Positions 1-64,000 of a stretch of DNA of 64,000 nt are shown here, in pieces. The DNA is from an uncultured Holophagales bacterium. GTDB taxonomy: Bacteria > Acidobacteriota > Thermoanaerobaculia > Multivoradales > UBA5704. Made by a program: the position numbers and the translations under genes. Every line of letters begins with the position of its first letter. Positions within the stretch are counted from its first letter, which is position 1. The stretch is taken from the NCBI GenBank assembly GCA_963842525.1, contig CAWJGT010000003.1, positions 1,568,001 through 1,632,000 of the forward strand. The letters run 5' to 3'. The notes under the pieces are model-generated. The model was not told the origin of the DNA and did not search any database. It saw only the letters and a program-made list of their open reading frames with translations.

Positions 1-3000
1 GTCGGTGAAGGACGACACGGCGTCCACGCCGTCGCGCAGGTTGGCCCAGAAGCGGTCGAGATCGCGCGCCCTGGGGAAACGCCCGGCCATGCCGATGACA
101 GCGATCCTGCCGCTCGCGGCGGCGCGGCGGCGGGAAGACGGCCGGACCGGGGCCGGCGCCGCCTGCTGCCGTCCCAGGTGCTCGGCCTGGGCGCGCACGT
201 TCGGCCAAGCGAAGAGGTCGAGGAGGGGCAGCTCGCGGCCCAGCACCTCCTGCAGGCGGGCGTGCAGCCGCACCAGCAGCAGCGAATGGCCGCCCAGGTC
301 GAAGAAGTTGTCCTCGACCCCGACCCGCTCGACGCCCAGGACCTCGCACCAGACCGCGGCAATGCGTTGCTCCAGCTCGCTCTGCGGCGCGGTCCGTACC
401 TCCGCGGCCGGCGGGGCCTCCGGCGCGGGCAGCGCGCGGCGGTCCACCTTGCCGTTGGGGGTGAGGGGAAGCCGGGGGAGGAGCACGAGCGTGGCCGGCA
501 CCATGTGCGCCGGGAGCCGCTCGCGCAGCGCCCGGCGCAGCTCGGGGATGCGGACCGCGCCCTCCAGCTCCGCCACCACATAGGCGACCAGGCGCTTCTC
601 CCCCTGCTCGTCGCGGACGATCACCACCGCCTCGCGCACGCCGGGCTGGGCGGCGAGCGCCGCTTCGATCTCCCCGGGCTCGATGCGGAAGCCGCGGATC
701 TTGACCTGCAGGTCTGCCCGGCCGGCGAACGCCACCTCGCCGTCCGGCAGGTGCCGCCCGAGGTCGCCCGTGCGATAGATCCGGTCGCGCGGATCTTCGG
801 TGAAGGGGCTGGGACGGAACTTCTCGGCGGTGAGCGCCTCGTCGTCGAGGTACCCCTGAGCGAGATGCGGGCTGCGCACCGCGATCTCGCCGATCTCGCC
901 GAGGCCCGCCAGGACGCCGGCCCGGTTGAGGACCAGGAGCTGGACGTCCCGCATCCCCCGTCCCAGGGGGAGCACCTGCTTGTGCCTCTCCTCCGGCCCG
1001 TCGCCGTCCGGCTCCGCCACGTGGTAGGCCACGGCCCGCTGCGTCTCGGTCGACCCATAGAGGTTGACGCAGGTCACGTTCGGCGCCAGAGACCGGATGC
1101 GGGCCACATCCCGCCGGGTCAGGGCGTCGCCCACCAGGAGCACGCGGCGCAGGGCCGGCACCCCGGTGCGGCCGCCTCCCGCCGGCCGCTCGGTGAGGAG
1201 CTGGCCCATGGCCGGCGTGAGGTGGGCCACGGTCACCCTCTCCCGCGCCATCCAGGCCGCCAGGCGCCCCGCTACCGCGAGGTCCTCCGGATCGGGGACC
1301 ACGAGGGCCGCCCCCAGGTACAGAGGCGTGAAGAGATCGCGCTGCAACGGATCGTGCGCCAGGCCCGAGAGCAGGCTGAAGCGATCGTCCGCCGCCAGCT
1401 CGAAGCGGCGGCACTGCCAGGGAAGGAAATGGGTCAGCGGCCCGTGCCGGCCGACGATCCCTTTGGGCGTCCCCGTGGAGCCCGAGGTGAAGCCGAGGAC
1501 CGCCGGGTCGTCCGGTCCCACTGCCACGGCCGGGGCTGCGGCCTGGAAGCCGGCGAGGCGATCGAGGCAGGCGGCGGCCCCGCCGCGGGGGAGGTCGATC
1601 CGCGGGCAGCCCGCCGCGGCCAGCCAGGCCTCCACCGCGTCGGGGAGGGGGCCGGCGGCCTCCAGGCGCACCAGGGCGCGGGGGGCGGCGAGGCGGAGGG
1701 TCTCCACCAGGCGCGCCGCGGGGTAGGCCGGGTCGAGCACCGTGAAAGCGGCGCCGGCCCGCAGGGCGCCGAGCACGGCCAGGGCGACAGGCGCGCTGCG
1801 GTGGGCGACGACCGCCACGCGGTCGCCTTTCCGGACCCCTTCGGCCGCCAACCCGGCGGCCAGCCGGCGGCTCGCCTCCTCGAGCTCGCCGTAGCTCCAG
1901 GCCCCGTCGCGGTCGGTCACGGCCAGGCGGCCGGGGGCCGTGCGCGCCTGCTCCACGAACAGGTCGTGGATGGCCCCGATCCAGCCCGTGTCCAGGGGCT
2001 CGGCCGGATCGGGGAGCACCGTGCGGGCCCGGGCGGTCACCAGGGAAAGACGGCCGATCGGCTCCTTCGGCCGCTCCAGCGCCTGCTCCAGGAACAGCGC
2101 GAGCTGGTCGAGCAGGTCCTCCATGCGCGCCGAGTCGAAGAGGTCGGCGTTGTAGATCAGGTTGACGTCGATCCCCTCCTCCGGCTCGGAGACGTAGAAG
2201 GTCATGTCGAACTTCGACGGCGGCTCCGGGATGTCGAGCGGCTGCAGAGCGAGGCCCGGCAGGCGCAGCGCGATCGCCGGGTAGTTGAGCAGGTTGAACA
2301 GCACCTGGAAGAGCGGCGTGCGGGAGAGGTCTCGCTCCACCTGGAGGCGCTGGAGCAGGGCCTCGAACGGCACGTCCTGGTGGGAGAACGCCCCCAGGGT
2401 GGTCGCGCGCACCCGGGCCACCAGCTCCGCGAAGCCGGGCTCCCCCGCCAGGTCGGTGCGCAGCACCAGCGTGTTGAGGAAGAAGCCGATCAAGCTCTCG
2501 GCCTCCACGCTCCGCCGGCCGGCGATGGGAGCGCCCACCAGGAGGTCGGTCTGGCCGCTCCAGCGGTGGAGGAGGGCCTTGGCGGCGGCCAGGAGGGTCA
2601 TGAAGAGGGTGGCCCCACGGGCGCGGCCGAAAGCGCGCAGCCGCTCCGCCGTGCCGGCGGGCAGCCGCCGCCGCGCGTGGCCGCCGCGGAAGGCCTGGAC
2701 GGCGGGGCGCGGCCGGTCGATGGGCAGGTCCAGGGGGGCGACCTCGCCGCCCAGGCGTTCCACCCAGTAGGCCAGCTCGCGGTCGCGCGTCGCCTCGAGC
2801 TGGTGGCGCTGCCAGACCGCGAAGTCGGGGTACTGGACCGGTAACTCCGGCAGGCGCGGGGGGCGGCCCAGGACGGCCGCCTCGTAGAGATCGGCGATCT
2901 CGCGCACGAAGACAGCGATCGACCAGCCGTCGGCCACGATGTGGTGGAAGACCAGGAGGAGGCGGTGGCGGTCCGGCCCAAGGCGCAGGAGGGTGGTACG

Positions 3001-6000
3001 GAAGAGCGGCCCGCGACTCAGATCGAAGGGCCGGTTCGCTTGCCCGGCGGCGTGCCGGGCCGCCTCCTCAGCGAGCGCCGCGGGGAGGAGCCCCGACAGA
3101 TCGATCACCGGCAGGGAGGTCTCCAGGCCGGGCAGGATCCGCTGGCGCGGTATCCCGTCCACGGCCTGGAAGACGGTACGGAGCGACTCGTGCCGGCGGA
3201 CCACCTCCCGGAGGGCGCCGGCCAGGGCGCCTACATCGAAGATCGCCGGTGAGCTCCACCGGGCTGGGTATATTGAAAGTGCCCGTGCCCGGCTCCAGAC
3301 GGTCGAGGAACCAGAGGCGCTCCTGGGAGAAGGAGAGGGGGAAGACCTCCTCGCCCGGCCGGCGCGGCAGTCGCGGGATGGTGGCTTCGGCGTCCGACAC
3401 CGCCGCTGCGCTCGAGGTCGGCCGCCAGCGCCTCGATGGTGGGCGCTTCGAACACCCGGCGCACGGGCAGGCTCACTCCCAGAGCCGCGCGCACCCTGGC
3501 CAGCATGCGCGTGGCGAGCAGCGAGTGGCCACCGAGCTCGAAGAAGTCGTCGCGGGCGCCCACCCGCTCGCGGCCGAGCAGCTCCTCCCAAAGTCCGGCG
3601 AGCAGCTTTTCGAGCGGCGTGCGCGGCGCCACCCAGTCGGCCCCGGCGGTCCGGTCCGGGGCCGGCAGCGCCTTGCGGTCCACCTTGCCGTTGGAGGTGA
3701 GTGGAAGGGCGGCAAGGGTCACAAAAACGGCGGGGACCATGTAGTCCGGGAGGCGGTCGCGCAGGGACTGGCGCAGGGTTTCGGCGGCGGCGTCGCCGGC
3801 CACATAGGCCACCAGGCTGCCTTCCCGGACCACGACCACGGCCTCGCGGACCCCCTCCAGGGTGGAGAGGGCGGCCTCGATCTCCTCCAGCTCGATGCGG
3901 TAGCCGCGGATCTTGACCTGGTGGTCGAAACGCCCCAGGAACTCGATGGCCCCGTCCGGGTGGAAGCGGACCAGGTCGCCTGTGCGATAGAGACGCCCGC
4001 CCGGCTCGCCGAAGGGATCGGGGAGGAACCGCGCCGCGGTCAGATCGGGCCGGCCGAGATAGCCACGAGAGAGGGCCGGACCGCCCACCAGCAGCTCGCC
4101 GGCCACCCCGGCCGGCGCGGGCTGCAGGCGGCGGTCGAGCACATAGAGGCGGTTCTCGGCCGAGGGGTGGCCGATGGGGATGGAGACGAGCCCGCGCGGG
4201 CGCCAGTCCGCCGCCCGTCCGACCTCGTAGAGGGTGCAGTTGACCGCCGCCTCGGTCGGCCCGTAGCCGTTGAACAGGCGGCATTCCGGTCCGGTGACCG
4301 CGAAGGCCTCCGCGACGAGCCCCTCTCCCAGGGCCTCGCCTCCGAGATGGAGCACCTGAAGCGGGAGGCGCTCTCCCGCCGCCGCTGCGACGGCACGGAA
4401 GAAGGAGGGGGTGGTGTGGAGGGTGTTGATGCCGTGGCTCCGGACCTCGCGCAGGTAGCCCTCGATGTCGCTGCGCTCGGCCTCGCCGCGCAGGACGAGC
4501 GTGCCGCCGAACAGCAGCGTGGTGAGGATCTCGAAGACCCCGAAGTCGAAGGCATAGGACAGGCTCTGGAGGACCCGCGTGTGCTCGCCAAAGTCGAAGA
4601 CCTCGCGGCTCCAGAGGAGCAGCGGCACCAGGTTCTCGTGGGTGATGGGCACCCCTTTGGGAACCCCGGTCGAGCCGGAGGTAAAGATCACATAGGCGGT
4701 CCCGTCCCCCGTCCCGGCTGTCGCCGGGGAGAGAGGCTCCAGCGCCCGATCGAGGTCGTCCGGGCAGACCACGTGCGCCACGGCCGGGCACCTGTCGAGG
4801 CTCGTCCGGTCGGTGACGAGGACGGTGAGACCGCAGTCGGCGATCATCCGCTCGAGGCGCTCGGCCGGGAGGCCGGGATCGAGCGGCACGAAGCCACGTC
4901 CGGCCTTGAGGATTCCCAGCATCCCCACCAGCAGCGGCAGGTCCGGTGCGGCCATCAGGCCGATCAGGCCGCGGCCTTCGTAGCTCAGGAGCAGGCGTGC
5001 CAGCCGTCCCGCCTGCTCGTCGAGCTCCCGATAGGTAAGGGTCTTCCCCTGCCAGATCGCGGCGATCTTGCCGGGGGTCCGTGCCGCCTGCCGCGCGAAC
5101 AGCTCGTGGATCAGGGTGGGAATCGGGGTCTTCCACCCCGCCGAGCTCCACTCTTCAAGGATCGTCCGGCGCTCCGCCTCGCCGAGCAGGGGGAGCTCGA
5201 AGACGCTCGCCCCGGAAGCCTCGGTGGCCGCCGCGAGGAGGTGCTCGAAGCAGCCGGCCCAGCGTTGGATCGTCCCCTCTTCGAACAGGTCGGCGCTGCC
5301 GATCAGGTCGCCGGCAAAGCCGCCCCCCTCCTCGGCCAGAGCCAGGGAGAGGTCGAACTTGGCCGCCCAGCTCTCCTGCGGGAGCAGCTCCACGGTGAGC
5401 CCCGGCAGACGCAGCGGCTCCACCGGCGTGTTCTGCAGGGCGAAGGAGGCCTGGAACAGCGGTGTGTACGCCAGGTTGCGCCCGGGCTGGACCTCCTCGA
5501 CGAGCTTCTCGAAGGGCAGCTCCTGGTGGTCGTAGGCCTCCAGGGTGTGGCGGCGGGTGCGGGCGAGGAAGCCGGCGAACGAGGGCTCGTCCGCCAGGTT
5601 GGCGCGCAGCACGAGAGTGTTGACGAAAAATCCAATCAGGCCCTCGACCTCGGCGCGCTGGCGTCCGGCCACAGGGGTGCCGACGGTGAGGTCGGTCTGG
5701 CCGGAGAGGCGGGAGAGCAGGGCCTCGAAGGTGGCGAGCAGAACCATGAACGGGGTGGCGCCGGTGCTCAGAGCGAGACGGCGGACCCTCTCGGCCAGCT
5801 CGGGAGAAAGGCGGAGCCGGCGGCTCGTGCCGCGCTCGCTCGCCACGGCCGGGCGGGCGCGGTCGGTGGGCAGCGCCAGCTCCGGCGGCGCGCCGTGCAG
5901 GCGCTCGCGCCAGAAGCGAAGCTCGCCTTCGAGGGCCTCGCCGCTCAGGCGGCGGCGCTGCCAGGCCGCGAAGTCCGCGTACTGGAGCGGGAAGCTCCGG

Positions 6001-9000
6001 CAGGGGGGAGGGCCGGCCGGCGGCGAAGGCCTCGTAGAGGGCCGCGGTCTCGCGCACGAGGATGGCGATGGACCAGCCGTCCGCCACGATGTGGTGGAGG
6101 GTGAGTAGGAGCCGGTGCTCGTCCGAGCCCAGCCGCAGCAGCGTGGTGCGCAGCAGCGGCCCGGCGGCGAGGTCGAAGGGCGCCGCGGCCTCGGCGGCCG
6201 CCAGGCGCCGGGCCTCCCGGCTCCGGGCCTCCTCCGGCAGGGCGGCGAGGTCGACCACGGGCAGGCGGGTTTCAGCCGCCAGGACGACTTGGGGGCGGGG
6301 CTCGCCGCCAGCGTTCATCGGGAAGGTGGTGCGCAGCGTGGCGTGGCGGCGGAGGACCTCGGCGAAAGCGGCGGCGAGCACCGCGGGATCGAGCCTGCCG
6401 GCGAGGCGGGCCGCGGCCGGGATGTTGTAGGCCGGGCCTCCGGGCTGGAGCTGGTCCAGGAACCAGAGGCGCTCCTGGCCGAAGGAGAGGCCCCACTCGC
6501 CCTCCTCCTCTGCCGCCTCCAGGGGCACTGCTTCGGCGGTGCGTGCCCCCAGCAGCCCGGCCACGACGGCCGCCATCTCAGAGAGGGTCGAAGCTTCGAA
6601 CACGGCCGCCAGGGGGATCTCGACGCCCAGGGTTCCGCGCAGCCGGGAGACCATGCGGGTCGCCAGGAGGGAGTGGCCGCCCAGCGCGAAGAAATCGTCC
6701 CGCCGGCCGATCCGCGAGCGGCCGAGCAGCTCCTCCCAGACCGCCGCGATCTGCCGTTCCAGCGGGGAGGCCGGCTCTTCCCAGGCCTCCTCGGCGCCCC
6801 CGTCCTCCGGCAGGTCCAAGCGCTCCAGGGCGCGCCGGTCCACTTTGCCGTTGGGCGTCAGCGGCACCTCGCCGAGGAGGGCGAAGCCGGAGGGCACCAT
6901 GTAGCCGGGGAGCCGCGCCGCCAGCGCCCGCCGCAGCTCGGCCGCACTGATCTGCGCTGCCGGCGCTGGCACTACGCAGGCCATCATGCGGCGGTCTCCC
7001 GCGGCGTCCCGGCGGACGACCACGGCGGCCTCGGCCACGGCGGGATGGGCGCGCAGGGCGGCTTCGATCTCTCCCGGCTCGATGCGGAAGCCCCGGATCT
7101 TCACCTGCTGGTCGAGGCGGCCCAGGAAGTCGAGAGCGCCGTCCGGCCGCCAGCGGGCCAGGTCGCCGGTGCGGTAGAGGCGGGCGCCCGGCTCGTCCTC
7201 CCGCCCGGCCAGCGGGCTCGGTACGAAGCGCTCCGCCGTCAGGTCCGGCCGCGCCAGATAGCCGCGGGCCAGGCCGTCGCCGCCCGCGCACAGCTCGCCG
7301 GGCACGCCCACCGGCACCGGCCGCATCCCGCGGTCGAGCAGCCGCACCCGGGTGTTGGCGACCGGCCGGCCGATCGGCACGGAGGTCCGCGGCGGATCGT
7401 CGACCGCGATGCGGTGGCAGCAGGTGAAGGTGGTGTTCTCGGTCGGGCCGTAGCCGTTGATCAGGGTGCAGCCGGGCAGGCCGGCCAGGGCCCGGCGCAC
7501 GTGCGGCGCGGACAGGGCGTCGCCGCCGGCCAGGAGCTGGGAGAGGCCGCGCAGGCCGTCCAGCTCTTCGTCGATCATCTGGTGGAAGAGGCCCGCGGTG
7601 AGCCAGAGGGTGGTCACCCGGTGCCGCGCCAGCAGCCGGCCCAGCTCGGGGAGGGAGACCGGCCCGGGAGGGGCCAGAACCAGCCGTCCTCCGTTCAGGA
7701 GCGGCCCCCAGATCTCCAGGGTCGAGGCGTCGAAGGACAGCGGAGCGAGCTGGAGGAAGACCTGGTCCCCGTCCAGGCGGGCCCAGTCCGCGCCGCGCAC
7801 CAGGCGGACCACGGCGCGGTGGGGGACGGCCACGGCCTTGGGCCGGCCGGTGGAGCCGGAGGTGTACATCGCGTAGGCGAGCGACTCCGCCGTGGCACCG
7901 CTCTCCAGGGGGCCGGCCGCCGCGCTCTCCAAAGCCTCCCGGTCCCGGTCCAGGAAGATGGTGGGGATGCCGCGGGCCGGCAGGGCATCCGCGTGCGCTT
8001 CTAAGGTCACCAGAGCCGCCGGCCGTGCCTCGTCCAGCAGGCCGGCCAGCCGCTCCTCCGGATAGGACGGGTCCAGCGGCAGGTAGGCGCCGCCGGCCTG
8101 GAGGATGCCCAGGGCGGCCGCCACCATGTCGACCGAGCGGGGAACAGCGAGCGCGACCAGGGCGTCCGGTCTCACGCCGAGGCGGCGCAGGCAATGGGCC
8201 AATCCGTTGGCCCGGGCCGCCAGCTCGTCCCAGGTCAACCGCTCCGCATCGTCCTCGACGGCCACAGCCCCACCGCGCCGCCGCGCCTGCGCGGCGAACA
8301 GCTCGTGGACCGTCGCCTCCCGCGGGTAGTCGGGCCGCGCGCCGTCCCAATCCACCAGCACCTGCCGCCGCTCGGCCTCGCCGAGGAGAGGCAGCTCCCC
8401 GACGGTGCGGCCGGGGTCTTCCAGCGCGCCGTGGAGCAGCGCCTGGAAGTGGTCCAGGAAGCGCTCCGCGGTCGGCCGGTCGAAGAGGTCGGCGCTGTAT
8501 TCCACCAAGCCGGCCAGCCCGCGGCCCTCTTCGCGCCAGAGGAAGCTCAGGTCCACCTTGGCCGTGCCGGTGTGGATCTCCAAAACGGAAAAATCGAGGC
8601 CGCCGAGGCGCGGTGCCGGCAGGGGCTGGTTCTGCAGGTTCAGCAGGACCTGGAAGAAGGGGTTGCGCCCGGGCTCGCGCTCCGGCTGCAGCTCGGCCAC
8701 CAGCTTCTCGAAGGGGACAGCCTGGTGGGACCACGCTGCCAGCGCCACCTCCTGGTCGCGCCGCAGGAGATCGGCGAACGCCGGATCGCCCGCCAGATCG
8801 GCGCGCAGGACCAGGGTGTTGACGAAGAACCCGATCAGCCCCTCGATCTCGGTGCGGTCGCGGTTGGCCACTGCCGAGCCCATCGCCAAGTCGGTCTCCC
8901 CGGTATAGCGCAGGAGCAGGGTCTGGACCAGGGCCAGGAGAGCCACGAAGAGGGTGGTCCCCTGGCCTCGGGCGAGCTCGCGCAGGCGGTCGGCGGTCCC

Positions 9001-9814
9001 GGCAGGGACCTCGGTCAGGAGGTGGTCCCCCCGATGGGCCGCCAGGGCCGGGCGCGGCCGGTCGGCGGGGAGGTCCAGGGGAGGCGTGCCGGCCAAGCGC
9101 TGCCGCCAGAACGCGAGATGCTCCTCCAGAGCCGGGCTCTGGAGCCGCTCGCGCTGCCAGAGGGCGAAGTCCGCGTACTGAAGCGGCAGGCCGGGCAGCG
9201 GCGAGGGCCGGCCGGCGGCGAAGGCCTCGTAGAGGACGGCGACCTCGCGCAGCAGCACGCCGAGGGACCAGCCGTCGGAGATGATGTGATGCAGCGTCAG
9301 GCCGAGGACGTGGTCGGCCGGGCCGAGGCGGACGAGAGGGGCACGCCAGAGCGGGCCGGTCTCCAGATCGAAGGAGAGGCGCGCCAGCTCGGCGACGAGC
9401 CGCGGCAGCTCGTCCTCCCGTGCTGCGGCCGGCAAGGCCGAGAGGTCGATCCGCGGCAGCGCGGTGGGTCCACCCACAGGCGGAGCGCAGATCTGGCAGG
9501 GCTGGCCGTCCCGCTCGCCGAAGGTGGTGCGCAGCGATTCGTGGCGCCGGACCACCTCGGCGAACACCTGCTCCAGGACGCCGTCCGCCAGCGGCCCGGA
9601 CAGGCGCGCCGCCGCCGGGACGTGGTAGGCCGCGCTGCCGGCGCCCAGCTTCTCCAGGAACCAGAGGCGCTCCTGGGAGAAGGAGAGCGGGAGCGGGCCG
9701 TCCGGCCGCGGCCGGCGCTCGACCGGGGCCGCCACGGTCCGGCTTTTCTCGCGCAGCCGGTCCATGAGCTCGCGCAGCCGGTCCGGCGGCAGATCGGCCA
9801 CCCGGCGGGGGCGG

Positions 9815-9822
<8 letters not shown>
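1..9822 (-). CDS. NRPS-PKS hybrid, C-A(Val)-T-C-A(unknown)-T-C-A(Lys2/aminoadipate-like)-T-KS; 3' end outside the window
   Basis: ATG at 9822 follows GGGAGG and overlaps the upstream stop. C motifs HHIISDGWS and HHIVADGWS (twice), A3 motifs (Y/F)TSGSTG, three GGHSLL T motifs, then KS start IAVIGMAGRFP near 110-1. Joined from ORFs 5155-9900, 3231-5846, 3068-3400 and an open frame to base 1, across frameshifts near 5990, 3405 and 3242. Confidence 0.92.
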
Positions 9823-21301
<11,479 letters not shown>

Positions 21302-21668
21302 CTACAACTCCAAGGAGAGATGGCACTTTGCCGAATGCTTGCGTTCGCACCGTAGCCAGATGATCGACTACGTGTCAGACCTAACAGGTAAGGGTGCTCG
21401 AAACCAAGAAAGCGTGACGTTACTGCCCGCGGTTTTGGCCGCCGGCGGGGTGCTGTGGAGAGATCGACGCCACTGGGCAATGTCGTCCGGATTGATCTCC
21501 GCGACCAGGCGACCGGCGAAGCCAGCGAGGATCTTCTTCCAGTGGACCCGGTCCATCTTCACGGAAGCGGCACCCGGACTCCAAACCCCGGGAGCAAGGC
21601 GTCCATCACGTAGTAGGATCGGCCGTGCCAGAGCGGGTTCTAGCGGGTTGAGCGAGGAAGGTTGCATA

Positions 21669-22295
21669 ATGTTTACCGGCATTGTCCAGGAGCGTGGGAG
21701 TCTGACCGGCGATCCCGTGCCGTCGGGACAGGGAGGCGTGCGCCTCTCGCTCGGCCACAGCGCCGAGCTCGGCCGGCGCCTGGAGATCGGGGCGAGCCTC
21801 GCGGTCTCCGGCGTCTGCCTGACGGTCACCGCGCTCGACGGCGATCCGCCGCTCGGTTGTCTGGTTGAGCTATCTCCCGAGACCCTCGCCCGGACCACGC
21901 TCAGTGGCCTGCGCCTGGGCGATCCGGTGAACCTCGAGCCCGCGCTCCGCGTGGGCGACGCCCTGGGCGGCCACTGGGTCCAGGGACACGTGGACGGCAC
22001 GACCGTCGTGGTGGACCGCCGGGACCTCACCGACCACCGGGTCCTCGCCTTCGCCATCCCGCCGGAGCTGGAGCCCTATCTGGTCGAGAAGGGATCGATC
22101 ACCATCGACGGCGTGAGCCTCACCGTCTCGGCCCTCGGCCCGGACCGCTTCGAGGTGGCGCTGATCCCCCGCACGCTGGCGGTCACGACCCTGTCGCTTC
22201 TCGCGCCCGGAGACCGGGTGAACCTGGAGGTCGACGTCCTGGCCAAGTACATCGACCGCATCCTGGCGGCCCGCGGGCTGGTCCCCACGCCGTGA
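21669..22295 (+). CDS. ribE: Riboflavin synthase (alpha-chain type)
   Basis: Diagnostic N-terminus MFTGIV, plus VNLEPAL, GGHWVQGHVDG, KGSITIDGVSLTV and VNLEVDVLAKY. Confidence 0.95.
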   Translation: MFTGIVQERGSLTGDPVPSGQGGVRLSLGHSAELGRRLEIGASLAVSGVCLTVTALDGDPPLGCLVELSPETLARTTLSGLRLGDPVNLEPALRVGDALGGHWVQGHVDGTTVVVDRRDLTDHRVLAFAIPPELEPYLVEKGSITIDGVSLTVSALGPDRFEVALIPRTLAVTTLSLLAPGDRVNLEVDVLAKYIDRILAARGLVPTP

Positions 22296-23293
22296 ACCGC
22301 GCCGCGGAGGCCTCTCCTCCGGTCCGGCCGGCCGCCCAGCTCCCCGAGCCGGGGCGGTTCTGGATCCGCTACGTCCCCCGCGCCTGGGACGTCCCGGAGC
22401 ACCCCTGGGTCCACCTTGCCACCGCGAAGCTGGGGGAGTGGGGTCGCGGCGCCACCCGGGGTGGGTCCCCCTCGGGTCCGTCGGTGCTCGCGGCTCTCCT
22501 GGAGACGCCCCTCGACGACGTGCTCTATCTTCCGCCCGTGCCGCCGCGCCGTGCCGCCGCCCGGGACCAGCTCGCGAGCTCGCGGCTGGTGGACGGCACG
22601 CCGATCCTCCTGCAGCTCTTCCCGGGGGACGAGCCGGGGGTGCCCACGGTGAGCGGGCTCGCCTTCGTGTTCGATCTCCTGCCCGCGCTCCTCGGCCGCG
22701 ACCTCGCGCGCCTGGGGGAGGTGCCGGCCGGGGCCGCGGCGGTCTGGCCCCTGATCCCGGGGCTGACCGACGATCCGGCGCTCTGGGACGAGGGTTGCGC
22801 CGTTCTCGCGCAGGCCGGGGCCCGGCACGTGCAGGCGATGACTCCGGAGCTGTCTCCGAGCGACCGCCGCCGGCTGGTCGACCGGTGGGGGAGCGCAGAA
22901 GGGGTCTTCGAGGCCCTCTTCCATCGCGAGCCCCCGCCCGAACGGGACTTCGCGCGGGCCGCCCATCTCCACGGACTCGCGCCCTTCCTGCCCCGTCCCC
23001 TGCCCCGGCCGCCGGTCCTGAGGATCGAGAACCGGCGGATCGCCGGCGTGCTGGTCCTCCTCGCGGAGCTCTGGCTGCGCCTCGGCCGGACGCCCGAGCA
23101 GGGGCAGTCGTTCTACCGTTCCGCCCGCTGGATCGACGGCACCAACTACGACCTGGAGGCCCTCGTCCACGAGGGGAACCTGGGTGTGCTGCCGCTCGAC
23201 GCGATGAGCCGCGATGTGGTGGCCGAGCAGGTCGAGGCCGGCGAGGTCGGGTTGCTGGCCGAGCTGATGGCGGACTACGTCAAGGAGGAATGA
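22292..23293 (+). CDS. Hypothetical protein with a C-terminal PolX/Pol-beta N-terminal-like helical domain
   Basis: 333-aa ORF with a GTGA overlap onto the ribE stop. The C-terminal NRRIAGVLVLLAEL...SFYRSARWI...LEALVHEGNL segment resembles the PolX 8-kDa domain pattern. Confidence 0.6.
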   Translation: MNRAAEASPPVRPAAQLPEPGRFWIRYVPRAWDVPEHPWVHLATAKLGEWGRGATRGGSPSGPSVLAALLETPLDDVLYLPPVPPRRAAARDQLASSRLVDGTPILLQLFPGDEPGVPTVSGLAFVFDLLPALLGRDLARLGEVPAGAAAVWPLIPGLTDDPALWDEGCAVLAQAGARHVQAMTPELSPSDRRRLVDRWGSAEGVFEALFHREPPPERDFARAAHLHGLAPFLPRPLPRPPVLRIENRRIAGVLVLLAELWLRLGRTPEQGQSFYRSARWIDGTNYDLEALVHEGNLGVLPLDAMSRDVVAEQVEAGEVGLLAELMADYVKEE

Positions 23294-23300
23294 TGAAGAA

Positions 23301-23522
23301 CCTCACCCCCTGTCCCCCTCTCCCATCGCCCCCCCACCGACCGGGAGAGGGGGGACGCGTCCGGGCTCTTCCTCAGAATTCTTCCGGTATGGCAGCGGAA
23401 AGCTCGGCGAAGACGAAACTGGCCGCTCCCACTCCTGTTTGGGCTCGGCAAGATGGCTCGGCCTACGTCCCCCCTCTCCCGGTCGGTGGGGGGGCGATGG
23501 GAGAGGGGGACAGGGGGTGAGG
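23301..23522. repeat. Palindromic element with perfect 57-bp inverted arms (23301-23357 and 23466-23522)
   Basis: Arm CCTCACCCCCTGTCCCCCTCTCCC...GGGAGAGGGGGGACG and its exact reverse complement; each arm is itself a hairpin. Confidence 0.95.
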
Positions 23523-24226
23523 CTCTTCCTCCTCCTCACCCTCTTCCTCACCCTCGCCGCCCCCGCCCTGGCCTGGGAGGTGAGTCGGGACGCTCCCGAG
23601 CCGGCTTTCCGCGATTTCCACCGCCGCTTCAGCGCAGCGGCCTACAACTATCCGCGGCATGGCGCGGCGCCGCTCGGCTTGATAGGCTTCGAGGTCTACG
23701 CCGACGCCGCTGTGGATCAGGATTTCGGCGATGAGCCGTTCGCCGCGACCGCCCTGGAGGGAGACCCGGTCGGCGACGTCCTCGCCTTTGCCCGTGTCGG
23801 GGCGCGCAAGGGTCTGCCCGGCGGGATCGACCTCGGCCTCTCCTATGGCCAGGCGCTGGGCGGCGACGTCAAGCTCATCTCGGGCGAGATCCAGTACGCG
23901 ATCCTGAAGGGGGGCCTGGTGAAACCGGCCCTCTCCGTGCGGGTGACCGGCACCCAGACCCTCGACGCCGGGGCCTATGACCTCGACCAGTACGGAGCCG
24001 AGTTCCTGCTGAGCAAGGGCTTCACCGTGCTCACTCCCTATGTGGGCGCGGGCGTGATCCGCAGCCAGGGCCGGCTCGAATCCGCGCTGGGCGGCAGGTT
24101 CGAGGACACCCACACCCGCTCGATCATCTACGGCGGGGTGCGGATCAACCTCCTGGTCCCCAAGATCACCATCGAGGTCGAGAAGGCCGAAGTCGTCCAG
24201 GGGGCCGTGCGCGTGGGTTTCGGGCT

Positions 24227-24230
<4 letters not shown>
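23517..24230 (+). CDS. Secreted protein, probable outer-membrane beta-barrel
   Basis: Signal peptide [18 protein letters not shown], alternating beta-strand pattern, C-terminus VRVGFGL. The GTG start lies inside the repeat arm. Confidence 0.65.
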
Positions 24231-25285
<1,055 letters not shown>

Positions 25286-25319
25286 CCAGGGCCGCAGCGG
25301 GGGCTTCGTGGACGTCAGA

Positions 25320-25570
25320 GGGAGCGCGGTCCGCGCGACCGGGACCGCGAAACCGCACTGTGGCCCCGGGGTCCCTGTCACACGGACCGCCCGACGCGCC
25401 ACGCGGACCGCGGTCCCTGCCCGGGGACCTGGCTCCCTGTGTCGGGGACCACGGTCCGGCCGACAGGGAGCCCGGGGCCGCACAGTCGGACCGTGGTCCC
25501 AGTCACACGGACCGCAAGACCAGGACGGCGTTTTCCAAAACCGCTGAGGGGGAGCGCGGTCCGCGCGACA
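25320..25570. repeat. Degenerate ~21-bp-period array with a GGACC core
   Basis: GGACC at 25342, 25384, 25405, 25425, 25446, 25488 and 25509, with variants at the missing positions; lies between convergent ltaE and ridA. Confidence 0.7.
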
Positions 25571-25669
25571 GGGGCCTTGGGTCCGCGCCGGGGGCTGGTG
25601 AGCCTATAGGCACCGGCAGCGCTGGATTCGACACGGCTCGCGCTCCCGGTCGCTGGACCGGCGGGTCCT

Positions 25670-26047
25670 CTAGGGCAGCTTCGCCAGCAGGTCGATCTCC
25701 ACCCGCGCCGCCTTGGGGAGGGCGGCCACCTGGACGGTGGAGCGGGCCGGACGATGGTCTCCCATGGCCTCGGCGTAGATCGCGTTGAGCTGGGGGAAAT
25801 CGGCGAGATCGGCCAGATAGACGGTGGCCTTGACCACGTCGGAGAAGCCGCAGCCGGCGCTCGCCAGGACCTGCCGGAGGTTCTCGAAGACGCGTCGGGC
25901 CTGGGCTTCGAAGCCGCCCTCGACCAGGTCGCCGGTCGCGGGATCGATGCCCACCTGGCCGGAGGTGTAGAGCCAGCCGTCGATCGAGACGGACTGGGAG
26001 TACGGCCCGATGGCCTTGGGTGCGCTGTCGGTGTGGTGGAATCGCAT
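25670..26047 (-). CDS. ridA: RidA/YjgF reactive-intermediate deaminase
   Basis: APKAIGPYSQ, YTSGQV, PARSTVQVAALPKAARVEID. Confidence 0.92.
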   Translation of the reverse strand: MRFHHTDSAPKAIGPYSQSVSIDGWLYTSGQVGIDPATGDLVEGGFEAQARRVFENLRQVLASAGCGFSDVVKATVYLADLADFPQLNAIYAEAMGDHRPARSTVQVAALPKAARVEIDLLAKLP

Positions 26048-26061
26048 GTCGTCTCCTCTTC

Positions 26062-26616
26062 TCAGGACGGGGACGGCACGTCGTCGTCCGCCTGCGTCTC
26101 CTCCTGCTCCTCGTCCAGCACGGCGATGTACGGCAGGTTGCGGTAGCGCTCGTCGAAGTCGAGCCCGTAGCCGACCACGAAGAGGTTCTCGATCGGGAAG
26201 CCGCAGTAGTCGATCTGGACCGGCACCTCGCGCGCCTCCCGCTTGTCGAGCAGGGCGCAGAGGCGGACGCTCCTGGCGCCGCGGAAGCGGAGCAGGCCGA
26301 GGATCGTGTTCAGCGTGTGGCCGGTGTCGACGATGTCCTCGATCAAGAGCACGTCCTTGCCGCGGATCGGCAGGTCCACGTCCTTGCGGATGCGGACCTC
26401 GCCGGCGGTCGTGCCGCTGCCGTAGCTCGAAGTCTGGAAGAAGTCGATCGTGACCGGCACCGTGAGCTGCTTGAGCAGGTCGACCATGAAGAACACCGAT
26501 CCCTTGAGCACGCCGATGCACAGCAGGCGGTCGCTCTCCGCATAGTCGCGGTCGATCTCCCGCGCCAGCTCGGTCACCCGGCGTTCCAGATCCTCCTTCG
26601 TCACCAGCACGCGCAT
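26062..26616 (-). CDS. hpt: Hypoxanthine phosphoribosyltransferase
   Basis: IGVLKGSVFF, PRPP motif VLLIEDIVDTGHTL, FVVGYGLD, YRNLPYI. Confidence 0.95.
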   Translation of the reverse strand: MRVLVTKEDLERRVTELAREIDRDYAESDRLLCIGVLKGSVFFMVDLLKQLTVPVTIDFFQTSSYGSGTTAGEVRIRKDVDLPIRGKDVLLIEDIVDTGHTLNTILGLLRFRGARSVRLCALLDKREAREVPVQIDYCGFPIENLFVVGYGLDFDERYRNLPYIAVLDEEQEETQADDDVPSPS

Positions 26617-26681
26617 CCGCGGTTTCCCTTTCCCCAGAGTTGGCCTACAATCATCGGGAACTTTCGAGGTCTGAACAACCT

Positions 26682-28265
26682 ATGAGCACCGTCCAGGATC
26701 TGAGCGTCCTGCATCGCCGCTACGCCGACCTCTCGCACCGCTTCCGGGCGGGGTGGACCTTCCATCAGTTCCTGCAGAGCCTCGGCAAGAGCATCCTCCA
26801 GCGCACGGAGGATAAATACTCCTCCGATTTCCAGGATTTGTACAACGCGCTGAAGGAGGTCTCCCAGAGCCTCAATGCCTCGGAGAGTGGGCGCATGCGC
26901 GGCCGGCTCGACGCGGTCGACCGCCAGCTCACCGAGATGATGGCGGCGCTCGACGAGGAGGATAACAGAGTCTCCCCCGACATGACGCGGCAGTTCTTCC
27001 GGCGGGTCAAGACCTACGACGACAAGATCCTGACCCAGCTCGTGAAGTTCTACCTGTACATCCAGCGGGGAGGTCCCTGGCCGCACGACCGCCTCGACAA
27101 GGTCGACTTCCTCCTCGCCCGGATGAGCGAGCAGGAGGACGAGCGCACCGGCGAGGTGGTCCTCTGCGACGCACCCCGCCTCGGAGAGATCTTCCAGGGC
27201 TTCTGGGCCCTGCTCGGCGCCGAGCCCGCGGACCCCGGGGTGGTGGCCGAAAAGCGGGCCGCCATCGACGCCTTGCGCGCCGAAGTCATCAAGATCGACG
27301 GCCTCGAACGGCTCAACGAGAGCGCCCTGTTGCGCCGCTTCCGCGACCTCAAGCACGACCTCGGAGCCCTCTTCTTCGAGCCCGACCTGCTGCTGGCCAT
27401 CCAGGAGACCAACCTCGCGCTCAAGAGCCGTATCCAGAAGCTCTACCACCAGGAGGAGCGGCGGATCGTCGCCGAATACCAGCGGGTCTTCGAGCTGGAG
27501 CGCGAGGTCCCGGTCGACCGCGAGCTCGACCAGGAGCTGACGGACTTCCGCAAGGACATCGAACGCTTCGAGAAGAAGCTCCAGAGCCAGGAGTTCAAGC
27601 TGGAGGACATCGCCCAGATCCGGCAGCGGGTACGCATGCTCCTGCCGCGCCTGAGTGCCGGCCGGCAGGCCACGCAGGGCTTCGAGGGCACCCGCTCCGG
27701 GACGCTGACGACCGGGGAGCACATCCTGAACGCCTCCGCGAAGGCCACGGAGTCGCCTCTCGAGACGCACGAGGAGCTGATTGGCGAGCCCTACCGCCGG
27801 GTCGTGGAAGCCCTGCGCGAGGTCAATCCGGAGATGGCTCCCGAGCGGGCGGTGCTGATCCCCGAGATCTTCCCCCTGCGGCTCGAGCCCCGCGAGGTTC
27901 TGGCCTACCAGCGCCTTTTCGGCCGCAAGCCGTGCGACCGCGAGCTGGAGCAGTTCCTGCTGCAGGCCGCGGCGTTGCGGGTGCGCGTCAACGACGAGGC
28001 GCAGGAGGTCACCAGCATCCTGGACGAGACCTCCATCACCGGCGATTCCCCGGTGTATGGCCGGGCGCGGCTCACCACCCGGCTCGCCGACGATTACCTC
28101 TGGCGCTTCAGCCACATCCTGAGCCAGGCCCTCCTTGCACCCGACGCCAACGAGAGCCGCCAGCTCGAGGTGCTGCGGATGCGCCTGATGCGCGACTACT
28201 CCGGGCTGTGGCTGCTGGTCTACAAGCCCTTCTTCACCCGCCGGCCCAGCGGCACCATGGCCTGA
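26682..28265 (+). CDS. Hypothetical all-alpha/coiled-coil protein
   Basis: Long ORF with strong GC3 bias, E/R/L-rich and helical; no motif recognised. Confidence 0.8.
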   Translation: MSTVQDLSVLHRRYADLSHRFRAGWTFHQFLQSLGKSILQRTEDKYSSDFQDLYNALKEVSQSLNASESGRMRGRLDAVDRQLTEMMAALDEEDNRVSPDMTRQFFRRVKTYDDKILTQLVKFYLYIQRGGPWPHDRLDKVDFLLARMSEQEDERTGEVVLCDAPRLGEIFQGFWALLGAEPADPGVVAEKRAAIDALRAEVIKIDGLERLNESALLRRFRDLKHDLGALFFEPDLLLAIQETNLALKSRIQKLYHQEERRIVAEYQRVFELEREVPVDRELDQELTDFRKDIERFEKKLQSQEFKLEDIAQIRQRVRMLLPRLSAGRQATQGFEGTRSGTLTTGEHILNASAKATESPLETHEELIGEPYRRVVEALREVNPEMAPERAVLIPEIFPLRLEPREVLAYQRLFGRKPCDRELEQFLLQAAALRVRVNDEAQEVTSILDETSITGDSPVYGRARLTTRLADDYLWRFSHILSQALLAPDANESRQLEVLRMRLMRDYSGLWLLVYKPFFTRRPSGTMA

Positions 28266-28273
28266 GCGGCGCG

Positions 28274-29380
28274 TTGAGCCTCGAGGTCCTGGACGCCGAG
28301 CGCGACCCTCAGGCCCTCCTCTGGTTCCTGGCGCTCCCGGAGGCGGTCTATCGCGGCGATCCCTGGTCCAACCCGACCCCCCGGAGCGACGTCCTGACCA
28401 GCCTGCGCCGTCCGGAATTCGCCGGCTCCCGGCGGGTCTGGGTGGCGGTCGAGGGAGAGAGGCCCCTCGCGCGGCTGGTTGCGCTGCGGTCGCCCGCGCT
28501 CAAGGACGAGGCCGGTCTGCCGTACGGCATGATCGGCTTCTTCGAGGCGGTGGACGGCCCGGACGGCAGGGAGGCGACAAGCCGCCTCTTCCGCCAGGCG
28601 GTCGGCTGGCTGCGCGAGACCGGTGCCGGCGAGATCCTGGGCCCGATGGACGGCGACACCTGGCACAGGTACCGGCTCAACGCCGGCCCATTCGACGGGC
28701 CGCCCTTTCTGCTGGAGCCCTGGAACCCGCCGTACTACGAATCGCTCTGGGAAGCCGCCGGGTTCCGGGTGCTGGAGAGCTATTTCTCCACCCGGGTCGA
28801 CGCCGCGGCCGTGGTCGCCGCGCTGGAGCCGAAGCATCGGGCGGCCCTGGCGGCCGGCTACAGGCTGCGGCGGCTGGACATGGGCCGCTTCGAGGACGAG
28901 CTCCGGCGCCTGTATCGCCTGTCGACGGTGATCTTCGCGGGTAATTTCCTCTATACGGAGATCCCCGAGCGGGAGTTCCTCGCCCTCTACGCCGGATCGC
29001 GGCCGATCCTCGATCCGGACCTCGTCTGGTTCGCGAGCACGGCCCAGGGAGAGGATGTCGGGTTCCTCTTCGCCTATCCGGACCGTTTCCGCGCCGTGGC
29101 GGCGATGCGCGGCCGGCGCCATCTCCTCGCCAGGCTCCGGTTCCTCCTGCACCGCGATGAGGTGGACGCGGTCGATTTCAAGACCCTGGGCGTGCTGCCT
29201 GGGCACCGCCGGGCCGGCCTCGCCGCCGCCCTGATGTACCAGGGGCATCGCGTCGCGCTGGAGAAGGGCTACCGGACCGCCAACCACTGCCTGTTCCGCG
29301 AAGGCAACCCCTCCGGCGAGATGGACGGCGGCGCGGGGCGCCTGCTGCGGCGGTATCACCTGTACCGGTACGAAGGATGA
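28274..29380 (+). CDS. GNAT-like (YghO-type) N-acyltransferase
   Basis: GMIGFFEA, ILGPMDGDTWHRYR, EPWNPPYY, acyl-CoA-binding motif KTLGVLPGHRRAGLA. The TTG start is inferred. Confidence 0.75.
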   Translation: MSLEVLDAERDPQALLWFLALPEAVYRGDPWSNPTPRSDVLTSLRRPEFAGSRRVWVAVEGERPLARLVALRSPALKDEAGLPYGMIGFFEAVDGPDGREATSRLFRQAVGWLRETGAGEILGPMDGDTWHRYRLNAGPFDGPPFLLEPWNPPYYESLWEAAGFRVLESYFSTRVDAAAVVAALEPKHRAALAAGYRLRRLDMGRFEDELRRLYRLSTVIFAGNFLYTEIPEREFLALYAGSRPILDPDLVWFASTAQGEDVGFLFAYPDRFRAVAAMRGRRHLLARLRFLLHRDEVDAVDFKTLGVLPGHRRAGLAAALMYQGHRVALEKGYRTANHCLFREGNPSGEMDGGAGRLLRRYHLYRYEG

Positions 29381-29381
29381 G

Positions 29382-31109
29382 ATGAGCCCCTCACCCCCTG
29401 ACCCCCTCTCCCATCCGCACTCCCTTCCGCCCGGGAGAGGGGGAAAACCTCTGGCTCCCCTCTCCCGGGGGCCTGGGGGGGCGGTTGGGAGAGGGGCTGG
29501 GGGTGAGGGGTCCCCTGCCCACAACGTGCTGTCCGTGCTCCAGGAGGTGGCCGGCCGCGTGCCGGACCGCCCGGCCCTGGTGATGCAGGACGGCAGCATC
29601 ACCTTCGCCGGACTCTGGGCGCGGATCGACCGCGTCTCGGCGGGGCTGCGGCAGCGGGGCCTCACGCCGGGCGACCGGGCGGTCGTCATGATCCCCATGT
29701 CGATCGACCTGTATGTGGCCCTGCTGGCGGTCCTGGAGATCGGGGCCGTCGCGGTCTTCGTCGACCCCTGGATCGGCCGCCGCCAGATCGCTGCCTTCGC
29801 GGCCTTCGCGGAGCCGCGCGCCTGGCTCGGAATCCCGGCGAGCCACCTCCTGCGTGTCCTCGCGCCAGGGCTGCGGAGGATCCCGTTGACCGTCACGACC
29901 GGGAGACGGCTCGGCAGCCTGCCGGCCCGGCACACCCTGGCCGAGCTGGAGGAGGAGCACGGCGACGGCCGCGTCGAGGCGGTCGAGCCGGACGACTCCG
30001 CCCTGATCACCTTCACCAGCGGCTCCAGCGGCGAGCCCAAGGGGGCCGACCGCACGCATCGCTTTCTCCTGGCGCAGCACCGCGCCCTGGCCGCCGAGTT
30101 TCCGGCCCGGGAGGGCGACGTGGACATGCCCATGTTCCCGGTCTTCGCCCTCAACAACCTGGCGAGCGGCGTGACCTCGGTCGTGCCTGCCATGGACTTC
30201 CGCCGCGTCGAAAAGGTCGACGCCGCGCGGGTCCTGCGCCAGATGCGGGCGCACCGGGTGACCACCTGCACGGCCTCGCCGCCGTTCTTCGACCGGATCG
30301 CCGAGCGGCTCGCCGCACGCCCTGGGGAGGCCCCACCCCTGCGCCGGCTGCTCACCGGGGGAGCGCCCGTGTCCGACGCGCAGCTCGCGGCCTGGCGCCG
30401 CGTCCTGCCCGCGCCCGAGCTTCTGGTCGTCTACGGCTCGACCGAGGCCGAGCCGGTGGCCCACGTCACGGCCGAGGAGCGGAAGGAGGCCCGCAGCGAC
30501 ATCCGTCCGGCAAGCCCGGGCTTCTGCGTCGGCCGCCCGAGCGACCGGGTGCGCACCAGGGTGATCCACATCCACGACGGCCCCGTCGAGCTGGGGGAGA
30601 GAGGATGGGACGCCTGGGAGCTGCCCGCCGGCAAGATCGGCGAGCTGGCCGTCTCCGGCGATCACGTCTGCCGGAGCTACTACCGGAACCCCGGGGCGGT
30701 GCGGGAGAACAAGATCGCCGGGCCGGGCGGCACGGTCTGGCACCGCATGGGGGACACCGGCTATTTCGACAGCCAGGGGAGGTTCTGGCTGGCCGGTCGC
30801 GTCCATTCGACGATCCGGCGCGGCGGCCGGCCGGTCCACCCGCAGCTCGTCGAGCAGGCCGCCCGGGGAGACGACCGCCGCATCCGCCGCGTGGCCGCCG
30901 TGGGCGTGCCCGATCCCGGGAAGGGAGAGAAGGTCGTCGTGGTCGTCGAGACGGACGCGGGAGCCGGGCTGCGGCAGGACGTCGAGAGCCGGCTGACGGC
31001 AGCGGGGCAGCCGTTCGACGAAATTCGCGTGACCGCCGATCCCCTGCCCGTCGATCCACGCCACAACAGCAAGATTGACTATCGGAGGCTGCGGGAACGG
31101 TTGGTGTAG
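29382..31109 (+). CDS. OleC-like AMP-dependent acyl-activating enzyme
   Basis: ITFTSGSSGEPKG, YGSTEAEP, WHRMGDTGYFD, and C-terminal PVDPRHNSKID typical of the OleC clade. Confidence 0.85.
   Translation: MSPSPPDPLSHPHSLPPGRGGKPLAPLSRGPGGAVGRGAGGEGSPAHNVLSVLQEVAGRVPDRPALVMQDGSITFAGLWARIDRVSAGLRQRGLTPGDRAVVMIPMSIDLYVALLAVLEIGAVAVFVDPWIGRRQIAAFAAFAEPRAWLGIPASHLLRVLAPGLRRIPLTVTTGRRLGSLPARHTLAELEEEHGDGRVEAVEPDDSALITFTSGSSGEPKGADRTHRFLLAQHRALAAEFPAREGDVDMPMFPVFALNNLASGVTSVVPAMDFRRVEKVDAARVLRQMRAHRVTTCTASPPFFDRIAERLAARPGEAPPLRRLLTGGAPVSDAQLAAWRRVLPAPELLVVYGSTEAEPVAHVTAEERKEARSDIRPASPGFCVGRPSDRVRTRVIHIHDGPVELGERGWDAWELPAGKIGELAVSGDHVCRSYYRNPGAVRENKIAGPGGTVWHRMGDTGYFDSQGRFWLAGRVHSTIRRGGRPVHPQLVEQAARGDDRRIRRVAAVGVPDPGKGEKVVVVVETDAGAGLRQDVESRLTAAGQPFDEIRVTADPLPVDPRHNSKIDYRRLRERLV
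29388..29510. repeat. Palindromic element, in frame within the 5' end of the AMP-ligase ORF
   Basis: CCCTCACCCCCTGACCCCCTCTCCC...GGGAGAGGGGCTGGGGGTGAGGGG, 123 bp, translated as PSPPDPLSHP...GRGAGGEG. Confidence 0.88.
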
Positions 31110-31112
31110 GAG

Positions 31113-31282
31113 CCCTCTCCCCCTACCCCCTCTCCCGTGCGTCCCCCTCCCCCCACCCCGAACGGGAGAGGGGGAATGCTGTGGCAGCCGCAGAAGAAAA
31201 GCATTTGGTTGGGGTGGGGGCGCCCTTCTCCCGCTCGGGGTGGGGGGTGGTGGACGCGCGGGGGAGGGGTCGGGGGAGGGGC
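31113..31282. repeat. Diverged two-arm palindromic element, intergenic
   Basis: CCCCCTCTCCCG...CGGGAGAGGGGG hairpin with an imperfect inverted partner. Confidence 0.75.
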
Positions 31283-31292
31283 CGATCCTGCT

Positions 31293-33881
31293 ATGCTTGC
31301 CCCAGCGATGAAATCCATCCTGACCTGCGAGTCGGGCGTGCTGTCGAGGCACCGCCGGTGTGGTGGTCTCCGCCTGCGCCGGCTCCTTGCTTCCTGGTGC
31401 TCGGCCGCCGTCCTGAGCTGCACGGTTGCCTGCGGCGGCCCGGCGGGCAAGGACGCTCTCGGCGGCGGCCCTGTCCTGCACCTCGCCGATCACCTCACGG
31501 AGGCCACGATTGAGAGCGGAGCGTCGCCGGCCGCGGCGCGGCGGGAGCGCGTCTGGGACCTCGCCGTATCGCGGCCCGAGTGGCGGACGGTCTCCGCGGC
31601 CGACGTGCCGCGCCTCGCCGTGGTGGCGCTCGAGCCGGTGGCGGACGGTGTGCGCATGGCTCTCTCGCGGCCGCCGCGCTCCACGAGCCCGATGCTCCTC
31701 GGCGGCATCGCGGTCGACCTCGACAACCTCCGCTTCGACGACTGGGACACCGTCCTGGTGCGAGCCCGTTCGCACGACCGGCTCGGCGGCATCACGGTCT
31801 CCTACAACCTCGACGAGCCGGGCGCGGTGCCCGGCGAGGCCCTGTTCTTCCATGGCGGGCCCTCGGTGCCGCCGGTGTTCTCCGACGGCTCCGTCCAGAT
31901 CTACGCCATCCCGCTGCAACCGCGGCGGGGGCCGCCGCGGCCCGAGACGCTCCGCAGCCTGGGTGTCTTTGCGGCGGCGCCGGCGGAGGTCCATCTGGAC
32001 CTCCTTTCGATCGCGCTCGTGCCGCGCGGCGCGGCCTTCGTCGACCGCTACGGCTCGCGGCCGGTGACGCGCGGGGGCATCACCCGCCAGACCCTCTTCG
32101 CGCACACGCCGGCCAGCCTCACCGTGCGGGTGGCCGCTCCCGACGGAGCACGCCTGGGCTTCGGCCTCTCGGTGGTGCCCGGGGAGACGGTGACGTACCG
32201 GGTCACCGCACAGGCAGGCGGCGGGGAGCGCAAGGCCCTGCTCGCGGAGACGGTCCGCGACGCGGGCGTCTGGGGACAGCGCTCGGTCGACCTCTCCGCG
32301 TGGGGCGGCTCGACCGTCGAGCTGACGCTGGAGGCGGCGAGCGAACGGCCGGGCGCCGTGGCCCTCTGGGGCGCGCCGATCGTCTCCGGGACGGATCGCC
32401 GGCAGAGGGAACAGCGGCCGAACGTCATCTTCTACGTCATCGACGGCGGCGGCGCCGACCTGATGAGCGTCTATGGCTACAACCGCCGCACGACGCCGTT
32501 CCTCGAGCAGCTTGCCGCGGAGGGCGTGGTCTTCGAACGCGCCTACTCCAACTCGACCTGGACCCAGCCCTCCACCGCGTCCTTCATGACCTCCCTCCAC
32601 CACAGCGTGCTCGGCGGCCTGCGGCGCGGCGTGCACTCGACGCCCGTCCCGGTCAAGGCCACGACGATGGCCGAGCACCTGCGGCGCGTGGGATATCAGA
32701 CCGCGGTCTTCACCTCCAACCCCAACTCCGGGCGTGTGATCGGCCTCGAGCGCGGCGTCGACTGGATGGAGGACGAGGAGACCAGGGACCTCTCGACCTC
32801 CTCGGACGAGCTGCACGAGCGGTTCTGGCGATTCCGCGAGCGCTCTCCGGCCGAGCCGTACTGGGTCCATTTCCAGACCACCGACGTGCACGAGCCGAAC
32901 GAGCCGGTGCAGCCCTTCGCCGGCCTCTTCGTCCCACCGGAGGGCCGGCACCAGCTCCACGCCTGGAACAGGCTCCTCTGGCAGGCCGGGGTCTCGGCGC
33001 GCGGCACGACCAGCATCGCCGGGTTCTACGACCTCGCCCTGGACCGTGCCGGGATCGATCGCGAGGCCTATTTCGGCCTGCGCCGCGGCCTCTATGACGA
33101 GACCATGGCGTATCAGGACGACCAGCTCCGGCGGCTGGTCGAGCGCCTCAAGCTGCAAGGTGAATGGGAGAACACGCTGCTCATCATCGCCGCCGACCAC
33201 GGCCATCCGGCGGGGACCTTCGCCCGTTTCGGCCGTGGGCTCTTCGACCCGCAGCCGGAGCCCTGGCAAGGAGCGCTCTTCGACGCCTACAGCACCCGCG
33301 TGCCCTTGATCTTCGTCTGGCCCGGCCGCATCGCCGGAGACCGGCGGATCGCCGGGCCCGTGTCGATGATCGACGTGCTGCCGACCCTCCTCGATCTCCT
33401 CAGGCTGCCGCAGCCGGAGGTCCTCCAGGGACAGTCGCTCGCGCCGCTCCTGCTCGGCCGCGAGATGCAGCTCCGGCCGGTCCTCTTCGACGAGTTCCGG
33501 GTCGACGAGCACGGCGAGCTGGTCGGCAACCTGGAGATCGTCGACGGCCGCTGGGGGGCCTCCTTGGAGATCGGCCCGCACCCACAAGGGGCCGCCGCCA
33601 CGAAAGGCCGCCACGAGGTGCCCGCGGGCGGACGCTGGGGCGCAAGTCATCCATTCTTCCCCGACGCGCCCCGGCTGCTGCTCTACGACGTCTGGGCGGA
33701 CCCCTTCGCCCTGCATGCCGTCAACGACCAGCATCCCGACCTCGTGGAGAAGTACCGGCGGGTGCTGGTGAATCAATGGAAGGCCCACCTGGCCCTGGCC
33801 CAGAGGTTCCAGGAGGCGGGAGAGGTGGCGCTCACCCCCGAGCAGCTCCAGCAGCTCCGGGCTCTGGGATACATTCGGTAG
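31293..33881 (+). CDS. Sulfatase-fold (alkaline phosphatase superfamily) hydrolase/transferase with a long N-terminal region
   Basis: RPNVIFYVID, TTPFLEQLA, AYSNSTWTQPSTAS, IAADHG, VPLIFVWP, SMIDVLPT, and C-terminal LRALGY. Start codon uncertain (31293 or 31308). Confidence 0.85.
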   Translation: MLAPAMKSILTCESGVLSRHRRCGGLRLRRLLASWCSAAVLSCTVACGGPAGKDALGGGPVLHLADHLTEATIESGASPAAARRERVWDLAVSRPEWRTVSAADVPRLAVVALEPVADGVRMALSRPPRSTSPMLLGGIAVDLDNLRFDDWDTVLVRARSHDRLGGITVSYNLDEPGAVPGEALFFHGGPSVPPVFSDGSVQIYAIPLQPRRGPPRPETLRSLGVFAAAPAEVHLDLLSIALVPRGAAFVDRYGSRPVTRGGITRQTLFAHTPASLTVRVAAPDGARLGFGLSVVPGETVTYRVTAQAGGGERKALLAETVRDAGVWGQRSVDLSAWGGSTVELTLEAASERPGAVALWGAPIVSGTDRRQREQRPNVIFYVIDGGGADLMSVYGYNRRTTPFLEQLAAEGVVFERAYSNSTWTQPSTASFMTSLHHSVLGGLRRGVHSTPVPVKATTMAEHLRRVGYQTAVFTSNPNSGRVIGLERGVDWMEDEETRDLSTSSDELHERFWRFRERSPAEPYWVHFQTTDVHEPNEPVQPFAGLFVPPEGRHQLHAWNRLLWQAGVSARGTTSIAGFYDLALDRAGIDREAYFGLRRGLYDETMAYQDDQLRRLVERLKLQGEWENTLLIIAADHGHPAGTFARFGRGLFDPQPEPWQGALFDAYSTRVPLIFVWPGRIAGDRRIAGPVSMIDVLPTLLDLLRLPQPEVLQGQSLAPLLLGREMQLRPVLFDEFRVDEHGELVGNLEIVDGRWGASLEIGPHPQGAAATKGRHEVPAGGRWGASHPFFPDAPRLLLYDVWADPFALHAVNDQHPDLVEKYRRVLVNQWKAHLALAQRFQEAGEVALTPEQLQQLRALGYIR

Positions 33882-33882
33882 C

Positions 33883-34830
33883 ATGGAATCCGTCCTGACC
33901 CGCGAAGCGCCCTTCCTCCGGCGCCTCTCCGCCTACCTCGCCGAGCGGTTCCCGCTCCTCGGGCATGGGATCCTGATCGCCGCCTACTACTCGTCAAACC
34001 AGTTCCTGGCCCGGGTTCTCACCGAGCCAGGGCGGCCGATGCACTACGACCTCTCGTCCCTCTTCGGCGCGTTGACGCTGTTTCTTTTCTTCTTCCACCT
34101 CCGGGTCTTCGACGAGCACAAGGACTATGCGGAGGACCTGGTCCACTACCCGCAGAGGGTCCTGCAGAGCGGCGTCGTCACCCTGCGCGACCTCAAGGTC
34201 CTGGGCGGGATCGCCATCGCGGCAGAGATCGTCCTGTCGGCGATCCGCGGCCCCGCCGCCCTGGTCGCCTGGCTCGCCGCCTTTCTCTTCTCGCTCCTGA
34301 TGCTCAAGGAGTTTTTTGCCCGCGAGTGGCTCAAGCGGCACTTCCTGGTCTATGCCACCAGCCACCTGCTGGTGATGCCGTTGCTCTCCCTGATGGTCTT
34401 CAGCTTCGCGACCGGCCGCTGGCCGTGGGAGGCGCCCCCCTGGTACTGGATGTATGCCTGGGTGGGCTTCTTCGTGACCTTCAACTGGGAGGTCTCGCGC
34501 AAGATCCGCGCACCCGAGGACGAGATCGAAGGAGTGGACAGCTACACCCGCATCTTCGGCACCTACGGGGCGGCCTACGTGGTGCTGCTCATCCGCGTGA
34601 TCGACACCGCGCTGGTGGCCCTGGTCGGCTGGCACCTCGGCGTGTCGGTCTGGTTCTACGCCGCGCTCGTGGCGCTTTTCCTGGTCTGCCTGATCGGTTT
34701 CTTCCAATATCGCTTCCAGACCAACCGCAAGACCGCGAAGCGGATGGAGACCTACGCCGGCATGTACATCATCGCCTTCGATCTGATCCTGGCCTTCGAG
34801 ATCGCCAGGCTCTACGGGATGGAGCTGTGA
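33883..34830 (+). CDS. UbiA-family prenyltransferase-like membrane protein
   Basis: Multiple TM helices; acidic motifs LRVFDEHKDYAED..YPQR and EVSRKIRAPEDE..GVDSY. Confidence 0.78.
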   Translation: MESVLTREAPFLRRLSAYLAERFPLLGHGILIAAYYSSNQFLARVLTEPGRPMHYDLSSLFGALTLFLFFFHLRVFDEHKDYAEDLVHYPQRVLQSGVVTLRDLKVLGGIAIAAEIVLSAIRGPAALVAWLAAFLFSLLMLKEFFAREWLKRHFLVYATSHLLVMPLLSLMVFSFATGRWPWEAPPWYWMYAWVGFFVTFNWEVSRKIRAPEDEIEGVDSYTRIFGTYGAAYVVLLIRVIDTALVALVGWHLGVSVWFYAALVALFLVCLIGFFQYRFQTNRKTAKRMETYAGMYIIAFDLILAFEIARLYGMEL

Positions 34831-37502
34831 GCGCGGCCCCTCACCCCCCGACCCCCTCTCCCAACCGCCCTCCCAGCCCACCGGGAGAGGGGGAGCTTGT
34901 CATTGCCGATCCCCGAGCTGCTCTCGGCGTGCCTTCGCTGCTCGGCGGCAAGGCGGCGAACCTCGCGCGCCTCGAATCGATCGGGATGCCGGTGCCGCCT
35001 TGGTATGCAATCACAACGGAGGCATTCCGCCGTTTCCGTGATGTGCCGCTGCCGCCTGAGCTGGAGCGCGAGATCGAGCGCGCTCATGCTGCACGGATTC
35101 CTGACGGGAAGCTCGTGGCGGTGCGTTCCTCTGCGGTGGGGGAGGATGCAGCGGGGGAGTCCTTCGCAGGAATCCATGACAGTTTCCTTTTCGTCCGTGG
35201 CTGGGACGATCTGCTGAACGCGATCCGCGGCGTCTGGGCTTCGGCGTACAGCGAGCGCGCCCTCGCCTACCGGCGGGCCAGGGGGATCCCTCTCGACAGC
35301 ATCGCCGTGGCGGTCGTGGTCCAGGAGATGATCGATCCTCGATCGAGCGGAGTCCTCTTCACGGCCAACCCGAACAACGGCAGTGTCCACGAAATGGTGA
35401 TCAGCTCCCTCTGGGGAGCCGGCGAAGGGCTGGTCAGCGTGGGGCTGGACGCCGATACCTACATCGTCGAGAAGGACACGCTGGAGGTGACCGAGCAGCT
35501 CGCGGTCAAACGGGAGCAGATCGTTCTCGACCGTGATGCCGGCCGCGGCGTGGTGCGGACCGAGGTCCCTTCCGATCTGCAGGAGCGAAGCAGCCTCACA
35601 TCGGAGGAAATTGCCGAGCTGGCCCGCACCGGGCTCGCGATCGAAAGGTTGTATCGCCGGCCGCAGGACATCGAATTCGCCTTTGATTCGGAAGGCCGCC
35701 TCGCCATCCTCCAGGCGCGGCCGGTGACCACGGTCGAGGAGGACGGCCCCGCGGCCGGCCATAGGCTGATCTGGGATAACTCGAACATCATCGAGAGCTA
35801 TTCGGGCGTGACCTCGCCGATGACCTTCAGCTTCATCCGGCGGGCCTATTCGATCGTCTACCACTGCTTTGCCGAGGTCATGGGCATCACGCCGAAGGTC
35901 GTGCGGGCAAATCGCGACGTCTTCGACAACATGCTCGGCCTGTTCCGAGGCCAGGTCTACTACAACCTCCTCAACTGGTACCGTCTGGTCCGCCTCTTCC
36001 CCGGGTTCAACTACAACAAGAAATTCATGGAATCGATGATGGGCGTGCGCGAGAGCCTGCCGGAAGAGGCCGAGCCTGCGCCGGTCGGAGCCCTCCAGCG
36101 CTACACCGTCGAGCTGCCCGCCCTGCTGCGCCTGGTTGGCCGTTCAGTCACCAACTTCCTGCGCATCCGCCGCATCGTCGGCGATTTTCAGAGCCATTTC
36201 CGGGAGCACTACAGCCGCTGGTCGCAGATGGACTTCCGCTCGATGGCCCCGCACGAGCTGGCCGCGCTCTACCGCGAGATGGAGGAGAAGCTCCTCTGGG
36301 AATGGAAAGCGCCGATCATCAACGATTTCTTTGTGATGGTTTTCTATGGCACCCTCAAGAAGCTCTGCACCGCGTGGTGCGGTGACGAAGCCGGGACCCT
36401 CCAGAACGACCTGCTTGCCGGAGAAGGAGGAATCGAAAGCACCGAGCCGACGCGGATGCTCCTCCGTCTCGCCGCGCAGGCGCGCCAAAGGCCTGAGCTA
36501 TGCCAGCTCCTCCTGGAGCATCCACCAGAGGATCTGGTGACAGCCATCCCGGCCGATCCCCGTTTCGCCGACTTCGCGGCCGAGATCGCCCGCTATCTCG
36601 ACCTCTACGGATTCCGTGGGGTCAACGAGCTGAAGCTGGAGGAGCCCTCGGTCAAGGACCGTCCCGCCTTCCTCTATCAGATCCTCCGCAATTATCTGAG
36701 CGGAGAAGCCCTCGATGTCGCAGCCATGGACGAACGGGAGCGCCGCATCCGCCAGGAGGCCGAGAAGCGAGCCTTCGCTTCCATCAAGAAGAGCCTCCTG
36801 CCACGCACCACGATCTTCCGCCGCGTCCTGAACAACGCCCGTCTCGGCGTCAAGAACCGCGAGAACATGCGTTTCGCCCGCACCCGCATCTATGGCCTCC
36901 TGCGCGAGCTCCTCCGCGCCATCGGCGAACACTTCACTCAGGAAGGCATCCTCGAAGCCCCTGCCGACATCTTCTATCTGACCATCGACGAGGTCTGGGA
37001 CTTCATTCGGGGCCGCGCGGTGACCACGGACCTGAAAGTCCTCGTCGCCCTCCGCCGCGAGGAATTCGACGCCTATCGCCGCGAGGCCGAGAAGATGCCG
37101 GCTGACCGCTTCGAAACCTTCGGCCTGCCCTACCACCGCAACCGCTACCGGGGCCGCCCGCGTCCCGTTGCCGTGGACGCCGAAGGTGTCCTACGCGGCA
37201 CCGGCTGCTGCGCGGGCGTTGTGACCGGTCCGGTCAAGGTCCTCCGCACTCCCACTGAAGACGCCCGCCTCGACGGCGAGATCCTGGTCGCCGAAAGGAC
37301 CGATCCGGGTTGGGTGCCGCTCTATCCGTCCGTCTCAGGTCTTCTCATCGAGCGTGGGAGTATCCTTTCGCACTCCGCGATCGTTGCGCGGGAAATGGGC
37401 ATTCCTACTATCGTCGGCATCGCCGGGTTGGTGGAGACGCTGGAGACCGGGCAGATCGTCACGATGGACGGCGCGGCGGGGACGGTGCGACCCCGCCGTT
37501 GA
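34827..37502 (+). CDS. PEP-utilising dikinase-type phosphotransferase (rifampin-phosphotransferase architecture)
   Basis: ATP-grasp motifs GGKAANL, AVRSSA..ED...SFAG and QARPVT; central domain; C-terminal His-swivel TDPGW...GSILSHSAIVAREMGIP. GTGA overlap with the UbiA stop. Confidence 0.9.
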   Translation: MSAAPHPPTPSPNRPPSPPGEGELVIADPRAALGVPSLLGGKAANLARLESIGMPVPPWYAITTEAFRRFRDVPLPPELEREIERAHAARIPDGKLVAVRSSAVGEDAAGESFAGIHDSFLFVRGWDDLLNAIRGVWASAYSERALAYRRARGIPLDSIAVAVVVQEMIDPRSSGVLFTANPNNGSVHEMVISSLWGAGEGLVSVGLDADTYIVEKDTLEVTEQLAVKREQIVLDRDAGRGVVRTEVPSDLQERSSLTSEEIAELARTGLAIERLYRRPQDIEFAFDSEGRLAILQARPVTTVEEDGPAAGHRLIWDNSNIIESYSGVTSPMTFSFIRRAYSIVYHCFAEVMGITPKVVRANRDVFDNMLGLFRGQVYYNLLNWYRLVRLFPGFNYNKKFMESMMGVRESLPEEAEPAPVGALQRYTVELPALLRLVGRSVTNFLRIRRIVGDFQSHFREHYSRWSQMDFRSMAPHELAALYREMEEKLLWEWKAPIINDFFVMVFYGTLKKLCTAWCGDEAGTLQNDLLAGEGGIESTEPTRMLLRLAAQARQRPELCQLLLEHPPEDLVTAIPADPRFADFAAEIARYLDLYGFRGVNELKLEEPSVKDRPAFLYQILRNYLSGEALDVAAMDERERRIRQEAEKRAFASIKKSLLPRTTIFRRVLNNARLGVKNRENMRFARTRIYGLLRELLRAIGEHFTQEGILEAPADIFYLTIDEVWDFIRGRAVTTDLKVLVALRREEFDAYRREAEKMPADRFETFGLPYHRNRYRGRPRPVAVDAEGVLRGTGCCAGVVTGPVKVLRTPTEDARLDGEILVAERTDPGWVPLYPSVSGLLIERGSILSHSAIVAREMGIPTIVGIAGLVETLETGQIVTMDGAAGTVRPRR
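34837..34895. repeat. Single arm of the palindromic element, in frame in the phosphotransferase N-terminus
   Basis: CCCCTCACCCCCCGACCCCCTCTCCC...CCGGGAGAGGGGGAG, translated PHPPTPSPNRPPSPPGEGE. Confidence 0.85.
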
Positions 37503-37571
37503 GGGGCTCTGTTTTTTGGCTTCGCTGCTCCATTGCTTAGGCTCGTGGACTACGAAGAACTCACCGCAGAT

Positions 37572-39377
37572 CTACTCGAACTCCAACACCAACCGCGGAG
37601 CGCGGGTTGGAATACTGGCTGCGAGGGCACCTTCTCTGGACACGTACTCCACCTTGCCTGCCTGTCCTTCCGAGTCTTTTTTGACCAGCCATCCGTAGTC
37701 GGCACCGGCGAGAACGTCGCTTGTTACATCCCAACTCACTTCTCCAGACAGGCCGTTCGTGTGTACGACAGGCGCGCCGGTCGAAGCAGCGAAGGTCCCG
37801 CCATCCCACAGCATGGGGCAGTTGGGGGTCTGGTTCGCGATGTCGAGGTCGGTAGCGCACGCCCAGGTGACGCCGGGGCCGGTGCCGCGGGTGTTGCCGC
37901 CGACGGTCCAACCGTTGCCTTCGGACCATGGCTCGAGCAGACGGTGGGCGCTCATTGGGCGCCCGGAACTGCCCCAGTTGTCCGTGAGCTGCGCGATCGT
38001 GAGCACCAGCGTGGCTCTTACGAGACCTACGATCGAAACACCCGATAGGTCGAAGCGTACGAGGATTCGGTTCTTTCCTGAGCTTTGGATGCGGAGCGAG
38101 TCGTTGGCACCCTCATTCGTGTTGGGTGCACCCTGGCGCAGGAAGCTATCGGCGATGGCGGTAAGCTCGAGCGGCGGCGGAGGTCCGCCGTCGTTGCGAA
38201 CGAAGGCGACTTTTTCGTTCACGATCAGCGCGTCCGAGTCACCGTCGCCATCGACGTCGCCCACAACCACCGACTCGACGTTGCCCCCTGCGCCGTGGTC
38301 GAAGGTGAGAAGGTACGGATCGGCAATAGTCTGGGGCGTCGCTCCGAGCCCGCCCATCAGCGGATCGCCATACAGAATGCTCAGATCTCGGGTGTTGGCG
38401 TTGTCCGTTATGAGGTCTGGCCAGCCATCGTTGTTGAAGTCCGCGACTTCTGGGTCGCGAGGATGTGCCCCGGGGCTTGACTGAGTGGGCACGGCTCCGG
38501 GAGCGAGCAAGCCGTCGTAGATGTAGAGATGGTTAGTCGAGCTGTGCGGCACGTCAGCATTGGTGATGAGATCGGCGTCACCATCGCGGTCGAAGTCGGC
38601 CAGGGTGCCGAAGGTTGACCGGCTTGCGTCGCCAGCATCTAGCGTGAAGCTCGAAAAGCTTCGCCCTCCGAGGTTCGTAAAGACTGTGACGGAGTTCGGT
38701 CCGGTATCGTGGGTGCCGCCGAAAACGTCCAAGTCACCGTCGCCGTCATAGTCTCCGACCCAGGCTCGAACGAGGTCGTTTGGGGAAGTTGGAACGCTAG
38801 TGGAAGAGGTGAAGCGCAGCGCCGGGTTCGCGTCGTTCCAGAGGACGTGCAGTTTGCCAGGTGCCGTAAAGCCAAGGTCCGTCGTGACTGCATCGGGTAG
38901 GGAGTCGCCGTCGAGGTCCGCGAAGGCCAAACCGTAGCCGGCATCAACGTCTGGTGTCGGATACTCGGCGACTGTCCGCCCACCGGGAACCGAGTAGAGG
39001 ACGGTAAGGATTCCTTGCTGATTGTTTGCTCGGTTCCAGGTCACGATATCTGGAGTGCCGTCGCCGTCGACATCAGCGACCTGCGGCGAGAGGTATTCTT
39101 GCCCTCTCGGCAGCGGAGTAGCGTCAAGCAGCGTGTATCCCCCCGACCCGCTGATCTGGGAGACCTCCAGCACGTTCAGTGGAAATCGAACAATCAGAAC
39201 CTCGTTTTGACCGTCGCTGTCGAGGTCTCCCAGTCCGCCGGTGTAGCGGATGCCCGACCCTGGATTCACGGGCAACACTGTGAAGGGCACAGTCTGCGAC
39301 ATTAATGTGGCCGGCAGCATTGCGGTGATGAACAGACTGCGGAGCAGAATTCGTAACTTCAGCATGTCGTCTCTCAT
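37572..39377 (-). CDS. Secreted FG-GAP/VCBS-repeat beta-propeller protein with a C-terminal DNRLRE-like domain
   Basis: Signal-like N-terminus; about seven DxDGDG-type repeats; C-terminal ADSFLRQGAPNTNEG...RILVRFDL...SRE...PRLVL; GGAGG upstream of ATG 39377. Confidence 0.85.
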   Translation of the reverse strand: MRDDMLKLRILLRSLFITAMLPATLMSQTVPFTVLPVNPGSGIRYTGGLGDLDSDGQNEVLIVRFPLNVLEVSQISGSGGYTLLDATPLPRGQEYLSPQVADVDGDGTPDIVTWNRANNQQGILTVLYSVPGGRTVAEYPTPDVDAGYGLAFADLDGDSLPDAVTTDLGFTAPGKLHVLWNDANPALRFTSSTSVPTSPNDLVRAWVGDYDGDGDLDVFGGTHDTGPNSVTVFTNLGGRSFSSFTLDAGDASRSTFGTLADFDRDGDADLITNADVPHSSTNHLYIYDGLLAPGAVPTQSSPGAHPRDPEVADFNNDGWPDLITDNANTRDLSILYGDPLMGGLGATPQTIADPYLLTFDHGAGGNVESVVVGDVDGDGDSDALIVNEKVAFVRNDGGPPPPLELTAIADSFLRQGAPNTNEGANDSLRIQSSGKNRILVRFDLSGVSIVGLVRATLVLTIAQLTDNWGSSGRPMSAHRLLEPWSEGNGWTVGGNTRGTGPGVTWACATDLDIANQTPNCPMLWDGGTFAASTGAPVVHTNGLSGEVSWDVTSDVLAGADYGWLVKKDSEGQAGKVEYVSREGALAASIPTRAPRLVLEFE

Positions 39378-39422
39378 CTTTTTCCCTCCGTTGCTGAGGA
39401 GAACGTCAGCAAGGAGGTGCAC

Positions 39423-39439
39423 AGCAACACCCATACCAG
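39423..39439 (-). promoter_or_regulatory. Putative sigma54 (-24/-12) promoter of the FG-GAP gene
   Basis: Minus strand reads CTGGTATGGGTGTTGCT with exact GG-N10-GC spacing, about 45 bp upstream of the ATG and just downstream of a sigma54-activator gene. Confidence 0.7.
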
Positions 39440-39536
39440 AGTAGACGCCCTGCTGGCTCAGGGGCGGCATGGCTAGCCGCTTGGCGATGACCGCGAAGCA
39501 GAGTGGGCAGGGGTGCGAAGCAGGTTGGCGGCTGGC

Positions 39537-41321
39537 CTACGAGTCGATCAGCCCCAGCCGCTTCATCTTCAGGCTGAGCCCGTTTCTGGTAAGTCCCAGG
39601 ATTTGCGCCGTCTTGGTCTTGTTGCCGCCGCAGGCAGAGAGCGCTGATGCAATGGCCTTCTTTTCGAGCGCGTCGACCTGCTCCTTGAGGGTCGGAGGCG
39701 CTGGGGGTGAAGACGGCCGCGGCGGCTCGACGTCCCTCTCGTCACTGGCGGCTGGCGGCGGGCCATCGAGAGCCACCAGGTTGCTCTCCACGATGCCACC
39801 GTCCAGGCAGTGGAGGACAGCGCGATCGATCACCGATTTAAGCTCGCGGACGTTGCCGGGCCAGGGATGCTCCAACAGAATATCGAGCGCACGGCGGCTC
39901 ACACCGAGGATGCGTTTGCCTTCTCTGGCTGCGGCCCGGCTTGTGAACACCGCGATCAGACGCGGGAGATCCTCGCGGCGCTCGCGCAGAACCGGCAGAC
40001 GGATCTCCAGACGTCGAAGCCGGTAGTAGAGGTCGGGCCGGAATCCACCCTGGGCGGCTGCCGCAGTGAGATCGCGGTTGGAGGCCGAGATCACCCGCAG
40101 GTCGATCTTCTTCGGCGCCGCGGCTCCGAGCGGGTGGATCTCGCGCTCTTCGAGGACGCGCAGCAGCTTGGCCTGGATGACGGGTGGGAGCTCGCCGACC
40201 TCGTCGAGGAAGAGCGTGCCGCCGCGGGCCTGAGCGAAGAGGCCGGGCCGCGGGTCGACGCCGGTGGCCACGCGTTTCTGCACTCCGAACAGCTCGGCCT
40301 CCGCCAGCTCGGCGGGGATGGACGCGCAGTTGATCGCAACGAACGGGCCCCGGTTGCCGGGCCCGGTGGAGAGGTGGATGGCGCGCGCGGTAAGCTCTTT
40401 GCCAGTGCCGGTCTCGCCGAGCAAGAGGACGTCGAGCCTGCTTCGGGCGGCGGCTTCGATCTCGCGCAGCAGCATCCGGGAGGCGGGCGCCTCGCCGAGC
40501 ACCATGTGGGGCGGGAGCTCCAGCCGAGGCTGGGGTCGAGCCGGCTTGGCAGACGCCTGCTCCGGTGCGAGCCGCGCCGCCAGGTAGGAGAGAAAGTCCT
40601 CTTGCCACGGCGCCACCGCGGTGGCCTCGGGTGGAAAGACGGCCGCCAGCCGGAGGGACCCGGCCCCCTCGGCGACGATCACGCACCGGCCCGATTCGTG
40701 ATCGTAGAGCTTCGTCGCGCCAGGGTCGAGGCCGGCGTGTGCGAGCGCGGGAAGGACCGCGGCGGGCGGTATGGGCCCGCGGCAGTCGACGAGAGCGAGG
40801 TCGCCGACCGCTGGGTGGAAGAGGAGGAGGGTCTCCGCGCCCAGGGCCTCGCGCGCGGTGTCCAGGCGGGCGTCTTCGCCGGGTACGAGAGGCTCGGGCT
40901 CGGTCTCCCGGACGAAGCGCAAGGCCGCGGCGGCCGAGCCGCCGTGCGCGCTCAGCAGAAAGGTCGACGTGGCGGCGGGGAGCCCCACTGCGGTGAGGGC
41001 CTCGGCGAGCGCGAGCCCCAGCTCGGCGTCTGCAGACGAGATGTCCTCGAGAGTCATGCGGGCGTGGCCGAGCCGGACCTCCTCTCCGGGCCGCAGAAGG
41101 ATCTGAGCGAGGCGTTGGCCGTGCACGGCGAGTCCGTTCTTCGAGCCGAGATCGACGAGGAGGGCACCGTGGTCTACTCGCTCCATCCGGGCATGGTGCT
41201 GCGACACTCCGGGGAAGGGCAGGACGAAATCGTTGTCTTCGGCCGCTCCGATCGACGCCGCCGGCTGGGTCAAGGTGAAGAGCCGCACTCGGGAGTCGCA
41301 CCGGGCGACCAGGCGGAGCAC
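39537..41321 (-). CDS. FHA-domain sigma54-dependent enhancer-binding protein (AAA+, Fis HTH)
   Basis: FHA VSQHHA...DLGSKNG; Walker A GETGTGKE; Walker B LFLDEVGE; WPGNVREL; HTH GNKTKTAQILG. Confidence 0.92.
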   Translation of the reverse strand: MLRLVARCDSRVRLFTLTQPAASIGAAEDNDFVLPFPGVSQHHARMERVDHGALLVDLGSKNGLAVHGQRLAQILLRPGEEVRLGHARMTLEDISSADAELGLALAEALTAVGLPAATSTFLLSAHGGSAAAALRFVRETEPEPLVPGEDARLDTAREALGAETLLLFHPAVGDLALVDCRGPIPPAAVLPALAHAGLDPGATKLYDHESGRCVIVAEGAGSLRLAAVFPPEATAVAPWQEDFLSYLAARLAPEQASAKPARPQPRLELPPHMVLGEAPASRMLLREIEAAARSRLDVLLLGETGTGKELTARAIHLSTGPGNRGPFVAINCASIPAELAEAELFGVQKRVATGVDPRPGLFAQARGGTLFLDEVGELPPVIQAKLLRVLEEREIHPLGAAAPKKIDLRVISASNRDLTAAAAQGGFRPDLYYRLRRLEIRLPVLRERREDLPRLIAVFTSRAAAREGKRILGVSRRALDILLEHPWPGNVRELKSVIDRAVLHCLDGGIVESNLVALDGPPPAASDERDVEPPRPSSPPAPPTLKEQVDALEKKAIASALSACGGNKTKTAQILGLTRNGLSLKMKRLGLIDS

Positions 41322-41324
41322 AGG

Positions 41325-43974
41325 TCAGCCCCTCTTCTCCAACCAATCCGCAAGCTCGGCTTCGATCTCGAGGGCTCGGCTCTCGTTGCCCACCGCGCGC
41401 GAGAAGGCGGCCGCGCGCTGCGCAATCAGCCGGAAATGAGCGCAGACCCCCGTCAGCTCCCGGCGTTGTTGCTTTGCGAGCTCGTAGCTTTCCTCCGCGA
41501 CCTGGGCGGCCTCGCGGTTGCGTCCGGTGCGACCGAGAAGCGCGGCCTTGAGCGCAAGGAGCATCGGAGCGGACTCGAGAGCTCAAGGTGAGCGATTGAT
41601 GGACCTGTGACATGAGAGAGCGGGGATCGCTGCCGCCCGCGAACTGAATCTCCAGATCCCAGTAGCGCTGTAAGTCCATCAGTGACTCCGGGTTGCGGTT
41701 CGACGGAGTCGGCGACTCACCCTTCCGCCAGAGCAGGAAGCGTCGTAAGAGATCGGCTTGATCCTCTTCACCATAGGCGGCGACGAAGTCTTCGATCGCC
41801 CCTTGGGCGGTCCCGTAACGCCCCAGCTCAGCCAGTGCCAGCACGGCTCCCTCGAGTATTTCCCACTTGTTCCGCCCGGCATTTGCAGATCCGCCAGGGC
41901 CGAAGCCGCGTAGGTACCACTCAACAGCCTGATCGAGATGCCCGGCCAGGTGAAAGGACTTCCCCGCTTCGAACGCCGCGTCCGTCGCCGTTTCCGAGGT
42001 GCGCATCAGCGCCTGGTAGGCGCCCTCGGCCTGCTCGTACCGTCCGGCTGCAACCAGAGAACGTGCGCGTACCCGCGCCACCCAATCGGCGAGAAACAGA
42101 TCCCCCGCTCTGGCCGCATTCGTTCCGGCGGCTTCGACCTCGCGCAACGCTGCGTCGAAGAATCCGACGTTTAGAAGCCGGTCTGTCTCTCGCAGATTCT
42201 CATAGGCTCGATTGCGCGCAACGAGGCGGGTTGGAGACGCAGTGAGGTGAGGAGGGAAACAGTAGAATCCAATCGAGAGGCTCTTGCTTCTATATCGCAA
42301 GAGAACCGTCTTGCGACCAGCATTGAAAGTCGCCGCGTCGTCTGTCAGCCGGTCGTCCCGGGGGCCCAGGCAGTACCAGAGCAGCGCGGCGGGATGAGCG
42401 CCGGGATAGTTGGCGTCGGGTGAGCCCGCGGCCGGTCCGGCCCAGGGTAATGGGGCATTGACTTCCGGCGAGAGGCGCACCGCCGAGATTCCCGTGTACC
42501 AGCCCATGCGGTTGTTGATCCCGGCGAGGAGCAGATCGGCCTTCCCGTCCCCGTCGAGGTCTTGCGCGCCCTTGAAGTAGTGGTGTCCCGAAGCGATGAA
42601 GACGAGCCGCGCCCGATCGATGCGCGGTTCGTAGAGCACCGTATAACTTGGCCACCAGGGGGAGTGGGTATAGGTCGCGAGGATCTCCTGTCCGCCGTCT
42701 CCGTCGAGATCGAGGGCATCCAGGCGAGGATGGAAGGTATCTGAAAAACCGCCGAACCGCTGCGCTCCAGAAGGTAGCTCGACCTTCTTGATCACGCTTC
42801 CTGTGTCCGCATCGAGAATCGACAGCACCGTCGCCGTCTCCCGTCGCCGGTAGGCACCGAGGACGGCGACAACGCGGCGCGGCTCACTCGGCGCGAGTTG
42901 GGCGGCGATCGAGTTACTCGCATGAACCTGGCTGGCCGTCCACAGCGGGCGGCCGTTTTTGGACATGGCGGTGGCTCCCTCCTCCGAATAGCTCAGATAA
43001 GAGAAACTCGTAGACTTGAGCCAGACCACAGCGGCGACGCATGCAGCGAGCAGAAACAACGCGGCGATCGCCGCCCTCGTGAGCCAGGATCGGGGGATCG
43101 CCTTGGATTCCAAAGCCGCCCGCACTGCCTCCGCGGAGGGGTAGCGGTCCTCCGGCCGGCGGGCGAGCAGCCGCTGGACGACCGCACCGAGCCAGCGTGG
43201 CACCTCGGGACGGACCGCGCAGACGTTGGCGATCTCCCGCAGGTGGCCGAGCATCGCGCCCAGGGCGGAGCGCCCTTCGTACGGGCGCCGTCCGGTCAAC
43301 ATCTCGAACAGGACGACACCCAGGCTGTAGAGATCGCTTCGTGCGTCCACCTCGTGGCCCAGGACCTGCTCGGGCGAGAGGTACTGAAGCGTGCCGACAA
43401 CTGCATCATGGAGGGTGGCGCGCGTCTCGTCCGCCGTCAGCGGCAAGGCGAGCCCAAAGTCGCCGAGCTTCACATCTCCTTCGGGCGTCAGGAAGACGTT
43501 CCCGGGCTTGACGTCGCGGTGGACGATCGCACGTTGGTGGAGGACGGCGAGGCCTTCGAGGATCTGCGAAGCGATCCGGACCGCCTCGCCGACCGGGAGC
43601 GGGCCTTCGCCGAGGCGGCGGTCGAGCGACCCTCCTTCGACCACCTCCATGGTGAGGAATACCGCGTTGTCCGAGGTGGTGATGTCGAAGATCCGCACCA
43701 ACCGATCGCTCGCCACGTCGCGGGCGACTTTGATCTCCCGGCGCAGGCGGAGCAAAGAGGCGGAAGAGAAGCGGTCCGCGCGCAGGGTCTTGAGCGCCAC
43801 GTCGCGCTTGAGCTCGCGGTCGCGGGCGCGATAGACGACGGCCAAGCCGCCACGGCCGAGGACTTCCCGGATTTCATAGCGGCCGGCCAGGACTTCGCCG
43901 GGAGCGATCTCGGGCGTTCCTGGGTCCGCCTCGCCAGGTTCGACGGTCTCGGTGGGTTGTGGCTCCCTCGGCAT
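41325..43974 (-). CDS. Membrane Ser/Thr protein kinase with extracytoplasmic FG-GAP-like and TPR regions
   Basis: GRGGLAVV, VALK, HRDVKPGN, DFG, YLSPEQ, one TM helix, DLDGDG motifs and helical repeats. A frameshift near 41575 joins ORF 41325-41564. Confidence 0.88.
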
Positions 43975-44177
43975 GGATGGAAGACCGTCAGCAGGTTTCG
44001 CCCCTCGCCCGGAGGTGAGGCCCCCCGGCCCCTGACCCCAGCCAACCCTCCCAGGATCAGCCGCAAGATTTCCTGCATGGCGTTCGGCGAGGCAATGCTG
44101 CCGTCCCAATGCAGAACATGATACTCCGCAAGCATCTCGGGAATGGACCTCGGACTTGGCGCCTTAAGGCGAGCTCT

Positions 44178-44850
44178 GTCGCATGTCCCCCAAGCGCGTC
44201 GCAAACGACCCCTAAGGAGTCGCAAACGGGCCAAGAGGCGTCGCACGCAACGCTGGAGAGTCGCAAACGGCCCGAATCACGTCCCAAAGACCGATTCAAG
44301 GAAACCTCAGCGTCGCAAAAGCGGGGTCAGCAAGGCTCGCAGGTCTGGTGCAACGCATCCAGCGCGACTCTTCGAGGTATCCATCCTCTCCTCGGCGTTG
44401 CAAAAGCCTCGGTCGAGGGATCGGCAAAGTTGCGAAAGCGGTCCTGTGCGACGCGAGAAGTGTCGATTGCGACTCTGGACGTCTGAGTGCGCTGCCAGAA
44501 TCTTTGTTTGCGACTCTGTGCGCCAAAATTGCGACTCCAAATCGACCCCTTGCGACCCATCAAGCATCGATCGGTGCAATCAACTTATCTCTTTGCGGCG
44601 CGTACGCCTGGGAAAAAGGTGGTGATGGCTCTTTTGCAACGCCTTATCGGTCCTTGCAGCGCCGTATGAGCTTGACGGAGCGGCAGAAAACCTTCGGCGT
44701 CGCAAAGAAGCGATCTTGTGCGACAAGATAAGGATAGTTTGCGACGCTGAATCGATGTCGAGTCGCACTGAATCGATTCAGCGCGACTCTGGATCGATTC
44801 CCTGCGACGGCGAATCGTTGGCGTGTCGCAAAAGGTCCCCCGTTTGCGAC
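44178..44850. repeat. Phased GTCGCA/TGCGAC hexamer array, ~21-bp period
   Basis: Cores (some are one-mismatch variants) at 44178, 44198, 44219, 44240, 44260, 44281; 44447, 44468, 44488, 44509, 44530, 44551; 44699, 44719, 44740, 44762, 44782, 44803, 44825, 44845. Confidence 0.8.
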
Positions 44851-44860
44851 ACCATAGGCA

Positions 44861-45636
44861 TCAGGAGGGGGCGAGGCAGGCTGGCAGCTCCGCCACCGAA
44901 TCCAGCACCACATCCGCCGCCTCCTGCGCCCGCTCCTCATCCTGCGGCCGGTACTTGCCGGTCCTCACCGCCACCCCCATCATCCCGACCTCCCGGGCTC
45001 CCGCGACATCCGACTCCAGGTCGTCCCCGACCACCGCGATCCGGTCGAAGGGGAGGCCGAGCTCGCCGCGGCGGCCTCGAAGAAAGCGCTGCTCGGCTTG
45101 CCGACCAGGGTGGCCGTCTTGCCGCTGCCATACTCCAGGGCGGCGACGAACGGACCGGCGTCCAGGTTCAAACCTCCTTCGGTCTTCCAGTAGCGGTTGC
45201 GCTGGATCGCCAACAGCTCGGCGCCATCCATCAGATTCCGGAAGGCCTGGTTGAGGAGCGGAAACGTCCACTCCTCGCCGAGGTCCCCGACCACGACGAC
45301 CTCAGGACCGTGATTCACGACCTCGAGGCCCTCGAATTCCCCCCACGTCGCCTGAGCCAGGAGGAGCTGGACCTTGCGGACACCCCGGTCACGAAGCCAG
45401 CGGGCAGCCGCGGCGGGAGCGGACAGGATCTCGCCCGGCTCGGCCGCGATGCCCATGTCGCGCAACCGCTCGGCGAGACCGGTCCGGGGACGCCGCGTGG
45501 TGTTGGTGGTGAAGCGGAAGGGGATGCCCCGCCGCCGTAGCTCCGCGAGAGCCGTGGCGGCTCCGGGAATGGCGCGGTCTTCCTGATAGACCGTGCCGTC
45601 GAGGTCGAGGAGAAGGCCCGCGATCACTTGACGCAA
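44861..45636 (-). CDS. HAD-IIA hydrolase (LHPP/HDHD2-like)
   Basis: LLDLDGTVY, FTTNTT, VGKPS, then VVGDDLESDV after a frameshift near 45065. Confidence 0.88.
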
Positions 45637-45669
45637 ATCGTCACTTCAATGCCACGGAGGCTCCGGTGA

Positions 45670-45990
45670 TCACTTGGGAGGGAACAGATCCGCGACGGCA
45701 ATCGAAGCGTCGGGACAGAACAGCGGCGACACCGAATCCCCCGCTTTCAGAACCTTCTTGGAGGTATAGGCTCCCCCGACAGGCTTCCTGTAGACCTCGA
45801 GCTGGATTTTCACGAGGTTGGCGATCCAGCACTCCGGAATGCCAGCATGGGCATAGAGGTGCCTTTTGCGTTGGCGGTCGTGGTAGAGAGAGCTGTCCGC
45901 AACCTCTACGATCAGCAGGGCAGAGGAAGGATGATGGTCGAGATAGTCCCAGCCGCTTCCGGCCACGACGGCCACGTCCGGCTCGGGCTC
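45670..45990 (-). pseudogene. Uma2 endonuclease 3' fragment
   Basis: 45689-45990 matches 48245-48546 with one mismatch; the N-terminal half is missing. Confidence 0.88.
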
Positions 45991-46129
45991 TGCCGAGATC
46001 GAGAATCGGATCAACTGCCGGGCTCAACAAGATCAAAATCTGGTCGCCTTCCTTACGGATCTCTTCCTTGTGCCCTTCGAGCAGATCGAGAGGGATCACC
46101 AGACTGTCGTCGGTTACTTTGGCTCTCAT
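45991..46129 (-). pseudogene. Truncated AbrB-like antitoxin-type small gene
   Basis: MRAKVTDDSLVIPLDLLEG..EIRKEGDQILI..DPILDLG, ATGA-coupled to the Uma2 stop and cut exactly where the Uma2 fragment begins. Confidence 0.55.
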
Positions 46130-46731
46130 AGTTGGACTTGGCGAGGGAGCAGATCCTCGACCGCAATCGAGGCGTCGGGCCGGGCAAACGGTGAGATCCG
46201 CTGGCCGCGGCGGAAGACGAGCTTCGTGCGGTATTCGCCGCCCTTGGGATCCCGGAGAACCTCGACGGCATCGCGGCGCAGGTTGAGGATCCAGTACTCC
46301 GGGATGCCCGCCAGCGCATAGATCCTTGGTTTGCGCTTCCGATCGTGGTGTTGGGAGGTGTCCGTGACTTCTACCACCAGAAGTGCTGCGGAGGGGTGAT
46401 GGTCCACGTAATCGTCCGGCTCTCCTGGAACCACGGCGAGGTCCGGCTCTGGCATGGAATCGTCCCCGGAGATCAGCGGTGACTGCGAGTGGATGTCGTA
46501 TCCGGATCCGAAGGCTGCTTCGAGCGCACGGCGGGCCTTGCGGACACCTACCGCGTGCCGGCTCTTCTGCGGGCTCATGTCGTAGATGACCCCGTCCACC
46601 AGCTCGAGCCGCTTTTCCGGGGCGAACACCCCCGCCTCGGCCATCTGCTCATACTCCTCCCGCGTCCAGCGATGGACCTCGACCTCCTCCTCGTCCGTCC
46701 AGTCCTGAACCTTGACCTCAGGAAGCGCCAT
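46126..46731 (-). CDS. Uma2-family (PD-(D/E)XK) endonuclease-like protein
   Basis: ELVDGVI..MSP, PEPDLAVV, LVVEV, YALAGIPEYWILNL. Confidence 0.92.
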   Translation of the reverse strand: MALPEVKVQDWTDEEEVEVHRWTREEYEQMAEAGVFAPEKRLELVDGVIYDMSPQKSRHAVGVRKARRALEAAFGSGYDIHSQSPLISGDDSMPEPDLAVVPGEPDDYVDHHPSAALLVVEVTDTSQHHDRKRKPRIYALAGIPEYWILNLRRDAVEVLRDPKGGEYRTKLVFRRGQRISPFARPDASIAVEDLLPRQVQL

Positions 46732-47051
46732 GGCGATACTCCTCGTTGCGGAAGGCTATCACAGTTCTCTCCGCACAAGACTAGCAAATCCACTGCGCAG
46801 GGCCACGTGGATGCCAGCCCCAGTGCCTGCAAGCCTAGCACTGTGCGCCGTTCGAGGAGGCTCCTCGGTCCCAGGCCAAGGGCCTGAGCGCCAAGCCTGG
46901 GGATGCTCTCTCCAATCGCAACGGCGTCGGAGCGGCGTGACGATCCGGAATGACCTTACGACCCAACGGCCCTGCAGCAGTGGAGGCATTCTGGAAGAAT
47001 GCTATCGGCGTCGAACGGGCCAGCAGCACAGAATGGTGATGCCCCTTAGCC

Positions 47052-47840
47052 TTAGCGGCGGCTCCAGCCGTCGGGTGCCAAGTTCGACCGCCTTGACACT
47101 GGATAGAAAGTTTCCACTTGGTGTACTTCGAGCGAATCCCTCAGCGCCTCCTCCCTATCGTTTCCTTCAGCACGGCTCAACATACTGACCACAACCCAAA
47201 AGGGGTGTCTGTGATCTTCCAGATCGATCCTGCGGCCTTGGAGTCTCTGGCGAATCTCACTTACCACCTGAGGATCAGTAAACGCCACGGACGCAGCTTC
47301 CGTGCCAAGCGACGACCGTCCGGCAATGACTGCCATTATTTTACTTTCGTCAAATGGATTAGGTCCCCTAACAATGAGTCCGAAGTCTCTGGAATATCGA
47401 TCCCCCTTGGAGGCCACATCCCAACCCGGAGGCCGAAGCTCAGACCCATCGCTGAAAATCGACACCTTGACGTTTCTGAGATCCTTGCTGGACGGATCCG
47501 CCCGAAATTCGAGACTTGGTACCCACCGCTGTTGGTACTCTTCCAGCAGTGTTCTCGTCCAGCGATTAGCCTTTGGACTCGCTATACAGTATAGGTTCAT
47601 GCTTTCTCTGAGAACATCATCCTGGCAATCCTCTGGGTCTATATTATCTGGTAACGTGTCGAATCCAAAGAGAAGTCCGAATGCCTGCAGAATACCTCGA
47701 ACACCTACGTAATCAGAGGAGGTGCGCCGGAGTCGCTTGTATCCGCCAGAACGCCCCACGGCACGGCGGAAAGACAAGGGGCTAGCCGCAATCACGAAGA
47801 CCGACTCCCTCGTGGGGCGCCCAAGACTGCTCGGAGTCAA
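47052..47840 (-). CDS. AT-richer hypothetical protein, possibly 5'-truncated
   Basis: 262-aa ORF with atypical codon usage; motifs NLYCIASPKAN and DFGLIVRGPNPF...IAG..SLGTEAA. Start is unclear. Confidence 0.6.
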   Translation of the reverse strand: MTPSSLGRPTRESVFVIAASPLSFRRAVGRSGGYKRLRRTSSDYVGVRGILQAFGLLFGFDTLPDNIDPEDCQDDVLRESMNLYCIASPKANRWTRTLLEEYQQRWVPSLEFRADPSSKDLRNVKVSIFSDGSELRPPGWDVASKGDRYSRDFGLIVRGPNPFDESKIMAVIAGRSSLGTEAASVAFTDPQVVSEIRQRLQGRRIDLEDHRHPFWVVVSMLSRAEGNDREEALRDSLEVHQVETFYPVSRRSNLAPDGWSRR

Positions 47841-48225
47841 AGGCGGCCGAGTGGGCCGTGTAAGCCCCCTCTTGGCGGCTTATCTGTCTGAGGCCGGCCG
47901 GACGTAGAAGCCGTTCCGCAAGGGAGGTGTCCGACTGCTTCTCCGCGGCTCTGGAGCGCCGCATAAGCTTCGTAGAACACGGGGGCTCGAAAGTCTTTCT
48001 GCCGGAGGCGCCGGGAATCACCTCCTGTCCTCCTCTCCCTGCCCTCCCGACCGTGAGAGGGGGACGCAGGCGCAACCTCTCAGGCCAGAGGTTTTCCTTG
48101 GGCGTAGTGGGGCCCCCCCTGGGACCGCGGGCGTCCCGCCCGCACGGACTTTCATCGACCGCAGGGAGAAACGGTTCGTCCAGGGACTTTCGAGACTCCC
48201 AGACGGTAAAAATTCCCCCAACCGA

Positions 48226-48822
48226 TCATTTGCGAGGGAGCAGGTCCGCGACGGCAATCGAAGCGTCGGGACAGAACAGCGGCGACACCGAATCTCCCGC
48301 TTTCAGAACCTTCTTGGAGGTATAGGCTCCCCCGACAGGCTTCCTGTAGACCTCGAGCTGGATTTTCACGAGGTTGGCGATCCAGCACTCCGGAATGCCA
48401 GCATGGGCATAGAGGTGCCTTTTGCGTTGGCGGTCGTGGTAGAGAGAGCTGTCCGCAACCTCTACGATCAGCAGGGCAGAGGAAGGATGATGGTCGAGAT
48501 AGTCCCAGCCGCTTCCGGCCACGACGGCCACGTCCGGCTCGGGCTCGCTATCCTCGGACAAGACGAGAGGAACCTGGACGCGTAGGAAGGAACGCGCCGG
48601 CAGGATGGCCCGGAGGGCCTCCGAATGGGCCCAGACGACGGTGGCGTGCCGGCTCTTCTGCGGGCTCATGTCGAAGATGACCCCGTCCACCAGCTCGACC
48701 CGCTTTTCCGGGGCGAACACCCCCGCCTCCGCCATCTGCTCATATTCCTCCCGCGTCCAGCGATGGACCTCGACCTCCTCCTCGTCTGTCCAGTCCTGAA
48801 CCTTGACCTCAGGAAGCGCCAT
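48226..48822 (-). CDS. Uma2-family endonuclease-like protein
   Basis: ELVDGVI..MSP, EPEPDVAVV, LIVEV, YAHAGIPECWIANL; GAGGAG ribosome-binding site. Confidence 0.92.
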   Translation of the reverse strand: MALPEVKVQDWTDEEEVEVHRWTREEYEQMAEAGVFAPEKRVELVDGVIFDMSPQKSRHATVVWAHSEALRAILPARSFLRVQVPLVLSEDSEPEPDVAVVAGSGWDYLDHHPSSALLIVEVADSSLYHDRQRKRHLYAHAGIPECWIANLVKIQLEVYRKPVGGAYTSKKVLKAGDSVSPLFCPDASIAVADLLPRK

Positions 48823-48873
48823 GGCGATACTCCTCGTTGCGGAAGGCTACCGCACAGTTCTCTTCGCAGGACA

Positions 48874-50248
48874 CTACCATCCCCACTGCGGATCCCACGC
48901 GGGGGCCAGCCCCAACACCTGCAAGCCTAGCACCGCGCCGCCTGCGACGAGGCTCAGCAGGAACCGCCAGGCGGTCCAATCGCGGGGCCGATCGGATCGG
49001 ATCGCGCAGCTCGATCGCGACGTTGACCAGCGAGAGGATCATGACGACTCCGCCGACCGCGAGGAGGCCGGTGATGGGGACGTGGCGGAGGAGGAGCCAG
49101 GGGACGAGGGCGGTCAGGGCCGTGCCGAGGATGCCCACTCCGAAGGCGGCAAAGGCGCGGGGGAGGGCGGGCAGCCGCTCCAGCCGGAAGACTCCGGTGT
49201 CCAGCGCGAAGGCGAAGACCGCGGCGCTGGCGGCGAGGTAGGGGCCGTAGAAGTCGGCCGGACGGTGCAACCCGTTGGCCAGCGCGAGCATGGCAAAGGG
49301 TGGCAGCAGCGCGCGGCTCACCGTCCGCACCTTGACTCCCGCGGCATGGCGGGGCGGAGCGAAGCGGCGCCAGGCGGCGAGGTACCCCGCGAAGCCGAGG
49401 AATGCCGGCAGCGCCCAGAGCCAGCTCCCCAGCGACCAGGCGCCGTAGGCGAAGAGGATGAAGGTGATCGTGCCGCCCACGTTGAGAGTCGGGATACGCC
49501 AGGCCACGAGGGTCACGGCGAGGCAGATCGCCAGGAGGGAGAGGTTCTGGAAGACCACCTCGGAGAGCGGCTTCGAGGTGATCTTGCCGAGGATCACCAC
49601 CACGGCCAGCGGCACGAACAGGTTGTCCGCCCCTTCGAGCGAGATCGCTTCGAACCCGGTCACCAGCGCCGCCACGAGCGTCGCCGCCAGGACACAGACC
49701 GGGCGCGGCAGGTCGGTCAGCAGCAGCACCGGCAGGTGGATCGCCAGGAAGGCCAGGACGAAGAAGACCAGCGATCCCTCCAGGCTTTTGGTCTCGTTCT
49801 CCACTTCATACCGGATCACTCCGTAGCGGCTGCCGATGAGCGCCGCAAAGGCATCGGCGACCGCCAGGACCAGGACCGCGGCAAGGTACAGCCACGGCCT
49901 TCCCAGGGTGAGGACGAAGACCAGGAAGACCGCCAGCGGGTAGTACTCGGCCCCTCGGCTCCGTCTCTGCACCCCGTGCAGGCTCTTCAGGAACCCGAGC
50001 TTCGCGCCGGCCACGAAAATGCCTGTGAGGGGCAGGGCCAGCGCCGCCACCACCCAGGGGGAGCGGACGAGGAACGGGAAGAACAGGCAGGCGATCCCGC
50101 CTCCGAGATGGACCAGCTTCCGAGTGTGCTCCGGCTTCGGATCACCGAAACGCCGCCACAGCTCGGCGATCACCAGGAGGGAGAGGAAGGCCGTCCCAAG
50201 GATTGCCGCCCCGCGAAGGTCTCCCGGGTAGATCCAGCCGCCGCTCAC
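48874..50248 (-). CDS. Phytol/dolichol kinase-like (CTP-transferase family) polytopic membrane protein
   Basis: EHTRKLVH, LAVADAFAALIG, KSLEGSL, GADNLFVP. After a frameshift near 48985 the frame continues WRFLLSLVAGGAVLGLQVLGLAPAWDPQWGW to a stop at 48874. Confidence 0.8.
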
Positions 50249-51342
50249 GCGGTGACCTCTTCGAGCATGAAGGCGCTATAGAAGAAGGCCAGGTCCCGGG
50301 CGAAGAGCTCGGCGGCCTCGGCGTCCAGCGAGCGGACCCGGTCCGGGTGCGCCACCGCCAGCCGGCGCGGCACGAGCATGTTCCAATAGGCGAACCGGGC
50401 GCCCGGGCGCGCCGTCTCCAGCAGCCGTCCATAGATTGCGGCGCTCGTCGCCGGGTCGATGTACTCGAAGAGGTCCGACAGGTTGAAGCCGTCGAAGCCC
50501 TCGCCGCGATGGGCTAGAGCCGCCTCTTCGATCGAGCCCTCGAAGAGCACGAGCCGGTCGAGGTTCTTCTTGACGTCGGCGAAGACCTCGGCCTGGAGAT
50601 AGCGGGGGAGGGAGCGTCCGAAGTTGCCGGTGAGGATGTATTCGATGTACGGGTTGGCGTGGATCGGGAGGACGGTCAGCGCATAGCGCGCCCGCCCCAG
50701 GATGCGCTCGGCCACCGATCCCTCGACATAGCGGAAGAGCTCCGGGTCGCGGCCCAGCCGGCCCATGGCGAAGCGGCTGAAGAAGATTCGGAAGAGAAGC
50801 CGCCAGCGCAGGTTGTTCCAGGTCTCCTCGTAATAGCGGACCCGCCCCGACTCGTCGCGTTCTTCGAGCAGCCCCAGGACCGTCTTCCGCCGGTGGATCA
50901 GGGGGAGGACCCACTCGCGGAAGAGGCCGAAGTAGGCCTCGAACTTGCCATGATGGACGATGCCGTCCGCCACGTCGTCGAGGCGCTCCCGCCAGAATTC
51001 GCGGGCGCCTTCGGAGAGGTCCCGCTCCAGGGCTTCATAGACCGGCCGCCGGTCCGGGCTCTTGCGCATCCCCAGGAACGCCAGAGCCTCGCCATGGGAG
51101 AGGCGCCGGATCGCCGCGCGCTTGAGCTCGACCAGGGCGATCTGCGCCGGCGAGAGGTCCGCGGCCACGACCTCGGCCCCGTCGGCGAGCAGGGCGAAGC
51201 TGTTGTCCCCGGCCGAGGCGATGGAGAGGAAACGCCGCCCCGGGCCGGGCCGCAGAGCATCGCACAGCACGCCCGCGTCCTCCCACACGTTGGCGTAGCG
51301 GATCAGGTCGAAACGGACGCGGTCCTCGATGCGCTCGGTCAT
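50245..51342 (-). CDS. DUF3419 / BtaA-like SAM-dependent transferase
   Basis: IRYANVWEDA, LSIASAGDN, DLSPAQIALVELK, GKFEAYF, FNLSDLFEY, AYWNMLVPR. Confidence 0.85.
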   Translation of the reverse strand: MTERIEDRVRFDLIRYANVWEDAGVLCDALRPGPGRRFLSIASAGDNSFALLADGAEVVAADLSPAQIALVELKRAAIRRLSHGEALAFLGMRKSPDRRPVYEALERDLSEGAREFWRERLDDVADGIVHHGKFEAYFGLFREWVLPLIHRRKTVLGLLEERDESGRVRYYEETWNNLRWRLLFRIFFSRFAMGRLGRDPELFRYVEGSVAERILGRARYALTVLPIHANPYIEYILTGNFGRSLPRYLQAEVFADVKKNLDRLVLFEGSIEEAALAHRGEGFDGFNLSDLFEYIDPATSAAIYGRLLETARPGARFAYWNMLVPRRLAVAHPDRVRSLDAEAAELFARDLAFFYSAFMLEEVTA

Positions 51343-51374
51343 CGCCGGACGAAGGGCCTCCGCGGCAGGTTTGC

Positions 51375-52220
51375 TTACACCAGCTCCGGGTGCCGGAGGA
51401 GCTTCGAGAGCAGCGTTTGGACGTTGGTGGCCGCGATGCTTGCGGCGTTCAGCACGTCGGTGTGGTCGACCGGCGCATCGCTCATCCCTGCCGCCGGATT
51501 GCTGACCATGGAGAGGCCGAGGCACTCGACGCCCATGGGGCGGGCCGCGGTGACCTCCAGGACGGTGGACATCCCGGTCACGTCGCCGCCTAGGCTCTGG
51601 AGCATCCGCACCTCGGCGGGTGTCTCGTAGCTCGGCCCGGCCAGTCCCATGTACACGCCTTCGGAGAGGGGGATGCCGGATTGGGCCGCGACCCCCTTCA
51701 TCAGCTCGCGCAGGCGGGGACTGTAGGCGGCGGTCATGTCGGGGAAGCGCGGCCCCCACTCGGGCGGGAGCTGGCCGCGCAGCGGGGTGATCCCGATCAG
51801 GTTGATGTGGTCCCGGATCAGCACCAGGTCGCCCGGCCGGTGCTCGGGGCGCAGCCCGCCGGTGGCGTTGGTGAGGATCAGGACCTTGGCGCCCAGCAGG
51901 GCGGCCAGCCGGACCGGAAAGACCGTCTCGTACGCGCTGTACCCCTGGTAGGAGTGGAGCCGCCCGCGGTAGTAGAGGACCGGGCGGCCCGGCACGGGCT
52001 CCAGGACCTCCACCTCGTGCGGGTGCCCCTCGACCGGGTGGCACCCGAAAGGAAGGAAGTAGTCCAGTGCAACGGGTCCGTGGATCCGCTCGCCGAGGTC
52101 CACCGCCAGGCCGGACCCGGAGACGACCACCACCTTGGGACGGGTCCAACCGAGGTGGTCCCAGCGGTCGACGGCCTCCTTGAGGGGGGTGACGAGGTCT
52201 TCGATCTCCAGGGGATTCAT
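51375..52220 (-). CDS. punA: Purine nucleoside phosphorylase I (trimeric type)
   Basis: SGSGL, VEGH, GRLHSYQG, LTNATGG, GPRFPDM, GPSYETPAE, GMST, SNPAAG. Confidence 0.9.
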   Translation of the reverse strand: MNPLEIEDLVTPLKEAVDRWDHLGWTRPKVVVVSGSGLAVDLGERIHGPVALDYFLPFGCHPVEGHPHEVEVLEPVPGRPVLYYRGRLHSYQGYSAYETVFPVRLAALLGAKVLILTNATGGLRPEHRPGDLVLIRDHINLIGITPLRGQLPPEWGPRFPDMTAAYSPRLRELMKGVAAQSGIPLSEGVYMGLAGPSYETPAEVRMLQSLGGDVTGMSTVLEVTAARPMGVECLGLSMVSNPAAGMSDAPVDHTDVLNAASIAATNVQTLLSKLLRHPELV

Positions 52221-52276
52221 GGAGGGGCATCGTATCAGGGACAGGAGGTGAGGTCTTACGCTATCTTTGCGGCGCC

Positions 52277-53770
<1,494 letters not shown>

Positions 53771-53772
53771 GG

Positions 53773-54011
53773 CCTCACCCCCTGTCCCCCTCTCCCATCG
53801 CACTCCCCCCGACCGGGAGAGGGGGGACGTCGTTGTGGCCGTCAGCGCGAGCCCGAGACTGTCACCCTGAGCGCAGCGAAGGATCTGGGGGATGGAAAGC
53901 TCAGGATGACGCGGCCAAGACAGAGTCTCGACCTTGCCTCTGTGGCCTGAGCCACGTCCCCCCTCTCCCGGTGGCAGGGGGGGCGATGGGAGAGGGGGAC
54001 AGGGGGTGAGG
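53773..54011. repeat. Two-arm palindromic element with a second REP-like palindrome nested in its spacer
   Basis: Arms at 53773-53830 and 53954-54011 are nearly identical to the 23.3-kb copy; the spacer holds TGTCACCCTGAGCGCAGCGAAGGATCT...GCTCAGGATGAC (53860-53910). Confidence 0.92.
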
Positions 54012-55202
54012 TCCTTCCCCGTTCTCCTCGCCCTGCGCTACCTGCGCAGCACCCGGCGGGACGCCTTCGCGAGCTTCCTGTCGGCCGTGGCCGCAGGGGG
54101 TTTGGCGATCGGGGTGGCGGCCCTGATTTTGTCGCTGGCGATGATCTCGGGATTCCAGGAGGCTCTGCGCGGAGAGCTGCTCGGCCGCACGCCGCAGATC
54201 GAGATCGATTTGCCGCCCGGGCTCGCCGAGGAGGAGGCGGTCGCCGCCCGTACGGCGGTGGAGAAGGTCCCAGGAGTGACCTCGGCCCAGGTCCAGGTGC
54301 ACGGCGGCGGCTGGGTGGTGGAGGAGGGCAAGGTCCAGGCGGTCGACCTGGTCGGTTTCGAGGGAACCGTGCCGCAGTCGTTCCCCGGCGCCGCAGGCCG
54401 GCCCGAAGGGCTGTATGTCACGGAATCGCTCGCCACCCGCTGGGGGCTCGCTCCCGGGCAGCCTCTGACGATCGTCTCGCCGCGGCCGACCTTGACGCCG
54501 TTCGGGCCGCAGCCGCGCATCCGGAGCATTCCGGTCGCCGGGACCTACGAAAGCGGGAAGACCCAGGAGGAGCGTGACCGGGTCGCCCTGCCGCGGAAGG
54601 TCGCCGAGACGCTCCTCGGCGGCAACGAGCGCCGGCTGGAGGTGGTGACCCCGGATCTCGACGAGGCCATCGAGGTGGCCGGGCACCTGCCGGGGGTCCT
54701 GCCGCCGGGAAGCACGGTGCGGACCTGGAAGGATCTGAACCGGCCGCTCCTCTTCGCCCTCCGCCTGGAGAAGGCGCTCATGTTCGTGGCCGTTGGATTG
54801 ATCGTCCTGGTGGCCTCGCTCGCCCTGGTGGCCGATCTGGCGCTGATCATCTCCAGCAAGACGCCGGAGATCGGCATCCTGAGCACGATGGGTGCAGCCC
54901 CGGCGGCGCTGCGCCGCGCCTTCCTGCTGCTGGGCGGTCTGGTGGCCGGCTCCGGCATGTTGGTGGGAACCATCCTTGGCGTGGGAGGCGCCTGGATCCT
55001 CGACCGTAAACAGGTGCTGCAGGTGCCGGGAAAAGTCTACTTCCTCGACTATGTCCCATTCCTGGTCAAGCCGGGGGACCTGGCCCTGGTCCTGCTGCTG
55101 ACCCTCTGCCTGGCGCTCGCCTCGTCCCTCTACGCGGCCCGGCGGGCCTCGTCCCTCGACCCTGTGGAGGCCATGCGGCGGGGTTGGGGAGGGGGCTCAT
55201 GA
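54006..55202 (+). CDS. lolC: Lipoprotein-releasing ABC permease, LolC/E family
   Basis: ALRYLRS, GVAALILSLAMISGF, EIGILSTMGA, LDPVEAMR; sits between lysS and lolD. Confidence 0.85.
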   Translation: MRSFPVLLALRYLRSTRRDAFASFLSAVAAGGLAIGVAALILSLAMISGFQEALRGELLGRTPQIEIDLPPGLAEEEAVAARTAVEKVPGVTSAQVQVHGGGWVVEEGKVQAVDLVGFEGTVPQSFPGAAGRPEGLYVTESLATRWGLAPGQPLTIVSPRPTLTPFGPQPRIRSIPVAGTYESGKTQEERDRVALPRKVAETLLGGNERRLEVVTPDLDEAIEVAGHLPGVLPPGSTVRTWKDLNRPLLFALRLEKALMFVAVGLIVLVASLALVADLALIISSKTPEIGILSTMGAAPAALRRAFLLLGGLVAGSGMLVGTILGVGGAWILDRKQVLQVPGKVYFLDYVPFLVKPGDLALVLLLTLCLALASSLYAARRASSLDPVEAMRRGWGGGS

Positions 55203-55891
55203 GCGTCGCCGTCCGCGCCGTCGGCCTGACCAAGACCTACCGGGACGGCCTCCGGCGGGTCGAGGTGCTCAAGGGGATCGACCTGACGGTCGAGCCGGGG
55301 GAGATGGTGGCGATCGTCGGGCCGTCGGGCTCGGGCAAATCGACGGTGCTCCACCTGCTCGGAGCCCTCGACCGGCCGGACGAGGGGACGGTGGAGATCG
55401 GGGACACGCGCCTCTCCGGCCTGTCGGGAGCCGCCCTGGCCGCCTTCCGCAACCGCACCATCGGCTTCGTCTTTCAGTTCCATCAGCTCCTGCCGGATTT
55501 CACTGCTCTGGAGAACGTGATGATGCCCGGGCGGATCGCCGGCCTTCACCCTTCAGCGGTTCACGACCACGCGCACCGGCTCCTGGAGGAGGTGGGGCTG
55601 AAGGAGCGCCTCGACCATTTCCCGAACCAGCTCTCGGGAGGCGAACGCCAGCGCGTCGCCCTCTGCCGCGCCCTCGCCATGGAGCCGCCGCTTCTCCTCG
55701 CCGACGAGCCCACGGGCAACCTCGACCCGGCGAGCGGCGAGCAGGTCTTCCGTCTCCTCCTGGAGCTCCAGGCCCACCACCGCACGACCGGCATCCTCGT
55801 CACCCACAACCCCGCGATCGCCGAGCGCTGCACCCGCATCCTCCGCCTGGAGGACGGAGTGTTGCACGGGTACGAGAAGACGGACACGTAG
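55199..55891 (+). CDS. lolD: Lipoprotein-releasing ABC ATPase
   Basis: GPSGSGKST, GFVFQFHQLLPDFTALENV, LSGGERQR, LADEPTGNLD. Confidence 0.92.
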   Translation: MSVAVRAVGLTKTYRDGLRRVEVLKGIDLTVEPGEMVAIVGPSGSGKSTVLHLLGALDRPDEGTVEIGDTRLSGLSGAALAAFRNRTIGFVFQFHQLLPDFTALENVMMPGRIAGLHPSAVHDHAHRLLEEVGLKERLDHFPNQLSGGERQRVALCRALAMEPPLLLADEPTGNLDPASGEQVFRLLLELQAHHRTTGILVTHNPAIAERCTRILRLEDGVLHGYEKTDT

Positions 55892-56126
55892 GCCGCAGCG
55901 ACCCCGGGAATTTTGCTCCCCTCCGTGCCGCTTCAACCTGGATAGGCAAAGGGTCGTAACGGGCTCGCGGGCGGCGGTGTCCCGGCGCGGCCCAAGGCGG
56001 AGACGCGTATGTTAGAATCCGGAAGCCGGAAAGCTTCTGCGTCAGTAGGTTACAAAGGCCGGATTGTTCCGGTCTGGACGCGTCGGGAGCTCCGCCTGTC
56101 GAGAGGCCGATTGAGAGGTCGATGGA

Positions 56127-58556
<2,430 letters not shown>

Positions 58557-58622
58557 CCGTCCGGAGCGGCAGCTCCTTTTCCCCGGCGGGCCTGCGGGTC
58601 CGCCGGGAGCGAGGACCAATGC

Positions 58623-61143
58623 ATGACGCCTGATTTCATGGTGAGTCGCCGAGAGCCTCGCCTGCCGGGGAGCCCACGCACCCGGCCGGTGCTCCTGCGC
58701 CGTGTCCTGGCGCTCTCCCTCCTCCCCTTCCTGATCTCCGGAGGCGTCCCTGTGCCCCGGGCGTCCGCTCAGCCCATGGCCCCCCCGGTGGCCCAGGCAC
58801 CGTCGGCGGACGGGCAGGCGATCCAGGCGATCGAGATGCGAGGGGTCCAGGCCCTGTCCGAGGAGACGCTGCTCTTCTATCTCGGGCTCCAGGCGGGACA
58901 GACGCTCGACGAAGCACAGCTCAACAAGAAGATCAAGGAGCTGTGGGACCGCGGCCTCGTCGACGACCTCAAGGTCGAAACCGAGCCCGCCCAGGGCGGC
59001 GTCAAGCTGATCATCACGGTCAAGGAGCGGCCGACCCTGCGCTCGGTCGACTACCAGGGCCTGAAGCGGATCTCCAAGACCGACATCCAGGACAAGCTGT
59101 CCACCCAGCGCATCCGGCTGCGCGAAGGCGAGCCGATGAGCCTGGGCGAGCTGGAGCGGGTCAACGCCCTCATCGAGGAGATGTACGCCGAGAAGGGCTA
59201 CCGCTTCGCCGAGGCCCGCTATGCGGTCGAGGACATCGGCCCCAACGAAAAGAGGGTGACCTTCACCGTCGACGAGGGCGGCCGGGTGCGCATCGCCGAG
59301 ATCGAGTTCGAGGGCAACACGGTCTACAGCGACATCCACCTCCAGTACCTGATGCGCAATACCCGCCAGAGCGGCCCCATCACCCGGATCCTCAAGAAGG
59401 ACATCTACGATCCGGCCAAGCTCCAGGAGGACCTGGACCGCATCCGCAAGCTCTACCGCGGCTCCGGCTTCAAGAACGTGGTCATCGGCGATCCCCAGCT
59501 CGACGTGCGGGCGACCAACCCGAACGCCAAGCCGGAAGACCAGAAGCGCCGCATGTTCCTCACCGTCCCCATCGAGGAGGGCGAGCGCTGGAAGTTCGGC
59601 GAGGTGACGATCGAGGGCAACGAGATCTACACCGACCAGGCGTTGCTGCGCGCCTTCAAGCACCGCCCGAGCTGCCTGGCTGCGCCAGAAGGCGGTCGAC
59701 GACGGCGTCAAGTCGATCACCGACCTCTACCACAACACGGGCTACATCTTCGCCCGCATCGAGCCGGAGCTGGTCGAGAAGCCCGGCCAGGTCGCCGACC
59801 TGGTGATCCACATCAACGAGAGCGACCAGTACCGGGTGGGGCGGATCGAGTTCCAGGGCAACGAGCGCACCATGGACAAGGTGCTGCGGCGCGAGCTGCG
59901 GCTCTGGGAGGGCGGCCTCGTCAACATCGGCGCGGTCCGCAACAGCGTCCTCAAGGTCAACCAGCTCGGCTACTTCAAGCTGGACGAGGAAGATCCGGTC
60001 CAGATCGACACCGACACCGAGAAGAAGGAGGTCAGCCTCGTCTTCAAGGGAGAAGAGGCCGACCGCACCGAGCTGCAGTTCGGCGGCGGCTGGAGCGAGC
60101 TCGACGGCTTCTTCGGCCAGTTCGCGATCAACACCAAGAACTTCCTCGGCCGCGGTGAGCAGGTGGGCGTGTCGTTCCAGAGCGGCCGATTCCGCGACTT
60201 CTTCGACCTGTCGTATTTCATCCCGTGGTTCCTCGACCGGCCGCAGACCATCGGCTTGCGCGTCTACAATCAGGACACCAACTTCGGGCTGTTCGACGAC
60301 CAGCAGCGCTATCTGCGCAACAGCCAGGGCGCCGTCCTGACCTACGGCCGGAACTTCCGGCTCTTCCAGTCGGCGAGCATGAGCTACAACCGGTCCAAGT
60401 ACGAGGACGAGTACCGCTTCGTGGTGCCGGCGCCGCTGCCGGGCGATCCGCCGCCGGGACCCAACGACCCCGTCCCGGGCACCACGCAGATCACGAACAT
60501 CACCCTGGACAACTCGTCGCTGCGGCCGGTGTACATGTACGACAGCCGGGACAACCCGTTCGAGACGACCCGCGGCCAGCGCTTGAGCCTGGCGACGGAG
60601 TACGCCGGCGGCTTTCTGGGTGGCGACACCTACTTCATCCGGCCGGAGATCACGTACAGCCTGTTCAAGCCGACGGCGAGCTATCCGGTGCGCCAGGTGT
60701 TCGCGATCAACGTCGAGGGCGGCATGATCGATGCGTTCGGGGGCAAGAAGCTGCAGCCGTACGAGCGGTTCTTCCTCGGCGGCGAAAACACCATCCGCGG
60801 CCACCGCTACAAGTCGATCTACCTGCGCAATGCCAACGGTGAGCCGCTGAAGGACGAGCAGGGGTTCATCCTCGGCGGCGAGCAATACGTCCAGCTCAAC
60901 CTGGAGTACCATTTCCTGCTCGGCGGCCCCTTCCGCGTGCTCGCGTTCGTCGACGGCGGCAACGTCTACGGCGGGGGACAGTCCTTCGATTTGTCGCGCC
61001 TGCGCTATACCGCGGGCGCCGAGCTGCGCGTGCTGATCCCCATGTTCGGAGCGCCGCTGCGCTTCATCTACGCCACGAACCTGGACCCGCAGCCGCAAGA
61101 CAGCTTCGAGAGCTTCCAGTTCAGTATTGGATCGAGCTTCTAA
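58623..61143 (+). CDS. bamA: Outer-membrane protein assembly factor BamA
   Basis: POTRA repeats, VLRREL, NFLGRG, FFLGGENTIRG, FQFSIGSSF. Frameshift near 59680; start uncertain. Confidence 0.92.
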
Positions 61144-61161
61144 AACCAAGGAGAGAGAGCT

Positions 61162-61737
61162 ATGCCGTTCATCCGTCCGCTGACACGCACCACGCTCGGG
61201 CTCGCTGTGGCCCTGGCGGTTGCGGCCCCGTTCGCCGCGACCGCCCAGGCGCCGGCGAGTGGCCTGAAGATCGCGGTGATCGATACCGAAAAGATCCTCA
61301 CCACCTCCCAGATGGGCAAGAAAGTCCTCGCCGACCTCAAGAAGCTCCAGGAGCAGAAGGAGGGCGAGGTCCGCGCCAAGCAGCAGGAGATCAAGGACAT
61401 GCAGGCCAAGCTCAACGACGGCCGCCTGTCCCTGGCCCAGGACAAGCTCACCGACATGGAGAAGCAGCTCGAGGACAAGGTCATCGCCCTGCGCCGTCTC
61501 CAGGACGATGCCGCCCGCGACTTGAACAAGAAGCGCGACGAGGTGCTCGCCCAGGTCGATCAGAAGGTGATGCCGGTGATCAACCAGGCCGGCAAGGAGC
61601 TTGGCTACACCCTGATCTTCCGCAAATTCGAGAGCGGCCTCATCTACGCCGACGAGGCGATCGACATCACGACCTCGATCATCCAGCGGCTGGATGGGGC
61701 TGCCGGCGCCGCGGCGCCGGGCAAGGGCGGCCAGTAA
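61162..61737 (+). CDS. skp: OmpH/Skp chaperone
   Basis: Signal peptide, KIAVID, coiled coil, IDIT; located after bamA. Confidence 0.9.
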   Translation: MPFIRPLTRTTLGLAVALAVAAPFAATAQAPASGLKIAVIDTEKILTTSQMGKKVLADLKKLQEQKEGEVRAKQQEIKDMQAKLNDGRLSLAQDKLTDMEKQLEDKVIALRRLQDDAARDLNKKRDEVLAQVDQKVMPVINQAGKELGYTLIFRKFESGLIYADEAIDITTSIIQRLDGAAGAAAPGKGGQ

Positions 61738-61741
61738 GCAC

Positions 61742-62794
61742 GTGGCCCACCGGCTGGCGGAGCTCGCCGAGCTGGTCGGAGGCCGGATCGAAGGTGACCC
61801 GGAACGGGCCGTCGAGACGATCCGGCCGCTCGACACCGCCGGCCCACGCGACCTCTCCTTCCTGACCCACGTCCGCTATCGCGCCCAGGCGCTGGCGAGC
61901 CAGGCCGGGGCCCTGCTCGTGGGCCCCGAGCCGCCGCCCGAGCTGCGGGGGCCGCGACCTGCTGGTCGTCGATGACCCCGGCTATGCCCTCGCCCGGTTG
62001 CTGCGCCTCCTCGATCCGGGCTCCACGCCGGAGCCGGGGGTCCACCCGACGGCGATCGTGGAGCCGGGCTGCGCCGTGGACCCCACGGCCCACGTCGGCC
62101 CCTATGCCGTGATCGGCGCCGGGAGCCGCATCGGCGCGCGGGCGGCGCGTGCACCCGCACGTGGTCCTCGGAGCACGTTGCGCGGTGGGGGAGGGGGCCG
62201 TGCTCCACCCGCACGCCGTGCTCTACGACGGCACCGAGATCGGCCCCAACACGGTCGTCCACGCCGGCGCCGTGCTGGGCAGCCGACGGCTTCGGCTACG
62301 CCACCCACGGCGGCGTGCACCACAAGGTGCCGCAGATCGGCCGCGTGGTGGTGGAGGAGGACGTCGAGATCGGCGCCAACACCACCCTCGACCGTGCCAC
62401 CCTGGGGGAGACCCGGATCGGCGCGGGCACCAAGATCGACAACCTCGTCCAGGTCGGTCACAACGTCCGGGTCGGCCGGCACTGTATCCTGTGCGGGCAG
62501 GCGGGCATCGCCGGCAGCACGCGCCTGGGCGACTATGTCGTCCTCGCCGGGCAGGCCGGCGTTTCGGGACACATCGAGCTGGGCGACGGCGCCCAGGTCG
62601 CGGCCAAATCGGCGGCCCTGACCTCGGTCGAGCCGGGCACCCAGGTGGCGGGCATCCCCGCGATCGAGCTCCGCAAATGGCGCCGCCAGGCCGTCCTGCT
62701 GGCGCGCCTGGAGGAGATGAGCCGCCGCCTGCGCGCGCTCGAAAAAGAGGCGCAGGGCCGGACGGAGCCGGGAGACCGAGGAGGGACGACGTGA
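61742..62794 (+). CDS. lpxD: UDP-3-O-acylglucosamine N-acyltransferase
   Basis: [44 protein letters not shown]; frameshifts near 61950, 62140 and 62283. Confidence 0.92.
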
Positions 62795-63278
62795 CCGAGA
62801 TCACCGAGACAATCGAGACGACCGAGACGAAACCGAGTGGGCCGCCGTGGGACATCGAATGGATCCTGTCCGTGATCCCGCACCGCTATCCGATCCTGCT
62901 CGTCGACCGCGTGCTGGAGATGGAGCCGAAGAAGCGGATCGTGGCGATCAAGAACGTCACCATCAACGAGCAGGTCTTCCTCGGCCACTTCCCCGGCCGG
63001 CCCGTGTTGCCGGGGGTCTACCTGATCGAAGGCATGGCCCAGGCCGGCGGCCTGCTCCTCCTGCACGACCTGCCGCAACGGGAGGCAAGCTCCTCTACTT
63101 CGCCGGGATCGAGCAGGCCAAGTTCCGCCGGCCCGTGGTCCCGGGAGACCAGGTCCGCTACGAGATCGAGGTGCTCCGGCTCCGCTCGACCTTCTGCAAA
63201 GTCGCGGGCAGGGCGCTGGTGGACGGCGAGCTGGCCGCCGAGGCCGTGCTCTCCACGGCCATGGTGGACCGCGGATGA
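62791..63278 (+). CDS. fabZ: 3-hydroxyacyl-ACP dehydratase
   Basis: [46 protein letters not shown]; frameshift near 63085. Confidence 0.93.
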
Positions 63279-64000
63279 GCGCGAGGGTCCATCCGTTGGC
63301 GGTGGTCGATCCCGGCGCCGTCCTGGCCGATGGCGTCGAGGTCGGCCCCTTCGCCGTGATCGGACCCGAGGTGGAGATCGGCGACGGCACCGAGGTGGGC
63401 GCCGGGGCCAAGGTCCTGGGCCCGGCGAAGATCGGCCGCGAGAACCGGATCTTCCCCAATGCGACGATCGGCTTCGAGCCGCAGGACCTCAAGTTCCGCG
63501 GCGAACGGGTCTGGCCTGGAGATCGGCGACAACAACCAGTTCCGGGAGTTCTGCACGATCCACCGCGGCACCTCCAAAGGGGGCGGCGTCACCCGGATCG
63601 GCAGCGACAACCTCTTCATGGCCTATACCCACGTGGCGCACGACTGCCAGGTGGGGAGCCGGACCATCTTCGCCAACAACGCGACCCTGGCCGGCCATGT
63701 CGAGGTGCACGACGACGCCAGCATCAGCGCCTTCACCTCCATCCACCAGTTCTGCCGGGTGGGGAGGCACGCCTATGTCGGCGGCTACAGCGTGGTGGTC
63801 ATGGACGCCCTGCCCTTCGTCAAGACGGTCGGCCTGAAACCTGCCTTCTACGGCCTCAACTCGATCGGCCTCAAGCGTAAGGGAGTCGATCCCGAGACCA
63901 TCCGCCGCCTCGACCGCGCCTTGCGCATCCTGGTCCGCTCGGGGCTGAACACCTCGCAGGCCCTGGCGCGCATCCGCGAAGAGCTGGCCGGCGACCCCGA
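63275..64000 (+). CDS. lpxA: UDP-N-acetylglucosamine acyltransferase, 3' end outside the window
   Basis: [55 protein letters not shown]; frameshift near 63510. Confidence 0.94.

Follow-up and report, generated by a model that had tools for sequence, protein, structure and literature searches.

Two converging gene blocks of an uncultured Holophagales bacterium, a soil acidobacterium of the Thermoanaerobaculia, are the halves of one conserved enzyme set that is common to many bacterial phyla and that probably builds a membrane lipid, to judge from the families of its enzymes. Both lie in the window, the stretch of 64,000 nucleotides analysed here (GCA_963842525.1, contig CAWJGT010000003.1, positions 1,568,001 to 1,632,000). 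We give a probability of about 0.55 to the reading that they form a single cassette making a membrane aminolipid by a route that would involve a fatty alcohol, a kinase, and UbiA, BtaA-like and GNAT enzymes. What is established is that the genes exist, that they co-occur and cluster in different phyla, which family or fold each enzyme belongs to (tentatively for the kinase-like protein), and that the linked reductases have an FcrA-type pocket; all chemical steps are inferred from family membership. Block A (plus strand) and block B (minus strand) converge across 11.3 kb. All the genes named in an earlier note, which described two facing blocks about 11 kb apart, are recovered by Pfam and NCBIfam models, with block B ending at 48809 rather than 48874. 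The features are:

28274..29380, plus strand: tandem-GNAT N-acyltransferase, 368 aa (TTG start, the same residues beginning its homologues); cassette member
29382..31109, plus strand: ANL-superfamily acyl-CoA ligase (PF00501, E 7e-56); cassette member
31137..33881, plus strand: sulfatase-fold protein, secreted or lipoprotein-like (PF00884, E 3e-39, residues 428-755)
33883..34830, plus strand: UbiA-superfamily intramembrane transferase, 315 aa (PF01040, 51 bits, cut-off 34.2); cassette member
34827 or 34929..37502, plus strand: RPH/PigC-type dikinase (PF01326, PPDK_N, E 5e-75; PF00391, E 9e-24); cassette member
37572..44109, minus strand: FG-GAP repeat protein, sigma-54 activator with FHA domain, and Ser/Thr kinase (Pfam); between the blocks, non-conserved
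44980..45636, minus strand: HAD-IIA phosphatase (TIGR01458, 142 bits, cut-off 176); lineage-specific accessory of block B
48809..50248, minus strand: two-domain multi-pass membrane protein, kinase-like, 479 aa (from relatives and fold); cassette member
50245..51342, minus strand: DUF3419/BtaA-family SAM-dependent transferase, 365 aa (PF11899, E 2.4e-57, residues 12-358); cassette member

That the two blocks belong together, as the earlier note proposed, is clearly borne out by the co-occurrence and clustering of their homologues elsewhere, in a family sample of 41 related genomes and a cross-phyla sample of 79 loci collected around the kinase-like membrane gene. Within the family, UbiA orthologues are present in 11 of 41 relatives and strong DUF3419 orthologues in 12, namely those 11 and G015. 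The assembly of this sole genome with DUF3419 but no UbiA orthologue reaches 81% completeness, and a dikinase fragment lies at the edge of one of its contigs. The UbiA and DUF3419 genes are 4.5-15 kb apart in five of the six genomes that carry both on one contig. Each cassette gene has a single orthologue in the 9.95-Mb genome, where by our arithmetic the chance of the blocks falling within 16 kb is ∼0.3%, and the proximity recurs in other genomes. An even phylum sample contains the UbiA type in 2 of 201 genomes, with DUF3419 close by in both.

Further afield, the GNAT, ligase, UbiA and dikinase genes adjoin in Verrucomicrobiota, Gemmatimonadota, Planctomycetota, Myxococcota, Desulfobacterota, Pseudomonadota and Bacillota, and the enzymes share 40-69% identity across at least eight phyla. 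Of 72 testable loci, 68 have DUF3419 immediately upstream of the kinase-like gene. Flanks of 8.5 kb or more on either side are available for 37 loci; 25 of these fully flanked loci contain one or more block-A genes, and 20 contain three or more. The kinase-like gene and the dikinase are both present in 40 loci, and in 7 of these (e.g. L066, L080, L081 and L084) the six genes all run in one direction. In two cultured strains, Brevibacillus laterosporus B9 and Roseinatronobacter sp. S2, seven genes make up a single operon. Fifteen further genomes have the DUF3419-kinase pair with no block A nearby, and all 15 encode a UbiA orthologue elsewhere (in one, only as a fragment with a stop). The blocks could instead serve separate pathways and be linked in this family by synteny alone, as their 486 kb separation in G010 and the 12 of 37 fully flanked loci with non-adjacent blocks might suggest. 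Their co-occurrence in the genomes tested, with the 81%-complete G015 as the sole exception, and the single co-directional operons of distant phyla bring this explanation close to refutation.

In the window, ∼11 kb of unrelated genes separate the two parts of the cassette, and the sulfatase gene interrupts it; neither belongs to it. The FG-GAP, sigma-54 activator and Ser/Thr kinase genes are missing from the inter-block gap of relatives, in which the blocks are 0-4 kb apart. The sulfatase-fold gene had been counted as a pathway member. It is a lineage-specific insertion outside the conserved set: the 32 loci (29 distinct) holding both ligase and UbiA genes have a gap of less than 300 nt between the two, and none has a sulfatase there. 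The window's genome (G000) encodes ∼22 sulfatase-family genes. The inserted one, for which arylsulfatase and choline sulfatase are the best NCBIfam models, probably starts near 31293, with a signal- or lipobox-like stretch following Met residues at about position 53-59. A role as an LtaS/EptA-type lipid-head-group transferase was considered and rejected, as the protein has no N-terminal membrane domain and is not conserved in the cluster. The tight coupling ascribed to block A holds in part, being broken by REP-like palindromes at the GNAT-ligase, ligase-sulfatase and UbiA-dikinase junctions; these elements suggest that the ligase may start at GTG 29526, after the REP-like element, and the dikinase at 34929. 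No RNA run is listed for block A DNA, and one soil DNA run is listed with a small share of the sampled words.

The ligase had been likened to OleC, which is not upheld: its scores against the OleC models (300 with a cut-off of 900, and 232 with a cut-off of 850) are far too low, and it has no thiolase, hydrolase or SDR neighbours. It comes closer to the 'fatty acid CoA ligase family' model NF006754 (434 bits, cut-off 478), and among solved structures CoA ligases and NRPS A domains are closest to it. The GNAT-like protein falls just below the cut-off for PF00583 (18.7 bits, cut-off 20.7). Its AlphaFold model (pLDDT 92.5) has the tandem-repeat GNATs 7q3a, 5kf1, MshD 1ozp and 2wpw as top Foldseek matches (E 1.8e-11 to 1.9e-9, TM 0.55-0.6). 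GNAT orthologues are present in the cluster in other phyla, and five loci without GNAT encode a Formyl_trans_N protein in its place; we regard the amine-acylating step as conserved. The BtaA-like enzyme is the sole amine-introducing enzyme of the set.

The UbiA protein, with a single orthologue per genome, has the first Asp-rich motif (D77, D81 and D85). It passes none of the named equivalogs PRK13592, PRK05951 and ChlG (110, 98 and 18 bits, with cut-offs of 443, 239 and 313), and the ESM Atlas places it in generic UbiA clusters without names. A sequence search of the PDB gave nothing useful, the sole solved UbiA matched being DGGGP synthase 6m31 (E 0.73). In all loci compared, the UbiA gene is followed by the dikinase gene. 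The dikinase consists of an ATP-grasp domain, a middle domain and a C-terminal swivel-His domain with the phospho-His motif. It resembles RPH and PigC/RedH, which have an ATP-grasp, a substrate domain and a C-terminal swivel His, and which, like the window protein (Pfam scan), lack the PEP/pyruvate TIM barrel of true PEP synthase. It scores 875 against NF004881 (cut-off 883) and 283 against the PEP synthase model TIGR01418 (cut-off 740, not passed). It differs from RPH and PigC in its scores against their models (303 with a cut-off of 999 for NF041857, and 355 with a cut-off of 1300 for PigC) and in the constant pairing of its gene with UbiA.

In block B, the DUF3419 enzyme belongs to the same family as BtaA of the BtaA/BtaB (DGTS) system, with a class-I SAM-binding N-terminal part, and presumably moves the 3-amino-3-carboxypropyl group of SAM to a lipid hydroxyl. 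It is 42-62% identical to cluster-type orthologues in other phyla, compared to 25-29% for rhizobial BtaA-type genes, a distance that makes the acceptor, and even the transferred group, of the cluster-type enzymes putative; a PDB sequence search gave nothing useful. Unlike BtaA, its partners are a kinase, UbiA, a dikinase, GNAT and a ligase, and the amine probably receives an acyl or formyl group in place of methyl groups. As the earlier note stated, btaB and oleABD are absent from the window: the 40 ORFs scanned contain no BtaB-type methyltransferase domain and no OleA/B/D-type domain, and no BtaB-type methyltransferase recurs in the flanking ORFs of 22 loci.

The kinase-like gene has a GTG start that overlaps the DUF3419 stop (GTGA), and a library protein, P0404, reads in one frame from the C-terminal part of DUF3419 into the kinase-like domain. 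The encoded protein comprises a CdsA/polyprenol-kinase-like N-terminal domain (∼1-225) followed by a domain of ∼6 TM helices (230-420). The polyprenol-kinase-like label it had been given comes from its relatives and fold; the window protein itself has no Pfam match, even at E 10, and it is best described as a putative kinase. Relatives are named phytol, dolichol or polyprenol kinase in source databases, and one of 16 family members scanned, P0503, passes PF01148 (28.7 bits, cut-off 24); the invariant residues of the family were taken from alignment A1. The top match of its model (pLDDT 86) is TmCdsA 4q2e (Foldseek E 0.034; Z 7.8 over 168 residues in the VIA wide search), followed by CarS with Z 5.9 (VIA), scores that are weak for helical proteins. 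Its C-terminal domain has no match above the helical-bundle background in Foldseek or VIA, and the ESM Atlas gives clusters without names, with faint DUF92 and CTP_transf_1 hints. A predicted complex with DUF3419 scored 0.00 in a run without controls, and counts neither way. The kinase-like gene has the HAD-IIA phosphatase gene downstream of it in the clusters of 4 of 5 relatives and in 16 of the 79 loci, all of the Thermoanaerobaculia type.

The nature of the lipid tail is suggested by a seventh gene. The HMG-CoA reductase neighbour mentioned in the earlier note exists: 24 of the 79 loci and both cultured strains have a homologue within the cluster, and in most other phyla the cassette is headed by this reductase, which is of the FcrA type. 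FcrA is an HMG-CoA-reductase-derived fatty acyl-CoA reductase described in wax-ester synthesis, distinguished, according to the main text of its report, by replacement of three HMG-pocket residues, Ser684, a conserved pocket Lys and Leu862 (PMC11948995). At these positions the linked homologues have an acidic residue (24 of 24), V, I, M or L (24 of 24) and Phe (all 23 with data), and they keep the catalytic residues of HMG-CoA reductase. They differ from FcrA in having Phe where the main text of PMC11948995 reports Trp, and FcrA is described there without UbiA, BtaA-like or kinase partners. Judged by this pocket signature, the product of the linked enzymes is likely a fatty alcohol and not mevalonate, and the lipid tail may accordingly be a fatty alcohol rather than an isoprenoid. 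The window cassette has no reductase gene. The search for hmgR and mevalonate genes in its genome found a mevalonate operon, whose HMGR2 retains the S, K and L of the HMG pocket, and an unlinked FcrA-like HMGR1. HMGR1 carries an N-terminal PF25653 domain absent from the four linked enzymes scanned, and has orthologues in nearly all family genomes with or without the cassette, so that its presence does not follow that of the cassette.

The characteristic substrates of UbiA enzymes are allylic prenyl diphosphates or PRPP, and we know of no precedent for transfer of a saturated alkyl diphosphate by a member of this superfamily. In an isoprenoid route, the kinase-like protein would phosphorylate a prenol (phytol, geranylgeraniol or a polyprenol), the dikinase would form the diphosphate and UbiA would prenylate an acceptor, to be decorated by the BtaA-like and GNAT enzymes. 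Such a route would amount to a bacterial version of phytol salvage (VTE5 phytol kinase, VTE6 and UbiA-family phytyl transfer), with which the cassette would share a putative CdsA-clan lipid-alcohol kinase, a second phosphorylation and UbiA-family transfer. It agrees with the preference of UbiA chemistry for allylic diphosphates, with the naming of the kinase-like relatives, with the absence of a linked FcrA from the window and with the mevalonate operon and polyprenyl synthase of the genome, which make a prenol substrate equally available. However, the pocket of the linked reductases is that of FcrA rather than the HMG type; among the flanking ORFs of 22 clustered loci, no further gene of the mevalonate pathway or for a prenyl synthase recurs; and the ligase would serve the GNAT step alone. 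The second kinase is also RPH-like and not a VTE6/DUF92 protein. We consider this route rather unlikely, and the isoprenoid emphasis of the earlier note doubtful, the mevalonate operon speaking for it and the pockets of all 24 linked homologues against it.

In the aminolipid route that we favor, the ligase would produce long-chain acyl-CoA, a role consistent with the use of acyl-CoA by both GNAT enzymes and FcrA. An FcrA-type reductase, which in the window's genome would be unlinked (e.g. HMGR1), would reduce it to a lipid alcohol, with a prenol as the alternative. The putative CTP-dependent kinase would phosphorylate the alcohol, the dikinase would add a further phosphate, and UbiA would join the activated lipid to an acceptor, giving an ether-type or phospho-linked anchor. 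The BtaA-like enzyme would then supply a homoserine-type (aminocarboxypropyl) head group from SAM, and GNAT would catalyze the acyl-CoA-dependent N-acylation of its amine, giving a membrane aminolipid.

A more specific proposal, which we hold only tentatively and think unlikely, is that the cassette carries out, in bacteria, a counterpart of archaeal ether-lipid synthesis that is fed by fatty acids. In it, acyl-CoA would be converted to a fatty alcohol, phosphorylated twice (by the CdsA-type kinase, then by the His-swivel dikinase) and transferred by UbiA as an alkyl ether, giving N-acyl-homoserine-headed lipids. One point of likeness is the weak match of UbiA to DGGGP synthase. The cassette differs from this system, as from phytol salvage, in that its UbiA is far from every curated equivalog and its alcohol may derive from a fatty acid. 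To our knowledge, formation of an alkyl ether bond is not a known reaction of the UbiA superfamily. If true, this would define a new class of ether-linked, N-acyl-homoserine-headed membrane lipids in at least eight phyla, including soil Acidobacteriota.

It is improbable that the product is a diffusible or secreted specialised metabolite, such as an N-acyl-homoserine-type signal or a lipidated small molecule, in place of a bulk membrane lipid. The patchy distribution (11 of 41 relatives, 2 of 201 in the phylum sample), the plasmid location in Roseinatronobacter, decay in one genome and the occurrence of RPH/PigC-type dikinases in secondary metabolism and drug modification (NCBIfam names) would fit such a product; but the set of six includes two polytopic membrane enzymes from lipid-type families, the flanks of 22 loci show no recurring NRPS, PKS or exporter, and the 50-69% identity of the enzymes between phyla fits a conserved structural product.

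Similar gene sets had been described in the earlier note as lacking an assigned product, and our literature search found no paper joining these genes and no described product, the FcrA paper being the only relevant source. The cassette may point to a class of bacterial membrane lipids that has gone unrecognised. It bears on genes annotated as 'orphan HMG-CoA reductase', 'phytol kinase', 'PEP synthase' and '4-hydroxybenzoate polyprenyltransferase', many of which would be reassigned, and may inform how bacteria, including the abundant uncultured Acidobacteriota of soil, synthesize ether-type or amino-acid-headed lipids.

Genes in the window, part of a genome of 9.95 Mb with about 70% G+C, were called from third-position G+C together with Pfam and NCBIfam scans. 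Block A comprises the first five genes listed, and block B the DUF3419 gene and the gene for a kinase-like membrane protein.

Genes and repeat elements in and around the two blocks
28274-29380, plus strand, GNAT-like protein
29382-31109, plus strand, ANL ligase
31137-33881, plus strand, sulfatase-fold protein
33883-34830, plus strand, UbiA
34827-37502, plus strand, PPDK_N/swivel-His dikinase
37572-39470, minus strand, FG-GAP protein
39537-41321, minus strand, sigma-54 activator with FHA
to 44109, minus strand, Ser/Thr kinase
44980-45636, minus strand, HAD-IIA
46126-46731 and 48226-48822, minus strand, two Uma2 genes
48809-50248, minus strand, 479-aa membrane protein (kinase-like)
50245-51342, minus strand, DUF3419
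51375-52370, minus strand, purine nucleoside phosphorylase
23314-23353, 23470-23509, 29402-29443, 31126-31174, 34852-34893, 53786-53825 and 53959-53998, REP-like palindrome

The DUF3419 stop overlaps the GTG start of the membrane protein gene (GTGA). The REP-like palindrome (a C-rich 11-base arm, 18-27 bases, and the reverse complement of the arm) occurs in seven copies, with 14 half-sites observed against 0.34 expected, and all seven lie at gene junctions, including GNAT-ligase, ligase-sulfatase and UbiA-dikinase. The ligase and dikinase genes therefore abut their upstream genes only if the elements are translated; alternative starts are at 29526 and 34929, respectively. Translated copies of the element also matched elsewhere in the genome (contig C12 and C3:780324). 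A large NRPS cluster with C, A and PCP domains occupies 3231-21301 on the minus strand, and one of its adenylation domains is spread across three ORFs that overlap in different frames (9815-10924, 10536-11468 and 11200-13947), which suggests frameshifts or assembly errors.

The UbiA protein was searched against the source genome and 40 relatives, giving one orthologue each in 11 of the 41 genomes (73-100% identity) and no other match at E <= 0.001. Strong DUF3419 orthologues (65-100% identity) are present in the same 11 genomes and in G015, a relative that is 81% complete and carries a C-terminal dikinase fragment (85% identical) at a contig end. Three further DUF3419 matches were rejected as orthologues (E about 1e-4, 38-40% identity over ~80-100 residues). 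UbiA and DUF3419 share a contig in six genomes, separated by 4.5-15 kb in five (G000, the source genome, G001, G004, G019 and G023) and by 486 kb in G010. Comparison of the window proteins with the relatives' loci by tblastn delineated two conserved units that face each other, GNAT-ligase-UbiA-dikinase and DUF3419-kinase-like(-HAD), which directly abut in G023. In 201 genomes sampled evenly across the phylum, this type of UbiA occurs only in the source genome and in G154, where DUF3419 lies 2.6 kb from it.

To look across phyla, 79 loci were fetched from species-representative genomes with an alignment of ten kinase-like family members. Upstream sequence sufficed to look for DUF3419 in 72 loci, and in 68 of them it lies immediately 5' of the kinase-like gene, in the same orientation. 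Among the 37 loci flanked on each side by at least 8.5 kb, at least one block A gene is present in 25 and at least three in 20; the 12 that lack block A genes are all Acidobacteriota records. Whole genomes were searched for UbiA for 11 of these 12 loci (the twelfth, G010, being covered by the 41-genome search) and for four others, and an orthologue was found in 15 of 15, in one genome reduced to a fragment of 105 residues interrupted by an in-frame TGA. This remnant (G237:C36:302588-302902, in the genome of locus L010) lies ~17 kb from an intact DUF3419-kinase pair, and may represent decay of block A in one lineage.

Beyond the Acidobacteriota, the six genes lie next to one another in records labelled Kiritimatiellae, Victivallales, Verrucomicrobiota, Gemmatimonadota, Planctomycetota, Syntrophobacteraceae, Persicimonas, 'Proteobacteria' and Ca. 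Tritonobacter. Of the 40 loci with both a kinase-like gene and a dikinase gene, 33 have the pair convergent and seven co-directional, and the 40 include three duplicates (L002=L007, L003=L033, L004=L021). A single co-directional operon of seven genes, reductase-UbiA-dikinase-DUF3419-kinase-GNAT-ligase, is present in two cultured strains, Brevibacillus laterosporus B9 (CP011076.1) and Roseinatronobacter sp. S2 (plasmid CP121116.1). The earlier note had proposed that the two blocks belong together; since their genes co-occur and cluster in the family, the phylum sample, the 79 loci and the operons of cultured strains, that proposal stands, and a functional link between blocks A and B is well supported.

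Clustering of the flanking ORFs of 22 loci revealed the seventh gene, a homologue of HMG-CoA reductase (PF00368, E about 1e-105 to 1e-113). It is present in 24 of the 79 loci: 23 have it just 5' of DUF3419, whereas in L056 it occupies the far end of block A. The operons of both cultured strains also contain it, which bears out the HMG-CoA reductase neighbour named in the earlier note. FcrA, an HMGR-derived fatty acyl-CoA reductase, is described in PMC11948995 as keeping the catalytic residues while three pocket residues are replaced. The corresponding residues were compared in the linked homologues and in the three homologues of the source genome (HMGR1, HMGR2 and HMGR3).

Pocket residues of HMG-CoA reductase homologues
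24 linked homologues: 684 Glu (23) or Asp (1); pocket Lys replaced by V, I, M or L (24); 862 Phe (23 of 23 with data)
HMGR2 (mevalonate operon): 684 Ser; pocket Lys retained; 862 Leu
HMGR1 (N-terminal PF25653 domain): 684 Glu; pocket Lys replaced by Ile; 862 Trp
HMGR3: 684 Phe; pocket Lys replaced by His; 862 Phe

The window's cassette contains no dedicated reductase. HMGR1 is FcrA-like in its pocket residues, and its orthologues occur in nearly all family genomes, whether the cassette is present or not; an ABC1/UbiB-type atypical kinase gene lies directly 3' of it (L089, G000:C34:476001-496000). The canonical-pocket HMGR is encoded in an operon that also has a GHMP kinase gene and a diphosphomevalonate-decarboxylase-like gene, and a polyprenyl synthase gene is close by (L090, G000:C9:1815001-1835000), so at least part of the mevalonate route is encoded in the genome. 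The third, divergent homologue (L091, G000:C34:639001-659000) neighbours two ketoacyl synthases, a PlsC/DAGAT-type acyltransferase, an amine-oxidase-type flavoprotein and an RPE65 oxygenase, and the group may form a distinct system for ether lipids or polyenes. In several relatives the open frame of this homologue extends to ~800-860 aa, which may reflect a fusion.

The N-terminus of the sulfatase-fold protein resembles a signal sequence or lipobox, and the protein lacks a membrane domain. It scores best against arylsulfatase and choline sulfatase models, and is one of ~22 sulfatase-family genes in the genome. The earlier note counted it in the pathway, but the ligase-UbiA gap is below 300 nt in all 32 loci with both genes (29 distinct), against 2774 nt in the window, where the sulfatase gene occupies it, and we read the gene as a lineage-specific insertion. 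A different sulfatase-like gene (26-31% identical to that of the window) lies on the opposite strand between phosphorylase and DUF3419 in five Thermoanaerobaculia-type loci (L013, L014, L016, L017 and L055). The genes for the FG-GAP protein, the sigma-54 activator and the Ser/Thr kinase were not found by tblastn in the relatives' inter-block gaps, and the recurrence of HAD-IIA beside block B is confined to Thermoanaerobaculia-type loci (16 of 79). Many Thermoanaerobaculia loci have Uma2-family (putative endonuclease) genes immediately 3' of the kinase-like gene. A 541-aa protein without a Pfam family is encoded just 5' of GNAT (26640-28265, plus strand), a position kept in G004, G010 and L031 (61-78% identity) and not in other phyla. 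In the window, as in many related loci, the purine nucleoside phosphorylase gene is directly 5' of DUF3419. The arrangement may reflect no more than synteny, or the enzyme could dispose of methylthioadenosine from aminocarboxypropyl transfer.

Within block A, the GNAT scores just under the Pfam threshold, and its model (pLDDT 92.5, 27 aligned sequences) matches tandem-repeat amine N-acylating GNATs (MAB_4324, glucosamine N-acetyltransferase, MshD and the clavulanate tandem GNAT; E 1.8e-11 to 1.9e-9, TM 0.55-0.6). A Formyl_trans_N protein takes its place in five loci without GNAT, suggesting N-acylation of an amine as the conserved step. The closest model to the ligase is NF006754, 'fatty acid CoA ligase family' (434, cut-off 478), and its relatives of known structure are CoA ligases and A domains; it is not OleC (300, cut-off 900), to which the earlier note had likened it. 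UbiA passes PF01040 and has the first Asp-rich motif, reaches no curated equivalog in the NCBIfam scan, and among solved UbiA structures matches only DGGGP synthase (E 0.73). The dikinase has an ATP-grasp domain and a C-terminal phospho-His domain with the His motif, and no PEP/pyruvate barrel in the domain scan. This architecture resembles RPH and PigC, although the scores fall far below their cut-offs. The entries 5fbs and 5hv1, which are listed as 'phosphoenolpyruvate synthase', are rifampicin phosphotransferases.

Within block B, the DUF3419 protein shares 42-62% identity with cluster-type orthologues in other phyla, against only 25-29% with rhizobial BtaA-type proteins. The kinase-like protein has no Pfam match itself, and belongs to a family of 409 clusters at E < 1e-30. 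Sixteen members were scanned; one passes PF01148, and another, the ORF P0404, joins a C-terminal part of DUF3419 to a following kinase-like domain. Close relatives are labelled phytol, dolichol or polyprenol kinase in source databases. TmCdsA is the top match of two independent aligners to its model (pLDDT 86), with weak scores. Invariant residues in the N-terminal domain (E29, E40, R43, K44, H47, D132, A135, G139, E200, D208, N209 and others) presumably resemble the polyprenol-kinase signature, and the C-terminal 6-TM domain has no clear structural match.

From the gene content, linkage, families and folds we infer the following steps towards a membrane lipid. The ligase would supply acyl-CoA to both reductase and GNAT; the resulting alcohol would be phosphorylated by the CdsA-type kinase, and probably a second time by the dikinase. 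UbiA would couple the phosphorylated alcohol to an acceptor, the BtaA-like enzyme would add an aminocarboxypropyl group, and GNAT would acylate its amine. The UbiA reaction with a non-allylic substrate is the weakest step of this scheme. Alternatively, the substrate may be a prenol, as originally envisaged, or UbiA may transfer from a PRPP-type donor to the lipid phosphate.

Full-text literature searches turned up no paper joining the cassette genes. The window adds a Thermoanaerobaculia variant of the cassette that is split, reductase-less and sulfatase-interrupted, together with co-occurrence data at the level of the family and a test for the FcrA signature.
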